Made by a program: the position numbers and the translations under genes
The notes under the pieces: generated by a model
Databases searched by the model: none
Seen by the model: the letters and a program-made list of their open reading frames with translations, nothing else
What the model was told of the DNA's origin: nothing
NCBI GenBank assembly: GCA_963720005.1
Contig: CAVREM010000042.1
Coordinates: 307,918 to 371,917, forward strand
From: an uncultured Acidobacteriota bacterium
GTDB lineage: Bacteria; Acidobacteriota; Vicinamibacteria; Vicinamibacterales; CAVVIG01
Length of the DNA: 64,000 bases
Reading direction: 5' to 3'
Shown: piece by piece, positions 1 through 64,000 of the stretch
Layout of the letters: every line of letters starts with the position of its first letter
Numbering within the stretch: position 1 is the first letter of the stretch

Positions 1-718
1 CTCCGCCGGATCCGCCGCCCAGCCCGTACTTCAGGAACGTCGGTGCGAGGACCACCGCGGGAATCGCGGCGCCGAGCGCCAGCCACCCGGCGTGGCGGAC
101 GCCGCGCAGGTACAGCGCGATGGCGGCGAAAGGCAGCAGCAGCGGCCACGACATGTGGACCTGCATGATCCAGGTGAGTGCCGCGCCCATCGCCAGAAAC
201 GCGGTGCGCGGCGAGAGGACGCCGATCGACAACGCTGGCACGGCTTCGAAGAAGCCGACGAAGAAGAGGATCGCGGCCGGCAGCACGTACGAGGGGTTAT
301 TGACGTGTGTCGAGAACTGGAGCGTCCAGGGCGCGGTGAGCAGCCAGCCCCAGACCAGCCATCGAGGGAGCGATGGCTCGCGGCGGCAGATGTAGGCCGC
401 GAGCCCGCAGAGCGCGGCGAACGACAACACGTTGAGAAACACGAACGGCGCCTCGGGCACAGGCGCGATCCGGAGCGGCACGCCGACGAGCAGCGGCTGC
501 AGCGCTCCGGCAATCTGGCTCTGCGTCCAGACGACGTCGGGGCCGAAATACGGCCAGCCGCCGGTCGCGTAGTACCGCAGGCCCATCAAGTAGATCTGGG
601 TCTCGTCTTCCGACCAGAATTCCGACGATAGACCGAAGGCGAGACGGCCGAGGAAGAGAGCCGCGAGAGCGCCGATCCAGGCAGGGCGGCGCAGCGAGTC
701 GGGGATCCTCGTTTTCAG
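1..718 (-). CDS. Polytopic membrane protein, N-terminal part only (gene runs off the left edge); possibly glycosyltransferase-39/ArnT-like
   Basis: Absent from the ORF track because no stop lies in the window. My minus-strand translation from about 718 is uninterrupted and hydrophobic: RIPDSLRRPAWIGALAALFLGRLAFGLSSEFWSEDETQIYLMGLRYYATGGWPYFGPDVVW...WLLTAPWTLQFSTHVNNPSYVLPAAILFFVGFF. The start codon is unclear (CTG at 718?). Confidence 0.5.
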   Translation of the reverse strand, partial: MKTRIPDSLRRPAWIGALAALFLGRLAFGLSSEFWSEDETQIYLMGLRYYATGGWPYFGPDVVWTQSQIAGALQPLLVGVPLRIAPVPEAPFVFLNVLSFAALCGLAAYICRREPSLPRWLVWGWLLTAPWTLQFSTHVNNPSYVLPAAILFFVGFFEAVPALSIGVLSPRTAFLAMGAALTWIMQVHMSWPLLLPFAAIALYLRGVRHAGWLALGAAIPAVVLAPTFLKYGLGGGSGG

Positions 719-738
719 ATTTAAGATTGTCGATTGTA
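713..738. repeat. Half copy of the AT-rich AGATTTM-word element (TTCAGATTTAAGATTG)
   Basis: The sequence ttcagatttaagattgtcgattg matches the arm of the elements at 26453, 28119, 59210 and 62833. It lies in the divergent region between the membrane-protein gene and ubiE. Confidence 0.5.
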
Positions 739-740
739 CC

Positions 741-1454
741 GTGACCGACGTTTCGAAATCGGCGCCGAAGATCGCAGGCATGTTCGATGCGATCGCCGCC
801 CGCTACGACTTCCTCAATCACTTCCTGAGCGCCGGCATCGATCGGCACTGGCGGACCCAGGCGGTCCGCAGCCTCCGCCTGACCGGCTCGGAGCGCGTGC
901 TCGATCTCTGCACGGGCACCGGCGATCTGGCGATTGCGCTGCGCACCGGTCATCCGGGCGCGGCGCGGGTCGTCGGCGTCGACTTCGCGGCGGCGATGCT
1001 GGCGATGGGCCTCGACAAGGTGAGGCGGCGCGGACTCGCCGACCGCGTTCAACTGGTGCGCGCGGACGCGACAAGGGTGCCGCTGTCCAGCGGCTCGACC
1101 GACGCGGTGACGATCGCGTTCGGCATCAGGAACGTCGAAGACCCGGAGGCTGCCTGCCGGGAAATGCTTCGCGTCCTCGTCCCTGGCGGCCGTCTCGCCA
1201 TCCTCGAGTTCGCGGTGCCTTCGTCGCCGCTGGTTCGCTCGGTGTACATGACCTATTTCAAGCACGTGCTGCCGCGGCTGGGCCGGCTGATCTCGCGCCA
1301 CGACACGGCATACGAGTACTTGCCGGCATCGGTCGGCGCGTTCGCGTCGCCTGCTGAGTTTGCCTCGCTCCTTCGTGGCGCGGGATTTGTCGATGTTTCA
1401 ATACGCCCGCTCACGGCCGGGGCCGTGGTGCTGTACAGCGCGCGAAAGCCCTAG
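741..1454 (+). CDS. ubiE: Demethylmenaquinone/ubiquinone C-methyltransferase (UbiE/MenG)
   Basis: Intact 237-aa ORF. It has the FDAIAARYDFLNHFLSAGIDRHWR signature and the SAM motif VLDLCTGTGD typical of UbiE/MenG. Confidence 0.9.
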   Translation: MTDVSKSAPKIAGMFDAIAARYDFLNHFLSAGIDRHWRTQAVRSLRLTGSERVLDLCTGTGDLAIALRTGHPGAARVVGVDFAAAMLAMGLDKVRRRGLADRVQLVRADATRVPLSSGSTDAVTIAFGIRNVEDPEAACREMLRVLVPGGRLAILEFAVPSSPLVRSVYMTYFKHVLPRLGRLISRHDTAYEYLPASVGAFASPAEFASLLRGAGFVDVSIRPLTAGAVVLYSARKP

Positions 1455-1456
1455 CT

Positions 1457-1600
1457 GGAGAGTTGGTGAGTTGGTGAGTTGGAGAGTTAGAGAGTTGGAG
1501 AAGTTAGAAGGTTGGAGAATCGGTGAACTCGAGAGAGTGCGGATCGCAGACTTACGCCTGAACTCATCAACTCTCCAATTCGCGAATTCACCAACTGACT
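1457..1600. repeat. Imperfect palindrome built from GAGTTGGT words
   Basis: Left arm gagttggtgagttggtgagttggagagttagagagttggagaagttagaaggttggagaatcggtgaactc. About 28 nt of core follows, then the right arm gaactcatcaactctccaattcgcgaattcaccaact, which uses the reverse-complement words. Confidence 0.8.
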
Positions 1601-1649
1601 CGAAGCGGGCCGTCCAGAAGTCGCCGCTGGTATACTGGCTAACTACCTG

Positions 1650-2606
1650 ATGTACTTCGATTTCGAGGACCACCGTCCGGACATCACGCCGGTGGGTCGC
1701 GCCATCTCGTGGCGCGAGGGGGTCCTCATCTCGATCATCGTCCACATGGCGATGGTGATCGCGCTGTTGACGGCGCCCCAGTGGCTCGTCGCCCGCGTGG
1801 CGCGCGTCCCCGAAGCGGTGGTTGCCGCCAAGGACGACAAGGACGAGCCGCTCCGGTTCGTCTTCGTCCAGCCGAGAGTGGACACGCCCGCGCCGAAACC
1901 GCCGCCGCGCGCCGACCTTTCCGACAAGGATCGCGTCGCCCGGGCACCGGAGCGTGCCGAGAAGCCGACGAATCCGCTCCCGTACTCGCGCGGCAACTCA
2001 CGGGAACTGGCTGAGGCGATGGAGGCGGAGCGAGCGCGCGGCCGCGGCCCCGTTCCTGAACCTCAGGCCGGCCCGCCGGCGGAACCGAGTCCGCCCGACA
2101 ACACGCCCGTGCCCGAGCAGCAGTCGGCGCTGGCGCTGCCGGTGCCTCCGAAGCCGCCGCCGACGACCGGCGCGGGCGGCCGTGCCTCGGGCGGTTCGCT
2201 CGGCGACGCCCTGCGGAACCTCGAGCGGTACGTCCAGGATCAGCAGCTGAGCAACCCGCGCGGCGCTCCCGGCGACTTCGGTCCGGCGATCCAGTTCGAC
2301 ACGATGGGCGTCGACTTCGGCCGCTGGATCCTGCGCTTCAAAGCGCAAGTCGAGCGCAACTGGTTCCCGCTGATTCCCCAGGCGGCGATGTCGATGAGCG
2401 GCCACACCGTGCTCACCTTCAATGTCCACAAGAACGGCACGATCACCGACCTCACCGTCGTGCAGCCGTCGCGGATCGACGGCTTCAACAACGCGGCGTA
2501 CGGCGCGATGGTCTCGTCGAACCCGACCATCCCGCTGCCGCCCGAGTATCCGGCCGACAAGGCATTTTTCACGGTCACGTTCTTCTACAACGAATCGCCA
2601 CGCTAG
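1650..2606 (+). CDS. TonB-family energy transducer
   Basis: N-terminal TM helix (VLISIIVHMAMVIALL), a Pro-rich spacer (TPAPKPPPR...PVPPKPPPT) and a TonB C-terminal-like domain (FGRWILRFKAQVERNWFPL...LTFNVHKNGTITDLTVVQPS). Confidence 0.75.
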   Translation: MYFDFEDHRPDITPVGRAISWREGVLISIIVHMAMVIALLTAPQWLVARVARVPEAVVAAKDDKDEPLRFVFVQPRVDTPAPKPPPRADLSDKDRVARAPERAEKPTNPLPYSRGNSRELAEAMEAERARGRGPVPEPQAGPPAEPSPPDNTPVPEQQSALALPVPPKPPPTTGAGGRASGGSLGDALRNLERYVQDQQLSNPRGAPGDFGPAIQFDTMGVDFGRWILRFKAQVERNWFPLIPQAAMSMSGHTVLTFNVHKNGTITDLTVVQPSRIDGFNNAAYGAMVSSNPTIPLPPEYPADKAFFTVTFFYNESPR

Positions 2607-2616
2607 TACTTCGCAG

Positions 2617-2815
2617 CAGTTCACACTTCCATGTGCACCGTTCTCGGTTCGTGTTCAAGTTCGGTTCTCGGTTCTCGGTTCTCGGTTCGGTTCGGTTCGG
2701 GGTTCGCAGTTCGAGGTGCCCCGAACCCAGAACCCCGAACTCCGAACCGCGAACCTGGAACGTCGAACCGAACTTGAACACGAACCGAGAAGTGAGAACC
2801 GAGAAGCGTGAACTG
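2617..2815. repeat. 199-bp palindrome built from GTTCTCG/GTTCGGT words
   Basis: Termini are CAGTTCAC...GTGAACTG. A perfect 27-bp arm match links 2641-2667 (ttctcggttcgtgttcaagttcggttc) to 2765-2791 (its reverse complement). The centre is near 2716. It fills the tonB-miaA spacer. Confidence 0.9.
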
Positions 2816-2909
2816 TAGAGTGCTTTGAGTTCGATGTTCACCCGTACGCAGCAACTGGGCCTGCTCATCCTGCTGTTCGTGTTCATCGCGTACGTGCTTC
2901 TGCGGACTG

Positions 2910-3875
2910 GTGCGTAAGTCGACTTCCGGCGCCGCGACCGACCGTCCGCTCGTCGTCGCGATTCTCGGGCCGACGGCGACGGGGAAGAGCGCGTTGGCGC
3001 TCGCGCTGGCCGCCGAGCGTCGAGGTGAGATCGTCAACTGCGACTCGACCGCTGTGTACCGGGGCTTCGACATCGGCACCGACAAGGTCGCCCCCGGCGA
3101 TCGACGCGGTATCCCGCATCACCTGATCGACATCGTCGATCCCACAGCCGAATACACGGCGGCCCAGTACGCCAGGGATGCCGCGAGCGTGATCCGAGAG
3201 GTGCAGGCGCGTGGCGGGCTGCCGTTCGTCGTGGGCGGCACCGGCTTCTATTACCGCGCGCTCACGCGGGGGTTGTTCCCGGGGCCGGGCAGTGATGCGG
3301 CGCTCCGGCAGCGGTTGGCAGATGTCGCCGAGCGGCGCGGCGTCACGTTCCTGCACCGCATGCTCGCTCGCGTGGATCCCGAGTCGGCACGGCGAATCCA
3401 GCCGCGCGACCTGAAGCGGATCGTTCGGGCCCTCGAAGTGTTCTTCCTGACCGGCCGCCCGCTCACTGCCCACTTCGCCGAAACGACCTCACCCATCCCC
3501 GACATGGACGTGCTCGCCATCGGGCTGCGGATGCCGGCCGCGGCCATCTCGGCGCGCGTGACGAGGAGGGTTGATGAGCAGTTCGAGCGCGGCCTGCTCG
3601 ACGAGATTCGCGGCCTGCTCAGGAGCGGCGTGCCCGAGAGCGCGCGTCCGTTTGGCGGGCTCGTGTATCGGCAGGCGCTCGAACACCTGCGCGGGGTCCG
3701 CGACGAAACAGCGACGCGGGCGCTCATCGCGCAGGAGAACCGCCGCTACGCGCGCCGGCAGTTGATCTGGTTCCGCAAAGAGCCTAATCTACGGTGGTTT
3801 GACGGCCCCGGCGACTCGCCCGCCACGATCGCAGCCGTCGACGAGATGCTGAATCACGCCTTCTCCGCTCACTAG
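2910..3875 (+). CDS. miaA: tRNA dimethylallyltransferase
   Basis: Intact ORF with P-loop ILGPTATGKSALALALA, followed by IVNCDSTAVYRGFDIGTDK and RRYARRQLIWFRK. Confidence 0.9.
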   Translation: MRKSTSGAATDRPLVVAILGPTATGKSALALALAAERRGEIVNCDSTAVYRGFDIGTDKVAPGDRRGIPHHLIDIVDPTAEYTAAQYARDAASVIREVQARGGLPFVVGGTGFYYRALTRGLFPGPGSDAALRQRLADVAERRGVTFLHRMLARVDPESARRIQPRDLKRIVRALEVFFLTGRPLTAHFAETTSPIPDMDVLAIGLRMPAAAISARVTRRVDEQFERGLLDEIRGLLRSGVPESARPFGGLVYRQALEHLRGVRDETATRALIAQENRRYARRQLIWFRKEPNLRWFDGPGDSPATIAAVDEMLNHAFSAH

Positions 3876-3878
3876 CGC

Positions 3879-5066
3879 GTGGCCGCGCCCACCCGAGCCA
3901 TCGTCATCGTCCTCGACAGCGTCGGAATCGGCGCGTTGCCGGATGCCGCGGCGTACGGCGACGAAGGCAGCGACACGCTCGGCCACATCGCGAGCGCCGT
4001 GCCGCTGGCCTTGCCGACCCTGCGCGCGCTTGGTCTCGGCCGCGTCGCCGCGCTCGGCCCGGCCTCCGGTCAGGGCACCAATTCCAGCCTTCCGACTGCT
4101 GTCGGCCGCATGGCCGAAGCTTCGGCCGGCAAGGATTCCGTCACGGGTCACTGGGAGATGATGGGCATCGTGCTGGATCGCGCGTTTCCGGTCTTCCCAC
4201 ACGGATTCGCGCCGGAACTCCTCGACGATTTCTCGCGCCAGACCGGCCGCGGCGTGCTCGGCAACAAGGCCGCGTCGGGGACGGTGATCATCGACGAGCT
4301 CGGCGCCGAGCACATGAAGACCGGCAAATGGATCGTGTACACGTCGGCCGACAGCGTGTTTCAGATCGCCGCGCACGAGGAAATCGTGCCGGTTCCTGAG
4401 CTCTATCGTGCGTGCGAAGTCGCCTACCGGCTGGCCGGGGAAGGGTTGGGTGTCGGCCGCGTCATCGCCCGCCCGTTCATTGGCAGACCGGGCCATTTCA
4501 AGCGGACGGCGAATCGCCGCGATTTTGCGCTGCCGCCCGCCGGCGAGACACTGCTGGATCGGCTCAGGTCGGCGTCGCGCCCGGTCGTCGCAATCGGCAA
4601 GATTGAAGATCTGTTTGCAGGCCGCGGCATCTCGACGGCGATTCATACGGCGAGCGACGAGGAGGGAATGGACAGCGTCCTCACTCAGATGGGGTCGGTG
4701 CGCGACGGGTTGATCTTCACCAACCTCGTCGATTTCGACACGCAGTACGGCCATCGCAACGACGTCACCGGCTACGCACAGAACCTGGAGCGGTTCGATG
4801 TGCGGCTTGCCGGGCTTCTGCCTCTCCTGCGAGACGACGACCTGCTCGTCGTCACGGCCGACCACGGCAACGATCCGGCGACGCCGAGCACCGATCATTC
4901 ACGCGAATACGTACCGATCATTGCCGCCGGCGCCGCCGTCCGCGCCAACACCGACCTGGGCACGCGACAGACCTTCGCCGATCTCGGCCAGACGCTCGCC
5001 GACCTGTTCGGTGTCGGTCCGCTCGCCCACGGCACGAGCTTCCTGCATGAGATCCTCGAGCGATAA
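3879..5066 (+). CDS. deoB: Phosphopentomutase
   Basis: Intact 395-aa ORF with IVIVLDSVGIGALPDAAAYGDEGSDTLGHI, DSVTGHWEMMG and VTADHGNDP. Confidence 0.9.
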   Translation: MAAPTRAIVIVLDSVGIGALPDAAAYGDEGSDTLGHIASAVPLALPTLRALGLGRVAALGPASGQGTNSSLPTAVGRMAEASAGKDSVTGHWEMMGIVLDRAFPVFPHGFAPELLDDFSRQTGRGVLGNKAASGTVIIDELGAEHMKTGKWIVYTSADSVFQIAAHEEIVPVPELYRACEVAYRLAGEGLGVGRVIARPFIGRPGHFKRTANRRDFALPPAGETLLDRLRSASRPVVAIGKIEDLFAGRGISTAIHTASDEEGMDSVLTQMGSVRDGLIFTNLVDFDTQYGHRNDVTGYAQNLERFDVRLAGLLPLLRDDDLLVVTADHGNDPATPSTDHSREYVPIIAAGAAVRANTDLGTRQTFADLGQTLADLFGVGPLAHGTSFLHEILER

Positions 5067-6111
5067 AGGCGCGGCGACGCTGCGCGAGCAACTGGAGGCG
5101 CGGGAGCGCGAGATCCTCGCGCCGCAGGCGACCAAGAGCGCCGATTCGCGCGGACGGCTGCGGCCGGAGCGGGAGGACGATGTCCGGCCGGCCTTTCAGC
5201 GGGATCGCGATCGCATCATCCACTGCAAGGCATTCCGGCGCCTCAAGCACAAGACACAGGTCTTTTTCGCGCCGACCGGCGACCATTACCGGACGCGCCT
5301 CACGCATACCCTCGAGGTGTCACAAATCGCGCGGACGATCGCCAAGGTGCTGCGCCTGCACGAGGAACTGACTGAGGCGATTGCGCTCGGCCACGATCTC
5401 GGGCACTCGCCGTTTGGCCACGCCGGCGAGCGGATCATCGATCGGCTGATGCCCGGGGGGTTCAACCATTACGAGCAGAGCCTCCGCATCGTCGACGTCC
5501 TGGAAAACGATCGCCGCGGCCTGAACCTCACCTGGGAAGTCCGCGACGGGATCGCGAAGCATTCGAAAGGGAAGTCGGGGGCGCCGGTGGGCATGCCGGC
5601 GGGGGTTCGCGCGAGCACGATCGAAGGCCAGATCATGCGCGTCGCGGACCTGATCGCCTACGTCAACCACGACATCGACGACTCGACGCGCGCGGGGTTG
5701 ATCCGTCCCGAAGACCTGCCGCGCGACCTGGTCGCCACGCTCGGCTCGACCTCGTCCGCACGAATTGGCACGCTCGTCACGGACGTCGTCACGGAGACGC
5801 TCGACGCGAACCTGACCGAGATTCGAATGAGCCAGCCAATTCTCGATGCCGTCCTCGGGCTGCGCGCGTTCCTGTTCGATGCGGTCTACGAGAACACGGT
5901 TGCCACCGCCGAGTTCCGGAAAGCCTCCGACATCCTGTCAGGGCTGTGGGAGAAGGTCCGCGAGCGGCCCGGCGAGTTCCTCGATGCGAAGACCGTCGAG
6001 GACGAAGGGCTCGACGCGGCGACGCGCGACTTCGTGGCCGGCATGACCGACCGCTACGCCATCCGCCTGTTCGAACAGCTTTTCATTCCCAAGCCCTGGG
6101 CGATTGAATAG
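5047..6111 (+). CDS. dgt: dGTP triphosphohydrolase-like HD-domain protein
   Basis: The in-frame ATG at 5047 overlaps the deoB 3' end. Motifs FQRDRDRIIHCKAFRRLKHKTQVF and HD motif ALGHDLGHSPFGHAGE are present. The upstream part of track ORF 4798.. is out-of-frame deoB sequence. Confidence 0.8.
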   Translation: MRSSSDKGAATLREQLEAREREILAPQATKSADSRGRLRPEREDDVRPAFQRDRDRIIHCKAFRRLKHKTQVFFAPTGDHYRTRLTHTLEVSQIARTIAKVLRLHEELTEAIALGHDLGHSPFGHAGERIIDRLMPGGFNHYEQSLRIVDVLENDRRGLNLTWEVRDGIAKHSKGKSGAPVGMPAGVRASTIEGQIMRVADLIAYVNHDIDDSTRAGLIRPEDLPRDLVATLGSTSSARIGTLVTDVVTETLDANLTEIRMSQPILDAVLGLRAFLFDAVYENTVATAEFRKASDILSGLWEKVRERPGEFLDAKTVEDEGLDAATRDFVAGMTDRYAIRLFEQLFIPKPWAIE

Positions 6112-6120
6112 TCGGCCCGC

Positions 6121-6335
6121 TGAGGCGCGCGCCTCCGAACGGCTCGCGCCCGGGCAGTTTCAGGCGCTTCGTCTAACAAGGTCGAACTCGCGAGCGAGCG
6201 CGCGAGCGAGCCACGCGAACGGAGCGCGCCGGGAAGCGGCGCGCGAGAGCCCGCCTTCGCGCCGAAGGCGTTCGGCGAGGTCTCGCCGTAGCTTTAGCGG
6301 AGGCGGAAGCTGTGGGGACGGGCGACTCGGGTACG
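6121..6335. repeat. GC-rich dispersed repeat (related copy at 61575-61735)
   Basis: Shares the ordered blocks GCGAGCGAGCCAC, GCGAACGG, GCGCGCCGG, AGCGGCGCGCGAGAG and (C/G)TGTGGGG with 61575-61735. It also carries the CCGCCTTCGC word seen in the 45181 arrays. Confidence 0.6.
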
Positions 6336-6355
6336 ACTTGGTGTATGGTGGCGGC

Positions 6356-7906
6356 ATGCTGAAACCGCTCAGGGCGATCGTGACGCGGCGCGGGTTTCTC
6401 GAGCGTCTCGGCCTGATTGGCGGCTCCTCGCTGGTGATGACCGCCATGAGCTCGCTCGACCTGATGGCCGGGCAGGCCGGCGCTCGCCCTTCCTTGTCCG
6501 GCCGGCCCAGGAAGTCCCGGGTCGTCGTGCTGGGCGGCGGCATGTCCGGGCTCGTCGTCGGCTATGAGTTGGGACGATTGGGCTACGACTACCACATCCT
6601 CGAAGCCCGCGACCGGGTCGGCGGCCTGGCGTGGGCTGTGCGACGCGGAAGCGAGCACACCGAGATCGGCGGCGAGCGGCAGGTCTGCAGATTCGATCCG
6701 GGGCTTTACATCAACGTCGGACCCTGGCGAATCCCGTACACGCATACCGGCGTGCTGGACTACTGCAAAGAGCTCGGCGTGCCGATGGAGCTGTTCGTCA
6801 ACGAGGCCGAGAACGCCTACTTCTTCTACGACAGCGAGGCGGCCGGGCCGCTGGCGGGCAAACGCGTGCGCCTGCGCGAGGTGAAGGCCGACATGATCGG
6901 CCATACCAACGAGCTCATCGTCAAGGCCATCGATCAACATCAGCTCGACGTGCCGATGACGGCCGAGGACAGGGAGCGGTTCGTCACCTATTTGACCGCG
7001 CACGGCTACCTCGATGCGAAGAGCCATGCCTACGGCGCGTTCGAGACGCGCGGCGGCGGCGATCCCTACGCGCTTGACGTGCTGCTCCGGGGCGGGTTCG
7101 CCAACCGGCTGCGTTCGATCGCCGCACGCTCCGGCACGTCGACAGGATTGATGTTCCAGCCGATCGGCGGCATGGACCAGATTACGTTCGCGTTTCAGCG
7201 TGTGCTCGGCAGGAACCACATCACGCTCAACGAGGAGGTGTTGTCGGTCCATCAGACCGAGACCGACGTGAAGGTCGTGCACGCGAACACCAAGAGCGGG
7301 AAGAAGACGGAAACCACCGCCGATTACGTCGTCGTGTGCATGCCGCTGTCGTGCCTCGCGAACGTCGACATCAACCTGTCGCCGGAGCTGATGACCCACG
7401 TCACGGCCACCACTTACAGCAACAGCGCGAAGATGGGGCTCGCCATGAAGCGCCGGTTCTGGGAGGAGGACGACCAGATCTTCGGAGGACACCTGTATTC
7501 GAGCTTGCCGCTTGGCGAGTTCTCGTATCCGTCGAACGACTATTTCTCGGCCAAGGGCGTGCTGCTCGGGCTATACGCGAACGGACCGGTCGGCGACCTG
7601 CTGGATCAGCCGGTGCAGGCGCGTGTGGATCACGTGCTGACACACGCCAGCAAAGTACACCCGCAGATTCGCCAGGAGTTCGAGAGCGCCTACGCGGTCT
7701 GGTGGCGCAAGGTGAAGTACAGCCTCGGCGGGTACGCGTCCGGCGGCGGCGCCTCGCGCCGCCAGGCGCTCGCGGTGATGGACAACCGCATCGTCATCGG
7801 CTCGGCGGCGACCGCGCCGTATTCCTCGCCCGATTGGCTCGAGGGCGCCGTGGCGTCGGCGTGGACGGCGCTCACCAACCTGCACGAACGCGCGATGCGC
7901 GCGTAA
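6356..7906 (+). CDS. Secreted (Tat-type signal) flavin amine oxidase / L-amino-acid-oxidase family protein
   Basis: Start at the internal ATG 6356 (MLKPLRAIVTRRGFLERLGLIGGSSLVMTAM, twin-arginine RRGFL). Dinucleotide-binding motif VVVLGGGMSGLVVGYELGRLGYDYHILEARDRVGG. The track ORF prefix 6104-6355 lies in repeat DNA. Confidence 0.75.
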   Translation: MLKPLRAIVTRRGFLERLGLIGGSSLVMTAMSSLDLMAGQAGARPSLSGRPRKSRVVVLGGGMSGLVVGYELGRLGYDYHILEARDRVGGLAWAVRRGSEHTEIGGERQVCRFDPGLYINVGPWRIPYTHTGVLDYCKELGVPMELFVNEAENAYFFYDSEAAGPLAGKRVRLREVKADMIGHTNELIVKAIDQHQLDVPMTAEDRERFVTYLTAHGYLDAKSHAYGAFETRGGGDPYALDVLLRGGFANRLRSIAARSGTSTGLMFQPIGGMDQITFAFQRVLGRNHITLNEEVLSVHQTETDVKVVHANTKSGKKTETTADYVVVCMPLSCLANVDINLSPELMTHVTATTYSNSAKMGLAMKRRFWEEDDQIFGGHLYSSLPLGEFSYPSNDYFSAKGVLLGLYANGPVGDLLDQPVQARVDHVLTHASKVHPQIRQEFESAYAVWWRKVKYSLGGYASGGGASRRQALAVMDNRIVIGSAATAPYSSPDWLEGAVASAWTALTNLHERAMRA

Positions 7907-8006
7907 ACGCACGTCGTCGCGGAATCTGTTCGCACGGCTCAGCTGCCGGTCGACGAATCGGCCGAACAGCCGCGGGAGGCGTCTAACCTCCATACAAAGC
8001 CGACGT

Positions 8007-10237
8007 ATGACGGCGCCCCTCCTCCTCTTTCCGCTTCTGGCGCAGCTGTTGGCACCTGCGGCAGCGCGGCCGGCGGCTCCGCCGCCGACTCTCCAGGCAG
8101 ACGTGCCAGTTACGCTGACGCTTCGCATCTCCGGCGGACGCAGCGAATTCAGGCCCGGTGAGATCATTCCCATCGAGCTGGAGTTCCACAGCACCATCCC
8201 GAAGCGCTTTGCCGTCGATGGCGCGATATACGACAGGCGTGGTCGTCTCACGATCGACGAGTTCCGACTCAACCCGCAGAATGCGGCAGCCGATCCGATG
8301 CTCGACTATCCCTGGTCGGTTACCGGCGGCGGGCTGCGCGGAACCGGCGTGCTCGGCGATCGGCCGTACATCGTCCGGCTCGATCTGAACGAGTGGTTCC
8401 GCTTCGACCGGCCCGGGACGTTTCGACTGTCGGTGCGCTCGAAGCGCGTCGCCGACCAGGCGGCTCCAACGTATACGATTGTCCCGATTGAATCGAACAG
8501 CGTATCGTTCAGGATTTCGCCGCGCGATGCCGCCTGGGAGGCCTCGGAGCTCGAGACCGCCAGGCGCCTCGCCGACGCCAAGGGGTTGTCGGTCGATTCG
8601 CATAAAAGCTGTCGAATGATGCGGTTCCTTGGCACGCCGGCGGCCGTCGACGAGATGATCCGGCGTCATGGCACGAACACGGGCTGTGGCTTCGAGCTCA
8701 CAGCGGGTCTTTACGGCGCCGGCGGCCGCGAGCACGTGGTCAGGCAGATGGAGAACGGCCTCCAGGAGGCGGCGCAACCGGTGACGGCGAGCTATCTCTT
8801 GACGCTCGCGAGACTGTCGACTTACCTGAAACATCCTGAACTCCGGCCGCCACCGCGCGAGGCGACAGACGAATTGACGGCGGGCGACGATCTCAGACGG
8901 CGCGAGGAGCTCATCGAGTCCGCAGCAGCCCAGTACGCAGAGATCCTCGCCGAGGCGTTGCCGCAGAAAACCGGACAGGCCCGAGCGATTTCTCTTGCCG
9001 AGCAGCTGCAATCACGGCCGCTCTCTTCGTCTGGATCCTTTTCCGCGGCCTCCCGCGAACAGGTTGCCGCCACGTTTCTTCAGCTGCCCGAGGAACGGCA
9101 GGAGCACCTTCTAGACTTCCAATGGTCCACCCTTGCCAGCCCGGCCATGATTCCCACGCTGCGCCGACTCATGGAGCGTCAGCGAACCGCAGCAGGGCCA
9201 GTGACGGATCTCGCGCTCCGACGGCTCTACGATCTTGCCCCCGAGGAGGCGCGACCGTTGATCCTGCGGGAAATCCGGAGGCCCCGGCCTGGCGCAACCT
9301 TGAAGACGCTCGGCAGGCTGCCGGACGCCGAGTTGCCGACGTTCGACGAGGCGCTGGCCGCAAACGTCGAGGCCTTGAACGATCTCGAGGCGACTGGCGA
9401 TTTCAACGGCGCCGCGGTTCGCGCCGGGCTCGTGCACCGCTACGCATCAAGGGTGATTGCGGACCGGATCCTGCGAAGCGCGAGCATCCGGCTCGAATCG
9501 GATGGCGTGCGAGACTCAGGCAGCAACGCTGGCCTATTTCCTCCGCGTGGACGAGGTCGTCGGCAAGAGCCTCCTCGACCGCGCGCTCGCGCCGCGGAAA
9601 GGGCCCGGATGCCGAACGCGACTCGCTCCCGTCGCGGCGCTGCGCGCCGCGCGGGCTGTCGAAGCTCTGACAATCGCCCGTCTCGACGACGCCGACCCCG
9701 ACGTCGTGGTCGATGCAATCGAAACGCTGGGACGTCACGGTTCGCCGGCGGCCTTCGCTCCGTTGCACGCGGCGTTTCGAGCGATGGCAAATCACCTGGG
9801 CCGGCCGCGCATCCGAGCTTCGAGGCGGAATGGGTGTCGAACGCCCGCACGCGCGGCAGGCGATGGTCGAGAGCGCGTTCCAGCAGGCCCTGGGCACGGG
9901 GCAGCAGTGGCTCACAACTTCCACCGAGCTGCGTGTGCTGGGAGGCCTCTGCGTGACGGAAAACTGCCGCACCCTGACGGCGCACCTGGCCCGCGCTGCC
10001 GACGATAGCAGAATCGTCATCCTGCGAGTGGACGAACCGGACTCCTCCCTGGTTCACCTCGCTCAGTATTCCTTCCAGTCGATCACGGCGCTCCAGGAGA
10101 AGCTCGCGCAGTACCCGCGAGGAGCGTCATTCACGCTGGACGTCGGCGCTCTCGACCCGGCCATGGCGACCTCGGTCGTGTCCCGCATTCGGAGGTTCGC
10201 CCTCAATCACGGGGTCCGGATCGATCGACAGCCTTGA
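8007..10237 (+). CDS. Secreted HEAT/ARM-like repeat protein of unknown function (frame broken at about 9500 and about 9800-9860)
   Basis: Signal peptide MTAPLLLFPLLAQLLAPAAA. The gene is pieced together from track ORFs 8007.., 9457.. (ACETQAATLAYFLRVDE...DADPDVVVDAIETLGRHGSPAAFAPL) and 9713.. (…QAMVESAFQQALGTGQQWL...RIRRFALNHGVRIDRQP). Confidence 0.55.
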
Positions 10238-10333
10238 AGCTCGTCCGCTCGCCCCAATGAAGGGCGGGAAGGTATACAAGAACGAAGGCCATGGGCGATA
10301 AAACACGGAGCCCACCGTGTTACATTGGCGCGC

Positions 10334-11329
10334 ATGACAGTCTCTACAGCGCGTTTCCAATTGCTGACTGCCGACGACGTGCTCTCACATTTCAGGGCGC
10401 TGCGCGCGCGGCAGCCGGTGCAGTACTGGGCGTTCTACTCGAGTCAGCTGGGGGGCATCGTCACGGATCCCGCGCTCATGGTGATCCCGTTCGACGACCA
10501 CATGGTGCACCGCGGTCACGGCATCTTCGATACCGCCGGACTGGTCGACGGCAAGATTTACGACCTCGAGGCGCACCTCGATCGCTTCCTGCTCTCTGCC
10601 GAACGATCGAAGCTTCGGCTCCCCGGCTCACGTGATGAGATTCGCGACATCATCGTCAAGACGACCGCGGTCAGCGGCCGGCGGGACGGCTCGATTCGCT
10701 ATTGGCTGTCGTCGGGACCGGGCAGCCTGGAGCTCACGCCCGCGCCGCGGGCGCCGAGCCGGGCTTCTTCGTCATGGTGTTTGCGGGTCTCTCGTACCCC
10801 GAGCGGTGGTACACCGAGGGTCTGCGGGTGATGACGACGACCTACCCGATCAAGGCACCGCCTCTACGCCATCACGAAAGCCACCAACTACCTGCCGAAT
10901 GTCCTGATGCAGATGGAGGCCAAGGAGGCGGGATTCGACAACGGCGTGTTCATCGATGCCGATGGTCACGTCGGCGAAAGCTCCAACATGAACGTGGCGT
11001 TCGTGACCAGGGACGGCGTGCTCGTCCATCCGAAGTTCGACCACATTCTCGCCGGCTGCACATCGCTCCGGCTCCTGGAACTCGCTGACCGTTTGCATGC
11101 GATCAGGGACTCCTCAAGGGAATCGAGGTCCGCGACATCCCCGTGGCCGAGGCGCACGCCTGCTCGCGAGATGCTGCTCCTGGGCAGCTCGGTGAAAGTC
11201 GCGCCGATCATCCAGTGGGACGGGCAGATGATTGGCGACGGCAGGCCAGGACCCGTCGCGAAGGCGCTTCTCCGGCTGCTCGAGGAGGACATGCGCACAG
11301 CGGATCGGCTGATCCCGGTGCCCTATTAG
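10334..11329 (+). CDS. Class IV (D-amino-acid/branched-chain type) aminotransferase, about 4 frame breaks (about 10750, 10862, 11100, 11170)
   Basis: Pieces in three frames: FDDHMVHRGHGIFDTAGLVDGKIYDLEAHLDRF, GFFVMVFAGLSYPERWYTEGLRVMTTTYPIKAP, LYAITKATNYLPNVLMQMEAKEAGFDNGVFIDADGHVGESSNMNVAFV and LLLGSSVKVAPIIQWDG. Confidence 0.75.
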
Positions 11330-11352
11330 CCACCGACCTGGCGGGTAACGTT

Positions 11353-13425
11353 TCACACGGCGGACGATCGCAGCAGCCGGACGATCAGGAACACCAGCAC
11401 CAGAACCGCGGCGACTACAACAGCCCAGAACACCTGCGGTGATAGAGGCGACGCAGGCGGGGCACCGCTTTCAGCCGGTTCGGCGCCGGCGGCGACTTCC
11501 ATCGCGCTCACGCCGAGAAGTCGCGGCGCCAGCAGCGCGAGGTCGTAACTAGGCGCCGCCAGCTCGGGTTGGCCGTACGCGAGGCGCAGCATCGTCTCCG
11601 GTCCCCGGAAGAACCGCAGCCGGTATTGAGGGAAGAGCAGCCGGCCCGACGCGATCGGCAGCACGCTGTTGTCGCCCTCGTCCACCACGACAAGCAGTCG
11701 GCTGGCCTCGGTGTCCGGCAGGGGCAGCGTGAGTGCCGGCGCGGCGGTTTCCTGAGAGGCGTTCACCCACTCTGCCGAGGCGAGCGTTTCGATCCAGGCA
11801 TCGCGCCGCAGACGATCGGGCTGCCGTTCGGTGGCGATGTTGACGCGCCGCCGGAACACCCGAGTGTTGGTCGTCAGCACGAGCCGGGCGGACGACAGCC
11901 GCTCGTGCGGCCACGCGATTCCGTACACCGTTTCGCTCGGCCTGGTCCGGAGCGACGGAGGCACAGGGTCGAGCCGCTCCAGCATGACGTCCACCGACAG
12001 CGGCTCGGAGGATCGCTCGACGAGGTACGGCACCTGGCGGCCGTCTTCACTGATCAGCCGGACGTCTCCAAAGCGCGCAACGATTCCGCGGCTGTGGGCG
12101 AGCGCCGCTTCGTCGAGGCGCAGGGCAACCATGCCCGGCTCTCCTGACGGAATGTCGCGGACGTACTTGAACTTCGTGGCGTCGATGGCGGCGCCCACCG
12201 TGGGCAGGCCGGCGGCAGACGTCTGATTGTCGACGTCCGTCCGCGTTCGCGGCTCACCCCAACGCGCCTCAGGCACCTGCTCGATCCGGAGCGACGGCCG
12301 GACCGCCTCGAGATCGTACCGGGGTGGCGGCAGCGTCGAATTGCCAAAACGGGCCAGGACGGTCCCCTTACTCTCGAAGTAGATCCACGGCAGCTCCGCG
12401 AATCTCGCCGTGACGCCGCGCAAGTCCAGCGGTGGATTGTTGCCGTCGTCGATGACGAGGTCGAGTTCGGGTTCGACCGGTGGCCGAATGTGAATGCGGA
12501 GCGCTTCCGCCGTGATCGATTCCTGTTCGACTCGCTTCAGTGTGCCGCGGCCAATGAGCGCCGGCGTCGCTTCAGCGCCGGTGAGCCGCGCCTCGTAGAC
12601 CTCGGCGTCGCGCATCACGTGGCCCGGGGCCACGTCGAGGTCCAGCGCCACAATCGGCAGGCGGGCGCCCGGCAGGCGCAAGTGAAACCGGCTACGGCCA
12701 GGCTCGCTCGGCCGCCGCTCGACGATCACGGCCGTGGTAAGCGTCACAGCCGGCAAGAGGTGCGACACAATCCGCGCGGATGCGGAGGGAGGCGGTCCGA
12801 TCCGGCCGCTCCGGCTGTCGTCCCACGTGACCCTGAAATATCGATACGACCCCGGAACGAAGCCAAGCTCAACCTGCCGCAACCGAGGCTCTGGAAGATC
12901 GAACACCGTGCCTTCCTCAACCAATAGCGTCCAGTGCGCGCGATCGCCGCTCCCCTCCAGGCGAAGCCGTTTCAGGAAAGGCGGCGGCAGCCGATCGAGC
13001 CTGAATCGATCGACGAGCACGGCCTCCCTCAGATCGGCCTCGAAGCCGCTCGTCCGCTGCCGTTCGGTCTCGACCGCTGCTACTGGAAGAATCGCGGACG
13101 CCTCCCGCCAGATCGGCGCCGCATCGGGGTTGGCAACGAGCAGATGCGGGATTTCCGTGCCCGCTGCATCGAACAACCGGAGATCAGCAAGGCCGCCGGT
13201 GGCCACGGCCCCGGCGTCGGGATCGTCCGGCGCACGGAGGCGCACGCTGAACGGACTCCCAGCGGCAACGAGGGCGACATCGAGCGGCAGACGCCGCGGT
13301 CCCGGATCCGCGCCCGTGACGATCGGCCGTTCGAATCGAAATGGCGTCGGCGCCGGCGTCTGAGCGAGCAAGACTGCGCCAAGCAGGCCAGTGGCAACCG
13401 CGGCGATGGCCGCACGGAGTCTCAT
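11353..13425 (-). CDS. Secreted, C-terminally anchored protein with two DUF3999-like modules
   Basis: Intact 690-aa ORF with signal peptide MRLRAAIAAVATGLLGAVLLAQ and C-terminal TM VFWAVVVAAVLVLVFLIV. An internal duplication is visible: VIDDGNNPPLDLRGVTARFAELPWIYFESKGTVLARFGNSTLPPPRYDL versus VVVDEGDNSVLPIASGRLLFPQYRLRFFRGPETMLRLAYGQPELAAPSYDL. The DUF3999 assignment is from memory of the family, not a search. Confidence 0.6.
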   Translation of the reverse strand: MRLRAAIAAVATGLLGAVLLAQTPAPTPFRFERPIVTGADPGPRRLPLDVALVAAGSPFSVRLRAPDDPDAGAVATGGLADLRLFDAAGTEIPHLLVANPDAAPIWREASAILPVAAVETERQRTSGFEADLREAVLVDRFRLDRLPPPFLKRLRLEGSGDRAHWTLLVEEGTVFDLPEPRLRQVELGFVPGSYRYFRVTWDDSRSGRIGPPPSASARIVSHLLPAVTLTTAVIVERRPSEPGRSRFHLRLPGARLPIVALDLDVAPGHVMRDAEVYEARLTGAEATPALIGRGTLKRVEQESITAEALRIHIRPPVEPELDLVIDDGNNPPLDLRGVTARFAELPWIYFESKGTVLARFGNSTLPPPRYDLEAVRPSLRIEQVPEARWGEPRTRTDVDNQTSAAGLPTVGAAIDATKFKYVRDIPSGEPGMVALRLDEAALAHSRGIVARFGDVRLISEDGRQVPYLVERSSEPLSVDVMLERLDPVPPSLRTRPSETVYGIAWPHERLSSARLVLTTNTRVFRRRVNIATERQPDRLRRDAWIETLASAEWVNASQETAAPALTLPLPDTEASRLLVVVDEGDNSVLPIASGRLLFPQYRLRFFRGPETMLRLAYGQPELAAPSYDLALLAPRLLGVSAMEVAAGAEPAESGAPPASPLSPQVFWAVVVAAVLVLVFLIVRLLRSSAV

Positions 13426-16400
13426 GTCCGCTCTTTTGGGGTCAGGAGCACGAACCTCTGCAGCGCGAGGGCGACCAGCGCGAGCGACGCCGCGAGGCCA
13501 ACCAGCGAGCCCACTCGATACAAGCCGCCGAGCGAGCCCAAATCGTAGAGAAAGGCCTTCGACGTCGTCACTGCGATCAGAGCGAGGGCGGCGATGCGCC
13601 CGTAGCGGTTGTTCGCGTAAATACCAACAGCGAGCATCGCCATGCCGAACACCAGCCAGGCCAGCGTGTAGGTCAGGTCCTGCGCGACGTCGGCGCCGAA
13701 TCGGAAGGTGATTTCAGGCCCCGTCGCGAAGAAATCCGCGACTTCGATGTTGAGCAGCAGAAAGAGCACGATGACCCCGGCCGGCGTGAGAAGCGTGGAG
13801 ATGCGTGGCGCGCCGGCGACGATGCGATCGTCGGTCGGCTGCAGCAAGCGGGCGGCCGCGAACATCGCGACCGCGCAGGTCACGTAGGCATAGAGATACC
13901 AGTTGAAGAGCCGCACGCTCCCCCGGGGCTCGTAAACGAAGATCGCCGGATTGAGGACGAGGCGGACGAACACGATCGCCATCAGCGCGCTTGCGCCGTA
14001 CAGCAGGCCCTTGTGCGGCACGCGGCGGTACAGCCACGCGAGCGCGGCCGCTTCGAGGGCCCAGCCGATTGTGATCCACTGGTTTGTGAGTTGTACCGGA
14101 ATGGCAACGGTGGCAAAGCCCAGCGCACTGGCGGCGACCAGCGCGAGGCGGCCCAGGTCGCGCTGGCCGGCCGGCTCCAGGCGGAGCAGCTGTCGCAGCG
14201 TGAACGCCAGCACGATGCCTTCGACCACCGGCACGACCCCCACCACCGAGCGGAGCTGGCCGACGAGAAGCGCTTGCCGGGCCGCGAAGAAGAAAAAGAC
14301 GCTCCCCAGAATGGCCGTCAGATACGGTCCGCGATCCTTGAGCGCCCGCCGATGGAGTATCAGCGGGTAGGCGGCGAACAGCGCGTAAAGCACCGCGGCG
14401 AGTGCCAGGGTGCCGCGCCAGTCGCCCGCCGCCGAGTGATCCGACTGCCACATAACGGTCGCCAGCCACGCTGGCACGACCGCCGCCATGCCGACGGAGG
14501 GCCAACCCTGCTGCCACGCCAGCCAGAGGATCAGCGAAATGTTGGCGACATGAGCGAGCGTAGCCAGCGGAAGGATCGAATCAGCACCGACGTGCGCTGC
14601 GGCAATGACGCCGAGCTCGGCGACAAATGCTGCGGCGATCGCGCCGATGGCACGCACAGCGGAGCTCGAACGCGCGAACTGTCCAACGAACAGCGAACCA
14701 GCGGCGTACGCCACCACCGCCTCGATCGCCGCGAGCGTCGTGATGGCCCAGGCGGCAGGCACGTTCAGCGCAAGCGCCAGCACGACCATCGCGGCCGCAA
14801 CGGTGCCGGCTGCGTGCAGATGCGGCGTCCCTACGTTGAGCGATCCCGCGGTGGCCGCCAATGTCATGACCAGGAGGGCACCGAGCAGCGGCCACGGCGG
14901 CAGGGCCCAGCGGACGTCCTGGGCCACGTAAAACAGGAACAGGTGACCGACCAGACCGAGATAAATGCCCTGGCGGAAGCCGGTCGGCCCGCCTTCCTCT
15001 GGTGCCGCCGACGCAGCCTGGCGGGCAGCCCACGCGTGCCCCGCGAACATGATCATCGTCAGACCGACAACCACGAGCAGCGACGGCAAAACGCCAACGG
15101 CTGTGCCGGCGTTGCTCCACCACACCGCCAGGACGACCCACGACAGCAGTCCGCCGGCCATCGACAGAACCGGCGTCCGTCCAGCGGCGCTCTCGATGAA
15201 CAGACCGGCATCCAGAATGGCCAGGAGCATCGCGAGGCCCCAGAGCGCGCCACCGGCGCGCGGGCCGGCCGCGAGAAACAGCAGCATGGCGAGGCTCGCG
15301 AGGAGCACCGCGCCGGAGCCCCACTTCGGCTCCATGACGCGCCCGAGGCGCCGCCAGGCCAACGGTACGCCGAGATAGAACAGGGCGAAGGCCGCATACA
15401 ACGCCACCGCGGTCCACAAGCGCGCCGGACTGAAATGCGTCGCCGACCAGGACGCTTCAGCCGCAAGCGCGAAGAACGCTGCCGCGAAGTACAGCCCGGC
15501 ATCCCCGGCCGTGAAGGCCCGCCACACCACGATCGCGAGAATCACGAATGCCGCCGCGAAGATCGTCCACGGCGCCTCGGTTTGCGGCTCGATGCGAACG
15601 ATCACCGCGATCGTAAACAACAGGATTGGCGCGACGTACCAGGCGTGGCTCCCAACGTCCGGCAGTGGCCGACGCAACCGATCGGCAACGAACGGGGTGG
15701 CGGCAAACACCGCGGCGAAGGCGACGGCAAATGCCGCGACGGTCTGCCAGGACGTGGTCGCATAGGAAGTCGCGAGCCACACGCCGAAGACCAGCAACGT
15801 CGCGAGGCCGCCCATCGCGTGGAGCGCCCCGTCGCGCCGCGCGATGGCGACCGCCGCGATGCCCAGCACGATGATCAGCAGGAACCCGAACAGCAGGCCG
15901 GCACGGGCACCGTACTCAGGGACTGCGGACAGGAACACCGCAAACACCAGCGGCATGGCGGACGCGGCAAGCCCTGATTGTTCAAGGGCCGCACTCATCG
16001 CGCCACCGGTCGCGGTCTGGCGCGCCAGCGTCAGCCCCGCGAAGGACGTGACGGCAAAGACGAGGAAGATGCCCATGCCGAGCGTCAAGTCGCTTGCCGA
16101 GAGAAATCGGATGACCCAGCCCCACTGGTAGAGCGTGGTCAGGACCAGCGTCAGCACCGTCAGCAACGGCCACTTCTTGCGAACCGCCACCCAGGCGAGC
16201 CCGATGTTCAAGAGCAGCAGGTAGGTGAATAGCGGGATCGGCCGGTTCTCTCCCGTGGAGAGCAGCGCTGGCGTCGCGAACCCCCCGGCGAGGCCAAGAA
16301 TTGCGATGAACATCGAGTCGCGGCGGATCGACAGCAGCACCGCCACGACCGCGACGAGGATCAGGAGACCGAAGGTCGGCGTCGATGGAATAAGGCCCCA

Positions 16401-17126
16401 CAACGTGTGGGCCGCGAAGAAGGTCGCGAAGAGAATGGCGATGGCGGCGGCATCGAGCGCGTTCGCCGTCACGCGGTATCGCTGTGCCGCCCGCAGCTCG
16501 CAGACCACCAGAAGACCTACTGCGACGATGACGCCGATCGCGACGCGGACGGGCGGGGCAAGCCAGCCGCGATCGAGCGAATACCTGAAGAAGAAGATCG
16601 CCGCGAGGACGAGCGCGATGCCGGCGATGGCCGAGAACAGCTTGACGCCCACCAGTTGTTCCCAGTCGAAGCCGGCCCACGGCGCCGCCGGAGCCGGCCG
16701 CGCAGGCATGGCTGGTGGAACGGCTGAAACAGCCGCCGCAGGCGGCCTTGGTGTCAGCGGCGGAGGAGGCGGAGACGCGATGACCGGCGGCATTGCGCCA
16801 GGTGGTGCGGCAGCCGGTCGCGGCGGAGCGGGCGTAGGCGCTTGAACCGGACGATCGCGTGGTGGTTCGGGAGCAGCAGGCCTTGCCGGCGGGGTTTGGG
16901 CCGCCGGCGTCGGCGCGGGGGGCCGGAACCGCCTGCTGGCCCGAGCCGCCCGTTCAGTCTGGGCGAGCCGGCGCCTCAGCTCGTCAATCGTTCGCTGTTG
17001 CTCGTAGAGTTCACGCTCTAGGGTTCCCAGCCTCCGGGTGAACCCCATCTGCCGGAGCAGGGCGACAATCGGGAGCACCGCGATGGCCAGGCCGATTAGC
17101 GTGAAAAACAAGGCAATCACGTACAT
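13422..17126 (-). CDS. Giant polytopic membrane protein, DUF2339-like
   Basis: Intact 1234-aa ORF. It has an N-terminal TM, a coiled coil (LERELYEQQRTIDELRRRLAQTE), about 100 aa of Pro/Ala-rich linker, then about 30 hydrophobic helices. Its stop overlaps the downstream ATG (ATGA at 13422-13425). Confidence 0.65.
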   Translation of the reverse strand: MYVIALFFTLIGLAIAVLPIVALLRQMGFTRRLGTLERELYEQQRTIDELRRRLAQTERAARASRRFRPPAPTPAAQTPPARPAAPEPPRDRPVQAPTPAPPRPAAAPPGAMPPVIASPPPPPLTPRPPAAAVSAVPPAMPARPAPAAPWAGFDWEQLVGVKLFSAIAGIALVLAAIFFFRYSLDRGWLAPPVRVAIGVIVAVGLLVVCELRAAQRYRVTANALDAAAIAILFATFFAAHTLWGLIPSTPTFGLLILVAVVAVLLSIRRDSMFIAILGLAGGFATPALLSTGENRPIPLFTYLLLLNIGLAWVAVRKKWPLLTVLTLVLTTLYQWGWVIRFLSASDLTLGMGIFLVFAVTSFAGLTLARQTATGGAMSAALEQSGLAASAMPLVFAVFLSAVPEYGARAGLLFGFLLIIVLGIAAVAIARRDGALHAMGGLATLLVFGVWLATSYATTSWQTVAAFAVAFAAVFAATPFVADRLRRPLPDVGSHAWYVAPILLFTIAVIVRIEPQTEAPWTIFAAAFVILAIVVWRAFTAGDAGLYFAAAFFALAAEASWSATHFSPARLWTAVALYAAFALFYLGVPLAWRRLGRVMEPKWGSGAVLLASLAMLLFLAAGPRAGGALWGLAMLLAILDAGLFIESAAGRTPVLSMAGGLLSWVVLAVWWSNAGTAVGVLPSLLVVVGLTMIMFAGHAWAARQAASAAPEEGGPTGFRQGIYLGLVGHLFLFYVAQDVRWALPPWPLLGALLVMTLAATAGSLNVGTPHLHAAGTVAAAMVVLALALNVPAAWAITTLAAIEAVVAYAAGSLFVGQFARSSSAVRAIGAIAAAFVAELGVIAAAHVGADSILPLATLAHVANISLILWLAWQQGWPSVGMAAVVPAWLATVMWQSDHSAAGDWRGTLALAAVLYALFAAYPLILHRRALKDRGPYLTAILGSVFFFFAARQALLVGQLRSVVGVVPVVEGIVLAFTLRQLLRLEPAGQRDLGRLALVAASALGFATVAIPVQLTNQWITIGWALEAAALAWLYRRVPHKGLLYGASALMAIVFVRLVLNPAIFVYEPRGSVRLFNWYLYAYVTCAVAMFAAARLLQPTDDRIVAGAPRISTLLTPAGVIVLFLLLNIEVADFFATGPEITFRFGADVAQDLTYTLAWLVFGMAMLAVGIYANNRYGRIAALALIAVTTSKAFLYDLGSLGGLYRVGSLVGLAASLALVALALQRFVLLTPKERT

Positions 17127-17194
17127 TTCGACGGCGGGCTTCGGCGCGAGAAGCTCTGCCTATGTATCGGCGGATTCAGGAATTAGACGCGTGG

Positions 17195-17262
17195 GGCCGG
17201 CCTTTGGGCCGGCCAATCCGTGGTAGTGCCGGACCTTTCAGGGTCGCCGTTAGGTGCAGGGT
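17195..17262. repeat. REP-like GC hairpins
   Basis: GGCCGGCC-TTTG-GGCCGGCC at 17195-17214, and GTAGTGCCGGACCTTTCAGGGTCGCCGTTAG at 17224-17252. The latter closely resembles 58293-58326. Confidence 0.6.
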
Positions 17263-17265
17263 GCG

Positions 17266-19902
17266 TTATTCGTGTCTGAGCGCGACCAGCGGATCCACGC
17301 GGGCGGCTCTGACGGATGGAATCATGGCCGCCGCCAGGCTGGTGAGGACGAGGAGAGTCGCCACCGACGCGAACGTGATCGGATCGGTTGGCTCGACCTC
17401 GAAGAGGAGCGTCCTCATGACGCCGGTCAGCGCAAGCGCTGCCGGGATGCCGATGAGGATCCCGATGAACACGAGGCGCACCGCCTGCCCGATCACCATC
17501 CGGACGACATCCCTCTTGCCAGCGCCGACGGCCAATCGCAGTCCGATTTCCGGCGTGCGCTGGGTGACGAAGTAGGCAATGACGCCATAGAGGCCGAGCA
17601 GAGCGAGTCCCAGACCGCTCGCGGCGAGCACGAGCACGAGCCGCAGGTAGAAACGCCGACTTGCTGTCGCCGCCACGAAAACGTTTTCCATAGGTCGGAC
17701 GGCAAAGAGCGGCACGGTCGGATCGACGCTGCGGACCGCCTGACGCATCGCCGGGATGTATGTTTCCGGCCAGTTCTCCGCGCTCCGGACCACGAGCGCC
17801 ATGCTGCGCTGGAATGCGTTCCACGCACCCTCCGGCGCCTGCGTGTAGGGTAGAAACAGCTCCATCGGCGCCAACGCAGTCTGTCCGGAGCTTCTGGCAT
17901 CGGCGACGACGCCGACGACTTCGCGCCAATCGGGGTTATCGCGGCCGTACCACGTGGAGAGGCGTTTGCCGACGGCGTCGTCGCCTGGCCACAACGCGGC
18001 CGCGAGGCGTTCGTTGATCACGACGACGCGGGGGCTGCCTGCCGCCACGTCGCGAGCTTGAAGCGATCGACCTCTGACGATGTTCATGCCGATCGCCTCG
18101 AAGTAGTCGTCGGTCACGAGACGGACCATCGGGCTTGGTTCGGTCCCCGGAATGGAGCTTGTCCCCTCCGCAACGGTCGTCGAGTCCACGTCATTCCCGG
18201 TCAGCGGAAGATGGCTTGCAGCTGCGGCGTATCCGATGCCGCTCGTGCTCCGCAGCGGCGCCAGTATACGGGCGTACGCGTCTGCCACGAGGTTGTCGCT
18301 GCCGTAGGGGGCAGCCGGTAATGACAGTCGCCCCGTGACGACGAAGTGCGGGTTAAAACCGAGCGGCACCTGCCGCAACCTGTCGGCGCTGCGCAGCAGC
18401 AGGCCCGTGCCGATCAACAGGATGACCGTGAAGGCCGTCTCGACGACGACCATCGTTGTCCGCAGCCGGTCGCGGCCGCCGCCATCGAACGCCGTTCGAC
18501 CGCCGTCGCGCAGCGAGCTCTGGAGATCGCTGCGAGCGGCGCGCAGCGCGGGCGCCAGCCCGAACAGAATCGCCGCGAGGCCGGTAACGGCAAGCGCAAA
18601 CAAAAGGATTTCGAGCTGAAGCCCGGCCTCGTGCAGGCGCGGGAGGGTTATCGGCCCGTGCGTAACGAGGAAGTTGATCGTGGCCGAGGCGACGACCAGC
18701 GACGCCAGCCCGCCGGCGAGCGCAAGCGCCACGCTTTCGGTCAGGAGCTGCCTGACGATGCGGGACTGGCCACCGCCGAGGGAGCTTCTGATCGCGATTT
18801 CCCGGCGCCTGGTGGCTCCACGGGTTATGAGAAGACTCGCGATGTTCACGCACCCAATCAGCAGGACGAAGCCGACCGCGGCCGACAGCACGACGAGCTG
18901 CGTCCTGACGTTACCGGTAAGCTCCTCCTGCAGCGACTGCACCAGCACGCCCCGGCCTTCCATGTCCTGGGGATGGCGCTCGACGATCCCGCGAGTGACG
19001 CGCTCGAGGTCGTCCTGTGCCCCGGCCAGCGACACGCCCGGCTTGAGCTTCGCGAGAACGCTCAGATAGTGCGACCCGAAGTTGTTCCGCTGTGCCGGCG
19101 AGAATGTCAGGAGTGTCCACAACTGAGAGCTGAACCCGCCGGTGATGCCGGCGCGCGTTGGGTCGATCAGCGCATAGGCGGCCGGAGCCACGCCGACGAC
19201 CGTGAAGGGTTCGCCGTCCAGCCTGATCTGCCGCCCGACGATACCGCCATCGCCGCCGAAGCCTGATTGCCACAACGAATGGCTCAACACGGCGACGCGT
19301 CCGTCCGACGAGACGTCGTCTTTCGTGAAATAACGGCCGATTACCGGCGGCATGAACGCCACGTCGAAGTAGCCAGGTGTCACGCGCATACCGCGAACGC
19401 GCTCGGGATCTCCTTCTCCCGCGAGATTGAAGGTCGTGCCCTGGCCCGATGCGGTGTATTCGAAGACCGTGCTGTGTTCGGTCCAGTCGTGAAAGTGGCC
19501 CACCGATGCGTTCCCGACCTGCCGGAGGGTTTCGCGAACGAGCACGATCCGCTCGCCGTCGGTGTACGGGAGTGGCCGAAGGAGCACGGCATTGACGACG
19601 CTGAATACGGCGGTCGTCAGTCCGATGCCGAAGGCCAGCGTCAGGACGGCCACGGTCGTGAAGCCGGGGTTGTGTCCGAGCATTCGAAACCCGTGGCGAG
19701 CGTCCTGGCGCAGCTGATCGATCCACACGGGAATCCAGACGCCGCGAGCCTCTTCCTGAGCGCGGGCGACGCTGCCGAACTTGCGCAGCGCGGCGTACCG
19801 TGCATCGCGCGCGGTCATCCCGCGAGCGATGTTCTCCTCGGTCTCGCGCTCGATGTGATCGCGAATGTCGCCGTCGAGATCCGACAAGGGGTGCTTCGTC
19901 AT
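17266..19902 (-). CDS. Duplicated FtsX/MacB-type permease without a cognate ATPase gene (ADOP-family-like)
   Basis: True start is [29 protein letters not shown] at 19902, which overlaps the padR stop (ATGA). There are two MacB-like periplasmic domains plus two FtsX 4-TM modules. The gene is intact. Confidence 0.8.
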
Positions 19903-20234
19903 GCGCGCCTCAAGACACGGCCGATCGCCAGCGCCAACCGATCCCAGTTCGAGGTTTCGACGACGAGCTGCTTGCGGCCCTTCGCGGTCAGCCGGTAGAA
20001 CTTCGCCTTGCGGTTGTTCTCGGAGGTGCCCTCGGCGAAGGCGATCCATCCGCGCTTGATCAGCCGGTGCAGCGCGGGATACAGCGATCCCTGTTCGACC
20101 CGCAGCACCGCGTCGGAGCTCTGCTCGATCGCCTTGGCGATGGCATGGCCGTGGGCGGGCCCGGCCTCGAGGGTCTGCAGGATCAGCAGGTCGAGGGTGC
20201 CTTGCAGGAGCTCGATCTTGTGTGTGGTAGACAT
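19899..20234 (-). CDS. PadR-family transcriptional regulator
   Basis: [64 protein letters not shown] is a typical PadR winged helix. I prefer the ATG at 20234 to the track start at 20261. Confidence 0.85.
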
Positions 20235-20271
20235 TCTAGGTGAGAGTAGACGGGCACACATAGAATGTCAA
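20231..20271 (-). promoter_or_regulatory. Candidate padR promoter (TTGACA-17-TACTCT) with flanking 8-bp inverted repeat; (near-)leaderless
   Basis: The minus strand reads ccccTTGACAttctatgtgtgcccgtcTACTCTcacctagaATG. The inverted repeat ACATTCTA (20231-20238) / TAGAATGT (20261-20268) overlaps the start codon and the -35 box. Confidence 0.5.
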
Positions 20272-20277
20272 GGGGAA

Positions 20278-20318
20278 GAGTCGGTAGTCGGTGTTGGTAG
20301 TCGGTAGTCGAGAGTCGG
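20278..20318. repeat. GTAGTCG-word tandem repeat (half element)
   Basis: The sequence is gagtcggtagtcggtgttggtagtcggtagtcgagagtcgg. The reverse-complement word CGACTAC is tandemly repeated at 48835-48873. Confidence 0.75.
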
Positions 20319-20331
20319 TTGACCGCCGGCG

Positions 20332-20868
20332 TCAGAGCGTGGCGCGGATGCGTTCGATCTGGCGGCGGTGCAGCAAATCGTGGCCGGCGTAGAGGCTGCG
20401 CAGGTGGCCGACGCTTTCCTCGCCGCGCTCGGCGTGCAGGCCGACGCGTTTCAGGTCGTCGGCGGTGGCGCGTTCGAGCAGGCGCAGGTTCGCGCGGCGG
20501 ACGACCGTGAACAATTCCAGGGCGGCTCCTGGATCGGCATCGGCGTAGCGGAGGCGATCGGCCCAGATGTCCTGATCGTAACCGGTGAGCTGTGGGCGAT
20601 CCTGCGCCAGGATCAGCCGGAATCGCCACGCGCCGACGATTTCCGAGTCCGACAGGTGCTGCAGGACCTGCGCGATCGACCACTTGCCGGGACGCTCGGG
20701 CTGGCGGAGCTGCTGCGGCGACAGTCCCGCGATCGCCTGCGGCAGGATGTCGATCGTTTCACGCATCACTGCGAGCGGATCGCGATTGCCAAGGAGGTCG
20801 AGCACCGCGGCCACATAGGCGGCCGCATGCTCTGCCGCGCCGGATGCCGGGTTCGTGAACACTGACAT
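20332..20868 (-). CDS. DinB-family (four-helix-bundle metal-binding) protein
   Basis: Start MSVFTNPASGAAEHAAAYVAAVLDLL at 20868. KWSIAQVLQHLSDSEIVGAWRFR and HLRSLYAGHDLLHRRQIERI are present. The longer track ORF prefix reads as nonsense. Confidence 0.7.
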   Translation of the reverse strand: MSVFTNPASGAAEHAAAYVAAVLDLLGNRDPLAVMRETIDILPQAIAGLSPQQLRQPERPGKWSIAQVLQHLSDSEIVGAWRFRLILAQDRPQLTGYDQDIWADRLRYADADPGAALELFTVVRRANLRLLERATADDLKRVGLHAERGEESVGHLRSLYAGHDLLHRRQIERIRATL

Positions 20869-20873
20869 GTGCG

Positions 20874-21236
20874 CTACTCGTCGTCTTTCTTCGGTGGGAA
20901 CTCGTCCGCCTCCGATGCCGGCGAATGAGCCGCAGGATGAGGCACAACCGGCCGCAGCATCCGTCTGCGCCGCGGCCGCGCCGTCGCCGGATGGCCGGCG
21001 GGCTTTGTCCGGCCGCCAATCGGCAACGGTCGCCGCGTTGCCGGGTCGGCGCGCTCGCGTTCGCGGATGAACGCTTTGATGATCTTCAACGCCGCCCGCG
21101 CTTCGCGCTCGGTTCGCCGTCCCTTGAAGTACGCCGCCAATTCGCGGGTGGCCCGCAGCACTTCCTGGTTGCGAATCTCGTCGTCGGCAGGTCGATTCGG
21201 CGAGGCGGGGCGTTTTCGAAGTCGGCCCATCGTCAT
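20874..21236 (-). CDS. Small basic hypothetical protein
   Basis: ORF MTMGRLRKRPASPNRPADDEIRNQEVLRATRELAAYFKGRRTEREARAALKIIKAFIRERE... ends 6 nt before the DinB start. I recognise no family, and it could be spurious. Confidence 0.3.
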   Translation of the reverse strand: MTMGRLRKRPASPNRPADDEIRNQEVLRATRELAAYFKGRRTEREARAALKIIKAFIRERERADPATRRPLPIGGRTKPAGHPATARPRRRRMLRPVVPHPAAHSPASEADEFPPKKDDE

Positions 21237-21317
21237 ACGATGCCGGGTGAGAACAGGGAAGCGATCGTAGCACGACGCGTCGCCGGAGCGCAGCGCACGG
21301 GCCACTCGGGGTGTGAC

Positions 21318-21345
21318 GTGAACGTTCACCTCAGCACGGTATGAT
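21318..21345 (+). promoter_or_regulatory. 12-bp perfect palindrome GTGAACGTTCAC plus TATGAT -10-like box upstream of the phosphodiesterase gene
   Basis: gtgaacgttcac occupies 21318-21329 and tatgat occupies 21340-21345. The ATG at 21354 lies 8 nt after the box, with no Shine-Dalgarno between them. Confidence 0.4.
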
Positions 21346-21353
21346 CACGCGCC

Positions 21354-22880
21354 ATGCCGAGCTGCAGTGTCCGTTTCGGAACCGTTCTGATTGCGGCCCT
21401 CGTCGTGGCCTCCACGGCCTGCTCGCCTTCTGCCCCGCGGCGGCACCTGGTGATTGTGGTCGACGGGCTCCGGCCCGACTACGTCACGCCCGAGGTGATG
21501 CCAGCGCTGACGGCGCTCGCTGCCCGCGGTGTCGTGTTTACCCGGCACCATTCGGTGTACCCGACGGTGACGCGCGTGAACGCGTCGTCGATCTCGACCG
21601 GTTCGTACCCGGAGGCGCACGGGCTGATGGGGAACTCGGTCTTTTTCTCGAGGGTCAACCCGGCGCGGTTCCTCGATACGGCCGATCGCGGGAACCTCGT
21701 CGACATCGAAAAAGTGGAAGGCCGCCTGTTGACGGCGCCCACGCTCGGCGAGCTCCTGCAGGCAGCCGGACGGAAGATGCTCGTCGTGAGCTCGGGCTCG
21801 ACCGGGTCGGCATTTCTGAACAACCACACCGTGTCGGGCGGTGCGATCCTGCACTACCGCTACACACTCCCCGAGTCGCTCGCCGAAGACATGAAGGCGC
21901 TGGGCCCTCCACCCGAAGACGACGCGCCGGCTGGTTCGCTCGATCGATACGCCGTCGATGCCTTCCTCAAGGTTGGTCTGCCGCGCGTCGATCCATCGGT
22001 CACGGTGATGTGGCTGAGCGATCTCGACTCGACAGCGCACGCCAAAGGCGTCGGCGATCCGGCGACGGTGGACGTACTGCGGCACGTCGATTCGGAAATC
22101 AAGCGAATCGAAGACGGCCTCAGGGCCGCGGGGGTGTTCGACGACTTCAACATCTGGGTCACCTCCGATCATGGGTTCTCGACCCATACCGGCGCCGTCG
22201 CGCTCGACGCGATATTGAAGCCCTTCGCTGGCGCGCTTCCTGACGGCTCTCCGCGAATCGTGGCCAACGGAGGCGCGATTTACGTGCGGGACGACAATCA
22301 AGCGACCGTCTCGGCGATCGTCGCCGCCTTACAGCGCACGCCGGGCGTCGGCGCGATTTTCACCCGCGCGAACGCGCGCCAGTTGCTCGACGGCGGCGTC
22401 CCGGGCACGCTGTCGTTCGACGTCGTGCGGTGGGATCACGATCGATCGGCCCAGATCCTCTTTTCGCCGGACTGGACCGATAGTGAGAACGCGCACGCGC
22501 TGCGCGGCATGGTGTCGTCCGGCGGAGTGGCGGGACATGGCAGCGCCAGCCCATGGGACGTCCACAATACGTTGATTGCGGCCGGTCCTGATTTGAAGCA
22601 GGGCGTGACGATCGAGGTGCCGAGCGCGAACGTTGACTTCGCGCCGACGTTCCTGAGGCTGCTCCGCTTGCCGGTTCCCGCCACCATGCACGGCCGGCCG
22701 CTCGGGGAAGCGCTGCGAGGGCGGCCGGACCTCGGCGCCTCCGCCGCGGTGACGTTCACGCATACGGTGCGCACACCTGACGACGCATATGCGGCGACGG
22801 CCATGTTCTCGACCGTTTCGCTCAACGGCCGCGAAAGCCGGTACTTCGACGGCGCGAAAGTGTTCAGGCCGAAGCCTTAA
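21354..22880 (+). CDS. Alkaline-phosphatase-superfamily nucleotide pyrophosphatase/phosphodiesterase (NPP-like)
   Basis: Intact 508 aa. Signal/lipobox-like N-terminus followed by HLVIVVDGLRPDYVTPEVMPALTALAARGVVFTRHHSVYPTVTRVNASSISTGSYPEAHG and WVTSDHGF. Confidence 0.8.
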   Translation: MPSCSVRFGTVLIAALVVASTACSPSAPRRHLVIVVDGLRPDYVTPEVMPALTALAARGVVFTRHHSVYPTVTRVNASSISTGSYPEAHGLMGNSVFFSRVNPARFLDTADRGNLVDIEKVEGRLLTAPTLGELLQAAGRKMLVVSSGSTGSAFLNNHTVSGGAILHYRYTLPESLAEDMKALGPPPEDDAPAGSLDRYAVDAFLKVGLPRVDPSVTVMWLSDLDSTAHAKGVGDPATVDVLRHVDSEIKRIEDGLRAAGVFDDFNIWVTSDHGFSTHTGAVALDAILKPFAGALPDGSPRIVANGGAIYVRDDNQATVSAIVAALQRTPGVGAIFTRANARQLLDGGVPGTLSFDVVRWDHDRSAQILFSPDWTDSENAHALRGMVSSGGVAGHGSASPWDVHNTLIAAGPDLKQGVTIEVPSANVDFAPTFLRLLRLPVPATMHGRPLGEALRGRPDLGASAAVTFTHTVRTPDDAYAATAMFSTVSLNGRESRYFDGAKVFRPKP

Positions 22881-22971
22881 CGCCACGCAGTAGTCAGCCG
22901 GCCTGGTCGTGGAGCCGAAGTCCCCGGGCACCTTGGAGGATCCACCGCGAGCAAGGTATATTGAGAGGTTC

Positions 22972-23496
22972 ATGCTTTCGCTGAACCTCGCGAAGGTCAG
23001 GGAGGCCCACGAGCGGTTCGAGCAGGTTTATGGCCCCGAACAGCTGGGCACCTTCGACGACGCCTTCCGTGTTGCCGGGCCGGTCACCCTTGCCTTCGAT
23101 ATCTACAAGGACAAGGACCAGTTCCGGCTGGTCGGCGGCGTGCAGACTACGCTGGAACTGCCGTGCAGCCGCTGCCTCGAGGCGTTCACGTGGCCGGTCG
23201 ACTCGTCGTTCGACCTGCGGTACCAGCCGCACGCGCGTAACACCGGCGAGGGCGAGCGCGAGATCGAGGAAGACGATCTGACGACGGCGTTCTACGAGAA
23301 CGAGACGATCGATCTCGGACAGTTGATGCGCGAGCAGTTCTACCTGGCGGTGCCGATGAAGCCACTCTGCCGGGACGAGTGCAAAGGGTTGTGTCCGACC
23401 TGCGGAACCAACTGGAACAAGGGCGCCTGCGACTGTTCGAACCAATGGGAGGATCCCCGCCTTGCCGCCTTGAAGGCGTTACGGAGGGAGTCTTAG
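22972..23496 (+). CDS. yceD: YceD/DUF177 family protein
   Basis: Contains CSRCLEAF...CRDECKGLCPTCGTNWN and sits upstream of rpmF, as is usual. ATG 22972 is preceded by GAGAGG. Confidence 0.8.
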   Translation: MLSLNLAKVREAHERFEQVYGPEQLGTFDDAFRVAGPVTLAFDIYKDKDQFRLVGGVQTTLELPCSRCLEAFTWPVDSSFDLRYQPHARNTGEGEREIEEDDLTTAFYENETIDLGQLMREQFYLAVPMKPLCRDECKGLCPTCGTNWNKGACDCSNQWEDPRLAALKALRRES

Positions 23497-23508
23497 GAGC
23501 GTAAGAAG

Positions 23509-23691
23509 ATGCCGAATCCAAAACGCCGACACTCGAAGACGCGAACGGCCAAGCGCCGCACGCACGACGCCCTCAAGGCCGTCGGCCTCAGCGAATGCCC
23601 GCACTGTCATGAGGCCAAGCCGCCCCACCGTGTCTGCCCGAACTGCGGGTACTACCGCGGCCGCCAGGCCCGCGCGGTGGACGAGGACTAG
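23509..23691 (+). CDS. rpmF: 50S ribosomal protein L32
   Basis: MPNPKRRHSKTRTAKRRTHDALK...CPHCHEAKPPHRVCPNCGYY. Confidence 0.95.
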   Translation: MPNPKRRHSKTRTAKRRTHDALKAVGLSECPHCHEAKPPHRVCPNCGYYRGRQARAVDED

Positions 23692-23700
23692 TCGGCCCGA

Positions 23701-23746
23701 GCAGTGCCAGGCACTGCACCCGAGCACCAGGCACCCAGCACCCCAG
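23701..23746. repeat. Hairpin GCAGTGC-CAG-GCACTGC followed by CAGCACC-type words
   Basis: The sequence is gcagtgccaggcactgcacccgagcaccaggcacccagcaccccag. It is word-related to 58345-58440. Confidence 0.6.
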
Positions 23747-24775
23747 ATGATTCATATCGCCGTCGACGCGATGGGCGGTGACGAGGCCCCGGGGCATATC
23801 GTCGACGGCGCCCTCGCGGCGTCGCGTCACTTCGATCTTGGCGTCACGCTGGTCGGTCCCGCGGATCGGCTCGAGCAGGAATTGAGCCGCCATCCCGGCG
23901 TCGATCGCGATCGCGTCCGCATCGTCCATGCCGACGCAGTCATCGAAATGGCGGAATCACCGACAGCGGCGTTGCGCCGCAAGCCGAACGCGTCGATCCG
24001 GATCGCCGCCGACGCGGTGGCGCGCGGCGAGGCGTCCGCGCTCTTCAGCGCCGGGCACACCGGCGCCACGGTGATGGCAGCCCATGCGGCCTTCGGCATG
24101 CTGCCCGGCGTCGACCGCCCGGCGCTCGCGGCGACGATTCCGACCCGGCGTCATCCCGCAGTGCTGCTCGACGTCGGTGCCAGCGTCGAATGCCGGCCGC
24201 AGCACCTGCTGCAATTCGCCGTCATGGGCAGCGTGTACGCGCGAGTGGCATTTGCCATCGACACGCCGCGCGTCGGCCTGTTGTCAATCGGGGAGGAAGA
24301 GACGAAAGGCAACGAGCTGACGCGCGAGGCGCACCGCCTGCTGAAGGCCTCGCCGCTGTGCTTCATCGGCAACGTCGAGGCGCGCGATGTCTACAGCGGC
24401 GCGGCGGACGTGATTGTGTCCGACGGGTTCACCGGCAACATCGCGCTGAAGGTGAGCGAAGGACTGGTGGAAGTGATCGAGGAATTGCTGCGCGACGAAC
24501 TCTCGAGCACGATCACCACGCGCGTCGGCTCGCTGCTCACCAGCCGCGCCATGCGGCATTTCCAGAAGCGCGTCGACTATTCCGAATACGGCGGCGCGCC
24601 TCTGCTCGGCCCCGCCGGGATCGCCATCGTCGGCCACGGCCGTTCGAGCGCGAAAGCGGTGCGCAACGCCGTCGCGATGGCTTACCGGTTCGTCTCGAGT
24701 CAATTCATCGAGCGCGTGGAACGTGAGATCGCGGCCGCCGCGACCCAGGCCAGCGGGAGCGGGGTTTCGCATTGA
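23747..24775 (+). CDS. plsX: Phosphate acyltransferase PlsX
   Basis: Start MIHIAVDAMGGDEAPGHIV at 23747, with DGFTGNIALK. The track ORF prefix from 23609 is spurious. Confidence 0.9.
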   Translation: MIHIAVDAMGGDEAPGHIVDGALAASRHFDLGVTLVGPADRLEQELSRHPGVDRDRVRIVHADAVIEMAESPTAALRRKPNASIRIAADAVARGEASALFSAGHTGATVMAAHAAFGMLPGVDRPALAATIPTRRHPAVLLDVGASVECRPQHLLQFAVMGSVYARVAFAIDTPRVGLLSIGEEETKGNELTREAHRLLKASPLCFIGNVEARDVYSGAADVIVSDGFTGNIALKVSEGLVEVIEELLRDELSSTITTRVGSLLTSRAMRHFQKRVDYSEYGGAPLLGPAGIAIVGHGRSSAKAVRNAVAMAYRFVSSQFIERVEREIAAAATQASGSGVSH

Positions 24776-25707
24776 GCGATCGCTCCTTCGCCTTTGCCTT
24801 TCCCGGACAAGGCTCGCAAAAGGTCGGGATGGGCAAGTCGCTCGCCGAGGCGTTTCCCGTCTGTCGCGAGACGTTCGCGGAGGCTGACGCCGCGCTCGGC
24901 GAGCCGCTCAGCCGGCTGTGTTTTGAAGGTCCCGAGGAACAGCTGACGCTGACCGAGAACACCCAGCCGGCTCTCCTCTGCGTCAGCGTGGCCGCCTGCC
25001 GGCTGCTGATGTCGAAGGGCTACCAGCCCGCGTTCGTCGCAGGCCACAGTCTCGGGGAGTACTCGGCCCACGTTGCCGCCGGGACGATGGCATTTGCCGA
25101 CGCGCTGAAGATCGTGCGGCGGCGCGGACGCTACATGCAGGAGGCGGTGCCGGTCGGCACGGGCGCGATGGCCGCCATTCTGGGACTGGACGAAGAGAAA
25201 GTCGCGCGCGCGTGCGAGGAGGCGGCCGAGGGAGAAGTGGTCAGTCCCGCCAACCTGAACGGCCCCGGCCAGGTCGTCATCGCCGGTTCGAAAGCCGCCG
25301 TCGCGCGCGCCGGCGACCGCGCCAAAGCCGCGGGCGCGAAGCGCGTCGTCCCGCTGCAGGTGAGCGCCCCGTTCCACTGCGCGCTGATGAAGCCGGCCGA
25401 AGAACGCCTGGCCCCCGAACTGCGAGCGCTCCCGGTCCAGGACCCGCGCATCCCGGTCGTGGCCAACGTCGACGCCCAGCCGAAACGCGCCGCGCGCGAG
25501 GGGATCGATGCGCTGATTGCCCAGGTGTCGGCGCCCGTCCGGTGGGAAGCCGTCGTCCGGCGTCTTGCGTCGGAGGGCGTCACAACGTATGTTGAGGTGG
25601 GTCCGGGGACGGTCTTGAGCGGCCTGGTGCGCAAGATCCACCGCGACGCGTCGATCGCGAGCTTCGGCGCCCCGGACGATCTGGCCGCGGTCGAGGCGCT
25701 TCTCTGA
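24772..25707 (+). CDS. fabD: Malonyl-CoA:ACP transacylase
   Basis: FAFPGQGSQKVGMG and GHSLGEYSA are present. The TTG start overlaps the plsX stop. Confidence 0.9.
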   Translation: MSDRSFAFAFPGQGSQKVGMGKSLAEAFPVCRETFAEADAALGEPLSRLCFEGPEEQLTLTENTQPALLCVSVAACRLLMSKGYQPAFVAGHSLGEYSAHVAAGTMAFADALKIVRRRGRYMQEAVPVGTGAMAAILGLDEEKVARACEEAAEGEVVSPANLNGPGQVVIAGSKAAVARAGDRAKAAGAKRVVPLQVSAPFHCALMKPAEERLAPELRALPVQDPRIPVVANVDAQPKRAAREGIDALIAQVSAPVRWEAVVRRLASEGVTTYVEVGPGTVLSGLVRKIHRDASIASFGAPDDLAAVEALL

Positions 25708-26447
25708 TGTTCGATCTCTCCGGCAAGGTGGCGCTCGTCACGGGTGCGTCGCGCGGGATCGGCCGCGCGATCGCGGTCCGGCTCGCGGAACAGGGTGCGA
25801 CGGTCGTTGCCGCGGCGCGCGGAGACAACGCGGCCGAAACTGCCGCCGCAATCGCCAGAACCGGAGGGCGAGCCGAGAGCGTCGGCGTCGACGTCACCGA
25901 TCACGGCGCGGTGGCCGAGCTGCCCGGGTCGATCGTCGAACGCCACGGTCGGCTCGACATCGTCGTGAGCAACGCCGGCATCGCCCGCGATCAGCTGCTG
26001 ATGCGCATGAAACGCGACGACTGGGACACCGTGATGGCGACCAACCTGACGGCTGCCTTCACGCTCGCCCAGGCGGCGATGCGCCCGATGCTGAAGCAGC
26101 GCGGCGGGCGGATCCTCGCGGTGAGCTCGGTCGTCGGCCAGATGGGCAACGCCGGCCAGACCAACTACGCCGCGTCGAAAGCGGGTCTGATCGGCTTTGC
26201 CAAGGCGCTCGCGCGCGAGGTGGCGTCGCGCGGGATCACGGTCAACGTGATCGCCCCGGGCATGATCGACACCGACATGACGCGAGCCATCGCCGAGAAA
26301 GCGCAGGTCGACTGGGCCGCGCAGATCCCGCTCGGCCGGCTGGGCACGGTCGACGACGTGGCGGCCGCGGCGTGCTTTCTCGCCTCGGACGAGGCAGCGT
26401 ATATTACAGGGCACGTGCTGGCGGTGAACGGCGGAATGTATATGTAG
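25707..26447 (+). CDS. fabG: 3-oxoacyl-ACP reductase
   Basis: VALVTGASRGIGRAIA, NYAASKAG and LASDEAAYITGHVLAVNGGMYM are present. Confidence 0.9.
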   Translation: MFDLSGKVALVTGASRGIGRAIAVRLAEQGATVVAAARGDNAAETAAAIARTGGRAESVGVDVTDHGAVAELPGSIVERHGRLDIVVSNAGIARDQLLMRMKRDDWDTVMATNLTAAFTLAQAAMRPMLKQRGGRILAVSSVVGQMGNAGQTNYAASKAGLIGFAKALAREVASRGITVNVIAPGMIDTDMTRAIAEKAQVDWAAQIPLGRLGTVDDVAAAACFLASDEAAYITGHVLAVNGGMYM

Positions 26448-26452
26448 CGGTG

Positions 26453-26559
26453 GAATTTAAGATTTCAGATTTAAGATTTCAGATTGGCGCCGATTTGATT
26501 GGCAGCCCGTCTCGCGGCAGCCACCAATCTTAAATCTGAAATCTTAAATCTGAAATTTC
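26453..26559. repeat. AT-rich AGATTTM-word hairpin element, copy A
   Basis: The arm gaatttaagatttcagatttaagatttcagattgg (26453-26487) is followed by the GC core cgccgatttgattggcagcccgtctcgcggcagcca, then the arm ccaatcttaaatctgaaatcttaaatctgaaatttc (26524-26559). Confidence 0.9.
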
Positions 26560-26582
26560 AGCGTTCTCGATTAGGAGGCGTG

Positions 26583-26825
26583 ATGGCGGTAGCCGACAAG
26601 GTCAAGAGCATCATCGTGGAGCAGCTCGGCGTGGACGAAGAGGAAGTGACGCCCGACGCGTCGTTCGTCGACGACCTCGGCGCCGACTCGCTCGACACGG
26701 TGGAGCTCGTCATGGCGTTCGAAGAGGAGTTCGGGATTGAGATTCCCGACGAGGACGCCGAGAAGATCACCCGCGTGAAGGAAGCGGTCGAGTACATCGA
26801 GTCGCACGCCAAGAGCAAGAAGTGA
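26583..26825 (+). CDS. acpP: Acyl carrier protein
   Basis: AGGAGG lies 5 nt upstream of the ATG at 26583. The sequence ...[32 protein letters not shown] is present. Confidence 0.95.
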
Positions 26826-26862
26826 CCAGGAACCGCCGGGGATGGGGCCCCGGATACCAAGG

Positions 26863-28118
<1,256 letters not shown>

Positions 28119-28229
28119 AGATTTAAGATTTCAGATTTCAGATTTAAGATTGGAACGGTCTCGCATGATGGGCTGCCAATCGATAACCTGCGCCAATCTG
28201 AAATCTGAAATCATGAAATCTTAAATTTC
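28119..28229. repeat. AT-rich AGATTTM-word hairpin element, copy B (core inverted relative to copy A)
   Basis: Arms are agatttaagatttcagatttcagatttaagattgg and ccaatctgaaatctgaaatcatgaaatcttaaatttc. The reverse complement of the core contains GATTGGCAGCCC, identical to copy A. Confidence 0.9.
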
Positions 28230-28239
28230 AGCTTCTCTT

Positions 28240-29018
<779 letters not shown>

Positions 29019-29022
<4 letters not shown>

Positions 29023-30020
29023 TTCTCATCGTCGGGGAACAGCGCGGCGGCAAGCTGAATCGCGCGACCTGGGAGACGGTCGCGGCGGCCCAGGAGCTGG
29101 CCGCCGGCCAGCCGATTGCGATTGCCGTGCCCGGTTCGAGTGCGCATGCCGCGGGGGCCGCGGCTGAACTGGCGGCGGCGGCTGTCGCCGAGGTGATTAC
29201 CGTCGAGAGCCCCGCTCTCGAGGCGTATACGCCTGACGGCTACACGTCCGCGCTGCAGGCCGCCATCGACCAGCTGAAGCCCGGCGATCGTCGTGCTGCC
29301 GCACACCTATCAGACGCGCGACTTCGCGCCGAAGCTGGCGGCGCGGATGGATCGCGCGATCATCACCGACGTCACGGCGATCAAAAGGGCAGGTGGGGCG
29401 GGTGGGGCAGGTGGCAGGTGAATCAGGTCGCGTTCGTGCGGCCGATGTTCCAGGGCAAGCTGACCGCCGACGTCGTCCCGCAGGGGCCGGCGCCGCACTT
29501 CGTCACGTTCCAGATCGGCGCGTTCCGCGCCGATCAGGTCGCGCGCGGCGGATCGCCGGCGCCAACCCGTACGGTCGCGGTGTCGCGTCGATGCCGTCCA
29601 GCGTCCGGCAGAAGCCCGAAGCGCCGTTCCAGGAAGCGAAACAGGCGGTCGACCTGTCGCAGGCGGAGCGGATCGTCGTCGGTCGGCCGCGGCATCAAGG
29701 AGCAGAGCAATATCCCGCTCGCGCAGCAGCTGGCCGCGGCGCTGGGGGCCGAGCTCGCCGCATCGCGGCCGATTTGCGACGCCGGCTGGCTCCCGATGGA
29801 GCGCCAGGTCGGCAGCTCCGGGCAGACGGTCGCGCCGAAGCTCTATCTGGCGCTGGGCATCTCGGGCGCGATTCAGCACCTGGTCGGCATGAAGGGCGCC
29901 AGCACGATCGTCGCGATCAACAAGGATCCTGACGCGCCGATCTTCGAGGTGGCCGACTTCGGCATCGTCGGCGATCTGTTCGAGATCGTGCCGGCGATGA
30001 TCAACGCCTTGAAGGAATAA
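29019..30020 (+). CDS. etfA: Electron transfer flavoprotein alpha subunit (about 4 frame breaks: about 29283, 29412, 29575, 29690)
   Basis: [58 protein letters not shown] (shifted frame), [14 protein letters not shown] and [42 protein letters not shown] are all present. Confidence 0.85.
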
Positions 30021-30120
30021 GCCACGCACGGAAAGCGCGAAGCCACAAATAGAAGTCTTATTCGTGTCGCGTTTCGTGGCAGCCTGCCTTATTTCGCTGT
30101 TTCGTGGCCGGCTGTCCGTC

Positions 30121-32016
30121 ATGTCGACGTTGATTCTCTGGCTGCTGGTGCTCGGTTCGTCGGCGCGTTCGCGGCGCAGGTCGCGACCCGCGTCCGCCTC
30201 ATTGCCGCAGCTCCCAACACCTTCTCGATCGACAATCCGGCGGTCCGCGTCCGCCGCTTCCTGGTCGACGTCGTCCTGCAGCGGCAGACGATCAAGGAGC
30301 GGCCGCTTCCCGGGCTCGCCCACGCGTTCGTGTTCTGGGGATTCGTCGCGTTCGGCGGCTACACGGTCACGGAGTTTCTGCACGGCCTCGGGATCGTCGA
30401 TCTCACCGACACGCGGTGGTTCTACGCCTATCGTGTCGCGCTGACGCCGTTCGCCGTCGCCGTGCTGGCGGGCATCCTGTTCCTCCTGGTTCGGCGAGCG
30501 ATTGTCCGGCCGGTCGCGCTCGGCCAGACCCTTTCCATCGAGTCGGTCGTCATCGGGCTGTTCATTGCCACGCTGATGGCGACGTTTCTCCTCGGCTGGC
30601 GGCTCGACGAGGAATCGCCGGCGGGGCGGATCAACTGGTGGATCCACTCGCTCGTCATCCTCGTCGTTCCTCGCGCTGATCCCGGCGTCGAAGCACTTTC
30701 ACCTCGTGCTCTCGCCGATCACGGTCTTCCTGAAATCGCCCGAGCTCGGCAACCTGCCGAACCTCGATTTCGAAAAGGAGCAGGTCGGCCTCGAGGTCTT
30801 GAAGGATCTGGGCAGCAAGACCGTTCTCGACGCTTTCACGTGCGTCGAGTGCGGCAGGTGCCAGGTGAACTGTCCGGCGTGGGGCGCCGGCAAGGAGCTG
30901 AACCCGAAGACGATCATCCTGCAGACGCAGGCAGCGCTCCTCAAGGCCCCGGGCGATGCGAAGCTCGTCGAGATCTACACCGACAAGGTGTTGTGGCAGT
31001 GCACGACCTGCGGTGCCTGCGAGAACCAGTGCCCGGTCGGCATCGAGCACCTGCCGCTCCTCATCGGCACGCGGCGCGGCCTCGTGTCGAACGGCGATGC
31101 GCCGGATTATCTCGGGGGCATGTACAACAACCTCGAGCGCCGCTCCAACATCTGGGGCCTGAGCTACGACCAGCGCCAGAAATTCGTCGAGTCCTCCGGC
31201 CTCGAAATTTTCGATCCGGCGAAGCATGACGTCCTCGTCTGGCTGGGATGCGCCGGGGCGTTCGAGGCCGACTTCCAGAAGTCGCTGCGGTCGCTCTTCG
31301 AGATCCTGCGCGCCCGCCAGGTGAAGTTCGGCGTCCTGTCGAAGGAGCGCTGCAACGGCGATCCGGCGAAGCGGACCGGCAACGAGTACATGTACCAGGA
31401 GCTGGCCAACGCCAACATCGAGGATCTCCGGGCCGCCGGCCCGAAGAAAATCCTGACGTCGTGCCCGCACTGCGTGAAGACGATCGGCGACGACTACCGG
31501 AAGTTCGGATACCAGGTGGAGATCGTCCATTCGGCCGTCTTCGTGGAGGAGCTCACACGCGATCTCCGCCCGGCGGCCGGTGACGGTGGGACGTTTACGT
31601 ATCACGATCCGTGTTATCTCGGGCGCTACGGCGGGAAGGTCGACGAGCCGCGCGAGTTGCTCGCGCGGTTCGGCGCCGACGTCAAGGAGCCGGTGAGGAA
31701 CCGCGACAACCCCTATTGCTGCGGGGCCGGCGGCGGTCTCCTGTTCGCCGACAAGGAAGAGGAGCCCGGGTCGCGCATCAGCGATGTCCGCTTCAAACAG
31801 CTGCAGCAAACCGGCGCGAACACGGTCGTGACCGCGTGTCCGTTCTGCTCGATCATGCTGAAAGGGGCGCAGACGAGCGCGCCGGGCGGTGGGCGACGTC
31901 AGTTCGTCGACCTGATGACGTTCGTCAACGGCCAGGCTGACCAGAATCGTACTGTGCGAAGCACGTCGACTGGCGCGAGCATCGCGTCTGAAGACGGCTG
32001 CGAGGCGGCCGGCTGA
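30121..32016 (+). CDS. Membrane-anchored Fe-S oxidoreductase (HdrD/GlpC/DsrK-like; candidate ETF:quinone oxidoreductase), frame broken at about 30160 and about 30665
   Basis: The N-terminal polytopic domain reads FVFWGFVAFGGYTVTEF...INWWIHSLVILV. Two ferredoxin motifs (CVECGRCQVNCP, CTTCGACENQCP) and two Cys-rich CCG-type motifs (LTSCPHC, YCCGAGGG, TACPFC) follow. Confidence 0.75.
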
Positions 32017-32079
32017 TCCCGCCGCTCGGGTATCGCCTGATCGCGGCGCTCGGGGCCACGCTCAAGTGGCGCAGCGAGG

Positions 32080-32718
32080 GTGCTCGAACACTACGACGCG
32101 GTTGTTCGAAGCGGCCGCCAGCCGATCATGGCGTTCTGGCACGGCCGCATCCTGCCGGCGACTTACTACTTCCGCCGCCGCGGCATCGTCGTCATCACCA
32201 GCGAGAACTTCGACGGCGAATGGATTGCCGGCATCATCGAGCGGTTCGGCTACGGCACCGCCAGGGGCTCGACGTCGCGCGGCGGACGGAGGGCGCTGCT
32301 GCAGCTCAAGCGGGACATGGCCGCCGGCAGGCCCGCCGCCTTCACGATCGACGGTCCTCGGGGTCCTGCGCGCGTGGCGCAGCCTGGCGCCGTCTGGCTG
32401 GCGAAGGCGACCGGCAATCCAGTCGTGCCGTTTCACGTGGAAGCCAGCCGCCATTGGACGTTGAGCAGCTGGGACCGTACGCTGATCCCGAAGCCGTTCG
32501 CCACCGTCTCGGTCGCGATAGGTGAGCCGTTCGACGTCTCCGCGGAGGCCGGGGAGAGCGAACTCGAGGCTGCGAGGAAGAACCTCGAAGATCGGCTCGC
32601 ACTGTTGGAAGAGCGCGCCCGCGCGGCTGCTCGATTCCTAAGAGCCTCTAACAACTCCCTGCGATTTCCTGGACTGCCAGGATGTGCCCATTCCCGGGAA
32701 CAAATCTCACCGCTCTGA
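32080..32718 (+). CDS. DUF374-family (lysophospholipid-acyltransferase-like) protein; the N-terminus continues upstream in another frame
   Basis: IMAFWHGRILPATYYFRRRGIVVITSENFDGEWIAGIIERFGYGTARGSTSRGG...FTIDGPRGP is present. Upstream, LIPPLGYRLIAALGATLKWRSEG (about 32013-32075) is in a different frame. Confidence 0.7.
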   Translation: MLEHYDAVVRSGRQPIMAFWHGRILPATYYFRRRGIVVITSENFDGEWIAGIIERFGYGTARGSTSRGGRRALLQLKRDMAAGRPAAFTIDGPRGPARVAQPGAVWLAKATGNPVVPFHVEASRHWTLSSWDRTLIPKPFATVSVAIGEPFDVSAEAGESELEAARKNLEDRLALLEERARAAARFLRASNNSLRFPGLPGCAHSREQISPL

Positions 32719-32847
32719 ACGACTATTAGATGTTGCTGTGATGGTGATTTCGAACTTTAACTGAAAGTGTTCAGGAAGCACTAGTGGCATTGCCCGGTGC
32801 ATGATCTCGAGCTTCGCCACGCAACCTGCCAGCTGCACAGGCATCCT

Positions 32848-33993
32848 GTGACGACTCGAATTGTCCTGGTCGCATTTTGCCTATGGCTTGCGAACGATGT
32901 CGCCGGCCAGCCCGTGGCCTCGGTCTCACCTGCCGAGCGGCCGATCGTCGGCGTGTACTTTGTCGAACCATTCAAATTGCTGGAGCCCTTTGATAAGGGT
33001 TTTCGACGAAGCTGCATTTGCGTCGACGCTGCGTTTGCGCTCGTTCCGCGAATCGTGGAGTCGCCCACGCCCGTTAGCGGATCGGTTGTGCCTTTGCGGC
33101 CGTCGGCATCGGCGCTGCGGGTGGTTCGAGACATGTTCGACACGGAATCGAGCGTCGATCCGTTTTCCCCGCGAACGTTGATTACCGGCCGCGGCCTGCC
33201 CTTCCTCGACGGCCCCGATGCGGTCGCCCTCGGTGTCCAACGATATGTGGAGCTGGCGAATCGCGGGCAGGCCGATGCCCAGGCCGAGCTCGGCTACCTG
33301 TTCGCGACAGGCTTGGGTGTGCTGCAAGACGACCAGTCGGGCGGCGTTCTGGTACGGGCAGGCGGCGCTTCAGGGGTGGCCGGATGCGAAGCTGGCGCTC
33401 GCCGCGATGTATGCGCTCGGTCGTGGCGTACCGCAAGACGATCGCGCCGCTGTCTATTGGCTACTGCAGTCTCAGCACTCCCACCTGCAAGCTGACGCCT
33501 ATGCGTGCGGAATGGGCGTCGAACAGGATTTCGGGCGCGCGCGCGAGCTGTACGAAGTCGCAGCCAGCCGTGGAAGCGTGGATGCGCAGTATCAGCTCGC
33601 AACGATGGTACTTGAACGGATGCGGCGTCGGTTTGGACGACGAGCTCGCCGAAAAGTGGCTTCAGAAAGCGGCGGACCTGGGCCACCCCGAAGCGCAGAT
33701 TGCGCTCAGCGAGATGCTCCACCGTGGGCTGAGTCGGGGAGGTCAGCGGTCCTGGCAGGCGTACCTGTTGGCGGAATTCGCGCTGGCACGCTTGCCAGAA
33801 ACAGGATCCGTCACACACGCGGGCATTATCAGCCCGCGAGCGCGCCGTGGCGCTGCTGTCCGCCGAGGATCAGGCGTTCGCGCGCAGGGTGCTGCAAACG
33901 ATGCTCGACGAGGCGAGAACGACGGAAGCCGCAGGGATCAAATCCCTTCGGTCTGCATTCGACGACTCGCGCACTCCCAGCCCGCAGCGATAG
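32848..33993 (+). CDS. Secreted Sel1-like (SLR/TPR) repeat protein, 3 or more frame breaks (about 33335, 33610, 33815)
   Basis: GTG 32848 gives the signal peptide VTTRIVLVAFCLWLANDVAG. Repeats ADAQAELGYLFATGLGVLQDD, AAFWYGQAALQGWPDAKLALAAMYALGRGVPQDD, ELYEVAASRGSVDAQYQLA and AEKWLQKAADLGHPEAQIAL are visible. The gene ends ...SRTPSPQR* at 33993. Confidence 0.65.
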
Positions 33994-34093
33994 CTCCGCG
34001 GCTCATTGGCGACTAGAGACTGGACGAGATCCTGGCGCGGAGAACCATCCTTGACCTGAAGGTTGGACCGACGTCGGGCATTTTGTCCTGGCT

Positions 34094-35387
34094 CTAAGCT
34101 GCAGCAGCCTTGATCGATTCAAGGCCGTGGCTCTCGGGTCCGGTTTCGCGTTTCCGCAGCGCCGCCGCGAACACGAACCCGAACAGGCTCAACAGGCAGA
34201 ACATCCACAGCATCGGAAGGTAGCCTGAAGGATTCTCCGGACCCGCGTCGCTTGCGTCATTCAGCATGCCCGCCGCGAGATTACAGACCGTCAAGCCGAT
34301 GTTCTGCAGCATCGTCATCAAGCCGTAGGCGGTTCCCAGCCGTTCGGCCGACACCACATACGGCACCGCCGGCCACAGAACCGCGGGCACCAGAGAGAAC
34401 GCGATCCCGATGAGCACGGTACTGACCCACAAGCTCAGGTTCGTGTATCCGAGGATGGGAAACGCGACCATCAGGAGCGCCGTACCGAACGCCATGAAGA
34501 ACGCCCGATGGCCAATCTTGTCGACCATCAGGCCGAACAACGGCGTCGCAAAGATCGCGGCCAGGTAGACGTAGCCGTTCATCGCGCCCGCCTCTTCGAG
34601 CGGCAGGCCGTGGGCCTGCTGGAAGTACTTGATCGCGAACGTGCTGCGGAACGGGAAAATGACCGAGTAGAACGTGACGCACAGCCCGACGATGTACCAG
34701 TACGAACGATCGAAGCGCCAGAGATCGCTCCAGACGATTCGATCGGGCGCCGCGGACTGCACGAGCGCGAAGCGGCGGGCGGCGCGAACCTCGATGACGT
34801 AGAACACGACGCAGGCCGCCACGCAAATCGCCGCAAACCCGACGGCCAGCCACAGCGGCGGCTGCCAGCCCTGGGCGTAGAGCGGCCTGAACCAGGTCGG
34901 CGACATGTCGGCGGTATATGAACCGGCCCGCGCGATGCTGAGGTTTACGCCGAACGCAAAGCCGAGCTGACGGCCGACGAACCATTGCCCGATCGCCACG
35001 GTGATCGCGACGATCATCGACTCGGCGCCGAGCCCGAAAATCAGCCGGCCGGCGGCCATCGCCGCAAAGTTTGGCGCCATCGCCGTCACCACGGCGCCCA
35101 CCAGGGAAATCACCGCAAACGCCAGCGTCGACAGCCGGGTCCCGTACCGATCGACGATGATTCCGCCGATCGAGCACCATGATGATGTTCGGCAGGCTGT
35201 AGATGGCGTTGAGCGTGCCGAGCTGCGTGTCGGTGAATCCGCGCTGCCGTTCCAGGAGATCGGCGACCGGCGCCACCGAGTCGTAAACGTAGTAGTTGCC
35301 GAACATCGCGACGCTGATCGCGATGAGTGCGGCCCAGCGCCAGATCGCGGGTGGCGGCGTGCGGGTGACGGTCGTCTGGCTCTTCAT
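34094..35387 (-). CDS. MFS transporter (frame broken at about 35172)
   Basis: MKSQTTVTRTPPPAIWRWAALIAISVAMFGNYYVYDSVAPVADLL...SLPNIIMVL is in one frame. IGGIIVDRYGTRLSTLAFAVISLVGAVVTAMAPNF... and the remaining helices are in the next. About 12 TM helices in total. Confidence 0.8.
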
Positions 35388-35416
35388 CCGGCGCTGATCT
35401 TAGCCGACCCACGCTT

Positions 35417-35491
35417 GAGTTGGTGAGTTCGTGAGTTGGTGAGTTCGTGAGTCGATGAATTCACCAACTCTCCAATTCACCAACTCACCAA
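35417..35491. repeat. Palindrome built from GAGTTGGT/GAGTTCGT words (same word family as 1457-1600)
   Basis: The sequence is gagttggtgagttcgtgagttggtgagttcgtgagtcgatGAATTCaccaactctccaattcaccaactcaccaa. It lies between the divergent MFS and deacetylase genes. Confidence 0.85.
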
Positions 35492-35509
35492 TGTAGAATT
35501 GCGCTCCCC

Positions 35510-36538
35510 ATGTCACTCGTGGTTATCGCGTCCGAGCGGTTCGCCGACCATCAGACGCCGCCGGGTCACCCCGAGGCGCCCGAGCGCGCTGAGGTGATGG
35601 ACGTGATTGCGGAGGAGTGGCGGAAGCGCCGCGGTGAAGTCGTGGCCCCGCGGCAAGCCACCCGCGAGCAGCTGGCGCGCGTGCATAGCGTCGAACACCT
35701 GCGCCGGATTGCCGAGACGGCGGGCACCTCGGTGGCGCTCGATCCCGATACGTATACCTCACCCGACACCCACGAGGTTGCCCTGTTGTCGGCGGGAGCG
35801 GGCGTCGAAATGGTGGAGCGCGTGCTCGGCGGCGAGCATCAGCGTGCGCTGGCGCTCGTCCGGCCACCCGGCCATCACGCCGAACGCAGCCGCGCCATGG
35901 GCTTCTGCCTGTTCAACAATGTCGCGGTCGGTGCGGCACACGCCCGGGCGACAGGGGTTGGGCGCGTCGCGGTCGTCGATTACGACGTGCACCACGGCAA
36001 CGCCACACAGCACATGTTCGAGTCCGATCCAACGGTGCTGTACGTGTCGCTGCACCAGTATCCGTTCTATCCGGGCACAGGTGCGGCCGGCGAAATCGGG
36101 TTGGGCGCGGGCGCCGGCTTCACCGTCAACGCGCCGATCGAAGTCGGCGCGACCGACGAGGACTACCGCCTCGTGTTCGCCGAGCTCGTGCTCCCGATCG
36201 TGCGGCAGTTCGATCCGGATCTGATCCTCGTCTCGGCCGGATTCGACGCCCACGAGCGGGATCCGCTCGCCGGGATGCGGTTGACGACCGCCGCGTTCGG
36301 CGCGATGACGATGGAGCTGCGGAACGTTGCCGAGACGTGCTGCGAGGGCCGCATTGCCGCCATCGTCGAAGGCGGCTACGACCTGCGTGCGCTTGCCGAT
36401 TCGATGCGGACCGTCGTCGACGTGCTGGCCGGCCCGCCGGCGGCCGCGCAGTGGCCACGGACGGATGCGCGGTCCAATCGCGGGCGTGTCGCGGTCGACG
36501 CCGCCCGCAAGGCGCTGGCCTCGCACTGGAAGCTGTAG
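35510..36538 (+). CDS. Histone-deacetylase-family amidohydrolase (AcuC/HDAC-like)
   Basis: Intact 342 aa with RPPGHHAE, VVDYDVHHGNATQHMF and YPGTGA. Confidence 0.85.
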   Translation: MSLVVIASERFADHQTPPGHPEAPERAEVMDVIAEEWRKRRGEVVAPRQATREQLARVHSVEHLRRIAETAGTSVALDPDTYTSPDTHEVALLSAGAGVEMVERVLGGEHQRALALVRPPGHHAERSRAMGFCLFNNVAVGAAHARATGVGRVAVVDYDVHHGNATQHMFESDPTVLYVSLHQYPFYPGTGAAGEIGLGAGAGFTVNAPIEVGATDEDYRLVFAELVLPIVRQFDPDLILVSAGFDAHERDPLAGMRLTTAAFGAMTMELRNVAETCCEGRIAAIVEGGYDLRALADSMRTVVDVLAGPPAAAQWPRTDARSNRGRVAVDAARKALASHWKL

Positions 36539-36548
36539 TGCGGATCTT

Positions 36549-36642
36549 GTAGGGCGGACCGCTGTAGGGCGGACCTCTTAGGTCCGCCGATTCCCGAGAA
36601 ACGCCGGGCCTGAGAGGCCCGGCCTACGGAGGCCCGGCCTAC
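36549..36642. terminator. REP-like GC hairpins between convergent genes (possible bidirectional terminator)
   Basis: GTAGGGCGGACC...GTAGGGCGGACC-TCTTA-GGTCCGCC has its stem at 36568-36588. GCCGGGCC-TGAGA-GGCCCGGCCTAC (36603-36627) is followed by GGCCCGGCCTAC. No U-tracts are present. Confidence 0.45.
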
Positions 36643-37079
36643 TTTTGACCGCGCATCCCCTCGGTCACGATCCCGACGCGCTGCACTCCCGCTCCCTTCG
36701 CCGCGTCGATCACCTGGACGATGTCCCCGTAACGAAGCGTGGCCGCGCCGGCGATGAACATCGTCTTGTCGCGTCGACCCCCGTAAATCGTGCTCAGGCG
36801 CTCGGGCAATTCGGTCAGATCGACCGGCTGCTGGTTGATCGACATCCGTCGATCCGCCGTGTACTCGAGCATGATGTGCGCGGTGGACGCTTCGCCGCTC
36901 GTGGTCTGCGCCGGCAGACTCGTATCGAGGCTCCGTTGCGCGAGCGGGAGCGTCGCCATGAAGATCACCAGCAGCACCAGGAGCACGTCGATGAGCGGCG
37001 TGACGTTCATATCCGCGCTGGCGCGCGGTCGTTCTGCGAATACAACGGTGTCCGCGCCGAAGTGCCGGTGTGCGGCCAT
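36639..37079 (-). CDS. exbD: ExbD/TolR biopolymer transport protein
   Basis: ATG 37079 is preceded by GGAGGA. NVTPLIDVLLVLLVIFM...IAGAATLRYGDIVQVIDAAKGAGVQRVGIVT is present. No exbB gene is adjacent. Confidence 0.8.
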   Translation of the reverse strand: MAAHRHFGADTVVFAERPRASADMNVTPLIDVLLVLLVIFMATLPLAQRSLDTSLPAQTTSGEASTAHIMLEYTADRRMSINQQPVDLTELPERLSTIYGGRRDKTMFIAGAATLRYGDIVQVIDAAKGAGVQRVGIVTEGMRGQK

Positions 37080-37214
37080 CGGTTCCTCCGTGTCGAATTC
37101 TGCTTCCCTTAGACCCCGCGAGTCGACGTGGGTTCCGTCTCGACGTACTGGACAGATTTGGAACACCGCGACACTTGCGTGACAGTCGATGCTCGCTGCT
37201 ACACTTTCATTGGA

Positions 37215-38327
37215 ATGGTGAAGCTCCCGACACACGCGGTCGTCTTGGCCTTGGCCTGCGGATTCATCGATGTCCATCTTGCTGAAGCCACGCAGTACTT
37301 CGATATCGGTTTGCAGGGACGTGTGCAGGCGTCCGACACGATTGTCTTGGCTCGTGTGGTAGACGCAGCGCGTGCTCTGATGAGCGTCGAGCGCGTTCTA
37401 AAAGGCGAACCAGCGAAACAAATCACTTTGGTGTCGTACGTCGACGGTTTCAGTCGACCGGAGGGCCAAAAAGCACTCGTCCTCAACGCTCGAGAGTTGC
37501 TCTTCCTGAGGAAGAAGGGCGACGCGTATGCGCTTGTCCAGGACCAGTACGGACGCTTGGCCGTAAATGGCGAACAGCTGACCGATTCATTCAAATCCGA
37601 ACCGCGGAGCCTCTCGCAGACGTTGGCCGCCATCGAGCGGCTCGTCACGTTGCAGGCTCGGGCCGCTCAGGGGGAGGCCGAAGCTGACGTGGCGTATGTC
37701 GCGGCGCTCAGGAACGATGACCCCGAGGTCCAGATGTGGGCGCTTTGGAATGCCATGCAGCAAATCAAGGTTCCGTCGGCTGCCCTGTCCGACGCGCATT
37801 TGGCCCGGTGGTCCATGCAGGCAGGCCCTGTAATCGGCGCATTCAACGCAGTGGGGCTGGTGGCCAACGCGGTGGTGAGGTGGCGGCTCCAACGCGCGGC
37901 GTCTTTCTTCGACGGAATTCTTGCGATGTCCGCCAACGGGGATGAGCGGGCGTGGGCCGCAATGGCACTAGGCGGCACGGGAGATCGAACGTATCTGCCA
38001 GCGCTTCGGCGCGTGGCCGCCGAGGATACCCATCCTGGCGCGCGCGCGATGGCGTACGAAGGCCTCAAGTACATGCTTGGTCCCGATTCGCTTGCAGACC
38101 AGCGGTTAGGTGCGAAGGATGCACACGAGCGCGTCCGAACCCAGGCAGTAAATGCCGCCTATAACCTGCTGGAACTCGAACAACCCGAGCCGCGTTGGCC
38201 GGCGGCGTCGAGCGCGCTTATTGCCGAAGTCCGCGCTTTTCTCACCGAGATGCAGCGTGATCCTGCGCGTATGGTGAGCGACGCCGCGCGGTATCTGTTG
38301 GCGCATCTGGCGAAGCACCGACCATAG
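37215..38327 (+). CDS. Secreted HEAT-like repeat protein, function unknown
   Basis: Start MVKLPTHAVVLALACGFIDVHLAEA. The HEAT-like stretch reads ERAWAAMALGGTGDRTYLPALRRVAAEDTHPGARAMAYEGL. G+C is visibly lower than in the neighbours. Confidence 0.5.
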   Translation: MVKLPTHAVVLALACGFIDVHLAEATQYFDIGLQGRVQASDTIVLARVVDAARALMSVERVLKGEPAKQITLVSYVDGFSRPEGQKALVLNARELLFLRKKGDAYALVQDQYGRLAVNGEQLTDSFKSEPRSLSQTLAAIERLVTLQARAAQGEAEADVAYVAALRNDDPEVQMWALWNAMQQIKVPSAALSDAHLARWSMQAGPVIGAFNAVGLVANAVVRWRLQRAASFFDGILAMSANGDERAWAAMALGGTGDRTYLPALRRVAAEDTHPGARAMAYEGLKYMLGPDSLADQRLGAKDAHERVRTQAVNAAYNLLELEQPEPRWPAASSALIAEVRAFLTEMQRDPARMVSDAARYLLAHLAKHRP

Positions 38328-38370
38328 GCTGCCACAGAAATCTGCCGGCGCTTACCTCATCCGCGCCTCG

Positions 38371-39258
38371 TCAACAGCCGTTCAGGCTGATGTACTCGAC
38401 GAGCAGCTTGTTGACGGCTTCGGGGTGTTCCATCTGAGGCAGATGGTCGGCATCCTTGATTGTCACGACCTTCGCCTTCTTGATGCGGGCCGCGCTGGCT
38501 TCGGCGCCGTTGCGAACTGACGCGACGTCCTTGTCACCGACGACGAATAGGACGTTGGCGTTCAAACCCGCGAGCCGTTCGTACGCCGGCGGCGTCATCG
38601 GTTCCTGAGGCCAGTGCTCGGCAAGGAACATTTTCTGGTTGTCCTCGACCATCGTGCGGAGGAGCGCGCCGGCTGTTGGATGACGCGAGGCGACGCCGAC
38701 CATCGGGTGCTGCAGCCACAACGGGATGGCCGCGCTCGTCCCCTTGTCCTTCGCGACACCCAGCACCTCGTTCACTTTCTTGATGTCTTCCTCGGGTACC
38801 GGATAACCGCCGGCGGTGCTTGCGACGACGACGACCGCGCCGGTGAGGTTGGGCTGAAGCAGCGCGAAGTCGAGCGCCAGGGTGCCGCCCATCGAGTTGC
38901 CAACAAGGTTGGCGCGCTTGAGCTCCAGATGCTCCATCAGCGCCACCAGGTCGGCGACAGGGGAGTACGGCTTGTCGGGCGCCGACGACTTGCCGAAGCC
39001 GCGGTGGTCGTAGCGGATGACCCGGAAGGCCTGCGACAACGGTTCCATCTGCGCGTCCCACATCCGCCGGTCGCCGAACCCGCCGTGGATCAGGATGACG
39101 GGCGCGCCTTTGCCGAGGGTTTCGTAATACAGGCTGCCGCCGTCTACCGCGACCGAGCCGCTCGAGAGGTTCGCGGGGCCGGCGCTCGTCTCGCGATTCG
39201 AATCGCAGGCGGCGCAGAACAAGGCCAGCGCGAGTCCAAAGCCGAACGCGGTCTTCAT
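38371..39258 (-). CDS. Alpha/beta-hydrolase-fold lipoprotein
   Basis: Start MKTAFGFGLALALFCAAC (lipobox) at 39258. HGGFGDRRMWD and the nucleophile elbow VGNSMGG are present, along with C-terminal DADHLPQMEHPE. Confidence 0.8.
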   Translation of the reverse strand: MKTAFGFGLALALFCAACDSNRETSAGPANLSSGSVAVDGGSLYYETLGKGAPVILIHGGFGDRRMWDAQMEPLSQAFRVIRYDHRGFGKSSAPDKPYSPVADLVALMEHLELKRANLVGNSMGGTLALDFALLQPNLTGAVVVVASTAGGYPVPEEDIKKVNEVLGVAKDKGTSAAIPLWLQHPMVGVASRHPTAGALLRTMVEDNQKMFLAEHWPQEPMTPPAYERLAGLNANVLFVVGDKDVASVRNGAEASAARIKKAKVVTIKDADHLPQMEHPEAVNKLLVEYISLNGC

Positions 39259-39319
39259 AGCGGGAACGCTAACACGGACCGAGACACACCTGCCCCGGGA
39301 AATGTAACCTATAGGGCTG

Positions 39320-40612
39320 ATGTCCACACTCGACACTCTTTCGACCGACGACCTCACGGCATTTCGCGACCAGGTTCAGAGCCGCTATGACGCGTTCAAG
39401 CGGCGGAGCCTCAAATTAGATCTCACACGCGGCAAGCCTTCCAGCGAACAGCTCGAGCTGTCGAACGGCCTGCTGTCGCTTCCCGGCGACGACTACCTGG
39501 CGGCCGACAAGACCGATACGCGGAATTACGGCGTGCCCCAGGGTCTGCCGGAACTGCGGGCGCTGTTAGCGCCGCTGTTTGGTGTCACGGCCGCGCAGGT
39601 CGTGCTCGGCAACAACTCGAGCCTCGCGCTCATGCACGACGTGATTGTGTATGCGCTGCTGCGCGGGACGGTCGGCAGCCCGCGTCCCTGGTCGAAGGAA
39701 TCGCGGGTGGCGTTTCTCTGCCCGGTGCCGGGCTACGACCGCCATTTCGCCATTTGCCAGGATTTCGGGATCGAGATGATACCGGTCGCCCTGGCAGACG
39801 ACGGACCCGACATGGAGGCGGTTGAACGCCTGGTCCGCGAGGACGCCGGCATCAAGGGCATGTGGTGCATCCCCAAGTACAGCAATCCGACGGGAACGGT
39901 GTACTCGGCCTCGACGATCGAACGTCTTGCGGCGATGCCCGCGGCGGCGCCCGATTTCCGGATTTTCTGGGACAACGCGTACGCCGTTCATCACCTCACC
40001 CCGGAGCGGATCGAGATTCCGAGCATGGTCGAGGCGTGCGCGCGTCACGGGCACCCGAACCGTGCGTTCGTCTTCGGATCGACGTCGAAGATCACGCTCG
40101 CCGGCGCAGGCGTGGCGCTCTTCGCAGGTTCCGCGGAAAACGTCGCCTGGTATCTCGGCCGGGTGGGCAAGCGGACGATCGGTTCCGACAAGGTGAACCA
40201 GCTGCGCCACGTGCGCTTCCTTCGCGACACCGACGGGCTGCTGGCGCTGATGGATCGGCACCGGGCGATCGTCGCGCCGAAATTCGCCTCGGTCATCGAG
40301 ACGTTCGAGCGCCATCTCGCCGGCACCGGTGTCGCGTCGTGGGTGGTGCCGCGCGGCGGATACTTCATCAGCCTCGACGTGATGGACGGATGCGCGAAGG
40401 AGGTCGTTCGGTTGGCGACGGAGGCGGGTGTCGCATTGACGCCGGCAGGGGCGACGTATCCGTTCGGGCGCGATCCCCGGGACCGCAACATCCGCATCGC
40501 GCCGACATTTCCCGACCTCGCCACGATCGCCACGGCTGCCGAAGGCGTCGCGCTCAGCGTGCTCCTCAGTGCAGCGACGGCGCTGCTTAAGCAGACGGCT
40601 ACACCCGCATAG
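39320..40612 (+). CDS. PLP-dependent aminotransferase (class I/II fold)
   Basis: Intact 430 aa with [25 protein letters not shown] and [17 protein letters not shown] (Lys-containing SxSK-type motif). Confidence 0.75.
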
Positions 40613-40725
40613 CGGATCACGCGGAGCCGTCGAAGCGGCCAGCAATCGCTCCAGCGCACGAACCGAACCTACGCGGACGGAGAACGAGAACCGCGAGGAG
40701 CGACAGTGTACAATCTCAGCCTCCA

Positions 40726-43261
40726 ATGACCGAGTACAAGCCGCAGCAGCTCGAGAAGAAGTGGCAGCAGCAGTGGACGTCCGCGAAGGCGTTCGAGGTC
40801 GACGTCGATCCGTCGCGCGAGAAGTTCTATTGCCTGGAGATGTTCGCCTATCCGTCAGGGCACGCGCACGTCGGGCACGTCCGCAACTACATCATCGGCG
40901 ACGTGATGGCGCGCACCAAGCGGATGCGCGGCTACAACGTCCTGCATCCGTTTGGCTGGGACGCCTTCGGGCTGCCGGCCGAGAACGCGGCGATCAAGAC
41001 CGGCACGCATCCGGAGACGTCGACCCTCGCCAACATCGCCCATATGAAGGGGCAGCTGCAGCGCCTCGGGATCAGCTACGCGTGGGATCGCGAGATCGCG
41101 ACCTGCCTGCCGGAGTACTACAAGTTCAACCAGTGGATCTTCCTGCGGATGTTCGAACGCGGGCTGGCCTACCGCAAGCGCTCGACGGTCAACTGGTGCG
41201 AGACCGACAAGACCGTCCTGGCCAACGAACAGGTGGTCGACGGCGCCTGCTGGCGGTGCGGCAACCCGGTGGTGACGCGCGAGCTCGAGCAGTGGTTCTT
41301 CCGCATCACGCAGTACGCCGACGAGCTGCTCGAGGGGCTGAACACGCTGCAGGAGTGGCCGGAGAAGGTCGTCGTGATGCAGCGGAACTGGATCGGACGC
41401 TCCGACGGCGCGCGCATCAAGTTCCCGGTCGCCGGCTCGGCCGATCACATCGAGATCTTCACGACGCGAATCGACACGATCTACGGCGCGACGTTCGTCC
41501 TGCTCGCACCCGAGCATCCGATGGTGGATGCGTTCGCCGCCGCGAGCCCGGATCCCGATGGCTTCCGCAAGCGCCTGTCGGCGTTCCGCGCCCTCGACCG
41601 CGAGGCGCGATTGACCGGCGCGATCGAAAAAGAAGGGTTCGACACCGGCAGGAAAGCGATCAATCCGTTCACCAACGAAGAGGTGCCGATCTGGATCGCG
41701 AATTTCGTCCTCGCCGAGTACGGCACCGGCGCCATCATGGCGGTGCCGGCCCACGACCAGCGCGACTTCGAGTTCGCCCGCAAGTACCAGCTGCCGATTC
41801 GGGTCGTGGTCGTGGCGGATCCCTCGAATCCGGCGGAGCGTGACGACGCGCGGCTCACGCAGGCGACGACGAATTACGGCACGCTCGTCGAGTCTGGCCC
41901 TTACTCGGGCCAGAAGGCGCCGGACGTGATCACGCGGATGATCCGTGATGCGGAAGGGCGCGGCATCGGGACAGGCGAAGTGCAATACCGCCTGAAGGAC
42001 TGGGGCATCTCACGTCAGCGTTACTGGGGCACGCCGATTCCGGTCGTGCATTGTTCGAAGGACGGCGTCGTCGGCGTGCCGTACGGCGAGCTTCCAGTCG
42101 AGCTGCCGAAGGTCGCCACATTCAGCGGGCGCGGCGACTCGCCGCTCGCCCAGGTCCCGGAGTTCGTGAACACCACGTGTCCGAAATGCGGCGGCCCGGC
42201 CCGCCGCGAAACCGACACGATGGATACGTTCGTCGATTCGTCGTGGTACTTCCTGCGATTCTGTGATCCGCGGAATGCGGAGCTGCCGTTCGATCCGGTC
42301 AAGGCGGCCTACTGGATGCCGGTCGATTTCTACAGCGGCGGCGTCGAACACGCCATCCTGCACCTGCTCTACTCGCGGTTCTTCACGCGCGTGCTCCGCG
42401 ACGAAGGGCTCGTGAACTTCGATGAGCCGTTCAAACGGCTGCTCACGCAGGGGATGGTGCTGAAGAACGGCGCCGTGATGTCGAAATCGAAGGGGAACGT
42501 CGTCGATCCCGACGACATGATCGGCAAATACGGCGCCGACGCCCTCCGGCTGTACGTGATGTTCGTGGCGCCCCCCGAGAAAGAGGTCGAGTGGAGCGAC
42601 GCCGGCCTCGAGGGCAGCTTCCGGTTCCTGTTGCGGGTGTGGCGGCTGGTCGATCACTGGGCCGAAACGATCGGCGGGGAAGGCGTCCCCGCCTGCGGCC
42701 CCGACTGCTCGGATGCCGAACGCGCGCTGCGCCGGAAGACGCACGACACGATCCGCCGCGTCACCGCTGATATCGAAGACCGGATGCACCTCAATACGGC
42801 CGTGTCGTCGCTGATGGAGCTGGTGAACGAGCTGTATTCGTTCAGCGACGGCACGCCGCACGGCGCGCCAAGCCGCGCCGAGCCGCCGGTCGCGCAGATC
42901 GAGCGCACCCAGACCATCGCCGTGCTGCGCGAGGCGATCGACGCGCTCGTGCTGATGATCGCGCCGTTCGCGCCGCACACCGCCGAGGAGCTCTGGCAGA
43001 TGGTCGGCCACCCGGAGTCGCTGGCCCAGGCGTCATGGCCGGCGTTCGACCCCGAGGTCGCCCGAGCCGAGGAGGTCGTGGTGCCGGTCCAAATCAACGG
43101 CAAGGTCCGCGCGCGCCTCACGGTTCCCGCCGGCCTGTCCGATGATCAACTCCAGGATCGCGCGCTCGAGGACCCGGCGGTCAAGACACATACGACAGGG
43201 AAAACGATTCGCAAAGTGGTGGTGGCGAAGGGGCCACTGGTCAGTGTCGTGGTGGGTATAG
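40726..43261 (+). CDS. leuS: Leucine--tRNA ligase (true stop probably TAG 43259-43261, reached after a 1-nt G-run error)
   Basis: Contains [14 protein letters not shown] and [10 protein letters not shown] (KMSKS). The family normally ends about ...GPLVSVVV. The track ORF continues to 43434 as Pro/Arg-rich nonsense. Confidence 0.9.
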
Positions 43262-43316
43262 CGACGCCTCTGCGCTCTGCGCCTCTGCGTCCTCTGCTCC
43301 CTCTGCGTCCTCGGCG
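43262..43316. repeat. CCTCTGCG-word tandem repeat at the leuS/lptE junction
   Basis: The sequence is cgacgcctctgcgctctgcgcctctgcgtcctctgctccctctgcgtcctcgg. In one frame it reads [18 protein letters not shown], which looks like a signal peptide. Confidence 0.6.
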
Positions 43317-43805
43317 ATCGGATGCGGCTACTCGCTCGCCGGCCGCGGCTCCTTTCTCCCCGCGAACATTGCGACCATCGGCATCCCGGTCTTCGCGAAC
43401 CGGACCAACATCTTCAACCTGGAAACGCAGCTGACCCAGGAGGTGCGCTCCGAGTTCATCGGGCGCGGCCGGTACCGGATTCTGCCGGAGGCCGGGTCGG
43501 GCGTCGACGCCGTCCTCACTGGAGAGGTGACGGCGGTCACGATCCAGCCGGCAAGCTTCAACACGCAGCAGCTTGCCACCCGCTACGTGATCATGATGTC
43601 GGCGCGTGTGCAGCTGCGCGAGGTGGCCGGAGACAAGGTTCTCTGGGAGAATCCGAACTTGATGTTCCGCCAGGAATTCGACTCGCAGAACACCGCCAAC
43701 CCGCTCGATCCCGCGGCCTTCTTCGGCCAGGATCGCAACGCCATGGACCGCATGAGCACTGACTTCGCCAGGACGATTGTCAGTGCGATATTGGAGGCAT
43801 TCTGA
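43262..43805 (+). CDS. lptE: LPS-assembly lipoprotein LptE (start and frame of the signal peptide unresolved)
   Basis: The mature part reads [52 protein letters not shown]...[15 protein letters not shown] in frame 0. It sits in the canonical position after leuS. Confidence 0.7.
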
Positions 43806-43806
43806 A

Positions 43807-43857
43807 GAATTCACAATTGTAAATTTACAATTCGTAAATTTCAGATCTCGAGATCTC
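43807..43857. promoter_or_regulatory. AT-rich spacer with two perfect palindromes immediately upstream of holA
   Basis: AATTGTAAATTTACAATT (18 bp) lies at 43815-43832. AGATCTCGAGATCT (14 bp) lies at 43843-43856 and ends 1 nt before the ATG at 43858. Confidence 0.45.
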
Positions 43858-44815
43858 ATGCCCACACCGTCGGCCGTTCTCGAGCAGATCAAGTCGGCCA
43901 CCCCCGCTCCCATCTACCTCCTGTTCGGCGAGGACGACGTCGAGAAGGCGGCGCTGGCCCACGATTTCGAGGATCTGGTCGAAGAGGGGCTTCGGGCGTT
44001 CAACGTCGAGCGCCTGCATGCCGGCGACTGGACGACTGGCGATCGGCTGGCTGCTGGAGTCGCGGGGCTGGTGGCGGCCGTGCGCACGCTGCCAATGATG
44101 GTGCCGCGCCGCGTCGTGGTGCTCCTGCAGGCCGATGCGGTCCTGATGCCGAAGCGCGAGAGCGAGGCCGCCTCGCGCGCCCTCGAGGAGCTCGAACGCC
44201 TGATCGGCTCACCCCCGGCAGAGACGACGCTCGTCATCGTCGCCGGGTCGGTCGACAAACGCGGCCGCGTGTTCAAGCTGCTCTCGAAGCACGCGGCGCT
44301 GGTGGAGTGCGGTGTCCTCGAAACCGTGGCCGACGCCGAACGATGGATCAAAAACCAGGTGGCCGCGTCCGGCATCGCGATGGCCCCGGCCGGCGCGCGC
44401 CTGCTGGCCGAACGATGCGGGCCTGACGTCAAGCGGCTGCGCAACGACGTCGAGCGCCTGCTGCTCTACGCGATGGGCCAGAAGACGATCGAGCTGGACG
44501 ACGTCCGGGAGATCGTCGGCCCGGCGGCGCTGCAGGACGACTGGGCCATGACGAATGCCATCGAGGCGGGTGACGGCGCCGACCGCGCTGCGGCAACTGG
44601 CGCTCATGCTCGACGCCGGTCTGCCGCCGGAAAAAGTGCTGGGACAGCTTGGCTGGATGGTTCGGGCCAAGTTTCCGCAGGTCGCGCCGGGCCGGCTGAG
44701 GAAGTCGGTCGAGGCCGTCTTTCGCACGGACGTCGACCTGAAGCGGACCGCCGGCGATCCGCGCGTGCTGCTGGAACGGCTGGTGGTGGAGTTGTGCGAG
44801 AGGCGCCGGGCCTGA
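43858..44815 (+). CDS. holA: DNA polymerase III delta subunit (frame broken at about 44575)
   Basis: MPTPSAVLEQIKSATPAPIYLLFGEDDVEKAAL... is followed by the C-terminal piece ALRQLALMLDAGLPPEKVLGQLGWMVRAKF...DLKRTAGDPRVLLERLVVELC in a second frame. Confidence 0.8.
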
Positions 44816-44878
44816 AGGCCCGGCCTACGTACGTAGGCCCGGCTGCGGCCGGCGAACTGGCGGGGCGAGCCCGCCCTA
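44804..44878. repeat. REP-like GC hairpins (the holA stop codon lies in a hairpin loop)
   Basis: The sequence contains GCCGGGCC-TGAA-GGCCCGGCCTAC, then GTACGTAGGCCCGGC..., then GGCGGGGCGAGCCCGCCCTAC. Confidence 0.6.
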
Positions 44879-45145
44879 CGCCGCCTTCGACCTGGCGATC
44901 CTCGTCGTCAGCCGCGACTTATACCGTCCCGCAGCGTTCTTGTGGATGATCCCCTTGCTGGCCATCCGGTCGATGAGCGAGATCGTGTCCTTGAGTGCCG
45001 ACCGTACGGCCGACAGGTCGTTGCCGTCGATCGCCGCGCGGATGCTCTTGAGGGCGTTGCGCAGCCGGGCGCGGAACTGCCGGTTGTGCTCGCGGTTCTT
45101 CAGGCTCTGCCGGTGCGCTTTCAGCGCCGATGCATGACTTGCCAC
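44876..45145 (-). CDS. rpsT: 30S ribosomal protein S20
   Basis: GTG start with GGAGGA upstream. MASHASALKAHRQSLKNREHNRQFRARLRNALKSIR... is present. Confidence 0.9.
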   Translation of the reverse strand: MASHASALKAHRQSLKNREHNRQFRARLRNALKSIRAAIDGNDLSAVRSALKDTISLIDRMASKGIIHKNAAGRYKSRLTTRIARSKAA

Positions 45146-45180
45146 GTAATTCGTCTCCTCCGGAAACGCTAATCATACCA

Positions 45181-45426
45181 TCCGCCTTCGCCCTGTCCTA
45201 TCGCGTGGGCTTCGGCGGACAAGTCCGCCTTCGCCCTGTCCTATCGCGTGGGCTTTGGCGGACAAGTCCGCCTTCGCCCTGTCCTATCACGTGGGCTTTG
45301 GCGGACAAGTCCGCCTTCGCCCTGTCCTATCGCGTGGGCTTTGGCGGACAAGTCCGCCTTCGCCCTGTCCTATCGCGTGGGCTTCGGCGGACAAGTCCGC
45401 CTTCGCCCTGTCCTATCGCGTGGGCT
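45181..45426. repeat. Tandem array 1: 43-bp unit x about 5.7
   Basis: The unit is tccgccttcgccctgtcctatcgcgtgggcttcggcggacaag, starting at 45181, 45224, 45267, 45310, 45353 and 45396. Copies are more than 95% identical. Each junction forms GGCGGA-CAAG-TCCGCC. Confidence 0.95.
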
Positions 45427-45481
45427 GTAGGCCGGGCCTCTCAGGCCCGGCATTGCGGCGGACCTAAAAGGTCCGTCCTAC
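45427..45481. repeat. Two REP-like hairpins separating arrays 1 and 2
   Basis: The hairpins are GTAGGCCGGGCC-TCTCA-GGCCCGGC and GGCGGACC-TAAAA-GGTCCGTCCTAC. Confidence 0.8.
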
Positions 45482-45526
45482 ATCAGGCGCCTCGCGCGAG
45501 AGCGGAGGCGGGGCGGCTTGCCGCGC

Positions 45527-45660
45527 CGTAGCTCGCTCCCGATGGCAGGCGAGCGAAGGCGGGGGGCTTCCCACGTAGACGCTCCCGATGGTAGGCGAGC
45601 GAAGGCGGGGGCTCGCCCCCCGTAGCTCGCTCCCGATGGTAGGCGAGCGAAGGCTGGGGA
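45527..45660. repeat. Tandem array 2: about 47-bp unit x 3
   Basis: The unit cgtagctcgctcccgatggtaggcgagcgaaggcgggggc... starts at 45527, 45574 and 45621. Each unit has an internal hairpin GCTCGC-N12-GCGAGC. Confidence 0.85.
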
Positions 45661-45663
45661 CAT

Positions 45664-45831
45664 CCACCTTCGCGCTTCACGCTAGTCGGTGGACAAGCCC
45701 ACCACCGCGCTTCACGCTTCGGCGGACAAGCCCACCTTCGCGCTTCACGCTTCGGTGGACAAGCCCACCTCCGCGCTTCGCGCTACGGCGGACAAGCCCA
45801 CCTTCGCGTTTCACGCTACGGTGGACAAGCC
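45664..45831. repeat. Tandem array 3: 33-bp unit x 5, abutting the padR ATG
   Basis: The unit ccaccttcgcgcttcacgcttcggtggacaagc starts at 45664, 45699, 45732, 45765 and 45798. Junction hairpins GGTGG-ACAAGC-CCACC form between units. The last unit ends at 45831. Confidence 0.9.
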
Positions 45832-46179
45832 ATGACCAGACGATCCAGCGGCGACCGCCTCGAGTTGGTGCAAGGCACCCTCGACATGCTGATTCTGCGA
45901 ACCCTTCAATCCGGGTCCCAGCACGGATACGGGATCAGTCAGGCGATCCGGGCGCAGTCGGCCGAGGTGCTTCAGGTCGAGACCGGTTCGCTCTACCCGG
46001 CGCTCCACCGGTTGGAGGAACGCGGGTGGGTGAAATCCGAGTGGGGGCAAAGCGACGCCAACCAGCGCGCCAAATACTACCGGCTCACCGCTGAAGGGAA
46101 GCGGCAGTTGCTCCGCGAACGCGATCGCTGGAGCCAGCTCGTTGGGGCGGTCGCGCGGATTATGAAGGAGCAGGAATGA
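45832..46179 (+). CDS. PadR-family transcriptional regulator (second copy)
   Basis: The sequence reads [58 protein letters not shown]. Confidence 0.85.
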   Translation: MTRRSSGDRLELVQGTLDMLILRTLQSGSQHGYGISQAIRAQSAEVLQVETGSLYPALHRLEERGWVKSEWGQSDANQRAKYYRLTAEGKRQLLRERDRWSQLVGAVARIMKEQE

Positions 46180-48834
46180 CTCCCTGGCAGCGGCTCTTTC
46201 AACGAGGCCGGCGCGATGTCGATCTCCGCGAGGAAATCGACGCTCATCTCGCCATGGACGTGCGTGTTCGGATCCAGGCGGGCGACGACCCGGAATCCGC
46301 CCGGCGGGCCGCGGTCAAGGACTTCGGCAACGTCATGCTGACAAGAGAAGCCACGCGACGAAGCTGGAAAGGCGAGCGGCTCGTCGAGGCGTTTGCCGAT
46401 CTGGCACGCGACATCGCCTATGCGGTGCGGCTGCTGAGACGAACCCCTGGCTTCGCCCTCGTCGTCATTGCCGTGCTCGGGATCGGCGTTGGCGCGAACG
46501 CCGCGGTGTTCAGCCTGTTCAAGGGAGTCGTTCTGCGGCCGCTGCCAGGCGTGGACGATGCGAACGGACTCGGCGTGGTCATCACAAGGACCACCGGCGG
46601 TCGGATCATGCCGTTGACTCACCCCGACTTCGAATACATCCGCGATCACGACCAGGTATTTACGTCGCTTGCCGCGTCGAGCAATCAGCGGCTCAGCATC
46701 GCAGCCGATGGACGAACCGAACGGGTCTGGACCGAGATAGTGAGCGGGCGGTACTTCGAGACCCTGGGCGTCAATGCTGAGCTCGGTCGTGTGCTCGATC
46801 CGGGTGACGACGTCGCACCGGGCGGACATCCGGTCGCGGTCATCAGCGACGGGCTGTGGCGGCGGATGTTCAGCGCCGACCAGCAGATTGTCGGCCGAAC
46901 GGTTCGCATCAACACCCAGACGTTCACCATCGTCGGCGTCGCGGAACGGGGTTTCCGGGGCTCGATCGTCAGCATGGTGGTCGACCTGTTCGTGCCGCTG
47001 ATGATGCAGCCGCAAGTCGCCCCGCCGGGCCAGCTGAATCGTCGCGAGGCGTCGATGCTGATGGTGCTTGGACGCCTCAAGCCCGGGACGCCGCTGGCGA
47101 CGGCAGCCGCGCAGACCGAGGTGCTTGCCGCCCAGCTCGCGGCCGAATTTCCGATGCCCGAATTCTCCTCTCGCGGGACGGTGATTCCGCTGTGGCGGTC
47201 ACCATTTGGCGCACAGACTTACCTGCTGCCAGCGGTCGGGCTGCTCGGCGCGATGGGAGTCCTCGTGCTGGTCGTGGTGTGCGCCAACCTCGCCAACCTC
47301 GTGTTCGTTCGCGGATTGTCGCGCCAGACCGAGATTGCCATGCGCCTGGCGCTTGGCGCCAGCCGCCTCCGAGTGCTGCGCCTGCTCTTCATCGAGAACG
47401 TGGCACTGGCCCTTCCCGGTGCGGCAATCGGCTTGGGTGTCTCGACGTGGCTCCTGGCGATGATCAGTTTCAACGACCCCGGCGGGGCCGCTCCCGCGGC
47501 CACGGAGCTCGACCTGAGCCTCGACGGGCTTGTCATCGGCTTCGCCATCGGCGCGGCCTGCGTCAGCACCCTGCTGTTCGGACTCTGGCCGTCGATCCGC
47601 AGCTCGCGGCTGGACTTGATTGCGGTCATCAAGCAGGACGGGTCATCGCCGGCCACGTCGCGGGCGCGGCTGCGTGGAGCACTCGTCGCAGCGGAAATCG
47701 CGGTGGCGCTGGTGCTGCTCATCAGCGCGGGGCTCGTCGTCCGCACTGTTCGTGCCATGGAGACAGCCGACGTCGGGTTCGATCCGCGGGATGTCGTCTC
47801 GGTTCAGCTCGACGTCAAGCCGGATGGTTATGACGACGCGCGCGGCCGCGTCCTGTACGAGCAGCTGACCGACTCGTTGCGGCGCCAGCCTGGTATCGAA
47901 GCAGCGGCCGTGGCGGCGTACCCGCCGCTTCGGCTCGTGCCGGGCGGCGACGTCAGGCGGATCACGATCGAAGGGTATGTCGCGCGCGACAACGAAGACC
48001 TCAGCTTCCAGTCCAACGTGGTCGGCCCCTCGTATTTCACGACGCTGCGCATCCCGATGCGGGCGGGCCGTGAATTCGACGAGCGCGACACACAGGACGC
48101 CCCGCTTGCCGCGATCGTCAACGAGACGATGGCGCGCCGGTTCTGGGACAGCCCGGCGAACGCCATCGGCAAGCGATTTCAATCGGGACGCGGCTGGTGG
48201 ACGATCGTCGGCGTCGCCGCTGATATCAAGTATTTCACCGTCAATGAATCTCCTCGACCGTTCCTTTACGCAGCGCTTGCCCAGAACTATCGATCGGAGA
48301 TGATGGTGCACGCGCGGGCCGTGGCCGGATCGCGCAACCTCGTGGAGTTGGGCCGCCGCACCATCTCCGCTCACGACCCGACGCTCACACTGCTGCAGGT
48401 GGCGACGTTGGCCGACCAGGTCAAGACTGGGATGGGCATCCAGCAACTTGCCGGGCTGGGTCTGACGGCTTTCGGTGGCCTCGCGATCGGGCTGGCGGCG
48501 CTGGGCCTGTTCGGGCTCGTTTCCTATACGGTCAAACAAAGCACCCGCGAGATTGGCATCCGGATCGCGCTCGGCGCGTCGCGCACGTCGGTCGTCGGAC
48601 GATTCCTGATGCACGGCGTGAGGCTCGCGTCAATCGGCGCCGTGGCTGGCATGGCGATCGCTGCGCTCTCGACGCGCTTCATGTCGTGCGTTGCTGTACG
48701 GGGTAGGAGCGCTCGACGCCGTGACCTTCGCGGGCGCCGCAGCCGTCGTGATCGCGATCGCCTCCCTATCAGCGGGGTTCGCCGCATCACGCGCGGCCGC
48801 CGTCCAGCCGACAGTCGCTCTTCGACGGAACTGA
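46176..48834 (+). CDS. Duplicated FtsX/MacB-type permease, ADOP-family-like (second copy; frame broken at about 48690)
   Basis: The ATGA overlap with padR is present. MTPWQRLFQRGRRDVDLREEIDAHLAMDV... begins the protein. The true C-terminus LLYGVGALDAVTFAGAAAVVIAIASLSAGFAASRAAAVQPTVALRRN* is in a shifted frame and ends at 48834. Confidence 0.8.
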
Positions 48835-48873
48835 CTACCGACTACTGACTACCGACTACCGACTACCGACTAC
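48835..48873. repeat. CGACTAC-word tandem repeat between convergent genes
   Basis: The sequence is ctaccgactactgactaccgactaccgactaccgactac, the reverse-complement word of 20278-20318. Confidence 0.8.
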
Positions 48874-49541
48874 TGGGGCTTCTTGTCGGTGTATTTCGGG
48901 ATGACGCGCCCGTCGGCGGTCACATCGGAGCCGCGGTAAATCTGAGCGGCCGGCTTGGCAGGCGCGCCGGCGATCTGGTTGATCTTGGTGACGTAGTTGC
49001 GGGTTTCGCGGTACGGCGGCACTTTCTCGCCGTACTTGGCCACCGCGACCGGGCCCGCGTTGTAGGCCGCGAGCGCGAGCACTTCGTCGTTGTTGTAGCG
49101 ATCGAGTAATTGCCGCAGGTACCTGACGCCGGCGCGAATGTTCTCGATCGGGTTGAAGGGGTTCAGCACGCCCAGCGCCTGCGACGTCGCCGGCATCAAC
49201 TGCATCAACCCTTGCGCGCCCTTGGGCGACACCGCGTAGGGATTGAACGCCGATTCCACCTGCACGACGGCGCGTACCAGATCGGGCCGGATGTTGTGCA
49301 TCCGCGAGTGCTCGACGATCACCTCGTCGTAGAGCCGCCCACGCTCGGCCGGCGCGGAGCGCGTCGCGCGTACGGCATCGGTCTTCGGGACCGCGTACGA
49401 GATGACGGGCGCAGCCCCTTCGCGCGGCTTGTTCGACAGCACCAGCGTGCCGGTGTCGTCCCGCCACGAATAGATCTGCGCCTGAGCTGGCACGGCCGCC
49501 GCGACCAGGGCCGCCGCGACCAACGCACGGATGAGCAACAT
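48870..49541 (-). CDS. Lytic transglycosylase (SLT domain) with signal peptide
   Basis: Start MLLIRALVAAALVAAAVPAQA at 49541. VVQVESAFNPYAVSPKGAQGLMQLMP and AAYNAGPVAV are present. Confidence 0.85.
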   Translation of the reverse strand: MLLIRALVAAALVAAAVPAQAQIYSWRDDTGTLVLSNKPREGAAPVISYAVPKTDAVRATRSAPAERGRLYDEVIVEHSRMHNIRPDLVRAVVQVESAFNPYAVSPKGAQGLMQLMPATSQALGVLNPFNPIENIRAGVRYLRQLLDRYNNDEVLALAAYNAGPVAVAKYGEKVPPYRETRNYVTKINQIAGAPAKPAAQIYRGSDVTADGRVIPKYTDKKPQ

Positions 49542-49631
49542 GTGCTTCCAGCTCAACAGTTTACACCCCGACCGTAAGGTCGGACAATCCACAGATGTGT
49601 TATCGGTCCTAAACCGTTGAGGGAGTAGGGG

Positions 49632-52320
<2,689 letters not shown>

Positions 52321-52780
52321 CTACTTTTTGCGCCGGGCTCGCAGGGCGTTCAACACCCGGTCGCCGTCGAAGCCCTGGTTGAGCAGGTAGCGGTAGAGGC
52401 GCTGGAATTCCTTGTCGTCCTCGATGCGGTCGCGGCCCAGCATGCGCCGCGTGAGCGCCGCATCGAGCATCGCGTCGGCGTCGAGCTCGCCGAAGACGTC
52501 GTCGACCGCCTTGCGCGCCGTCGTCCCGGAGATGCCGGCGCGTTCGATCTGCATGCGGACGCGCAGCTTGCCGCGGCGCCGGGTCGACGTTTCGGCCCGC
52601 GCGATCGTTTCCGCGACGCGCGCATCGTCGATCGCCGCGCTCCTCCTTCAGCCGGGCGATCGCGGCGTCAATGTCCGATGGCGTATGGCCCTTGCGGGCC
52701 AGCCGCTGGCGGACCTGCGCCTCGGACAACTCGCGGCCGGCGGCGAGCTTCAAGCCGTCGACGTAGGCGTCAGAACCCAT
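52321..52780 (-). CDS. recX: Recombination regulator RecX (frame broken at about 52640)
   Basis: The N-terminus MGSDAYVDGLKLAAGRELSEAQVRQRLARKGHTPSDIDAAIARLKEE is in one frame. The C-terminus ...RMQIERAGISGTTARKAVDDVF...FQRLYRYLLNQGFDGDRVLNALR is in a second frame. Confidence 0.75.
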
Positions 52781-53007
52781 GCGTCGGCATTATACGGAGG
52801 GTGGAGTTCACTGACTCGCTGAAGCCGACTGCCAGTTGACCACGACGGTCAAAGGTGTCTGCGATGGACAGGGTCCAGATGCTCCATGACGAGGAACGCC
52901 GTGTCACCGTCTTCGCCGACGTCGTAAAGCGTGCAAATGTAAGGGTGGGCGCCGAGGTCGGCGATGACTTCGAACGCACCGAGACGGGCGCCGGACGGAA
53001 GCGGCAT
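52770..53007 (-). pseudogene. Remnant of a Ser/Thr protein kinase N-lobe
   Basis: My translation from ATG 53007 gives MPLPSGARLGAFEVIADLGAHPYICTLYDVGEDGDTAFLVMEHLDP.... The Gly-loop/VAIK region is missing and the ORF stops after about 52 codons. The next frame gives LSIADTFDRRGQL. Confidence 0.5.
52789..52794 (-). promoter_or_regulatory. TATAAT box 8 nt upstream of the recX ATG (leaderless-type)
   Basis: The minus strand reads ccgTATAATgccgacgcATG. There is no Shine-Dalgarno. Confidence 0.4.
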
Positions 53008-53101
53008 CAGCTAAGTAAGGGATGAGGCATATGGAATTATACGGGCTTTCCCGGAGGCAGACCCGCGTCCGCGCGCACGGCGCGTGCTTGACGCCCGGAT
53101 C

Positions 53102-53688
53102 ATGACGATGGCATCGTCGTCCCGAAGATGGATGAGTGAGCGGCTGACCGGTCTACGGTTACTTGTCGGGCCGGGAAGACGTCGCTTCGTCGACCGAGCT
53201 CGTGTGGGGGCGGGTCCGCGAGCCGGCGGCGCCTCGATACGGCCATCAGTCGGTCGTGACCCGGATGATTGTGCTGCTTCGATCAACACGTCGGAGACAG
53301 GCCGCGTCGGCCGTGTCTGCGTGTCCCCGATGGATGTTGTCCTCGACGCCCGCAGGGCGCTAATCGTGCAGCCCGACATCGTCTTCGTCTCGCATCGCTG
53401 CGCCTGCGATCATTCGTGAACAGATCTGGGGCGCGCCCAGACCTGGTCGTCGAAGTGTTGTCGAGCAGGACGCGGCGCCGAGATCGGACGAGCAAGTGCG
53501 TTGGTACCGGCGGTACAGGCGTCGCGTGAATACTGGCTGATTGATCCCGTACATGAAGACGGTAACCGTCGTCAGTCTTTCGAGCCGCATCAGGCCCGCG
53601 TTCGCCGCCGAGTCTTCCGGGGCAACCGTGCCGTTGAGTCGACCGTGCTTCCCGCCTTCGACGCCTCGCGTCGGCGTTCTTCGACTAG
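53102..53688 (+). pseudogene. Uma2 (DUF820) family endonuclease, heavily frame-broken (4 or more)
   Basis: Pieces lie in all three frames: TELVWGRVREPAAPRYGHQSVVTRMIVLL, RVCVSPMDVVLDARRALIVQPDIVFVS, PDLVVEVLSSRTRRRDRTSK and REYWLIDPV. Confidence 0.6.
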
Positions 53689-54839
53689 CGGCTGAATCGC
53701 GTGATCTCGGGCGCGCCGCCGCCGACCACGGTCTTGGCCATCTGCTCGCGGCTGATGTCGGCGGTCGTCGAGATACCCTGCACCTTCAACTTGAACTCGT
53801 CGACGTTCGACGCCCACCGCAGCGCCTCTTCGTACGCCACCAGCTGCTGCTGGAACAGGCCGAAGATCGACTGATCGAAGGTCTGCATCCCGTACTGCGA
53901 GGTCCCGGCGCCGATCGCGCCCGGAATCAGGTGCGTCTTCTCCTTGTCGACGATGCAGTCGCGGATAAAGGGCGTGCTGATCATCACCTCGACCGCCGGC
54001 GCCCGGCCCCGGCCGTCGAGCGCGGGGAATCAGCCGCTGCGAGATCACGGCCTTGAGGACGCTCGCCAGCTGCAGGCGGACCTGCTTCTGCTGGTGCGGC
54101 GGAAAGACCGCGATGATGCGGTTGATCGTCTCGGTCGCGTCGAGGGTGTGGAGCGTCGAGAAGACGAGGTGACCGGTCTCGGCGGCGAGGAGCGCCGTCT
54201 CGATCGTCTCGAAGTCGCGCATCTCGCCGACCAGGATCACGTCGGGATCCTGCCGCAGCGCGCTGCGCAGCGCCTGCGCGAACGACCGCGTGTCGACCGA
54301 GACCTCGCGCTGGTTGATGAGCGACAGCTGGTCCCGGTGCAGGAACTCAATCGGGTCCTCGACCGTCATCACGTGGGCGGTGCGGGTCCGGTTGATGTGA
54401 TCGATCATCGCGGCGAGCGTCGTGCTCTTGCCGCTGCCGGTCGTCCCGGTGACCAGGACGAGGCCGCGCTCTTCGGTCCGCGATCTTCTTGAGCACCGGC
54501 GGAAGGCCGAGCTCCTCGATGGTGCGAATCTGCATCGGGATCACGCGGAGCACCAGGCCGACCGTGCCGCGCTGCTGGAAGATGTTGCAGCGGAACCGGC
54601 CGAGCCCGGGCACGCTGTAGGCGAGGTCGACCTCCTGCGCTTCCTTGAACTTCTGGCGCTGGGCCGTGGACATCACCGCCGCGCTGATCGCGACGACGTC
54701 CTCGTGGTCGAGCCGCTTGTCTTCGGACGCCGCGGCAGAGCTGGCCGCGGACGCGCATCATCGGGTAGCTGCCGACCTTGATATGGAGGTCGGAGGCGCC
54801 GTTGTCGACGGCGATCTTCAGGAGATCGTTGACATGCAT
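53685..54839 (-). CDS. pilT: Type IV pilus retraction ATPase PilT (3 frame breaks: about 54745, 54480, 54010)
   Basis: [34 protein letters not shown] begins the protein. It also has the Walker A motif [20 protein letters not shown], then [31 protein letters not shown] and the C-terminal [13 protein letters not shown]. Confidence 0.85.
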
Positions 54840-54853
54840 GGGTGATCTTCAGC

Positions 54854-54948
54854 GGGACTCGGTGCTCGTGGCTCGGTGCTCGGGAAGGCCCGGGTCGTGT
54901 CCCGAGTCCCGAGTCGCGAGTCCCGAGCACCGAGCCTCGAGCCCCGAG
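54854..54948. repeat. Palindromic element built from CTCGGTG/CGAGTCC words
   Basis: The left arm gggactcggtgctcgtggctcggtgctcggga pairs with tcccgagcaccgagcc (16-bp perfect match) inside cccgagtcccgagtcgcgagtcccgagcaccgagcctcgagccccgag. Confidence 0.8.
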
Positions 54949-54965
54949 TTTTACCAGTTTATCGG

Positions 54966-55936
54966 CTACTGCGCCTCGCCGCAGAAGGGGCAGCGGTCGG
55001 ACCGGGCATGCAGCGGCTTGCGGCAGTGCCAGCAGAAGCGCGGCTGAGGTGTTTCGCGGGCCTTCAGGCGCGACTGGATGTCAACGACCTCGTCATGCGA
55101 CACCTCGGCGGGCGGCGGCGTCCGCGGGCGGCGCACCGAGGCGCGGAGCGCCAGCACGTCGTCGAGCAGGTCGCTCGCGCGCTGATACCGCGCCGGGATG
55201 TCGGCCGCCATCGCCTTCATCACGACGTTGCTGATCGCCTTGGGAATCTTCGGGTTCTTCAATCGCGGCGAGGTGACGCAGCTCGCCGCGTTTCAAGCCG
55301 ATCGAGATCGGCGGGAGTCGGCGTGTCGTAGGGCATCGTGCCCGTCAGCATCTGGTACATCGTGACGCCGATCGAGTAGATGTCGCTCGCGAACACCGCC
55401 TTGCCCTGGAACTGTTCAGGCGCCATGTACTGCGGGCTGCCGATGACGGTCGTGCCGTGCGCGGCGATCTCGAGAAAACGCGACGTGCCGAAGTCCGCCA
55501 CCTTCACCATGCCGTTGTCGGTCACCATCACGTTCGAGGGCCGCAGGTCGCGGTGCAGGACGCCGTGGCGGTGGGCGTGGTCGACGGCGTTGCAGATCTG
55601 GCAGGTGAAGTCGAGCGCCTGCGGCAGATCGAGCGCGCCGTCGCGCGCGATGATCGATTCGAGCGTCTCGCCCGGCACGAACTCCATGACGATGAAGAAG
55701 ACGTTCTGCTGCTTTTCGGCCGTGACGATCGTGACGATGTTCGGATGGTTCAGGCTGGCGAGCAGGCGAGGCTCGCGCAGCAGCTCGCCGAAATCGAGGT
55801 TCTGCTTGTGCGGGACCTTGAGCGCGACTTTCTTGTCGATCCAGGTGTCTTCCGCGAGGTAGACCGTGCCGAAGCCGCCGCTGCCAAGTGTCGAGAAGAT
55901 CTTGTATTTGCCGACGATCTGCCCACGGAAAAACAC
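54966..55936 (-). CDS. Ser/Thr protein kinase with C-terminal zinc-ribbon (frame broken at about 55280)
   Basis: GTG 55936 gives VFFRGQIVGKYKIFSTLGSGGFGTVYLAEDTWIDKKVALKV...HRHGVLHRDLRPSNVMV...VADFGTSR...GSPQYMAPE. The C-terminal piece reads ...ARYQRASDLLDD...CWHCRKPLHARSDRCPFCGEAQ. Confidence 0.8.
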
Positions 55937-55957
55937 GCGGCAGTATACAATGGCAGT

Positions 55958-57057
55958 GTGATCACCAATGTCACGCGGCCATCGATGCCGACCGAGCCGC
56001 TCGTCGCGCGCAAGCTCGAATTCGGCAAGATGTTCACGCCGAACTTTTTCGTCGCGGAGTATCGCAGCGGCGAATGGCGCAACCCGAGAATCCAGCCGCT
56101 CGAGCCGTTCTCGCTCCATCCGGCGTCGATGGTCTTCCACTACTGCCAGACGATCTTCGAGGGGCTGAAGGCCTACCGGCACGACAACGGGCGGATCGTC
56201 CTGTTCCGGCCGGAGCTGAACGCCGCGCGCTTCCGTCGCTCGGCCGAGCGGATGCGCATGCCCGACGTGAGCGACGCATTCTTTCTCGAAGCCGTTCAGG
56301 CGCTGGTCGAGAACGAGCGGCACTTCGTGCCGGCGGCGCCCGGCTGTCTCTACATCCGTCCGGTGCTGATGGGCGTCGACGCCGCGCTGGGCGTCAAGAG
56401 CTCGAACGATTTCATCTTCTTCATCATGACGCTGCCGTCGGGCCCGTACTTCAAGGACGCCGGCGAAGGTCCCGGGTCGATCAACGTGATGGTCACGCAA
56501 GTCGACCGTGCGCTCGGCGCCGGGGCTGATGGGCAGCGTCAAGGCCGGCGCGAACTACGCAGGGACGCTGAAGGTCGACCGAGGACGCGAAGGCGCTCGG
56601 CTGCGCGCAGGTGCTGTTCCTCGACGCGCGGGAGCACAAGTACCTGGAGGAACTGGGCGGCATGAACATCATGTTCGTGCAGGGCAACACGCTCCGGACG
56701 CCGCCGCTCGGCGACACCATCCTGAACGGCGTGACGCGGGCGTCGCTCGTCGAGATCGCGCGCGATCTCGGCATGGAGACCAGCGAAGCGCCGATCGCGA
56801 TCGACGAGATCGTCGCCGGCGTGAAGGACGGCACGATCACCGATGCGATGGCCTGCGGCACCGCCGCCGTCGTCATCGGCATCAAGCGGCTGGTGTTCGA
56901 TGACGGCTCGTCGCTCGAGCTGCCCGGCGCCGTCCCCGCGGCTGCCACGACGAAGCTCTACAACGCGCTCGTCGACATCCAGTACGGCCGCGCCGCCGAC
57001 CGGCACGGCTGGGTGCGCGAGGTTTGCCGCGTCGAGACTTCAGCGACGTCGAAGTAG
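55958..57057 (+). CDS. ilvE: Branched-chain amino acid aminotransferase (frame broken at about 56505 and about 56570)
   Basis: LHPASMVFHYCQTIFEGLKAYRHDNGRIVLFRPELNAARFRRSAERMRMP, PGLMGSVKAGANYAG and AKALGCAQVLFLDAREHKYLEELGGMNIMFV are present. The start is GTG 55958 or ATG 55985. Confidence 0.85.
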
Positions 57058-57094
57058 CCGCGGTCCGGACAGGCCGCGGCTGCGAGTCGCCATT

Positions 57095-57136
57095 CTGAGA
57101 CTCTGACAGACTCTGAAGATCTGAGATTTCAGACTC
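57095..57136. repeat. AGACTCTG/AGATCTG-word tandem between convergent genes
   Basis: The sequence is ctgagactctgacagactctgaagatctgagatttcagactc. Confidence 0.6.
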
Positions 57137-58280
57137 TTACTTCTTAATCCACTTCTGAACGCAGCCGCCCGACTTGCTGGTGCCGCAGCCGCCGGTCAGT
57201 CCCGCGAAGATGTTGCCCGCATCGTCGGCGGCCATCCCCTCGGGATTGGTGCCTTCGATGAATTGATGCAGCGAGCCGTCGCGGGCGCTGCCGATGCGAA
57301 TCCCTTGTTTCCAGCCCACGTTGCGGAACTGCGGGCCGGGGCCGCCCTCGAACGACGCGGCCGGGCCGGCGAGGCGGATGCCCGACTCGGAATCGGCGAC
57401 GATCATCGTGTCGTCCTTCAGGATGGTGATGCCGCTCGGCCGCCCGAACTGCTTCCATGAATCCAGATAGTTCATGTCCTTGTCGAAGATCTGGATCCGG
57501 TTGTTCGAGCGGTCGGCGACGAACAGCCGGCCGCGGGAATCGACGGCCAGCGCGTGCGGCCCCATGAACTCGCCGGCGCCGCGTCCGAGCTTGCCGTAGG
57601 CGGCGACGAACTTGCCGCTGGTCGTGTAGCGCACGAGCCGATCGCCGTCCTGCTGCGCGGTCGACGGCCGCGGCCAGTGGCCGTCGCCGATGATCACGTC
57701 CCCATTCGGCAGGATCGCGCACGACGTGGGGCCGACGAAGGTGTCCTGCCCGGCCTGCGACACGCCCAGCTTGCCAAGCGTCAGCAGCAGCTTCCCTTCG
57801 GGACTGAATTTGTAAACCACGAAGCCCTTGCCGGCCGCGCCGGCGACGTCGCCGAACGGCCCGCTGTCGCCCGCCCAGATGTTGCCGTCGCGGTCGCGGC
57901 ACATGCCGTGGCCCGACACGAACATGCCGTTGCCGAAGCTCTGGGCGATCTTGCCCGACGGGTCGAAGTAAACAATCGGCGGCTCGGTCCGGAGGAGCGC
58001 CCAGGTGCCGCCCTTCTGGTCGGGCAGGAAGTTGATCGCCGGCCCCCACTTCATGCCGGGGTTCAGCGTCGGCCAGTTCTCGATCATCCGGTACGGGATT
58101 GCTCATCAGGTTCTGTCCCGGGTCCTGGCGCGCGCCGCCGCCCGGGCCGGATCCAGTGAACGGTCCACCGTCCGGCGGCGGAGGCGCCGGCGGCTGCTGC
58201 TGCGCCGAGACGAGCGTCCACGAGGCGATGAGCGCGACAATCCCAATCACGGGCCACGTTTTGAGGCTGAACGAGCGCAT
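57137..58280 (-). CDS. Secreted NHL-repeat / six-bladed beta-propeller protein (frame broken at about 58090)
   Basis: ATG 58280 follows GGAGGA and gives the signal peptide MRSFSLKTWPVIGIVALIASWTLVSA. Repeated motifs such as GPHALAVDSRGRLFVADRSNNRIQIF and PEGMAADDAGNIFAG are present. Confidence 0.75.
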
Positions 58281-58292
58281 AAGAACTCCTCC

Positions 58293-58326
58293 GGGTAGGG
58301 CCGACCTTTTCAGGGTCGCCGCCGGC
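58293..58326. repeat. REP-like hairpin, near-copy of 17224-17252
   Basis: The sequence is gggtagggccgaccttttcagggtcgccgccggc. Confidence 0.55.
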
Positions 58327-58344
58327 GCAGTGTAGCGCGAGATC

Positions 58345-58440
58345 GGCGACCTCGCAGCACTCAGCACTCGGCAGCCCGCAGCTGGCACTCGGCAGTCGCC
58401 AGCACCCAGCACCGAGACCCGCAGTCACCCAGCACCCGGC
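58345..58440. repeat. Degenerate direct CAGCACY/CGGCAGY word run (no complementary arm)
   Basis: The sequence is cagcactcagcactcggcagcccgcagctggcactcggcagtcgccagcacccagcaccgagacccgcagtcacccagcacccggc. Confidence 0.6.
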
Positions 58441-58446
58441 ACGCCC

Positions 58447-58452
58447 TATAAT
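58447..58452 (+). promoter_or_regulatory. TATAAT box 8 nt upstream of the rsmE GTG (leaderless-type)
   Basis: The sequence reads cccTATAATtcgcccccGTG. There is no Shine-Dalgarno. Confidence 0.45.
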
Positions 58453-58460
58453 TCGCCCCC

Positions 58461-59205
58461 GTGCACCGTTTCTTCGCGCCATCCCTGGACGCCGGGGACG
58501 AGACCGTTGCGCTCCCGCGTGACGAGGCAGAGCACCTCACTCGAGTGCTGCGCATCGCCGCCGGAGACGAAGTCGCCGTCTTCGACGGGCGCGGTCACGA
58601 ATACCTGGCCCGGGTCATTGGCGCGGTCCGCCGCGATGTCCGCCTGCAGATTCTGTCGCGCATCGAGCCGGCCGCTGAACTGCCGGTGGCGGTGACGCTC
58701 GTGCAAGCCATTCTGAAGGGCGACAAGATGGACGACGTGGTCCGCGACGCGGTGATGCTCGGCGTGGCGGCCATACAGCCGGTCGTGACACGCCGCACGG
58801 AATTGACCATCGCCGCCCTCCTCCGCGGCGCGCGCCCCGACCGGTGGCGCAGGGTGGCGCTGGCCTCGGTGAAACAATCGCGGCGCGCCGTGCTGCCCGA
58901 GATTCGTACGCCGCTGACTTTTGAAACGTACCTCGACGAGCCGCCTGCCACGATGCGGCTGATGCTGGTCGAGCCGGGGGTCGACGTCGACACGGAATCG
59001 CTGGGGGTGCTTCGCGGTGTGCGAGCGCCGCATGATGCCTCCGTCATCGTCGGCCCGGAAGGCGGTTGGGACCAACGGGAGTGGGCGGCGGCGCAGGCTC
59101 GCGGCGTGCAGCTGATCTCGCTCGGGCCATCGCACGCTCCGCGCCGACGCCGTGCCGATCGCGGCGCTCAGCGTCCTGAATTTCTTGTGGGACAGCGCGT
59201 GCTAG
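58461..59205 (+). CDS. rsmE: 16S rRNA (uracil1498-N3)-methyltransferase RsmE (frame broken at about 59125)
   Basis: MHRFFAPSLDAGDETVALPRDEAEHLTRVLR... and VIVGPEGGW are present. The true C-terminus RTLRADAVPIAALSVLNFLWDSAC* is in a shifted frame and ends at 59205. Confidence 0.8.
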
Positions 59206-59209
59206 ACTG

Positions 59210-59280
59210 GAATTTAAGATTTCAGATTTCAGATTTAAGATTGGCGAGGATCTGGCGGGCAGCCTGACCCCGGCCAAATC
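59210..59280. repeat. AT-rich AGATTTM-word element, copy C (left arm + core only)
   Basis: The arm gaatttaagatttcagatttcagatttaagattgg is followed by the core cgaggatctggcgggcagcctgaccccggccaaatc. The complementary arm is absent. Confidence 0.8.
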
Positions 59281-59329
59281 CGACCGCCAGCAGTAGACCA
59301 CCGGTCGACGAGACACGAGGAAGAAATCT

Positions 59330-60424
59330 ATGTCACGCGTGCCGTCCGTCCTGTGGAATTCACTCGCGGCCATCCTGTTCGGCGCCGCACTTGCCGCGCA
59401 GTCGTCGCAGAGCGAGGTCGACGCCCGCATCGCGGCGGCGCGATCCGCCGCGGGGATGGACTTCCGCAATACGTTCCTTAATCTCTGTCTGCCGTCCGGT
59501 GGCGGTGGCGCTCGTCAGGGCGCCGGCGCGCCGGCCGCTGGGGCGAACCCGCCCGCTGCCGCGCGAGGTGCGGCCCTTGGAACAGGCGCGGCCGGACGCA
59601 GCGCTGGTGCGCAAGCGCCTGCGCGCGGCGGCGCGGGGCAGCCGCCGGACCGCGCGAACTGGTACGCACCGCCCTTCAAGATCTTCGACAACTTCTATTG
59701 GCTTGGGACCCGGCAGCATTCCTCCTGGGCGCTCCAGACGAGCGAGGGTCTGATCATCATCGACACGAACTTCGACTGGGCGACGCAGCCGGAGATCATC
59801 GACGGTCTTACGAAGCTCGGGATGAACCCTCGTGACATCAAGTACGTCGTCATCAGCCACGCGCACGGCGATCATGACCAGGGCGCGGCCGAACTGCAGA
59901 AGCGCTTCGGCGCCAAGGTGGTGATGGGCGAGGCGGATTGGGCATCGACGCTGCAGCGCCCAGCCACGGCTGCAGGTGGTGTGCCGACAAAGGACATCGC
60001 CGTCGGGCCCGACGTCTACAAGCTGACGCTGGGAGATACGAGCGTTCAGATCGTTCCGACGCCCGGCCACACAGCCGGCACGCTGTCGTACGTGTTCCCA
60101 GTGAAGGATCAGGGCCGGACCGTAATCGTCGCGTATTCGGGCGGGACGTTGACCGGAAACTTCGGCACGAACGGCGTGCGGTGGGACGAGTACATCGCGT
60201 CGCAGCGCAGGATCGCAAAAGTAGCCGCCGACGCGGGCGCCGCCGTGATTCTGTCCAATCACAGCGAATATGACGGCGCCTACACGAAAGCGCGCCTCAT
60301 CGCCGCCCCGCGTCAGGTCGGCGAAAACCACCCGTTCATCGTGGGCCCCGACGCCGTCCAGCGATACTTCACGGTGATGGCCGAATGCGCGACGGCGTCA
60401 AAAATGCGGGTGGGAGCGAAGTAA
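59330..60424 (+). CDS. Secreted metallo-beta-lactamase-fold hydrolase
   Basis: Intact ORF with a signal peptide, a Gly/Ala/Pro-rich linker, then LIIIDTNFDW...VVISHAHGDHDQGAAEL (HxHxDH) and PTPGHTAGT. Confidence 0.8.
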   Translation: MSRVPSVLWNSLAAILFGAALAAQSSQSEVDARIAAARSAAGMDFRNTFLNLCLPSGGGGARQGAGAPAAGANPPAAARGAALGTGAAGRSAGAQAPARGGAGQPPDRANWYAPPFKIFDNFYWLGTRQHSSWALQTSEGLIIIDTNFDWATQPEIIDGLTKLGMNPRDIKYVVISHAHGDHDQGAAELQKRFGAKVVMGEADWASTLQRPATAAGGVPTKDIAVGPDVYKLTLGDTSVQIVPTPGHTAGTLSYVFPVKDQGRTVIVAYSGGTLTGNFGTNGVRWDEYIASQRRIAKVAADAGAAVILSNHSEYDGAYTKARLIAAPRQVGENHPFIVGPDAVQRYFTVMAECATASKMRVGAK

Positions 60425-60438
60425 CAGGGGCACCCGAC

Positions 60439-61506
60439 CTACTTGGGCATCGGAAGAAACGCGATCCGGTCGCCACGCTGCGATCCCAGCCAGAGTTCGT
60501 TCCCAATCTGGATGCCCGTCGTGGACGTCACGAAGCCGTCGATGGCAGGATGCTGGAAGATTCGGCGGAACTCCAGCGTCTTCGGGTCGATCCGCGCCAC
60601 GTTGGACGTCTCGCGCAGCGGTTCGCGCGGTTCGACGATCGACCGTCCGTCCTTGTCCGTATGGCCTGCAGCAAAAAGGACCGAACCGTCGAGTGACAGC
60701 CGGACGTTATCCGGCCGGAATCCGAGTTTGATGACGTCCTTCTGAATCGGAGTCCGGCCACGCGACAGGCGCGTGAGCTTCTCTTCGGCCCATCCGGCGA
60801 TGTACAGCCACTGCCCATCCTTTGAGATCTCGACTCCGTTCGGTGCCGTGCCCTCGCTCCCCGGGACCAGGCTCCATCCTGTCGCCGGCAAATACTGCCT
60901 GATGTCGGCGCTGTTGCTCGTAGCGGCGAAACCCCCGTCCGGCAGCGCGACCACGCCGTTGAAGACCTGCTTCGGCGGCGCCGGCGCGCAGCCGACCCAC
61001 GTAAGGATCGGAGGTGCGGCTCCCGCGTTCAGTTCGAATACTTCAATCGATTCGCGCGTGCCGTGATGGACCACGTAGAGCGTGTGGACCGCACGTTCCC
61101 CCGGCTTGAGGTAGAGACCGTGCGCTCTGAACGCATCCGGCTTTTCGATATCGAGCGGACCAGGGCAGATGGGATAGGCCTTGCGGTCGAACCGCACGTT
61201 GGGCTTCGGCGTCGGAAACAGCACGGTGGCGGTCTTCTGTCGCACGCTGACGAGGTGCAGGCGGCCGCCTTCCCGGTTTCCCGAGGCAATCAGCCACTCC
61301 GTGCCTGGAACAATCGCGAGGTCTTCAGGACTGACGAGCGTGCAGATGAACTGGATCTCTCCGACCGGCGTGCAGGGCGCCGCACCGACGGTCGCGTAGC
61401 CGGGCGCTTGCCGGCTGGTTGCTGAAGGAGCCTGTCCACCGGCTTGCAACACTGTCGACACCAATGGCAATAGCACGAACAGAATCGACGAGAGTGCTTT
61501 CATCAA
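60439..61506 (-). CDS. Secreted beta-propeller protein (paraoxonase/SMP-30/arylesterase-like guess)
   Basis: Intact ORF with AGGAGG before ATG 61506 and the signal peptide MMKALSSILFVLLPLVSTVLQA. PNGVEISKDGQWLYIAGW is present. The family call is tentative. Confidence 0.5.
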   Translation of the reverse strand: MMKALSSILFVLLPLVSTVLQAGGQAPSATSRQAPGYATVGAAPCTPVGEIQFICTLVSPEDLAIVPGTEWLIASGNREGGRLHLVSVRQKTATVLFPTPKPNVRFDRKAYPICPGPLDIEKPDAFRAHGLYLKPGERAVHTLYVVHHGTRESIEVFELNAGAAPPILTWVGCAPAPPKQVFNGVVALPDGGFAATSNSADIRQYLPATGWSLVPGSEGTAPNGVEISKDGQWLYIAGWAEEKLTRLSRGRTPIQKDVIKLGFRPDNVRLSLDGSVLFAAGHTDKDGRSIVEPREPLRETSNVARIDPKTLEFRRIFQHPAIDGFVTSTTGIQIGNELWLGSQRGDRIAFLPMPK

Positions 61507-61574
61507 GTTACCAACCTCCTGCGGCTTGGTGTCCCGTATCGGAGATTCGGTGATCCGGGCTACAAGCTATCTCA

Positions 61575-61735
61575 AAACCAGCGAGCGAGCGAGCGAGCCA
61601 CCCACCTTCGCAGCGTAGCCGCCGCTGCTACGGTGGGCAGGCGCGAACGGCCTGTCCGCCGTAGCGTAGCGAAGCGGAAGCGCGCCGGCGCAGCGGCGCG
61701 CGAGAGAGCGTGTGGGGGAGTCCGAGGGGCGCTAG
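61575..61735. repeat. GC-rich dispersed repeat (related to 6121-6335)
   Basis: The sequence is cagcgagcgagcgagcgagccacccaccttcgcagcgtagccgccgctgctacggtggg...gcgaacgg...gcgcgccggcgcagcggcgcgcgagagagcgtgtggggg. Confidence 0.6.
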
Positions 61736-61743
61736 CCCCTCGG
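61722..61743 (-). terminator. Strong hairpin 5 nt after the cyclase stop codon (no U-tract)
   Basis: CCGAGGGGC-GCTA-GCCCCTCGG forms a 9-bp GC stem. Confidence 0.4.
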
Positions 61744-61748
61744 TAAGC

Positions 61749-62741
61749 CTAGAAGATCGCGAGCGGATTCAGCGGCGAGCCGGTGCCGCCCGGAACTCTC
61801 AATGGCGCGCCGACGAACATGAAGGTCCAGCGGTTGCGCGTCCGAGCAGCGCGTGCGACTGCGTCGAGGTCCAGGTTGTCGAGTATCGGCATGCCAAGTC
61901 CCACCAGCACGAGCTCGTGCAGCGGATTGATCAGCCCCTCCACGCCGGAGGGCATGACGTCGCTCACGCCGTCGGAACCGATCACGGCCACGTCTCGCGC
62001 CTTGAGCCACAGGGCGACCGACGCATGCGAACCGGCCCCTTCCGAGATGAAGTTCCACGATCCCTTCTGACGGACGCGCTCCCATCGGCCTGTCCGGATG
62101 AGCAGCACGTCGCCGCTCCCCACCTTCACACCCGTCTTCGCTTCCCACGCCTCGAGGTCCTTGCTCGTGAGGGCAGTCCCCGGCTCGAGGAAGTCCACGC
62201 CGCGCAGCCACGGCATGTCGACCAGGACGCCGCGCGTGACGATGCCCTCCTTCATGTTCTGAATGCCGAGCTTGCGGGCTCCGTTCGCTTGCGCGTCCTC
62301 GTACGCGAACCCGTTGTAGAACTTTCCCTTGTGGGCGAAGTGCGGAAGCCCGTCGACATGCGAGTGCGCAAAGCCGTGATACTGGACCGAATAGCGGTCG
62401 CCCGCCACCTGTTGTTCACCCAACTTGCTGAGCGAGAGCTGATGCTCGAACGGGCTGCCGTTATTTGCATCGCGCTCCTTGTTGAGGTCCAGCGCGAGCG
62501 ACACAGACACGCCATCTCGAACCAGCGCGGCGGCAGCCTTGCGCTTCTCGGGCGTGATCAGGTTGAGGGTCCCCAGTTCGTCTTCCTTTCCCCAGCGCCC
62601 CCAATTGGAGATCTGCTGCATCCAGGCGTCGAACTGCTGGCGCGTGACAGCCTGCGCTCGCTGAGCGGCCGGCGCGGCGCCGGCCGCCAGCGTCGTGAGA
62701 AGGAGAGTGGCGGTCAGCAGTCTTTGCCTCGGTGCGCGCAT
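61749..62741 (-). CDS. Secreted cyclase-family protein (kynurenine-formamidase-like fold)
   Basis: Intact ORF with AAGGAG before the ATG and the signal peptide MRAPRQRLLTATLLLTTLAAGAAPA. HGFAHSHVDGLPHF, GVLVDMPW and GDVLLIRTGRW are present. Confidence 0.7.
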   Translation of the reverse strand: MRAPRQRLLTATLLLTTLAAGAAPAAQRAQAVTRQQFDAWMQQISNWGRWGKEDELGTLNLITPEKRKAAAALVRDGVSVSLALDLNKERDANNGSPFEHQLSLSKLGEQQVAGDRYSVQYHGFAHSHVDGLPHFAHKGKFYNGFAYEDAQANGARKLGIQNMKEGIVTRGVLVDMPWLRGVDFLEPGTALTSKDLEAWEAKTGVKVGSGDVLLIRTGRWERVRQKGSWNFISEGAGSHASVALWLKARDVAVIGSDGVSDVMPSGVEGLINPLHELVLVGLGMPILDNLDLDAVARAARTRNRWTFMFVGAPLRVPGGTGSPLNPLAIF

Positions 62742-62832
62742 GTGCGGTCTCCTTAAGTGTTGCGCCCAGTCGTAAAACCGTCGGCAGCAGCCGGATCATG
62801 CGCCAAGGCGTGGGAACTCGCAAGGTTAACGG

Positions 62833-62928
62833 GAATTTAAGATTTCAGATTTAAGATTTAAGATTGGCGTGCCGGACTGGGCCGCCAGTCGCGCCGTCAC
62901 CAATCTGAAATCTGTAAATCTGAAATTC
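62833..62928. repeat. AT-rich AGATTTM-word hairpin element, copy D
   Basis: The arm gaatttaagatttcagatttaagatttaagattgg is followed by the core cgtgccggactgggccgccagtcgcgccgtca, then the arm ccaatctgaaatctgtaaatctgaaattc. Confidence 0.9.
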
Positions 62929-62937
62929 CATCTCGAA

Positions 62938-64000
62938 ATGCTTCCTCGGTTGCTAGGGCGACGTGCGCTTCTCGGAATCGTAATCATCTGTGCCGCGGTC
63001 GCTGGACTTGCGGGCGGAGGAGCCGGCGATTGATGGTCGCAAGCAGGCGCGCGCCGCGCGCCTCGCGGCGTGGATCGATTCGGCTCGACGGCCGGCTGGA
63101 CGAGGAAGCGTGGCAATCAGGCCGCGCCGATCACCGAGTTCGTGCAGGCCGAGCCGATCGAAGGGAGCGCCTCCGACCGATGCGATGGAGGTGCGCTTCC
63201 TGTTCGACGACAGCGCGCTCTGGGTCGGCGCGCGAATGCGCAGCGGTCCGGGCGTCGCCGATCCAGGCGCCGATGAGCCGCCGCGACGACGGCGTCGCAG
63301 GCCGAGTACCTGCAGATCGAGCTCGACACCTACCTCGATCGCCGCACCGCGTACATGTTCGGCGTCACCGCCTCCGGCGTCCGGCTCGATCACTACCATC
63401 CGACCGACAACGAAGACGACACCGACGCGCAGTTCGATCCGGTCTGGGAAGCGCGGACCCACGTCGACGCCGACGGCTGGACCGCGGAACTGTGGGTGCC
63501 GTTCTCGCAGCTGCGCTTCAACGACCAGCCGCGAGCGCGTCTGGGGCCTGAACGTCAAGCGGTGGCGTCCGCAGCTGAACGAGGAGGACTACTGGGTGGT
63601 CGTCGGCCGCACCGAGCGCGGCTGGGCGTCGCGGTTCGGCGAGCTGCGCGGCATCGACGGCGTGCCGCAGACGACACCGCCTCGAGGTGCTGCCTTACGT
63701 CTCGGCTTCGTCGCGGATGACCGGCAACCGCGATCCGCAACAACCCGTTCGACGACGGCGCTGAACCTGGGCGGACGCGTCGGCGCCGACATGAAGGTCG
63801 GCATCGGATCGAACCTGACGCTCGAGGCGACGATCAACCCCGACTTCGGCCAGATCGAAGCCGACCCGGCCGAAGTGAACCTGACGGTGTTCGAAACGAT
63901 CTTCGACGAGCGGCGGCCGTTCTTCATCGAAGGCAACAGCGTGCTCGAGGCGGGGACGTCGCAACTTCTACTACTCGCGCCGCATCGGCGCGCGGCCGAC
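62938..64000 (+). CDS. Secreted carbohydrate-binding-family-9 / DUF5916-like protein, 5' part (runs off the right edge), 6 or more frame breaks
   Basis: ATG 62938 gives MLPRLLGRRALLGIVIICAAVAGLAGG. Pieces in all frames include IRLDGRLDEEAWQ, APITEFVQAEPIEGSASD, YLQIELDTYLDRRTAYMFGVTASGVRLDHYHPTDNEDDTDAQFDPVWEARTHVDADGWTAELWVPFSQLRF, and GADMKVGIGSNLTLEATINPDFGQIEADPAEVNLTVFETIFDERRPFFIEG. Confidence 0.65.

Follow-up and report, generated by a model that had tools for sequence, protein, structure and literature searches.

The intergenic spacers of the 64 kb window, as we call the whole stretch of DNA analysed here, are rich in short words repeated in tandem, some of them followed by their own reverse complement, and the question they raise is what kind of element, if any, they represent. 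The genome is that of a Vicinamibacteria-like soil acidobacterium (66% GC). The intergenic arrays and hairpins described in an initial annotation of this DNA are real, and they are dominated by a period of 7 nt. TRF confirmed arrays of period 7 or 8 at the sites named there, the 713 fragment being too short for TRF. Period 7 accounts for 19 of the 37 TRF rows in the window, whatever the word; among rows with at least three copies there are 19 of period 7, four of period 8, and one or two of each other period. Comparison with shuffled DNA, proposed in that annotation and run here within the window, gives 22 merged arrays per 64 kb, whereas 30 dinucleotide shuffles average 0.9 and never exceed 3. 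The arrays are also not equally common inside genes, a possibility that the annotation had raised against itself: 21 of the 22 in the window are outside clear coding sequence, and that at 47342-47368 is the sole one clearly within a gene. The array at 48833-48873 overlaps two convergent stop codons, and that at 43262-43316 follows the conserved C-terminus of LeuRS in translation. In 631 kb of metagenome loci 348 rows have period 7 and no other period exceeds 29, the period-7 arrays being built from 117 different words; arrays of 4-5 units are the most frequent, a mode confounded by the detection limit of TRF.

We regard it as very improbable that the arrays are artefacts of an error-prone long-read assembly, a doubt also entertained in the initial annotation. 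Essential genes are indeed frameshifted, with fabF spread over three reading frames and an MFS gene over two, but the same hairpins are present in L084, L087 and L157, three independent metagenome contigs that share ~90% identity with the window, and the design is found in many unrelated assemblies and finished plasmids.

Sixteen sites are listed in Table 1. Seven form strong hairpins, with z-scores from -3.7 to -13.4 and 27-73 Watson-Crick pairs, and these seven have the long-stem terminal inverted repeats typical of rRNA intervening sequences (IVSs). The sites at 20279, 23700, 43262, 48830, 58345 and 59210 are tandem-only, with z-scores of about 0. The proposal that an array is usually followed by its reverse complement therefore stands for 7 of the 16 sites, plus the truncated site at 59210, and fails for the rest, which are tandem-only arrays, a fragment or a remnant.

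Table 1. Tandem-word sites in the window. Fold z compares the fold energy of a site with that of its shuffles.
Position	Feature	Location and details	Evidence
713-735	AGATTTM fragment, 2-3 units, no partner arm	Divergent spacer/start region upstream of ubiE (741-1454; UbiE by Pfam)	Sequence read
1456-1600	Hairpin, GAGTTGGT-type 8-mer arms, ~7.8 units on left	Fills ubiE-to-tonB-like spacer, beginning 1 nt past the stop codon; arms 1461-1496 and 1561-1596; -65.5 kcal vs -46.6 on minus strand	TRF, fold z -8.4
2617-2815	Longest hairpin, ~95-nt arms, GTTCTCG/GTTCGG mirrored by CGAGAAC/CCGAAC	Between tonB-like gene and miaA; 73 Watson-Crick pairs; -131.6 kcal	TRF, fold z -13.4
20279-20319	Tandem-only (AGTCGGT) x6, no local partner	Word is reverse complement of that at 48833	TRF, z -0.5
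23700-23745	Weak CAGCACY/GCACCCA array	rpmF-to-plsX spacer	TRF, z -0.7
26446-26565	AGATTTM hairpin	fabG-to-acpP spacer; arms 26446-26489 and 26522-26565; GATTGGCAGCC in loop	Fold z -5.2 (at 26453)
28116-28230	AGATTTM hairpin	fabF-to-etfB spacer, beginning at the fabF stop codon	Fold z -6.8 (at 28118)
35416-35492	Hairpin, GAGTTGGT/GAGTTCGT arms	Divergent spacer, MFS gene minus and deacetylase gene plus (Pfam); right edge of ~3 kb insertion relative to L001-L005 (synteny)	TRF, fold z -7.6
40650-40700	Weak remnant, CGAACC/GAGAAC words	Upstream of leuS	z +0.7, no significant hairpin
43262-43316	Tandem-only CCTCTGCG array, period 8-9, ~6 units	3' of LeuRS	TRF, z -0.4
48830-48875	Tandem-only (GACTACY) x6	Convergent spacer; both flanking genes take their stop codons from it	TRF 94% matches, z +1.7
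54853-54949	GC-rich hairpin, CTCGGTG/CTCGKGG mirrored by CACCGAG/CGAGTCC	Between two minus-strand genes; 29-nt arms, 93% complementary	Fold z -6.7
57094-57130	Tandem-only AGACTCTG-type array, ~3.6 units with indels	Convergent spacer, its z of -2.2 coming from a small unrelated upstream GC hairpin	TRF
58345-58446	CAGCACY arrays	Arrays run up to a TATAAT box in the divergent spacer upstream of rsmE	TRF, Pfam
59210-59275	AGATTTM left arm and half loop	Right arm replaced by 1.2 kb segment with metallo-beta-lactamase-fold gene; complete hairpin in L087	Sequence comparison
62833-62928	AGATTTM hairpin	Between two minus-strand genes; arms 62842-62880 and 62885-62926	Fold z -3.7

Contrary to what had been supposed, the words are not private to their sites but recur in the genome as families: AGATTTM occurs five times in the window, and GAGTTGGT, GTTCKSG, GTAGTCG and CAGCACY occur twice each. 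Locus L005 similarly reuses CGACTTT and CGCAAGG. Loop alignment shows that a loop of about 44-51 nt with GATTGGCAGCC is conserved among the AGATTTM copies, and the loop at 28119 is homologous to that at 26453 but inverted, both sites lying between plus-strand genes. In a sample chosen by our own search pattern, at least 120 metagenome contigs (GC content 38-71%) contain AGATTTM arrays, most with a full hairpin, and a 20-mer AGATTTM array and a GATTGG junction are shared across contigs spanning that range. AGATTTM is a true sequence family. Its arms are identical or nearly so between the window and close relatives at ~10% flank divergence (the 26446 arms are 100% identical in L084, and the 62833 left arm is identical at 37/37 positions in L087), and are better conserved than loops and flanks.

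Identity of the AGATTTM arms at this divergence points to a sequence-specific constraint, perhaps a binding protein. The sites as a whole could be iterated protein-binding sites, with double-stranded DNA occupied by a nucleoid or regulatory protein, or single strands by a protein of the cold-shock or four-helix-bundle type with a ~7 nt footprint, the inverted pairs being paired operators. The AGATTTM word is common to several taxa, the modal array of 4-5 units would suit a bound protein, paired arrays in Geobacter are annotated as global regulator sites (PMC2700814), and PMC4679880 discusses cold-shock proteins as binders of heptamers. Against this, a great many proteins would be required for more than 100 different words, orthologous sites show turnover of words, arrays occupy all spacer types including 3' ends between convergent genes, and the length mode is subject to the confounding noted above. 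We find this explanation quite improbable.

Turnover of words is seen in six Vicinamibacteria-like genomes (the window and metagenome loci L001-L005). At the fabF|etfB spacer some hairpin is present in all six, whatever its sequence, and the words differ among the window, L001, L003, L005 and the further locus L006. Word changes between relatives are likewise found at the rpmF|plsX and yceD|rpmF spacers, and the rpmF|plsX spacer of L003 has a full hairpin made of other words, versus the weak array at 23700 in the window. At the fabG|acpP spacer, L002 has a homologous loop start and flanks with different arms, whereas L001 and L003-L005 have an empty site; comparison of the filled with the empty version of this one site pair shows no target-site duplication of the kind that MITEs leave. 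Because the same spacers of relatives hold hairpins built from different words, the design does outlast its sequence at orthologous positions. This agrees with the earlier suggestion that the design is conserved and the sequence is not, and alignment of sister spacers, the check put forward for it, gives the predicted picture of changing words and persisting hairpins at fabF|etfB, rpmF|plsX and fabG|acpP.

The explanation towards which we lean, with some reserve, is that the sites are copies and fragments of foldback elements that lack an ORF and are of the kind known from cyanobacterial STRRs and from IVSs. Such an element would consist of a variable loop between two inverted arms, in each of which a word of 7 nt (sometimes 8 nt) is repeated 3-8 times in tandem, and the full form of the design would enclose a PF05635 gene. 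The window elements would then be the acidobacterial counterpart of the heptamer repeats of cyanobacteria, Xanthomonas and Geobacter and of rRNA-IVS terminal stems. Eukaryotic foldback (FB) transposons offer an analogy, as they have long inverted terminal repeats composed of short tandem repeats and a central part that is variable or absent; it is an analogy only, since they are eukaryotic, have longer units and include a transposase in some copies. As regards a transposase-encoding partner such as MITEs have, inspection by eye of the top clusters of ORFs flanking 120 loci showed no recurring transposase-like family.

At the DNA level the foldback elements would be selfish or neutral residents of non-coding DNA, in which unit number shifts through replication slippage, arm complementarity is maintained by arm-to-arm copying (template switching at quasi-palindromes), and families putatively spread between sites or are homogenised. 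Slippage and template switching had already been suggested, and fit the observations: super-periods of 14 and 16 nt are mirrored in both arms of a hairpin (94-100% match by TRF), the window, L087 and L157 have different numbers of units, and the arm mismatches, of which 250 are G:T and 204 A:C versus 431 other, are for the most part not transition-type. By analogy with rRNA IVSs, transcript stems of 25-95 bp are predicted RNase III substrates; cutting would allow operons to tolerate the elements and would incidentally separate the flanking cistrons. The foldback model leaves the identical AGATTTM arms unexplained, and no foldback element is required for the tandem-only arrays that make up about half of the sites, which counts against it.

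The PF05635 family is labelled "23S rRNA intervening-sequence / four-helix-bundle protein" (S23p). Period-7 arrays adjoin all 23 PF05635 genes examined, which come from six phyla, and are on both sides in 20, mostly inverted. The genes are placed precisely inside the word-array arms and occupy spacers within operons, for example fabH|fabD, nuoA|nuoB and oppC|oppD. The contigs concerned encode proteins labelled Planctomycetota, Acidobacteriota or Chloroflexota, and the plasmids belong to Cyanobacteriota, Chloroflexota, Bacteroidota and Spirochaetota. An HMM search of the window and of L001-L080, five Vicinamibacteria loci among them, found no PF05635 gene, so the link between the window and the ORF-carrying form rests on the shared design and on AGATTTC-armed PF05635 cassettes in other taxa (L089, L133 and L173). 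In Coxiella the rRNA IVS carries an S23p ORF, its terminal stem is cut by RNase III, and it contains tandem GACAGAT heptamers whose number varies between strains (PMC4990558). Like the window hairpins, rRNA IVSs have an extended stem formed from terminal inverted repeats; their loop may or may not contain a PF05635 ORF, and they are inserted at transcribed non-coding positions, as in the design described here. The window elements differ in being ORF-less, in having arms made almost entirely of tandem words and in occupying mRNA spacers; no rRNA match was found in the window, and insertion into an rRNA helix is not seen. A design that encloses PF05635 would tie together several so far unexplained repeat phenomena.

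The sites could also be local mutational by-products, in which 7-nt slippage seeds acquire a fold-back or template-switched arm and there is no element identity, spread or function. The 117 different words at period 7, the differing words at orthologous spacers and the tandem-only half of the sites are as expected of such a process, as is the lineage-specific 58345 array, which is not conserved in L157 in an alignment ~83% identical over the region; PMC4692102 also cites Mrazek's idea that the heptamer excess reflects a polymerase footprint. This reading deserves to be taken seriously, but we think it unlikely, as words recur across sites of one genome (AGATTTM five times, GAGTTGGT twice), the non-repetitive AGATTTM loop is conserved and its arms are identical across ~10% divergence, one 20-mer array and GATTGG junction are common to contigs of 38-71% GC, and PF05635 genes lie precisely within such arms. 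In addition, the 5' arm is G- and T-rich beyond chance (40 vs 18, p 0.005).

Selection for RNA structure was another suggestion of the initial annotation, and would make the hairpins U-tract-less terminators, REP/BIME-like 3' stabilisers or RNase III sites that set cistron expression, their tandem make-up being merely the easiest route to a long stem. The fabF|etfB hairpin in 6/6 Vicinamibacteria-like genomes could be so explained, as could the filling of stop-to-start spacers by hairpins, the sense strand of site 1456 (19 kcal more stable), an array followed by a classical terminator in L057 and the absence of enrichment of canonical terminators in this genome (15 found vs 11.7 +/- 3.1 expected). 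However, with gene orientation called crudely from composition and ORF length, 121 hairpins together have 114 G-U pairs on the sense strand versus 126 on the antisense strand, and convergent and divergent spacers contain 19 hairpins each. No terminator-like site coincides with a word hairpin in the 20-40 kb scan, and a T-tract is absent after most hairpins, TTTT following only that at 54853, on the plus strand. Moreover, the fabG|acpP hairpin is missing in four relatives, tandem-only arrays are incapable of such action, and a stem does not need conservation of arm sequence. The balance of G-U pairs, the equal use of divergent and convergent spacers and the usual lack of a T-tract thus give no support to a strand-specific RNA role, and we consider selected RNA structures decidedly unlikely. 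The first two of these, together with the opposite loop orientations at 26453 and 28119, argue instead for symmetry at the DNA level. Rho-independent terminators were rejected as a class for the hairpins, as T-tracts are mostly lacking and divergent spacers are used equally.

The element class, which the initial annotation did not recognise as a described one, is not wholly undescribed: a search of Rfam did return no family at the gathering threshold (E-value mode gave only sub-threshold miRNA-precursor hairpins), but heptamer repeats and paired arrays have already been published in several bacteria. Heptanucleotide intergenic repeats are known from Calothrix, Xanthomonas and Nostoc (PMC4692102) and from Beggiatoaceae (PMC4679880). 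Like the window arrays, STRR and related repeats (e.g. Xanthomonas GGGAATC, Nostoc GGGGAYT, Beggiatoaceae TAACTGA) are tandem 7-nt words in several families per genome, are almost wholly intergenic, vary in length and sequence at the same spacers between close relatives, and include some inverted pairs able to form stem-loops (PMC4692102, PMC4679880). The tandem 7-nt unit, the non-coding place, the excess over chance and the several word families per genome, each at many sites, are all found here. The window differs in its frequent inverted pairing (7-8 of 16 sites), its acidobacterial host of 66% GC, its many words within 64 kb and its AGATTTM family with a conserved loop; no description of such repeats in Acidobacteria was found in the literature searched. 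Classes 1-4 of Geobacter metallireducens are multicopy arrays in which units of 7-9 nt are repeated 3-5 times in tandem, most of them forming opposite-strand pairs at variable distance (PMC2700814), and resemble the window in pairing short-unit arrays on opposite strands. They are read there as regulator sites, each class has a single conserved word, and no link to hairpin turnover or PF05635 genes is reported (PMC2700814).

REP, BIME and REPIN sequences are, like the window hairpins, abundant intergenic palindromes tolerated in operons. REPs are 20-40 bp long and conserved in sequence, with a GTAG or CGTC head (PMC3733652); the word hairpins are built of tandem units and have neither head, and were not assigned to the REP/BIME class. 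Separate GTAG-headed palindromes are present in the window at 36549-36642 and 45426-45480.

TRF identified period-7 or period-8 arrays at all of the sites named in the initial annotation, and among rows with at least three copies in the window there are 19 of period 7, four of period 8, and one or two of each other period. Merging of overlaps yields 22 period-7/8 arrays (3.4 per 10 kb), compared with a mean of 0.9 and a maximum of three in 30 dinucleotide-preserving shuffles, and the intergenic word arrays are thus real. G+C content is 66% along the whole window. The sole array clearly within a gene is at 47342–47368; that at 43262–43316 starts just past the conserved LeuRS C-terminus (...VSVVVG), and that at 48833–48873 overlaps the stop codons of two convergent genes. 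Both of these stops (48830–48875) are provided by TGA and TAG inside GACTACY. All-frame stop codons as a general property of the words were rejected on inspection, as GTTCTCG, CTCGGTG, and CCTCTGCG have none on the plus strand. Genes beside the sites were confirmed by Pfam and include ubiE, a tonB-like gene, miaA, plsX, fabG, acpP, an ETF subunit gene, an SLT transglycosylase gene, rsmE, and a deacetylase gene. The description of the arrays as usually followed by their reverse complement holds for about half of the sites, the remainder being tandem-only, truncated, a fragment, or a remnant.

Word-array sites in the window (z relative to shuffles), and the contents of three spacers in the window and in related loci (L001–L005, Vicinamibacteria-like; L006, Pyrinomonadaceae; L084, close-relative metagenome contig)
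Feature	Position or locus	Description
Strong hairpin	1456	z -8.4; arms confirmed
Strong hairpin	2617	z -13.4; arms confirmed
Strong hairpin	26453	z -5.2; arms confirmed
Strong hairpin	28118	z -6.8; arms confirmed
Strong hairpin	35416	z -7.6; arms confirmed
Strong hairpin	54853	z -6.7; arms confirmed
Strong hairpin	62833	z -3.7; arms confirmed
Tandem-only site	20279	
Tandem-only site	23700	
Tandem-only site	43262	
Tandem-only site	48830	
Tandem-only site	57094	
Tandem-only site	58345	
Truncated site	59210	
Fragment	713	
Weak remnant	40650	
fabF-to-etfB spacer	Window	AGATTTM arms
fabF-to-etfB spacer	L001	CCACAAAG/CACAGAG mirrored by CTCTGTG
fabF-to-etfB spacer	L003	CACGAAG-type hairpin
fabF-to-etfB spacer	L005	CYGTCAG mirrored by CTGAGAG/CTGATAG
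fabF-to-etfB spacer	L006	GGCCTTG mirrored by CAAGGCC-type words
fabF-to-etfB spacer	L002, L004	Short GC hairpins
rpmF-to-plsX spacer	Window	Weak CAGCACY array
rpmF-to-plsX spacer	L003	Full ATTTGTG/CACAAAT hairpin, ending at plsX ATG
fabG-to-acpP spacer	L001, L003–L005	9–17 nt only (empty site)
fabG-to-acpP spacer	Window, L084	AGATTTM hairpin
fabG-to-acpP spacer	L002	Hairpin in same place, arms of CATCTGGT

Several genes in the window are frameshifted, with fabF (26858–28118) spread over three reading frames within ~100 nt (shifts near 27030–27110) and an MFS transporter gene (34094–35387) having its N-terminus in a different frame from the remainder, which is indicative either of a (possibly long-read) assembly with indel errors or of pseudogenes. 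That the repeats are themselves an artefact of assembly or sequencing is extremely improbable, because the same hairpins are present in three independent metagenome contigs (L084, L087, and L157) that are 83–91% identical to parts of the window; despite the indel errors, the repeats are not assembly artefacts.

In a search of one genome per species the closest FabF matches (75–84% identity) are from Vicinamibacteria/Vicinamibacterales metagenome-assembled genomes (MAGs; loci L001–L005), which are syntenic with window positions 22975–36538. Locus L002 (JBLMXQ010000080.1) is labelled Betaproteobacteria, yet is syntenic with both the window and the Vicinamibacteria MAGs at 80–96% amino-acid identity, and is probably mislabelled or mis-binned. 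Hairpins with different words occupy orthologous spacers (fabF|etfB, rpmF|plsX, and fabG|acpP), and the proposal that design is conserved and sequence is not holds in part for these; it fails for AGATTTM, which is conserved in sequence. In the fabG-to-acpP spacer of L002 the flanks (TAGCGGTG(G)AATT) and the start of the loop (GATTGGGCGCCGAT against GATTGGCGCCGAT) are homologous to those of the window, and the arms are different. The CAGCACY array at 58345 is missing from L157, and the adjacent promoter-like region is 100% conserved. A perfect TATAAT box in this region (58437–58463, also 100% conserved in L157) lies ~18 nt upstream of the rsmE GTG start, and suggests that the rsmE mRNA leader may be very short or absent. 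Among 80 FabF loci (L001–L080), array density is 1.8 per 10 kb in those that are Vicinamibacteria-like, 1.09 in those labelled Acidobacteriota, and 0.29 in all others, this last signal being due in large part to a single Latescibacterota locus and a single Omnitrophica locus.

The AGATTTM copies of Vicinamibacteria-like contigs have in common a non-repetitive loop of 44–51 nt centred on GATTGGCAGCC. Between the window and L084 (flanks 91% identical) the repeat arms (~70 nt) match at every position and the 36-nt loop has four substitutions; between the window and L087 the left arm is identical at 37/37 positions, and the loop and flanks diverge. Words are thus neither arbitrary nor, as had been supposed, private to each site, and the AGATTTM copies are a family with a common loop and conserved arms. 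The loop is oriented in opposite directions at 26453 and 28119, both of which lie between plus-strand genes. A metagenome scan with GATTTMAGATTTMAGATTGG matched at least 120 contigs, with 38–71% G+C among the matches listed; most of the contigs listed contain the whole (AGATTTM)n-GATTGG-loop-CCAATC-(KAAATCT)n hairpin, and some have other word arrays nested within it (e.g. GGTCTTTG, GTCAGTA, and ATAGGTCCT). In 631 kb of the listed AGATTTM contigs 348 TRF rows are of period 7, representing 117 different words, and no other period has more than 29. No plasmid matched the 26453 hairpin by BLAST, probably owing to low-complexity masking.

Arm symmetry was examined in 121 hairpins with an alignment score of at least 40, drawn from the window and all collected loci. 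Their arm mismatches comprise 250 G:T, 204 A:C, and 431 of other kinds. Co-directional spacers hold 64 of the hairpins, with 19 each in convergent and divergent ones, and there are 114 sense-strand G-U pairs versus 126 on the antisense strand, the gene-orientation calls underlying both counts being crude. A sense-strand G-U excess, as a mark of selection on RNA, was therefore not found, the single strong case being site 1456. The hairpins lack T-tracts, a T-run following only that at 54853, and canonical terminators are not enriched (15 versus 11.7 ± 3.1 expected), with none of the terminator sites listed by the scan coinciding with a word hairpin; the terminator role raised in the initial annotation was rejected on these grounds. 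Rfam searches in gathering and E-value modes returned only generic hairpin look-alikes. Together the test results argue against a terminator or other strand-specific RNA role as the primary explanation, and agree with an element whose symmetry is at the DNA level. Selection for an RNA structure is quite unlikely, given the lack of sense G-U bias and the equal numbers of divergent and convergent spacers. The 5′ arm is G-rich and keto-rich above chance, by 40 versus 18 for non-AGATT words (p 0.005) and 55 versus 3 for AGATT-type hairpins, and this polarity is strand-independent because the hairpin reads alike on both strands. The 3′ arm tends to be C-/A-rich, such that reading outward from the hairpin is C/A-rich on either strand in the 121-hairpin set.

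A breakpoint falls at a hairpin in each of two large indels that set the window apart from close or syntenic relatives. At 59210 the right arm is replaced by a 1.2 kb segment (59246–60439) containing a metallo-beta-lactamase-fold gene, and the hairpin is complete in L087 (619–700); site 35416 borders a ~3 kb insertion with Sel1 and MFS genes (about 32600–35500). The hairpins may be indel or insertion hot spots.

ORF clustering of the listed metagenome loci revealed no recurrent transposase or other non-syntenic protein beside the AGATTTM arrays except a ~120-aa protein of the PF05635 family (S23p, "four helix bundle protein"). We know of no function for this family, which is otherwise known from rRNA intervening sequences (IVSs); the four-helix-bundle protein is related to Avd, an accessory protein of DGRs. 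In three contigs (L089, L133, and L173) the PF05635 gene lies exactly between AGATTTC arms, and L133 has a second copy flanked by GGCGAAR and YTTCGCC arrays. Further homologues were sampled by protein sequence alone to avoid array-search bias, and some of the metagenome and genome proteins are labelled Planctomycetota, Phycisphaeraceae, Pyrinomonadaceae (Acidobacteriota), and Anaerolineae (Chloroflexota); finished plasmids of Nostoc punctiforme, Planktothrix, Gloeocapsa, Pseudanabaena, Anabaena, Chlorohelix, Bernardetia, and Treponema were also examined. Period-7 arrays are present within 140 nt of the PF05635 gene in all 23 examined, and flank it on both sides in 20 of the 23, mostly as reverse complements. 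Two-sided period-7 arrays are the more robust measure, as a cross-pair control for arm complementarity is weakened by the sharing of words among cassettes (the gene plus its arms). Arm words vary (GTCGGAR, AGATTTT, GGATGAA, GTAGAAA, GATGTAG, GTGATTA, and others), and operon spacers holding PF05635 genes include fabH|fabD, nuoA|nuoB, oppC|oppD, and DAHP synthase|prephenate dehydrogenase. The same hairpin design thus encloses PF05635 genes in six phyla. Of 31 PF05635-positive plasmids 25 are cyanobacterial, cyanobacteria being the classical group for heptanucleotide tandem repeats (STRRs). HMM searches found no PF05635 gene in the window or in L001–L080, and because of this the window's link to the family lies in a common design rather than in direct association.

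Some cassettes with heptamer arms are within defence loci (L223, Anabaena cylindrica pANACY.01; L217, Pseudanabaena; L219; L222), where they lie in the cas2–cas1 interval, upstream of cas1, or flanked by helicase and methylase or HEPN-domain genes. The gene preceding the Gloeocapsa cassette takes its stop codon from the TAG inside ATTTTAG (L219, 270–290), and arm polarity is reversed in the Planktothrix cassette (L218). By eye, a cassette with GGAAGTA/GGATGAA arms in a Pyrinomonadaceae contig (L207, about 350–1100) lies between two apparent tRNA genes, a context that is non-coding and transcribed like the rRNA of IVSs. A GACGGCG motif common to the AGATTTM loops and the L133 cassette, also noted by eye, is too short to serve as evidence of residual PF05635 sequence.

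The hairpins are real, intergenic, dominated by period 7, persistent under word turnover, family-like, and symmetric at the DNA level. On balance we lean towards the window sites being copies, half-copies, and remnants, all without an ORF, of a foldback class akin to STRR-type heptamer repeats and IVS stems. Unit number would change by slippage, which fits the unit-number differences among relatives and the 14-/16-nt super-periods in both arms, and arm complementarity could be maintained through quasi-palindrome template switching, which is established as a mechanism of mutation. Long stems in transcripts would probably be RNase III substrates, by analogy with rRNA IVSs. Such features have been described for the Coxiella 23S rRNA IVS, a stem-loop with terminal inverted repeats cut by RNase III, an S23p ORF, and 3–4 tandem heptamers (GACAGAT) in strain-dependent number (PMC4990558), and this supports the connection between PF05635 and heptamers. 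An excess of heptameric repeats has been reported for bacterial genomes, with polymerase slippage suggested as the cause. A purely local mutational origin is unlikely for the hairpins described here. Xanthomonas GGGAATC arrays occupy the same spacers in two species with varying lengths and some inverted pairs (PMC4692102). TAACTGA repeats are found in Beggiatoaceae, cyanobacteria, and Bacteroidetes (PMC4679880), and Geobacter metallireducens has multi-copy tandem 7–9-mers, mostly in opposite-strand pairs, annotated as regulator sites (PMC2700814). That the present arrays are protein-binding iterons is very unlikely.

The finding is genuine, and is a very dense, hairpin-rich variant of known unexplained repeats rather than categorically new. 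An intergenic heptanucleotide excess in bacteria has been known since 2007 and STRRs since 1990, and to our knowledge neither has an accepted origin or function. The link of heptamer arrays to the PF05635 family is new and testable; an incomplete search, and so weak evidence, found no paper in which heptamer arrays are said to enclose PF05635 genes in general, nor a report of such repeats in Acidobacteria, and queries with word strings matched only irrelevant eukaryotic primers. Tentatively, and with less confidence than in the foldback class itself, the heptamer hairpins could be non-autonomous versions of a foldback element, widespread, mobile or self-propagating, and previously unrecognised in this capacity, whose full form has the PF05635 gene, such that rRNA IVSs, STRRs, the Geobacter and Xanthomonas arrays, and the acidobacterial hairpins would be one phenomenon, with a PF05635 pentamer acting on the 7-nt arrays. 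If true, this would account for the long-noted heptanucleotide excess in bacterial intergenic DNA. A preferred array length of 4–5 units was considered as a sign of pentamer binding, and the mode is real, but it is not relied on as the TRF score threshold drops short imperfect arrays. In Acidobacteria, a phylum that is dominant in soil and has been little studied, such repeats reach very high density in the window, with hairpins outlasting their words at orthologous spacers. MAG annotation is also affected, as the repeats break short-read assemblies, provide gene-end stop codons, and coincide with gene-insertion breakpoints.

Other repeats are present in the window. Three adjoining minisatellites at 45181–45831, with units of 43 nt (5.7 copies, 98% identical), 48 nt, and 33/66 nt, are upstream of an ORF starting at 45832, and short inverted segments are visible by eye inside the 43-nt and 33-nt units (TCCGCC...GGCGGA and CCACC...GGTGG). 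GTAG-headed GC-rich palindromes at 36549–36642 (GTAGGGCGGACC...GGTCCGCC) and 45426–45480 (GTAGGCCGGGCC...GGCCCGGC) resemble REP elements of the classical type, and are separate from the word hairpins.

Follow-up and report, generated by a model that had tools for sequence, protein, structure and literature searches.

Patchy, insertion-biased frame breaks in a Vicinamibacterales metagenome contig are almost certainly consensus errors rather than gene decay

Are the essential genes that appear broken in this contig decaying, or has the consensus gone astray? A preliminary description of the window, meaning the whole 64,000-nt stretch analyzed here, had counted ~45-50 strongly clustered frame breaks and ascribed them to patchy consensus error and not to gene decay. 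The breaks were assessed in three independent ways: by Viterbi segmentation on codon usage, with the long open reading frames (ORFs) of the window as the training set, by Pfam domains matching uninterrupted over stitched junctions, and by tblastn and multiple DNA alignments against intact orthologues. These approaches find slightly more, ~51 to 54 breaks across ~22 genes, at or within ~30 nt of where they had been placed. Domains spanning stitched junctions are Aminotran_4, ketoacyl-synt, ETF, ETF_alpha, MFS_1, tRNA-synt_2c, T2SSE, Pkinase, and, in ilvE, Aminotran_4 again. Wherever close relatives allow a break to be placed, it is a 1-nt indel unique to the window; the multiple alignments give 35 such private insertions and 7 such private deletions in 19.1 kb. 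Some 42 of ~49 breaks of known direction are +1 insertions, a bias that is the signature of a process and is unlike a mutational spectrum. Apart from the 1-nt shifts, no in-frame stops or larger lesions are present in the broken genes. As set out below, the breaks almost certainly reflect single-base mistakes in the consensus of a long-read metagenome assembly, as opposed to gene decay.

Genes lie on the plus strand unless marked otherwise. The 8007 gene (8007..10237) encodes ~740 aa belonging to no Pfam family and is shifted by +1 twice, at ~9500 and ~9775: full-length homologues of ~740 aa (P0280-P0287) match it in frame 3 (8106-9500), frame 1 (9499-9780), and frame 2 (9752-10222), and the Viterbi frame switches fall at 9527 and 9813. 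The class IV aminotransferase gene (10334..11329) has four, at ~10748 (shift of 2), ~10860 (+1), ~11095 (shift of 2), and ~11165 (+1); positions 1-220 of the 223 in the Aminotran_4 profile are matched over the junctions, and tblastn segments of P0285, P0350, and P0366 alternate between frames 2 and 1. Both insertions in fabF (26842..28118; +1 at 27045 and 27131) are window-private in the multiple alignment, with six to eight relatives running through frames 1, 2, and 3 in order and ketoacyl-synt spanning the junction at 27137. etfB (28240..29018) is shifted by +1 at ~28708 and lacks one base at 28887; ETF profile positions 4-179 are matched over the junction, and several relatives and the multiple alignment concur. 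Viterbi segmentation, Pfam, alignment, and tblastn locate four breaks in etfA (29019..30020), at 29280 (+1), ~29400 (shift of 2, within a GGTGGGGC-type repeat), 29550 (-1), and 29678 (+1).

The Fe-S/CCG oxidoreductase gene (30064..32016) has lost one base at 30154 and gained one at 30664; relatives L002, L096, L097, and L104 pass from frame 3 to frame 1 at 30662/30664, and multiple alignment and Viterbi segmentation agree. One break had been claimed in the DUF374 gene (32080..32718), where we count 0 to 1: the 212-aa ORF is open in one frame, homologues cover just 32083-32592, without a change of frame, and both ends are ambiguous in the multiple alignment. Any break is doubtful; it might be one inserted base close to the C terminus (~32627) or a lesion within the first 40 aa. 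The Sel1-repeat gene (32890..33950), carried by no close relative, has three +1 breaks, at ~33355, ~33610, and ~33800; its Sel1-like segments lie in frames 3, 1, 2, and 3 of a three-frame translation, and Pfam finds Sel1 repeats. In the MFS transporter gene (34094..35412, minus strand), a +1 insertion at 35172 is apparent as one extra base in the pairwise alignment with L096 and as a tblastn frame junction, with MFS_1 spanning it.

leuS (40726..43261) is clean apart from one extra base (+1) at 43256-43258, which abolishes its stop codon and prolongs the ORF to 43434. Every relative ends in VVG and a stop opposite 43257, the window reading GGT ATA G against GGA TAG in L093. The single break described at the leuS end is present, but its repair by shortening a GGG run is not favored, as the relatives point instead to a surplus T or A in GG[T]ATAG. 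In lptE (43262..43805, putative start), a signal peptide in frame 2 and a mature part in frame 3 indicate at least one break, a probable +1 near 43282-43314; the multiple alignment has one extra base at 43282, within a 9-nt repeat, and deleting one G at ~43313 gives back a canonical lipobox. The window-private +1 insertion at 44579 in holA (43777..44815) is crossed by L002, L092, and L093, which go from frame 1 to frame 2. ADOP-2, a MacB-like duplicated permease (46176..48848), gains one base (+1) close to its C terminus, at 48688: the L088 orthologue matches residues 1-865 as far as 48692 and no further, Viterbi coding stops at 48686, and the DNA alignment contains one extra base.

Four +1 insertions interrupt alaS (49635..52278, minus strand), at 50130, 50453, 51440, and 51580-51586. 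An intact 880-aa orthologue on a short-read JGI contig (P0001 on L088, 96% amino acid identity) matches as five segments lying in frames -2, -3, -1, -2, and -3; DNA alignment reduces the difference to four single extra bases with no other lesion, and tRNA-synt_2c profile positions 6-550 are matched over two junctions. Both DNA alignments and tblastn place a +1 insertion at 52635 in recX (52322..52790, minus strand). Evidence is weaker for a Uma2-family endonuclease remnant (53090..53700), with at least four frame changes: motif-like segments alternate among frames 1, 2, 1, 3, and 1 of a three-frame translation, and Pfam matches Uma2 weakly (E = 0.001). This gene, the least secure of the set, could be a genuine pseudogene.

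Farther along, pilT (53691..54839, minus strand) has +1 insertions at 54021, 54475, and 54737, private to the window relative to L093 and L094; frame junctions are seen with L006, L093, and L094, and T2SSE profile positions 12-287 are matched over all three. The Ser/Thr protein kinase gene (54966..55945, minus strand) is broken as described, with Pkinase positions 1-247 matched over the junction, but the multiple alignment resolves two +1 insertions 21 nt apart (55277 and 55298) where one had been claimed. Relative to the JGI contig L095 (95.3% nucleotide identity), ilvE (55985..57057) has exactly two extra bases, the +1 insertions at 56501 and 56577, and Aminotran_4 spans both. Alignments and tblastn give one +1 insertion, at 58095, in the NHL-repeat gene (57137..58283, minus strand). 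In rsmE (58461..59210), a window-private +1 insertion at 59127 follows the abrupt end of the Methyltrans_RNA match at 59123; the comparison with L095 yields a single 1-nt insertion and a dS of 0.095. Finally, the 5' part of a DUF5916 gene (62950..64000), which continues past the window, contains 9 to 11 +1 insertions, at 63071, 63117, 63161, 63261, 63294, 63533, 63677, 63761, and 63962 and possibly at 62915 and 63007. Aligned with L093, L094, and L095, these are single-base insertions, all window-private, with zero deletions.

The earlier per-gene counts hold up well. They are reproduced for the class IV aminotransferase, etfA, and alaS (four each), Sel1 and pilT (three each), fabF and ilvE (two each), and MFS, holA, ADOP-2, recX, NHL, and rsmE (one each). 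Two breaks each were found where two or more had been given for the 8007 gene, etfB, and the Fe-S oxidoreductase; lptE (one claimed) and Uma2 (four or more) are compatible as lower bounds, and DUF5916 exceeds the six or more proposed.

The breaks fall in five patches (9.5-11.2, 27.0-35.2, 43.25-44.6, 48.7-59.1, and 63.0-64.0 kb), with clean intervals of 9.5, 15.9, 8.1, 4.1, and ~3.8 to 3.9 kb. Viterbi segmentation and alignments find 1..9499 clean (miaA, a deoB-like mutase, dGTPase, amine oxidase, and the 5' two-thirds of the 8007 gene). The longest clean stretch, 11166..27044, holds long uninterrupted ORFs whose intact homologues align in one frame, encoding DUF3999, DUF2339 (1,234 aa), ADOP-1 (927 aa), PadR, DinB, phosphodiesterase, yceD, rpmF, plsX, fabD, fabG, and acpP. 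Also clean are 35173..43255 (8.1 kb; Viterbi, alignments, and tblastn), which takes in nearly all of leuS, and 59128..62900 (~3.8 kb; Viterbi), an island missing from relatives. The preliminary description had likewise listed 1-9400, 11350-27000, 35500-43200, and 59330-62750 as clean, and intact homologues there align in a single frame. Any frame junction within the clean stretches is confined to one related assembly (L096 or L099 in 11166..27044) and represents an error of that assembly itself. The clustering far exceeds chance, as had been argued from the long clean run. For 46 placed breaks under uniform placement, the largest gap, 16,190 nt, has a P of 7e-5 (analytic; 6e-5 simulated), and none of 100,000 simulations matched the 37.9 kb to which the four largest gaps add up. 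Binned at 2 kb, the breaks have a variance/mean ratio of 3.2, which none of 20,000 simulations attained.

A closer look at the relatives separates assemblies by technology. In close relatives represented by short-read JGI contigs, private 1-nt indels number 0.0 to 0.8 per kb (L092 has none in 5.7 kb) and gene calls are full length; such contigs carry intact orthologues of alaS and ilvE (96% amino acid identity each). In contrast, the Nanopore-only Microflora Danica contigs L093, L094, L096, and L099 have 1.5 to 4.3 per kb, mainly insertions (insertion-to-deletion counts of 50:5 in L094 and 18:2 in L096), at sites other than the window's, and their gene calls are heavily fragmented. As ERZ25039533:contig_17872 is the MFD04944 MAG contig, the ERZ25039xxx records belong to the Microflora Danica project. 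In the 4-kb alaS region, L094 has 32 private insertions and only 6 private substitutions, an excess that no natural process would attain. A few sites seem error prone in more than one assembly: alaS 50130 (window and L093), fabD ~25475, and Fe-S 30315/31119 (L096 and L099). This hints at a context-dependent component, which would be unexpected from low coverage alone.

The insertion-only, non-homopolymer, near-random context resembles random base insertion more than textbook Nanopore error, and extra bases might have arisen in other data handling, through merged divergent contigs or haplotypes or through deliberate or accidental corruption of the record. This is very unlikely, as the independent Microflora Danica contigs L094 and L096 have the same pattern, which thus characterizes that assembly class and is not peculiar to this record.

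Purifying selection on the broken genes is strong. Their dN/dS values against close relatives, a check the preliminary description had proposed, range from 0.05 to 0.22 and indicate no relaxed selection: alaS, 0.15 and 0.11; pilT, 0.05; kinase, 0.08; ilvE, 0.15; NHL, 0.07; rsmE, 0.16; holA, 0.22; recX, 0.19; and DUF5916, 0.14. Clean controls are similar (leuS, 0.06; fabD, 0.22). Each of the five alaS pieces has a dN/dS of 0.04 to 0.19, and the window's alaS branch, with 22 synonymous and 5 nonsynonymous changes, is not above two intact relatives. Genuine decay, with real frameshift mutations and pseudogenization, for example after relaxed selection or a change of lifestyle, would accord with breaks truly present in the deposited sequence and with Uma2-type endonuclease genes often being real pseudogenes. 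It is nevertheless extremely unlikely. Besides the low dN/dS, the absence of in-frame stops and multibase lesions, and the extreme +1 bias, essential single-copy genes are struck repeatedly (alaS four times, pilT three, fabF and ilvE twice; also holA and the leuS stop), and alaS, fabF, and holA are shifted by 1-nt changes only, bearing out the view that such genes are broken without decay of their sequence. Furthermore, no break is shared by relatives, the same error class recurs in related Nanopore assemblies but not in short-read contigs, and the kilobase-scale patches disregard gene function.

The inserted bases are not generally homopolymer errors, unlike classic Nanopore homopolymer deletions. 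Whereas a homopolymer link had been suggested, 22 of 31 inserted bases in the window are isolated and just 2 belong to runs of three; among pooled long-read sites, 85 of 118 match neither neighbor. No shared motif or slippery site is found at the 31 window or 118 pooled sites, the top 4-mers being GATC and ATCG (p ~0.015, uncorrected over 256 tests). That nearly all shifts are +1 might suggest real shifts corrected in expression, whether by RNA editing, by slippage during transcription, or by +1 ribosomal frameshifting that is programmed or tolerated. With neither a common motif nor homopolymer tracts for slippage, orthologues that read straight through, sites that are not conserved, and up to 10 shifts in 1 kb of a single gene, this is vanishingly improbable.

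Locally poor long-read consensus very probably explains the frame breaks: we take them as artifacts because of the private 1-nt indels, the technology contrast, the lack of decay, the clustering, and the +1 bias. The claim of patchy consensus error is thus backed by private indels, intact short-read relatives, Nanopore relatives, and low dN/dS. The window would be a stretch of a soil Vicinamibacterales (Acidobacteriota) contig of a long-read metagenome, most likely Nanopore-only, judging by its relatives. Its five patches would hold ~2 to 10 spurious single-base indels per kb, most of them added bases and, as a rule, not in homopolymers, with essentially correct consensus between them. Each spurious base would shift the frame of the local gene, so that alaS, fabF, holA, the leuS end, pilT, and ilvE look broken while the organism's own copies of these essential genes would be intact. 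Candidate causes of the patchiness are local dips in read depth, unpolished stretches, or co-occurring related strains merged into one consensus. The breaks are a data-quality issue, and new biology is not implied.

Pseudogene-rich reductive genomes, such as those of Mycobacterium leprae and recent endosymbionts, share with the window many frameshifted genes. Such genomes show relaxed dN/dS, in-frame stops, deletions, early loss of dispensable genes, and lesions inherited by relatives, and the window has none of these traits. Programmed +1 frameshifting, as in prfB, shares the direction of the breaks, but programmed sites are single, conserved, and motif dependent, whereas those in the window are numerous, unconserved, and motif free. 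The closer likeness is to indel errors of Nanopore-only genomes and metagenomes (the IDEEL-test problem), in which conserved genes are broken, one base restores the frame, breaks depend on coverage and polishing, and short-read relatives are unaffected; one study reports that some errors in low-coverage MAGs may be associated with Nanopore sequencing (PMC12313526). Textbook Nanopore errors affect homopolymer length and are often deletions, whereas those in the window are mainly non-homopolymer single-base insertions and strongly patchy.

The coding frame of the window was decoded by a Viterbi pass with a codon-usage model trained on the window's own long ORFs. In the regions named in the preliminary description, the path switches frame again and again on one strand with no gene boundary in between; elsewhere it follows single long ORFs. 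The frame segments were then stitched and scanned against Pfam, and in all testable genes a single domain match runs unbroken through the stitched junctions. This is the case for the class IV aminotransferase (Aminotran_4, profile positions 1 to 220 of 223), fabF (ketoacyl-synt), etfB (ETF, positions 4 to 179), etfA (ETF plus ETF_alpha), the MFS transporter (MFS_1), alaS (tRNA-synt_2c, positions 6 to 550 of 552), pilT (T2SSE, positions 12 to 287), the kinase (Pkinase, positions 1 to 247), and ilvE (Aminotran_4, positions 2 to 222), while the Methyltrans_RNA match in rsmE is cut off at 59123.

Orthologues reveal the same junctions. An intact 880-aa AlaS from a JGI contig (P0001, 96% identical) aligns to the window as five segments, the frames of which are -2, -3, -1, -2, and -3. 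Compared with relatives, fabF passes through frames 1, 2, and 3 (up to eight relatives), pilT through -3, -1, -2, and -3, holA through 1 and 2, and the Fe-S oxidoreductase through 3 and 1. Full-length homologues (~740 aa) of the gene at 8007 to 10237 on the plus strand, here the 8007 gene, which matches no Pfam family, align in frames 3, 1, and 2, and in the class IV aminotransferase, frames 2 and 1 alternate with four changes. As judged from Pfam and from intact orthologues across the junctions, a shift of 1 nt in either direction brings the conserved genes back into frame, without other damage, and no stops are present in the stitched proteins. The total comes to ~51 to 54 breaks in ~22 genes. 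Viterbi decoding, Pfam matches, and orthologue alignments thus confirm that the frame breaks first reported from the sequence are real, and the earlier per-gene counts stand for all but three genes. The kinase, credited with one break, carries two insertions 21 nt apart; DUF5916, credited with six or more, carries 9 to 11; and the single break assigned to DUF374 is doubtful, its ORF being open and its homologues aligning in one frame. Three further candidate junctions were rejected, one at 20877 that is a gene boundary (the start of the DinB gene) and two, at ~25475 in fabD and at ~36440, that are errors in relatives.

Close relatives were found with the stitched AlaS and IlvE proteins, with cluster members, and with the 80-aa ACP, which was matched exactly. 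The alignments included short-read JGI contigs (L088, L092, L095, and L101) and ENA "contig_N" records (L093/L099, L094, L096, and others). In multiple alignment with them, almost every break proves to be one base that the window alone carries. Private 1-nt indels, meaning those present in one assembly alone among those aligned, number 35 insertions and 7 deletions in 19.1 kb of the window, and some of the "deletions" are insertions common to L096 and L099. Two such apparent deletions in the Fe-S gene, at 30315 and 31119, were rejected accordingly. By frame, ~42 of ~49 breaks are in the +1 direction; secure -1 events are found at 28887, 29550, and 30154, and shifts of 2 at ~10748, ~11095, and ~29400.

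The inserted base stands alone in 22 of 31 cases, makes a run of two in 7, and makes a run of three in 2; among 118 pooled insertions, 85 match neither neighbor. Neither the window sites nor the pooled sites have the concentration in homopolymers that is expected of a long-read artefact. At the leuS stop, for which the preliminary description had proposed shortening a GGG run, the relatives have GGA TAG where the window has GGT ATA G, so that an inserted T or A fits better; either change restores the stop.

A few sites are affected in two or more assemblies. Both the window and L093 have a frame-shifting extra base at alaS 50130, the extra base at ~25475 in fabD lies at the same place in L096, L097, and L099, and those at 30315 and 31119 in the Fe-S gene are common to L096 and L099. 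Sites hit in two or three independent long-read assemblies suggest context-dependent (systematic) consensus errors atop random ones. They are also the only thread that could lead toward anything biological, for example DNA modification, a connection that we consider highly improbable. A non-canonical modification, patchy along the chromosome, would then have provoked the extra bases during base calling or consensus building, and the error patches, if this were true, would map an epigenetic landscape common to related Vicinamibacterales. The only hints of such a modification are the recurrent sites themselves, the near absence of substitutions among errors that are almost all insertions, and the somewhat G/C-rich inserted bases (C, 13; G, 11; T, 4; A, 3; 77% G/C versus about 66%). 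No k-mer is significantly enriched around the window sites or the 118 pooled sites after multiple-test correction. The top 4-mer at window sites is GATC (8 observed versus 3.4 expected; uncorrected P = 0.017), the density of which is alike in clean and broken zones (8.5 versus 9.5 per kb).

The breaks are far from evenly spread. They had been described as strongly clustered, with a long clean run unlikely under uniform error, and gap statistics and simulations bear this out. The largest gaps among 46 placed breaks are 16.2, 9.5, 8.1, 4.1, and 3.9 kb; by chance, the longest would reach 16.2 kb or more with a probability of 7e-5. Taken together, the four longest span 37.9 kb, where 18.3 kb is expected, and none of 100,000 simulations gave as much. 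When breaks are counted in 2-kb bins, the variance/mean ratio is 3.2, which none of 20,000 simulations attained. Break density inside the patches is 2 to 4 per kb, and DUF5916 reaches ~10 per kb. A restriction of the breaks to conserved regions common to co-occurring relatives was considered and rejected, as the conserved leuS, miaA, plsX, fabD, and fabG are clean, while breaks are present in the Sel1 gene, which is lineage-specific, and in the 8007 gene. The patches do not simply track conservation. Candidate causes of the patchiness are dips in depth, unpolished draft sequence, and a mixed-strain consensus.

The window has a G+C content of 66%, and no tRNA genes or Rfam families were found in its 64 kb. 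LeuS (40726 to 43257) places it in the Vicinamibacterales (Acidobacteriota), and the best genome matches to this protein are MAGs with 80 to 82% identity, including CAWEDP010000002.1 (Microflora Danica MAG MFD04944.bin.2.37). A metagenome scan with ADOP-2, a MacB-like permease, returned a single close contig, of 1 kb. The ORF at 46176 to 48848, considered as a candidate alaS, is not alaS but the ADOP permease. Against the gene order conserved among the relatives, lineage-specific islands lie at 6100 to 22900, 32650 to 34100, 37137 to 38370, and 59200 to 62830. The largest, of 17 kb, is inserted between the dGTPase gene and yceD-rpmF-plsX; its genes are those of an amine oxidase, the 8007 protein, the class IV aminotransferase, DUF3999, DUF2339 (1234 aa), ADOP-1, PadR, and DinB. 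Compared with L092, alaS (49635 to 52278) looks mosaic, with dS of 1.0 to 3.6 over the first 279 codons and 0.13 to 0.21 over the remainder, a pattern that recombination among related Vicinamibacterales lineages could explain.

The intergenic regions are rich in short repeats. Tandem arrays of the heptamer AAATCT[G/T] form inverted pairs at 26455 to 26486 and 26525 to 26558, at 28118 to 28153 and 28193 to 28228, and at 62833 to 62866 and 62901 to 62928, with further arrays at 59217 to 59243, 57117 to 57136, and 710 to 729. The arms of the pairs, ~40 to 50 nt apart, have up to 24 nt of 100% complementarity, and each pair could form a long A/T-rich hairpin. With up to 2 mismatches allowed, AAATCTGAAATCT has 27 matches versus 0.25 expected, and AAATCT[G/T] arrays also occur at orthologous intergenic sites of L093, L094, and L099. 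Other intergenic arrays with units of 7 to 8 nt (TCGGTTC/CCGAACC, TGAGTTSG, AGTCGGT, GACTACC, GTCCCGA, and TGGAGAGT) are located at 2640 to 2813, 35416 to 35491, 20279 to 20319, 48830 to 48875, 54899 to 54949, and 1456 to 1518; several are inverted pairs with arms of 31 to 57 nt. In this lineage, intergenic regions in general appear to carry short-period repeat hairpins. Longer periods are found at 45181 to 45831, where three adjoining arrays of period 43 (5.7 copies, 98% identity), 48 (3.3 copies), and 33/66 (5 copies) occupy the 650 nt that separate rpsT from the PadR/ADOP-2 pair; L093 and L094 lack the whole block from 45.2 to 48.8 kb. Within a gene, ~6 tandem copies of a 9-nt repeat, CTCTGCGYC, at 43265 to 43316 code for the hydrophobic core of the LptE signal peptide, and the number of copies varies among relatives.

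The breaks divide the relatives by assembly technology. On JGI contigs of the closest relatives, the genes are intact (AlaS, 880 aa; IlvE, 364 aa; holA, 326 aa; fabF, etfB, and etfA), and L088, L092, and L095 lack the window indels. Private 1-nt indels on JGI contigs amount to 0.0 to 0.8 per kb, with none in 5.7 kb of L092, versus 1.5 to 4.3 per kb in the ENA contigs L093, L094, L096, and L099, where they are mostly insertions at sites that differ from those of the window; L094 has 32 private insertions versus 6 private substitutions in 4 kb. Gene calls on the ENA records are badly fragmented, with alaS split in L093 and L094 and with fabF, ETF, and plsX split in L096, L098, L100, L102, and L105. 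Because ERZ25039533:contig_17872 (3,313,751 bp) is the contig of the MFD04944 MAG, these records come from the Microflora Danica long-read (Nanopore) project, and we infer that the window was sequenced on the same platform.

Decay of the broken genes would predict relaxed selection. With the extra bases removed, dN/dS against close relatives was 0.15 and 0.11 for alaS, 0.05 for pilT, 0.08 for the kinase, 0.15 for ilvE, 0.07 for NHL, 0.16 for rsmE, 0.22 for holA, 0.19 for recX, and 0.14 for DUF5916. This range of 0.05 to 0.22 is the same as in clean genes (leuS, 0.06; fabD, 0.22), so the comparison proposed in the preliminary description gives no sign of elevation. All five alaS pieces are constrained (0.04 to 0.19), and the terminal alaS branch of the window, with 22 synonymous and 5 non-synonymous changes, has a lower ratio than those of two intact relatives (33:15 and 160:56). 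In-frame stops, larger lesions, and lesions common to relatives, all signs of decay, were not found, and the breaks are private to the window. Programmed +1 frameshifting would call for shift-prone sites; no conserved motif of this kind was found at the breaks, and the orthologues read straight through. The breaks are unidirectional, fall in kilobase-scale patches, are blind to gene function, and strike essential single-copy genes several times. Together, the technology contrast, the selection estimates, and this pattern make genuine decay or programmed frameshifting very unlikely and support the original reading of patchy consensus error.

The finding matters for data quality only. Fragmented or chimeric proteins, in kilobase-scale patches, will enter the gene calls, pathway reconstructions, completeness estimates, counts of pseudogenes, and protein-family databases that are built on this contig and on comparable Nanopore-only MAGs of low coverage. 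Examples are alaS, which appears as five pieces, and leuS, which reads through into lptE; taking such breaks for pseudogenes would lead to a wrong inference of genome decay. As the errors are dominated by insertions and unlinked to homopolymers, homopolymer-aware correction would not fix them, while frame-aware correction against orthologues, or re-polishing, would. Possible Nanopore-associated errors have been noted in low-coverage MAGs (PMC12313526), and with R10.4 a near-finished consensus needs ~40-fold coverage, failing which indels lead to frameshifted gene calls (PMC9262707). The breaks in the window are almost certainly an artefact of this known kind, long-read consensus indels, rather than a biological feature.

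Follow-up and report, generated by a model that had tools for sequence, protein, structure and literature searches.

The window analysed here, a 64,000-nucleotide stretch of DNA from an uncultured member of the Vicinamibacterales, carries a long inverted repeat between a tonB-like gene and miaA. The gene order ubiE-tonB-miaA was kept in 80 of 80 Vicinamibacterales loci, and the best MiaA matches among GTDB species representatives were to Vicinamibacterales (Acidobacteriota subdivision 6) MAGs, at no more than 81% identity. The features of the locus are as follows.

1650..2606, + strand: tonB-like gene (Pfam TonB_2 / TonB_C), with its stop codon 12 nt upstream of the element
2607..2618, + strand: left spacer of 12 nt, TACTTCGCAGCA, with 10 of 12 positions the same in the related metagenome contig L177; missing in seven relatives with an empty site
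2619..2813, no strand assigned: complete short (195-bp) copy of the GTTC-heptad hairpin family, bounded by the window's only two terminus-HMM matches and backed by fold statistics
2619..2667, + strand: left conserved terminus (terminal inverted repeat, TIR), GTTCACACTTCCATGTGCACCGTTCTCGGTTCGTGTTCAAGTTCGGTTC (terminus HMM, E = 2e-12)
2668..2764, no strand assigned: variable interior, consisting of a (GTTCNNN)n array, an apex at about 2714-2720 and then a (NNNGAAC)n array (TRF and heptad parse)
2765..2813, - strand: right conserved terminus (TIR), corresponding to the family consensus in reverse complement (terminus HMM at 2813-2765, E = 4e-14)
2814..2834, + strand: right spacer of 21 nt ahead of the small ORF, without alignment to L177 and without promoter or terminator consensus
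2835..2918, + strand: conserved small ORF encoding 27 hydrophobic amino acids, MFTRTQQLGLLILLFVFIAYVLLRTGA followed by a stop, with codon-level conservation in relatives and no Pfam match
2910..3875, + strand: miaA (tRNA isopentenyltransferase; Pfam IPPT, E = 5e-73)

The small ORF at 2835-2918 overlaps the start of miaA and showed codon-level conservation in the seven closest species representatives (L001, L003, L004, L005, L007, L009, and L010). It had been missed by a first-pass annotation of this DNA, which described the hairpin as filling the tonB-miaA spacer; of the 228 nt that separate the tonB stop (2606) from this 27-codon ORF, the element in fact takes up 195.

By sequence inspection, the inverted repeat runs across 2617-2815 between the ends CAGTTCAC and GTGAACTG, with the hairpin centre at about 2716. 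These termini and the centre were as claimed by the first-pass annotation, and so was the perfect 27-bp match between arms 2641-2667 and 2765-2791, which is exact and cannot be extended by one base at either side. Its description of the whole as a 199-bp near-perfect palindrome stood in part: an inverted repeat is present and folds beyond chance, but the palindrome is imperfect, with gapless arms of 74 nt at 81% complementarity, and the ends defined by the family lie at 2619 and 2813. As RNA, the hairpin had a minimum free energy of -136.8 kcal/mol on the + strand (z = -12.5) and -138.1 kcal/mol on the - strand (z = -13.0), with 0 of 200 dinucleotide shuffles equally stable; the DNA fold gave z = -11.1, and about 79-80 base pairs were formed within the 195 nt of the element. 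It also received the top hairpin score in a scan of the 64-kb window, in agreement with its having been named the largest hairpin there. The proposed make-up of the arms, from GTTC words and their complements, was likewise borne out: the left half contains 13 GTTC and 0 GAAC, the right half 12 GAAC and 0 GTTC, both with a 7-nt period, and TRF detected period-7 arrays at 2661-2688, 2719-2755, and 2722-2769. ORFs predicted across the hairpin, which had been dismissed as artefacts, are indeed low-complexity read-throughs in a region missing from relatives. The GC content of the element is 57%, compared with 66% for the window and 37-48% for the sister families described below; its base composition is foreign, which we count in support of the element explanation.

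A core 21-mer from inside the perfect arm, GTTCGTGTTCAAGTTCGGTTC, was used to scan a soil-metagenome collection and matched at least 120 contigs, in differing flanks. Retrieval by an exact 21-mer inflates the apparent conservation of that block; the aligned copies among the matches listed nevertheless share a complete 49-nt terminus that extends well beyond the query. The terminus consensus, GTTCACGCTTCTGGGTTCTCGCTTCTCGGTTCGTGTTCAAGTTCGGTTC, is built from (G/C)TTCNNN heptads together with the irregular 21-nt block, and is followed by a variable (GTTCNNN)n array, a variable centre, an inverse array, and an inverse terminus. Across 113 unique family termini, conservation set in abruptly at the G of GTTCAC, constrained positions were 87-95% conserved, with background reached by position -34, and the weakly conserved terminus positions recurred at 7-base spacing. 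In the left terminus of the window copy, heptads 2 and 3 have diverged from the family consensus. The GTTCNNN words therefore come in two layers that had previously gone unrecognised, the 49-nt terminus, which is conserved, and the microsatellite interior, which varies.

An HMM of this terminus gave exactly two matches in the window, 2619-2667 (+) and 2813-2765 (-), and none in 80 species-representative loci, which indicates that the GTTC family is confined to a narrower lineage, with different unit families present in other lineages. Across the metagenome contigs listed, the HMM yielded at least 199 matches (at least 148 of them full length) and at least 67 end pairs, of which at least 64 were unique complete elements. 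Among these matches, most elements measured 107-324 bp, a second group measured 709-834 bp, and a few wider pairs reached 1848 bp; the 190 of 199 termini with enough flank fell into at least 166 flank clusters. The first-pass annotation's own refuting condition, a single-copy, strain-specific sequence, does not hold: the element is one member of a large dispersed family, and it combines two attributes of MITEs, namely many copies in different flanks and, on a short non-coding unit, 49-nt TIRs. Copies other than the one that triggered retrieval occurred about once per 80 kb, similar to the 1 per 64 kb in the window, and, extrapolated from this density, a genome may hold around one hundred copies. 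The hosts of the family are soil Vicinamibacterales (Acidobacteriota subdivision 6), the metagenome contigs themselves carrying no taxonomy. A scan of viral contigs for the terminus returned 0 matches.

Both empty and filled orthologous sites were identified. The seven closest species representatives all have an empty site: six of them show an overlap between the tonB stop and the start of the small ORF (GTGA / ATGA), and in L009 about 9 extra nt lie between the two. Relative to these genomes the window has 228 extra nt, 195 of them the element. The seven are too diverged from the window for the insertion to be mapped to the base, and joined-flank queries for base-exact empty sites against all collected loci matched distant relatives only. 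The filled site is in L177, a metagenome contig that is the window's nearest relative among the matches listed, with 84-88% amino acid identity in UbiE, TonB, and MiaA as against only 55-81% for the species representatives. Here an element occupies the same place, 12 nt past the tonB stop, with 10 of the 12 spacer nucleotides identical; this copy is 241 bp long, with conserved termini and an interior wholly unlike that of the window copy. The simplest reading of an element at the same site in both is that the insertion is older than the split of the two lineages.

Interior and termini evolve in different ways. Contigs with the same flank and terminus differed only in the interior, by whole multiples of the heptad: exactly one 14-nt double heptad unit distinguishes L097 and L193 from L198, and tens to about 100 nt of heptads separate L113 and L159 from L094, L125 from L166, and L144 from L147. 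The interior is in this respect a variable-number heptad repeat, a class that leaves the irregular termini unexplained. Between the window and L177, orthologous termini differed at 8 of 98 positions, or at 8 of 56 once the retrieval 21-mer was left out of the four termini; 3 differences fell among the 49 positions of the right terminus. For the same pair, synonymous sites in the three genes flanking the element gave pS values of 0.42-0.47, and the termini evolve about 5 times more slowly than these sites. The two arms of one copy were 78% alike, compared with 76% for arms of different copies, which points to position-specific constraint or to conversion toward a common consensus and not to correction of one arm by the other. 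Such conservation in situ could reflect a host function instead of mobility.

No target-site duplication was found across 53 family copies among the matches listed: the direct repeat at the ends had zero length in 42 of the 53 short copies with both flanks, and the others were at chance level. The lack of a duplication that the first-pass annotation had noted here, alongside a MITE-like size, thus holds across the family; its proposal that empty or filled sites with duplications would mark an ordinary MITE is borne out as regards the sites, both kinds of which exist, but not the duplications. The 2-3 bases beyond GTTCAC often continue the palindrome (by at least 2 nt in 18 of 42 copies, where permutation predicted 8.5), most commonly as GTC...GAC; either the terminus is (GTC)GTTCAC with eroded tips, or insertion occurred at the centre of a short palindrome. 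Throughout the 647 kb of metagenome contigs listed, no transposase was found near the copies, no Y1 transposase adjoined any of them, and no insertion sequence paired the family termini with a transposase. One candidate autonomous element (L102/L126), with termini 1.8 kb apart, encloses a fragment of a kinase/beta-propeller gene and not a transposase, and we take it for a pair of independent ends on either side of a host gene; L165 presents a similar case, in which a methyltransferase lies between the termini.

A protein-coding gene did recur inside the family. Among the matches listed, at least 15 terminus pairs lay 600-1900 bp apart, and at least 10 of these enclosed one small gene; the other wide pairs enclosed ordinary host genes and look like separate ends. 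The enclosed gene matched Pfam PF05635, “23S rRNA-intervening sequence protein” (E = 1e-12, above the curated cut-off), and also NCBIfam TIGR02436, “four helix bundle protein.” About 12 such long forms, 709-790 bp in length and arranged as terminus, PF05635 gene, terminus, were present in at least 4 genomic contexts; the window copy has the stem but no ORF. Two of these long forms, likewise with termini on both sides, were recovered by a protein search and not a DNA search, in L201 (a 1.98-Mb contig) and L202 (a 591-kb contig). The gene is under purifying selection (dN/dS 0.03-0.18), and its synonymous sites are saturated between loci (pS 0.63-0.86) at which the termini are still recognisable. 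In an all-against-all ORF clustering of the 120 contigs listed, it alone recurred across different flanks, the other recurrent clusters being its own alternative frames or housekeeping neighbours from the same locus. The protein database contained 743 close homologues of 148 to 232 amino acids, a spread of lengths that fits the way in which the ORF was seen to run on into the variable heptad array. No transposase or nuclease activity is known for PF05635 proteins. The family corresponds to Avd and is functionally uncharacterised outside diversity-generating retroelements (PMC10053308). A subfamily HMM found no four-helix-bundle gene in the window or the 80 species loci, and the ORFs in the unannotated gaps of the window contained nothing obvious; a weak candidate ORF in L011 had no Pfam match.

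The GTTC element is not the only hairpin of its kind. At least 6 further heptad or octad hairpins, overlooked in the first-pass annotation, occur in the window, each a tandem array of a 7- or 8-nt unit followed by the reverse-complement array.

1456-1600: hairpin, unit GAGTTGGN
26455-26556: hairpin, unit AGATTTM
28118-28226: hairpin, unit AGATTTM
35416-35492: hairpin, unit TGAGTTSG
54853-54949: hairpin, unit CTCGGTG
62835-62926: hairpin, unit AGATTTM

One-armed repeat arrays are also present in the window, as are GTAG-tagged REP-like palindromes at 36532-36642. A gapless hairpin scan of the window and 80 loci (993 kb) detected 70 long hairpins, with an arm periodicity of 7 nt in 29, 8 nt in 12, and 9 nt in 3; about two-thirds of the long hairpins in the roughly 1 Mb from 80 species and the window are therefore built from tandem 7-9-nt units. 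Orthologous hairpins traced through three or four species shared the unit and differed in copy number, and the ubiE-tonB spacer holds different unit families in different species. The ATTTMAG family was nearly absent, and the GAGTTGG family absent, from the metagenome contigs listed with the GTTC family. Upstream of ubiE, a TTGGTCC heptad family unrelated to GTTC forms short hairpins in three species and, at the equivalent site in L026, a 449-bp form whose centre contains a C-terminal remnant of PF05635; this was the sole Pfam match and, at only 44 residues, falls below the cut-off (E = 2e-5). A homologue search with the L026 remnant gave no candidates. No remnant of the gene body was detected in the centres of the short GTTC-family copies among the matches listed, nor, by inspection, in the loops of nine other heptad hairpins, so the case for an origin of short copies by internal deletion consists of the shared termini and L026.

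The surroundings of the copies were analysed for signs of a role in transcription. Among the matches listed, short copies are separated from the ends of the ORFs on either side by 2-30 nt and almost fill the spacers. As judged by a crude GC3-based gene caller, and hence approximately, 27 copies were in co-directional, 12 in convergent, and 5 in divergent contexts; the excess of convergent over divergent contexts was not significant. Neither a U-tract nor a terminator consensus occurs at the element, where the downstream sequence is TGTAGAGTGCTTTGAG, and promoter and terminator scans around it revealed nothing relevant; the structure is, as the first-pass annotation remarked, far larger than an intrinsic terminator needs. 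Sense and antisense folds were equally stable in the 27 co-directional cases (Wilcoxon p = 0.95; 110 versus 122 G.U pairs), which suggests that complementarity is kept at the DNA level and gives no sign of selection at the RNA level. At gathering thresholds Rfam had no match in the window, and a permissive scan returned only generic long-hairpin families far below threshold; tRNA genes and rRNA were absent from the window. Inside each terminus, GTTC-N7-GTTC presumably resembles a LexA box; it was not enriched elsewhere in the window.

Several origins can be weighed against these observations. Long palindromes can stem from some library and assembly errors, such as fold-back chimeras, yet the presence of the element at the same site in the independent contig L177, and of family members in contigs from many projects and assemblers, including the 1.98-Mb contig, leaves an artefact with a negligible probability. 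Local formation at a single spacer, by heptad slippage followed by inverted duplication or template switch and without any mobility, would fit the slippage seen in the interior arrays, and a survey summarised in PMC4679880 ranks heptanucleotides as the commonest long simple repeats in many bacteria. An irregular 49-nt terminus that recurs in more than 100 unrelated flanks refutes single-locus slippage for the termini, however, leaving it valid only for growth of the interior, and as an account of the whole element we regard it as highly improbable. Only slightly less improbable is a classic MITE, that is, a cut-and-paste deletion derivative of an insertion sequence with a DDE transposase: the terminal inverted repeats, the small size, the many dispersed copies, and the coexistence of empty and filled sites all agree with it, but it is disfavoured by the missing duplication in 53 copies and by the missing transposase, no relative bearing one having been found among the at least 15 terminus pairs 600-1900 bp apart. 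Mobilisation in the manner of REPINs appears unlikely but merits more weight. Under that scheme the inverted doublet would travel as single-stranded DNA by means of a single-copy RAYT (an IS200/IS605-like Y1 transposase) encoded elsewhere, with the four-helix-bundle gene as a frequent passenger; the hairpin shape, the intergenic location, the conserved arms with a variable centre, and the lack of a duplication would all follow, and the REP-like palindromes at 36532-36642 mean that a RAYT may exist in this genome. On the other hand, the termini here are 49 nt long and begin with (GTC)GTTCAC, unlike the 20-40-nt units with a GTAG or CGTC tag described in PMC3733652, and no Y1 transposase lay beside the copies in the 647 kb listed, although a single-copy RAYT would rarely be sampled.

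A possibility of appreciable, if minority, weight is that the hairpin, and especially its termini, is kept for its use to the cell, whether as a terminator or attenuator lacking a U-tract, as a barrier to 3' exonucleases, or as an array bound by a protein with specificity for (G/C)TTC at 7-nt spacing. Such a role is compatible with a mobile origin, to which it may have been added by exaptation. It would account for the change of orthologous termini at 8% of positions against about 44% of synonymous sites, for the placement of copies so close to ORF ends, for the 12 convergent over 5 divergent contexts, for the persistence of orthologous hairpins of other unit families across four species, and for the occupation of one spacer by different families in different species. 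Gene conversion among copies could also give conserved termini, however, the convergent excess falls short of significance, and neither a U-tract, a terminator consensus, nor any sense-strand bias in stability or G.U pairs is present. Moreover, six of the seven closest empty-site relatives have no spacer at all, with stop and start overlapping.

We consider it likely that 2619-2813 of the window is a non-coding copy of a dispersed hairpin family, inserted without a target-site duplication, whose longer relatives bear a gene. That it is a dispersed and bounded hairpin element, with conserved heptad-built termini and a slippage-prone interior, inserted in a formerly overlapping gene junction, is well supported; our own reading goes further and sees in it a non-autonomous mobile element akin to MITEs, REPINs, and rRNA intervening sequences (IVSs). 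The copy would have entered between tonB and the small ORF in the common ancestor of the window genome and L177, after which the heptad microsatellite of the interior would grow inward from each terminus and change by slippage, so as to differ in each copy. The short copies may be non-autonomous and related to the gene-bearing forms, with separate machinery moving them in trans as DNA, possibly through binding of the four-helix-bundle protein to the repeated termini. By analogy with rRNA IVSs, which have the same layout of a stem plus PF05635, the hairpin, if transcribed, is probably an RNase III substrate. Cleavage of the roughly 80-bp stem in a tonB-miaA operon transcript would leave the small ORF and miaA uncoupled from tonB, with RNA ends capped by stems. 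A broader and much more tentative proposal, which we would sooner doubt than adopt, is that PF05635/TIGR02436 (Avd-like) proteins are the dedicated partner of a distinct class of mobile hairpin elements without target-site duplications, and that the proteins recognise the arms, which are arrays of 7-8-nt repeats; rRNA IVSs would then be the members of this one class that reside in rRNA, and the many Vicinamibacterales heptad hairpins its intergenic members, mostly lacking the ORF.

Among known systems, the GTTC elements belong to the hairpin-forming interspersed repeats; taken alone, the window copy is an ordinary member, and it is the family that deserves attention. BOX elements of Streptococcus pneumoniae are similar in their conserved end modules, variable internal repeat modules, stable stem-loops, intergenic location, and lack of a transposase; they differ in having modules of about 45-59 nt with unrelated sequences, no heptad periodicity, and no associated gene. 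The Correia/NEMIS MITEs of Neisseria are likewise short, non-coding, bounded by terminal inverted repeats, located near genes, and co-transcribed, and the Correia hairpins are cut by RNase III; target-site duplications and a transposase-bearing parent insertion sequence are typical of MITEs, in contrast, and neither was found here among the matches listed. The STRR sequences of cyanobacteria share with our elements tandem heptanucleotide intergenic repeats of variable copy number that fall into patchy families. The TAACTGA repeats of Beggiatoaceae (PMC4679880) are also tandem 7-nt intergenic units with copy-number variation and patchy, lineage-specific families. Both STRR and TAACTGA repeats are direct arrays with neither conserved irregular termini nor an obligatory inverted partner array, whereas the arrays reported here form the interior of a bounded palindromic element.

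REPINs and REPs, which are mobilised by RAYTs, resemble the family in their inverted hairpin doublets without target-site duplications, their intergenic location, their conserved arms and variable centres, and their tens to hundreds of copies per genome. The differences are a terminus of 49 nt against 20-40 nt and the lack of a GTAG or CGTC tag (PMC3733652); the interior here is, in addition, a heptad microsatellite, and the associated gene encodes a four-helix bundle in place of a Y1 transposase. The 23S rRNA IVSs of Coxiella, Leptospira, and Salmonella, which contain an S23p / PF05635 ORF, have a long terminal stem formed by inverted ends and, as in our long forms, a loop containing a PF05635 four-helix-bundle gene (PMC4990558). 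Excision of these stem-bounded, PF05635-bearing sequences by RNase III is documented, and they are considered selfish and perhaps mobile, no enzyme being known for their mobility, another likeness to the present family (PMC4990558); the stem of the elements here may be the counterpart of that RNase III substrate. IVSs lie inside rRNA helices 25/45, unlike the present elements, which lie between protein-coding genes, have arms made of 7-nt repeats with a variable-number interior, and in most copies, that of the window included, lost or never had the ORF. A full-text literature search of incomplete coverage turned up neither these elements nor any connection drawn between PF05635 and heptad hairpins.

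In soil, Vicinamibacterales count among the most abundant bacteria, and practically no description of their non-coding DNA exists; at least one of their heptad hairpin families is a bounded, dispersed, sequence-constrained element. Heptad hairpins create spurious ORFs and extend real ones (as in the four-helix-bundle proteins of 148 to 232 amino acids), are likely to break short-read assemblies, and put long double-stranded RNA stems into operons. Any movement of these elements would proceed with neither target-site duplication nor a recognisable transposase, and their sole recurrent cargo among the matches listed is a PF05635 protein. The role of PF05635 outside diversity-generating retroelements has been an open question since rRNA IVSs were discovered in the early 1990s, and what the IVS protein is for, and whether IVSs are mobile, can now be tested directly. 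Should PF05635 proteins prove to be dedicated partners of such hairpins, this would represent a new mechanism of mobility or maintenance and provide a function for a very large orphan protein family.

The architecture of the GTTC family, dispersed hairpin elements with inverted heptad termini, was shared by the AGATTTM-heptad hairpins, a family with four AT-rich (37-44% GC) copies in the window:

26455-26556, AGATTTM-heptad hairpin
28118-28226, AGATTTM-heptad hairpin
62835-62926, AGATTTM-heptad hairpin
59212-59242, half copy

All of these copies contained the same invariant module (GRAATTTAAGATTTCAGATTTMAGATTTMAGATTGG, about 33 nt), and their centres were unrelated. Among 200 other loci the family gave a single match (L143). 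Hairpins built of the octad GAGTTGGN were also found:

window 1456-1600, octad hairpin in the ubiE-tonB spacer
window 35416-35492, octad hairpin
L177 (the metagenome contig most closely related to the window), about 2125-2230, octad hairpin

The octad hairpin of the ubiE-tonB spacer was kept at the orthologous site in L177; hairpins occupied this spacer in L004, L005, L022, and L046 too, but their units were quite different.

Every GTTC-family terminus carried GTTC-N7-GTTC within its irregular, most conserved block (window 2653-2667 and 2765-2779), and the motif was not enriched elsewhere in the window. In Alphaproteobacteria and Acidobacterium capsulatum, GTTC-N7-GTTC has been reported as the consensus of the LexA box, and the sequence match is a candidate lead.

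The long forms of the GTTC family enclose a four-helix-bundle gene (PF05635/TIGR02436), whose reading frame runs on into the heptad array before its stop codon:

L118 1649-2227, minus strand, four-helix-bundle ORF
L200 4681-5274, plus strand, four-helix-bundle ORF
P0001-P0120, homologous proteins

Low-complexity tails (e.g., ...NPEQANPEHPNKEPRTELEHE) therefore result, and close homologues ranged from 148 to 232 amino acids. Directly downstream of the PBP1A gene, a short element of 213 bp was found in L132 (8166-8378), whereas other genomes had gene-bearing forms of about 730-760 bp there:

L200 4521-5276, 756 bp
L201 9846-10579, 734 bp

Either this is an old insertion from which the gene was lost, or the same site has been used repeatedly. 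In four species, TTGGTCC-heptad hairpins lay immediately upstream of ubiE:

L026 3634-4082, 449 bp, enclosing a remnant of the C-terminal half of a PF05635 gene
L003 3913-4133, short form
L005 3735-3868, short form
L017 395-508, short form

Together they resemble successive stages of decay, from long to short, at a single orthologous site. Elsewhere in L005 (4626-4930), arms of GACTGGG units surrounded a second hairpin of CACGAAA-type units, which looks like one element nested within another.

Other features of the window were as follows:

54853-54949, CTCGGTG heptad hairpin (73% GC) between convergent genes
20279-20319, 48833-48873, and 58353-58446, three one-armed tandem heptad arrays without obvious inverted partner
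45181-45831, three large adjoining tandem arrays (periods 43, 48, and 33/66 nt)
2835-2918, plus strand, conserved 27-codon hydrophobic ORF (MFTRTQQLGLLILLFVFIAYVLLRTGA) between tonB and miaA
36532-36642, REP-like palindromes with a GTAG tag (two copies each of TGTAGGGCGGACC and GAGGCCCGGCCTAC)

The 43-nt array comprised 5.7 copies (98% identical). Each unit of the three adjoining arrays held a CCGCC...GGCGG-type palindrome, and several metagenome contigs (L089, L168, L189) carried similar 'GCTTCGGCGAGGC...GCC' motifs in their flanks. The 27-codon ORF, which had no match in a Pfam search and was probably left unannotated owing to its small size, was present throughout the Vicinamibacterales relatives; in most of them, the tonB stop and the start of the ORF overlap (GTGA). 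Palindromes resembling the GTAG-tagged ones lay near position 9464 of L041 and near position 9991 of L069, so a conventional REP/RAYT system, in which the RAYT transposase mobilises REP elements, may also be present in these genomes.

Follow-up and report, generated by a model that had tools for sequence, protein, structure and literature searches.

The divergent genes rpsT and padR-2 are separated, in the window (the whole 64-kb stretch of DNA that we analysed), by a 686-bp spacer at 45146-45831 bounded by ORFs with Pfam matches. The rpsT ORF encodes 89 aa, the same length as in L077 and L078, two related contigs whose flanking genes are ~96-97% identical to those of the window, and the padR-2 protein has 7981 homologues at E ≤ 1e-20. 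None of the neighbours of the spacer (rpsT, holA, padR and a permease gene) is tied to replication initiation, no tRNA lies at the spacer locus, and neither cas genes nor a CRISPR leader were found among the ORFs inspected at 43.5-48 kb. Compared with L077, the permease gene carries a 1-nt insertion at 48686 that shifts its C-terminal frame; since a 1-nt indel against L077 and L078 also breaks the essential holA gene of this assembly, the frameshift was not accepted as evidence of pseudogenisation after promoter loss. The genes and repeat features of the locus are as follows.

44876..45145, minus strand: rpsT (ribosomal protein S20), GTG start at 45145; Pfam Ribosomal_S20p, E = 4e-24
45181..45426, plus strand: 43-bp module array, 5.7 copies at period 43 with 98% matches (Tandem Repeats Finder)
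45427..45481, no strand assigned: canonical GTAG-tagged REP inverted dimer, GTAGGCCGGGCC-tctca-GGCCCGGC, reading GTAGGACGGACC-tttta-GGTCCGCC on the minus strand
45487..45663, minus strand: 47/48-bp array of a reverse-oriented module, ~3.3-3.8 copies, the first of them degenerate
45664..45831, plus strand: 33-bp module array, 5 copies, the last ending 2 nt before the padR ATG
45832..46179, plus strand: padR-2 (PadR-family regulator), whose last bases overlap the permease gene; Pfam PadR, E = 1e-21
46176..48848, plus strand: MacB_PCD/FtsX duplicated permease (ADOP type), Pfam match

Three tandem arrays and a REP dimer

An independent repeat search agreed with Tandem Repeats Finder on all three arrays, and these results, with shuffle controls, confirmed the original prediction that the spacer holds three arrays and two hairpins. 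The 43-mer unit, TCCGCC-TTC-GCCC[tgtcctatcrcgt]GGGC-TTY-GGCGGA-CAAG, matched 5 times against 0 expected after shuffling. For the 47/48-bp array, Tandem Repeats Finder delimited 45500-45659 with a period of 48, 3.3 copies and 85% matches; on the plus strand its 47-mer reads GTAG-CTCGC[tcccgatggyag]GCGAG-CGAA-GG and is joined to a GGGGGG-CTYS-CCCCC junction hairpin, with a CTTG loop in the 47-type unit of L078. The 33-mer unit, CCACC-TYC-GCG[cttca]CGC-TWC-GGYGGA-CAAG-C, gave 5.0 copies with 88% matches at period 33 and a better fit at period 66 (93%), revealing a higher-order 66-bp dimer. The word CCRCCTTCGC was found 13 times against 1.13 expected and GGYGGACAAG 10 times against 0.31, all 10 within the spacer. 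The GGYGGACAAG junction had been ascribed to every unit, which is wrong for the 47-mers, where CCGCCTTCGC occurs only on the minus strand and in two of three copies.

As had been proposed, the arrays are neither CRISPR nor coding. They share with CRISPR regular, partly palindromic repeats of 24-48 bp, but their units follow one another directly, every 43, 46-48 or 33 bp, without the unique spacers that a CRISPR array requires, and the apparently variable part repeats with the unit. The coding reading was rejected because the periods (28-31, 34, 43 and 47 nt) are not multiples of 3, and the ORF through the 33-mer array was dismissed because it is out of frame with padR.

The two hairpins between the 43-bp and 47/48-bp arrays, previously termed REP-like, form a canonical REP dimer that folds at -38.5 kcal/mol (z = -5.9). 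Both carry the unpaired terminal GTAG, GTAG or CGTC being the terminal tag by which REP superfamilies are defined (Di Nocera et al. 2013, PMC3733652). Both REP types recur in the window at 36549-36642 and 44817-44879, and the dimer is kept in L077, while its second arm is truncated in L078.

A predicted two-tier hairpin module

Sequence alignment showed that a single hairpin module with two tiers, TCCRCC-TTC-GC[variable stem-loop]GC-TWC-GGYGGA-CAAG, underlies the three arrays. In the outer stem TCCRCC is predicted to pair with GGYGGA, followed by a conserved unpaired 3x3 loop with TTC opposite TWC, a GC-flanked inner stem-loop that is free in sequence and length, and an unpaired 3′ CAAG tail (CTTG on the other strand). 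A covariance model, R1, with a seed of 42 sequences, three of them taken from the 33-mer array of the window and 39 from loci elsewhere, recovered both the 43-mers (E = 4e-9 for the array) and the reverse-strand 47-mers (45515-45564, E = 1e-5, and 45610-45659, minus strand), neither of which was in its seed. Across the 42 module instances, 94% of cells were paired compared with 87% in shuffles, and double-sided changes numbered 42 compared with 13.7, values attained by none of 500 shuffles; sliding the partner columns lowered pairing to 33-44%. The inner stem varied as GC/GC, GCC/GGC, GCCC/GGGC, GCGC/GCGC and GCAGCG/CGCTGC. A generic scan for TWC-stem-loop-stem-TYC with any stem gave enrichment only for GGYGGA/TCCRCC; the outer stem is accordingly constrained at the level of sequence as well as structure, a sign of sequence-specific recognition.

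The claim that the units bear hairpins was borne out by fold z-scores between about -3 and -7, namely -6.4 and -7.0 for the 43-bp array, -6.8 for the minus strand of the 33-bp array and -3.2 for the plus strand of the 47-bp array. The predicted array folds are nested long hairpins. Since each GGYGGA can pair with the preceding or the following CCRCC, an array could form successive hairpins, ladder-like, or fold as a whole into one extended nested hairpin or cruciform. The strands differ: the 33-bp array folds at -81 kcal/mol on the minus strand and -47 on the plus strand, and in the covariation alignment seven pairs are G.U only on the GAA/GWA strand against one on the other. In its pairing and fold z-scores the module behaves as a short imperfect palindrome able to form a stem-loop, as REPs of 20-40 nt do; it lacks a terminal GTAG or CGTC tag, its conserved unpaired tail being CAAG, and GTAG appears only as an internal-loop variant (CTACGG in two of five 33-mers and in the 47-mers, CTTYGG in the 43-mers).

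A search of the window with R1 returned two more sites, which place the module at three separate intergenic sites in 64 kb.

61600..61679, no strand assigned: inverted module pair (R1: 61600-61643, plus, E = 5e-6; 61649-61679, minus, E = 4e-4), in another divergent intergenic region and preceded by (AGCG)n
6252..6305, no strand assigned: inverted module pair (R1: 6284-6305, minus, E = 7e-4; 6252-6277, plus, weak), preceded by (GCGA)n

The minus-strand copy at 6284-6305, CCGCC-TCC-GC-TAAA-GC-TAC-GGCG, has a form common in other phyla. Extragenic modules with covarying stems were found in at least nine phyla, including Acidobacteriota, Verrucomicrobiota, Bacteroidota, Ignavibacteria, Planctomycetota, Patescibacteria and Proteobacteria. 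They are intergenic in low-GC genomes too, extra copies are frequent within 8-kb loci, and their position and orientation relative to genes follow no consistent pattern. Kinase GEGG codons and the module together form an attenuator-like element in Ignavibacteria; no kinase gene bearing the GCGAAGGCGG word is present in the window.

At the gathering level, Rfam gave no match in the window and a single match, a tRNA, in 18 module-bearing loci, and at E ≤ 10 it gave two chance-level matches in 44800-46000. BLAST of the spacer against plasmid and phage collections was without match and IMG/VR yielded just two pattern matches, which sets the module apart from phage and plasmid elements. Literature string searches returned unrelated primers or nothing, and the module was not found in the supplements of Di Nocera et al. 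The earlier suggestion that the units might prove to be a known annotated repeat is therefore half right: the two middle hairpins are ordinary GTAG REPs, and the module sequence was not found in the literature.

REPs typically flank a cognate RAYT (REP-associated tyrosine transposase). Neither a RAYT nor another transposase was found in the window or in 78 loci: a crude six-frame scan of the window and L001-L086 for HUH...Y-x-x-x-NP returned nothing, and in an all-against-all clustering of ORFs from the loci only Ser/Thr kinases recurred, adjacent to the module only in Ignavibacteria. The L051 segment between inverted modules carries, by eye, ccoG- and fixH-like genes and no transposase.

Allelic variation and the promoters of padR and rpsT

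Orthologous spacers in related strains formed an allelic series. Strains whose PadR is 97-99% identical carry one, two, four or five 33-mers and relatives at 87-92% identity carry none, while the 47-type unit ranges from one to ~3.5 copies across alleles (one to three in the other strains), numbers that assembler collapse could have lowered in short metagenome contigs. Both units were assembled independently in six other samples (seven contigs). Tandem copy number thus differs between close strains, as in a VNTR, and the VNTR behaviour that the original prediction suggested, together with its view of the spacer as an expansion hot-spot of a GC-rich repeat family, was upheld. The 43-mer array is confined to the window, known from one assembly with 1-nt indels even in holA, and is missing from L077 and L078, the only two other alleles spanning its position. 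The 43-mer core had no match in the scanned metagenome collection; since the rpsT-leader anchor, present in L077 and L078, was also missed there and the collection evidently lacks their samples, its negatives carry little weight.

In relatives without modules, padR is preceded by a leaderless promoter, TAGACA-17-TAGATT-6-ATG, with overlapping palindromes. In L081, 6 nt separate the end of TAGACA-17-TAGATT from the ATG; L079 and L081-84 share this sequence, the promoter/operator is kept in all relatives whose contig extends that far, and padR-1 in the window has an analogous layout. The palindromes upstream of padR in every orthologue are GTAGAC...TCTAC boxes and not modules. The first module sits exactly between this promoter and the ATG, displacing the promoter from the ATG. 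The window allele differs further at the following sites.

45172..45199, minus strand: rpsT promoter-like site, -35 AGGACA (45199-45194), 16-nt spacer and extended -10 TG-G-TATGAT (45180-45172)
45656..45663, plus strand: junction GGGGACAT, where ~40 bp are missing compared with other alleles

The missing ~40-bp segment, aACACCATGTAGACGTTCTACGTCCAAGCCCGTAGATTGCCT|ACAT, comprises the padR promoter and operator-like palindromes; it is present in all other alleles reaching that far and occurs nowhere in the whole 64-kb window. A promoter scan of 45050-45950 found no plus-strand promoter-like site for padR, its sole sigma-70-like site being that of rpsT. The last two 33-mers had been thought to create a possible -10 box, TACGGT, 9 nt before the padR ATG. 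Both do carry CTACGG, but TACGGT arises in the last copy only, is missed by the promoter scan and has no -35 partner, which leaves the -10 box unsupported. As TACGGT is found only in the window allele, the one without the ancestral promoter, it may nevertheless act as one. The idea that the arrays are the regulatory region of padR likewise lacks support; the real promoter/operator is a different sequence, displaced by the module and deleted in the window allele. On the rpsT side, the -35 AGGACA falls inside the first 43-mer; TGGTATGAT is kept in L077 and L078, both of which are without 43-mers and give no full promoter match.

Origin and function of the repeat cluster

We favour, with a probability of about two in three, the reading that the spacer is a hypervariable cluster of REP-type repeats, selfish or neutral structural DNA whose effects on expression are incidental to its position. 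The locus is best described as a repeat hot-spot of the REP/BIME kind, which behaves as a VNTR and remodels two promoters. The allele comparison shows that padR, ancestrally leaderless, received a single 36-nt module exactly between its ATG and the -10/transcription-start region. Resident modules would then have been amplified locally by slipped-strand mispairing or unequal recombination, the 33-mers probably as 66-bp dimers, yielding the one-, two-, four- and five-copy alleles. In the window allele, the ~40 bp with the ancestral padR promoter and operator palindromes are gone, probably through a deletion between ACA microhomologies, and the 43-mer array fills the -35 region of the extended -10 promoter of rpsT, where it happens to supply AGGACA. 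Side effects on padR-permease and rpsT would include a structured 5′ leader, a displaced or lost promoter and a new -35.

The module resembles REP/BIME elements in being a short, GC-rich, imperfect palindrome that is extragenic and, over three sites in 64 kb, dispersed, in its two tiers (unpaired di- or trinucleotides set off an outer stem from an inner loop, which has GC/GC, GGC/GCC or similar pairs at its base) and in occasional G-T pairing (PMC3733652). The spacer even holds a bona fide GTAG-REP dimer in its middle, and its arrays agree with a published account in which clusters of REPs, along with the DNA beside them, are repeated in tandem (PMC3733652). Unlike REP/BIME elements, the module has as its invariant unpaired parts the TTC/TWC loop and the CAAG (CTTG) tail in place of a terminal tag. 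Its arrays run head-to-tail and do not alternate, an arrangement rare in classical REPs, and they lie in a divergent promoter region, whereas REPs are usually downstream of genes (PMC3733652). No RAYT was found for it by the crude motif scan, and its ~30-nt sequence spans at least nine phyla, whereas REP families usually keep to one lineage.

Other repeat systems are less close. The MIRU-VNTR of mycobacteria, reportedly described by Supply and colleagues in 1997 and 2000, are interspersed intergenic units of 40-100 bp that abut start or stop codons and vary in tandem copy number among close strains; in contrast to the module, they are not known to be strongly palindromic, are oriented with the operon and often contain small overlapping ORFs, and no sequence similarity to it is known. 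Neisserial intergenic mosaic elements (NIMEs), in which dRS3 repeats alternate with RS units, also combine a short conserved inverted-repeat word with variable segments in tandem intergenic arrays that are strain-variable recombination hot-spots, but they differ in sequence and host range, their units measure 50-150 bp, and nothing comparable to the role of dRS3 as a phage integration target was seen for the module. ToxI-type arrays are tandem non-coding repeats of ~34-45 nt directly upstream of a gene. Here the downstream gene encodes PadR and not a ToxN-like endoribonuclease, and the module is dispersed at unrelated loci; a ToxIN-like type III toxin-antitoxin system was rejected.

The alleles with zero, one, two, four and five copies, followed by promoter loss, form a clean natural series of a small palindromic repeat that lands on a promoter, multiplies and would rewire the genes on both sides. 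On one side a regulator gene, leaderless at first, acquires a structured leader and later lacks its operator; on the other, the promoter of an essential ribosomal-protein gene gains a -35. What is new here is the cross-phylum module sequence, present in no RNA or repeat catalogue searched; the behaviour of REP/BIME clusters was known already. The locus could also serve as a practical strain-typing marker.

REP-type repeats are generally regarded as specific to a lineage and linked to a transposase of the host genome; a 30-nt module that is shared across phyla, with covarying stems but a fixed loop and tail, does not fit this view. Near-identical modules in at least nine phyla are awkward for a selfish, lineage-restricted element and hint at a conserved factor or function. 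It is possible, if unlikely, that the module represents an undescribed, horizontally spread palindrome superfamily, defined by the CAAG/CTTG tail and the fixed TTC/TWC loop and kept almost base-for-base by one conserved recognition factor, for instance a nuclease or transposase dedicated to it, or a host protein that binds RNA or DNA. Such a module would actively remodel promoters and leaders, taking padR from leaderless and autoregulated through leadered to promoter-less, and in Ignavibacteria forming uORF/hairpin leaders of Ser/Thr kinase genes, with one arm as the GEGG codon string. Should such a shared factor exist, it would open a new way into the biology of repeats in soil phyla that have received little study.

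The original prediction took the spacer for a possible VNTR-type regulatory region, of which the allelic series sustains the VNTR half, whereas nothing shows a dedicated regulatory device and such a role of the arrays is unproven. We consider improbable a contingency locus in which selected copy number tunes padR-permease through promoter-ATG distance and leader structure, and might tune rpsT through its -35 region. The variation among near-identical strains does fall exactly between promoter and ATG, a 43-mer places a -35-like AGGACA 16 nt from the extended -10 of rpsT, and TACGGT is confined to the allele lacking the ancestral promoter; GTAG-1 REP arrays flanking EPS genes in Thauera have been proposed as expression modulators (PMC3733652). 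Against tuning, the module occupies unrelated extragenic sites in many phyla without consistent position or orientation, the plus-strand promoter-like site of padR is gone from the window, and units of 33-47 bp are atypical of slippage-prone contingency repeats.

Stems that covary across phyla, the strand asymmetry in folding energy and G.U pairs, and the attenuator-like element of Ignavibacteria would suit a transcribed, structured non-coding RNA array, acting as a processed repeat RNA of the type III antitoxin kind, an mRNA-stabilising 5′ or 3′ hairpin, or a sponge or antisense in which CCRCCUUCGC words pair with GCGAAGGYGG. This is decidedly improbable for the window, given that Rfam is without match, orientation to flanking genes is inconsistent, the junction hairpins show no strand bias (by eye, uncounted), the neighbour is a PadR gene and not toxin-like, no kinase gene with the GCGAAGGCGG word is present, and the outer stem is conserved in sequence where free covariation would be expected.

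That conserved palindrome at regular spacing could instead mark an array bound by protein as double-stranded DNA, whether iterons, DnaA-box-like TTGTCCRCC, PadR operators or a nucleoid-protein or gyrase site. The word CTTGTCCACC resembles the high-GC DnaA box, TTGTCCACA. BIMEs of E. coli bind gyrase and IHF (PMC2817692, PMC3479197). We regard this reading as very improbable: cumulative GC skew rises through the locus without inflection and no dnaA or rep gene lies nearby, which led us to reject a replication origin or DnaA-box cluster; PadR dimers recognise palindromic operators (PMC5728393), and the palindromes kept upstream of padR are the GTAGAC...TCTAC boxes; and an inner stem that is free in sequence yet covaries favours a folded single strand.

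It is scarcely credible that the arrays, above all the 43-mer array, are spurious expansions of the assembly: no other sequence contained the 43-mer core, a negative weakened by the gaps of the metagenome collection, and both holA and the permease gene are broken by 1-nt indels when compared with L077 and L078, but the array copies differ by individual substitutions, and the 33- and 47-type units recur with differing copy numbers in independent assemblies from the six other samples.

A module shared by three tandem arrays

The divergent spacer between rpsT and the PadR-family gene padR-2 was exactly 686 bp long and held three adjacent tandem arrays, as the original prediction had claimed, and these were confirmed by Tandem Repeats Finder, a second repeat search that reproduced all three registers, and shuffle controls that excluded a chance origin. 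The 43-bp unit (43-mer) matched 5 times against 0 expected, GGYGGACAAG 10 times, every one within the spacer, against 0.31, and CCRCCTTCGC 13 times against 1.13. No tRNA and no Rfam family was found in the spacer.

Arrays (Tandem Repeats Finder) and flanking genes
44876-45145, minus strand: rpsT (Pfam Ribosomal_S20p)
45181-45426: 43-mer array, period 43, 5.7 copies, 98% matches
45500-45659: 47-mer array, period 48, 3.3 copies, 85% matches
45664-45831: 33-mer array, period 33, 5.0 copies, 88% matches (93% with the better-fitting period of 66 bp)
45832-46179, plus strand: padR-2
Downstream of padR-2: duplicated MacB_PCD/FtsX permease

The organisation of the spacer is richer than the sequence reading behind that prediction could see, and GGYGGACAAG, which had been assigned to all units, is not found in the 47-mers, which carry CCGCCTTCGC, on the minus strand only. 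An inverted pair of GTAG-tagged repetitive extragenic palindromes (REPs) of ordinary type (GTAGGCCGGGCC... and GTAGGACGGACC...) occupies 45427-45481, and both types recur at 36549-36642 and 44817-44879. The 43-, 33- and 47-mers themselves are variants of a single module, TCCRCC-TTC-GC[variable stem-loop]GC-TWC-GGYGGA-CAAG, that differ in the inner part.

Inner part of the module
43-mer: GCCC[13 nt]GGGC
33-mer: GCG[CTTCA]CGC
47-mer, minus-strand reading: GCTCGC[12 nt]GCGAGC; outer stem in a G-rich variant

A covariance model of the module, R1, was seeded with 42 instances (39 from other loci and three from the window 33-mer array); it also detected the 43-mers and, at 45515-45564 (E = 1e-5), the reverse-strand 47-mers, both absent from the seed. 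Across the 42 instances the two-tier fold was 94% paired with 42 double-sided changes versus 13.7 in shuffles; the observed values were reached by 0/500 shuffles, and sliding the partner columns gave 33-44% pairing. Sequence was conserved in the outer stem, the TTC/TWC loop and the CAAG tail, the inner stem took many complementary forms, and a generic scan for other stems with the module flanks found none. Because GGYGGA can pair with either the preceding or the following CCRCC, each array is a quasi-palindrome, and three or four units folded in ViennaRNA into one nested hairpin with 3x3 internal loops, with folding z-scores of -6.4 and -7.0 (43-array) and -6.8 (33-array, minus strand). The strand with GAA/GWA in the internal loops was the more stable, at -81 versus -47 kcal/mol on the opposite strand for the 33-array and -78 versus -65 for the 47-array, since CCACC/GGCGG combinations form G.U on the former and A.C mismatches on the latter.

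Allelic series and remodelling of the padR promoter

We collected the orthologous locus from eleven other contigs by a PadR homologue search and contig look-ups. Two of them, L077 and L078, share the holA-rpsT/padR-permease synteny of the window in flanks ~96-97% identical to it, with spacers of 291 and 315 bp, respectively, versus 686 bp.

33-mer copies in alleles of the padR-2 locus (L numbers, other contigs)
L079, L081-L084: PadR identity 87-92%, 0 copies
L087: PadR identity 97-99%, 1 copy
L077, L078, L080, L088: PadR identity 97-99%, 2 copies
L089: PadR identity 97-99%, 4 copies
Window: PadR as reference, 5 copies

Alleles also differed in their 47-type units, with between one and roughly three and a half. 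The 43-mer array was confined to the window allele; L077 and L078 are the only other alleles spanning its position, where both read taatcatacca|cccgcgac|GTAGG and continue straight into the REP dimer; half of the second REP is gone in L078. These differences mark the locus as a genuine hot-spot and the 33-mer as VNTR-like. Together with the copy-number series, the 66-bp higher-order period and the TTCAC-type units added promoter-proximally in L089 and the window indicate that growth would have come from copying of units already in place, via slippage or unequal exchange, rather than from repeated insertion. Several allele contigs are short and may be short-read assemblies in which identical units could be collapsed; presence/absence differences and arrays of non-identical units are beyond explanation by such collapse. 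We also observed a lone 47-type-like hairpin, CCCGCC-TCC-GCTCGC...GC-GAA-GGCGGG, in L081 (2290-2335; same sequence in L082). It separates the padR operator from the stop codon of an unrelated gene upstream, a position implying that the 47-type module is older than the rpsT-padR juxtaposition and travels with padR.

All module-free orthologues read ...TGTAGACATTCTACGTCCAAGGCTGTAGATTGCCTAC|ATG immediately before padR, and the promoter scan identified TAGACA-17-TAGATT, ending 6 nt before the ATG, which implies a leaderless padR mRNA. Two GTAGA...TCTAC palindromes overlap the -35 and -10 boxes, the layout expected of a putative autorepressor; dimers of PadR recognise palindromic operators (PMC5728393). 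The L087 allele has one 36-nt module, ATCCACCTCCGCGCTTCGCGCTACGGCGGACAAGCC, exactly between ...GCCTAC and ATG. Comparison of alleles therefore shows that the primary event was insertion of one module at the transcription start or start codon of padR, with the ATG regenerated. The L087-type padR would now be leadered, with the module hairpin as its leader.

The window allele is without the entire padR promoter/operator segment, its junction reading ...GGGGACATCCACC in place of ...GGGGGGAACACC[ATGTAGACG...GATTGCCT]ACATCCACC. This deletion is seen as a sequence difference, and an ACA microhomology at the junction suggests how it may have arisen. The lost segment was not found elsewhere in the window, and the promoter scan returned no plus-strand sigma-70-like site for padR-2 in the region. 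TACGGT, 9 nt before the ATG, had been attributed to a change in the last two 33-mers and proposed as a possible -10 box; among the 33-mers it occurs only in the last, and other alleles carry TACGGC or TCCGGC. Its restriction to the allele that lost the ancestral promoter keeps the proposal alive, although it has no -35 or TG partner. For rpsT, the conserved extended -10 is retained (TGGTATGAT, 45180-45172), and the first 43-mer sets AGGACA 16 nt upstream of it, forming the sole full promoter match in the region; the same scan found no full match in L077. Effects of these rearrangements on expression are all predicted ones.

The second padR of the window, padR-1 (19908-20243, minus strand), has an analogous TTGACA-17-TACTCT-8-ATG, read by eye and below the scan threshold. 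It also looks leaderless, and at 20243-20290 (minus) its -35 box and start codon are spanned by a perfect inverted repeat of 9 bp, GACATTCTA...TAGAATGTC, with a half-site resembling the GTAGACATTCTAC palindromes of padR-2 orthologues. A heptamer array CGACTAC/GACTACC (~6 copies, 20279-20319) sits a short way upstream of the padR-1 promoter and recurs at 48830-48875, where it directly follows the stop codon of the permease gene linked to padR-2.

The module beyond the spacer

Within the window, R1 located inverted module pairs at 61600-61679, in another divergent spacer, and at 6252-6305. Microsatellite-like (GCGA)n/(AGCG)n runs stand directly before both (61580-61598 and 6189-6229), and the 47-mers have the same GCGAGCGA word as their inner stem. 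Scanning a single genome for each GTDB species for the junction word GGYGGACAAGYCCRCCTTCGC gave 78 matches in 76 loci; 40 of the matches carried the 5' flank GCT[ATC][CT], which the scan did not demand (background 0.55%), and 29 a second CCRCCNYCGC within 50 nt upstream (background ~1%). Genuine matches came from Acidobacteriota (including Vicinamibacterales and Thermoanaerobaculia), Verrucomicrobiota, Kiritimatiellia, Planctomycetota, Bacteroidota (Cyclobacteriaceae, Saprospiraceae, Ohtaekwangia), Balneolaceae, Ignavibacteria, Patescibacteria, Proteobacteria and Thermoleophilia, and the others are mostly coding or chance.

Many outside copies form short head-to-tail arrays with periods of ~28-34 nt, whose copy number sometimes varies at orthologous sites (Cyclobacteriaceae L007, L017, L036 and L048), and singletons consist of the junction hairpin only, GC-TWC-GGYGGA-CAAG-YCCRCC-TTC-GC. 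The TCCGCCTTCGCTAAAGCTACGGCGGACAAG form is near-identical in Verrucomicrobiota, Bacteroidota, Paceibacterota, Acidobacteriota and the window (6284-6305). In low-GC genomes module clusters are intergenic without fixed orientation to genes, and additional dispersed copies are frequent within the 8-kb loci. The module had no match in Rfam, was absent from plasmid and phage collections and almost absent from IMG/VR, and its sequence strings were not found in literature text searches.

In Cyclobacteriaceae L017 (780-900), ~ten copies of an iteron-like 10-11-mer, TGGACAAAA(C/G), which resembles the module word GGTGGACAAG, adjoin the genome's module array; ORFs close by, which by eye look like those of an HTH protein and an amidase, suggest a mobile element or prophage. 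On two contigs of one Candidatus Hydrogenedentes MAG (L009, L023), the junction hairpin lies inside a longer repeat, with at least 110 bp conserved in the displayed 161-nt stretch, and in that lineage the module may belong to a larger mobile element.

Identity of the repeats and competing explanations

The spacer repeats best fit a REP/BIME-type element. Di Nocera et al. described REPs in which an outer stem is followed by non-complementary di- or trinucleotides and loops have GC/GC, GGC/GCC etc. flanks with self-complementary interiors, exactly the two-tier architecture of the window module, and noted that arrays beside EPS genes in Thauera might modulate expression (PMC3733652). Unlike the published superfamilies, which are defined by a terminal GTAG or CGTC tag, the module has neither, so we class it as a REP-cluster-like variant outside any named family; a crude motif scan and shared-gene clustering found no REP-associated tyrosine transposase (RAYT) in the window or the module loci. 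The locus behaves similarly to MIRU-VNTRs and neisserial NIMEs. The local feature is of a known kind, a cluster of REP-like repeats that behaves as a VNTR. Two things stand out: the clean allelic series of promoter remodelling in a leaderless regulator gene, and the occurrence in at least nine phyla of a near-identical, uncatalogued module, left unexplained by the usual picture of lineage-restricted REP/RAYT pairs.

Selection as a regulatory VNTR is possible, as the position between promoter and ATG, the -35 donated to rpsT and the allele-specific TACGGT would suggest, but is weakened by the dispersed, orientation-free distribution of the module. Covarying stems and unequal strand stability give hints of what may be an RNA-level function of the arrays, against which stand the lack of a consistent transcription context and of an Rfam relative.

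Several tandem Ser/Thr kinase paralogues in Ignavibacteria are preceded by a uORF of ~30 codons that copies the kinase N-terminus MIGxTIxHYxIxEKLGEGG and continues into the hairpin GCGAAGGYGGR-CTTG-TCCRCC-GWAGC, which ends up ~25 nt upstream of the start codon of the real kinase. Its 3' arm can pair with the uORF GEGG codons or with the identical real-kinase codons ~90 nt downstream, both pairings being scored by the covariance model, and the arrangement looks like a candidate translation-coupled attenuator or leader.

uORF plus module hairpin in Ignavibacteria loci
L053: 2200-2600
L049: 750-1150
L056: 2650-3080
L062: 1850-2330 and 5398-5520

The 33- and 47-type units were independently assembled in six other samples (seven contigs) and are unlikely to be an assembly artefact; for the 43-mer array an artefact is a slight possibility. 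The window assembly also has 1-nt indels in holA and the permease gene. Compared with L077/L078, single-base insertions at window 44581 and 48686 break the essential holA and the permease C-terminal 60 residues, and in L077 the permease gene is short by 2 nt near 2811; these indels are probably assembly errors, so the window frameshifts should not be read as pseudogenes. Arrays of double-stranded protein sites (PadR operators, iterons or DnaA boxes) are unlikely, given that the operator-like palindromes differ in sequence from the modules, the inner stem covaries and no GC-skew inflection was found at the locus.

A second, unrelated hairpin-forming family, inverted pairs of short 7-8-mer arrays, occupies many window intergenic regions.

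Pairs of 7-8-mer arrays in the window
2640-2813
26455-26556
28118-28226
35416-35492
54858-54949
59212-59242
62835-62926

In one example, ATTTAAG/ATTTCAG x4 faces AATCTTA/AATCTGA x4, and some of these arrays are AT-rich in a genome of 66% GC.
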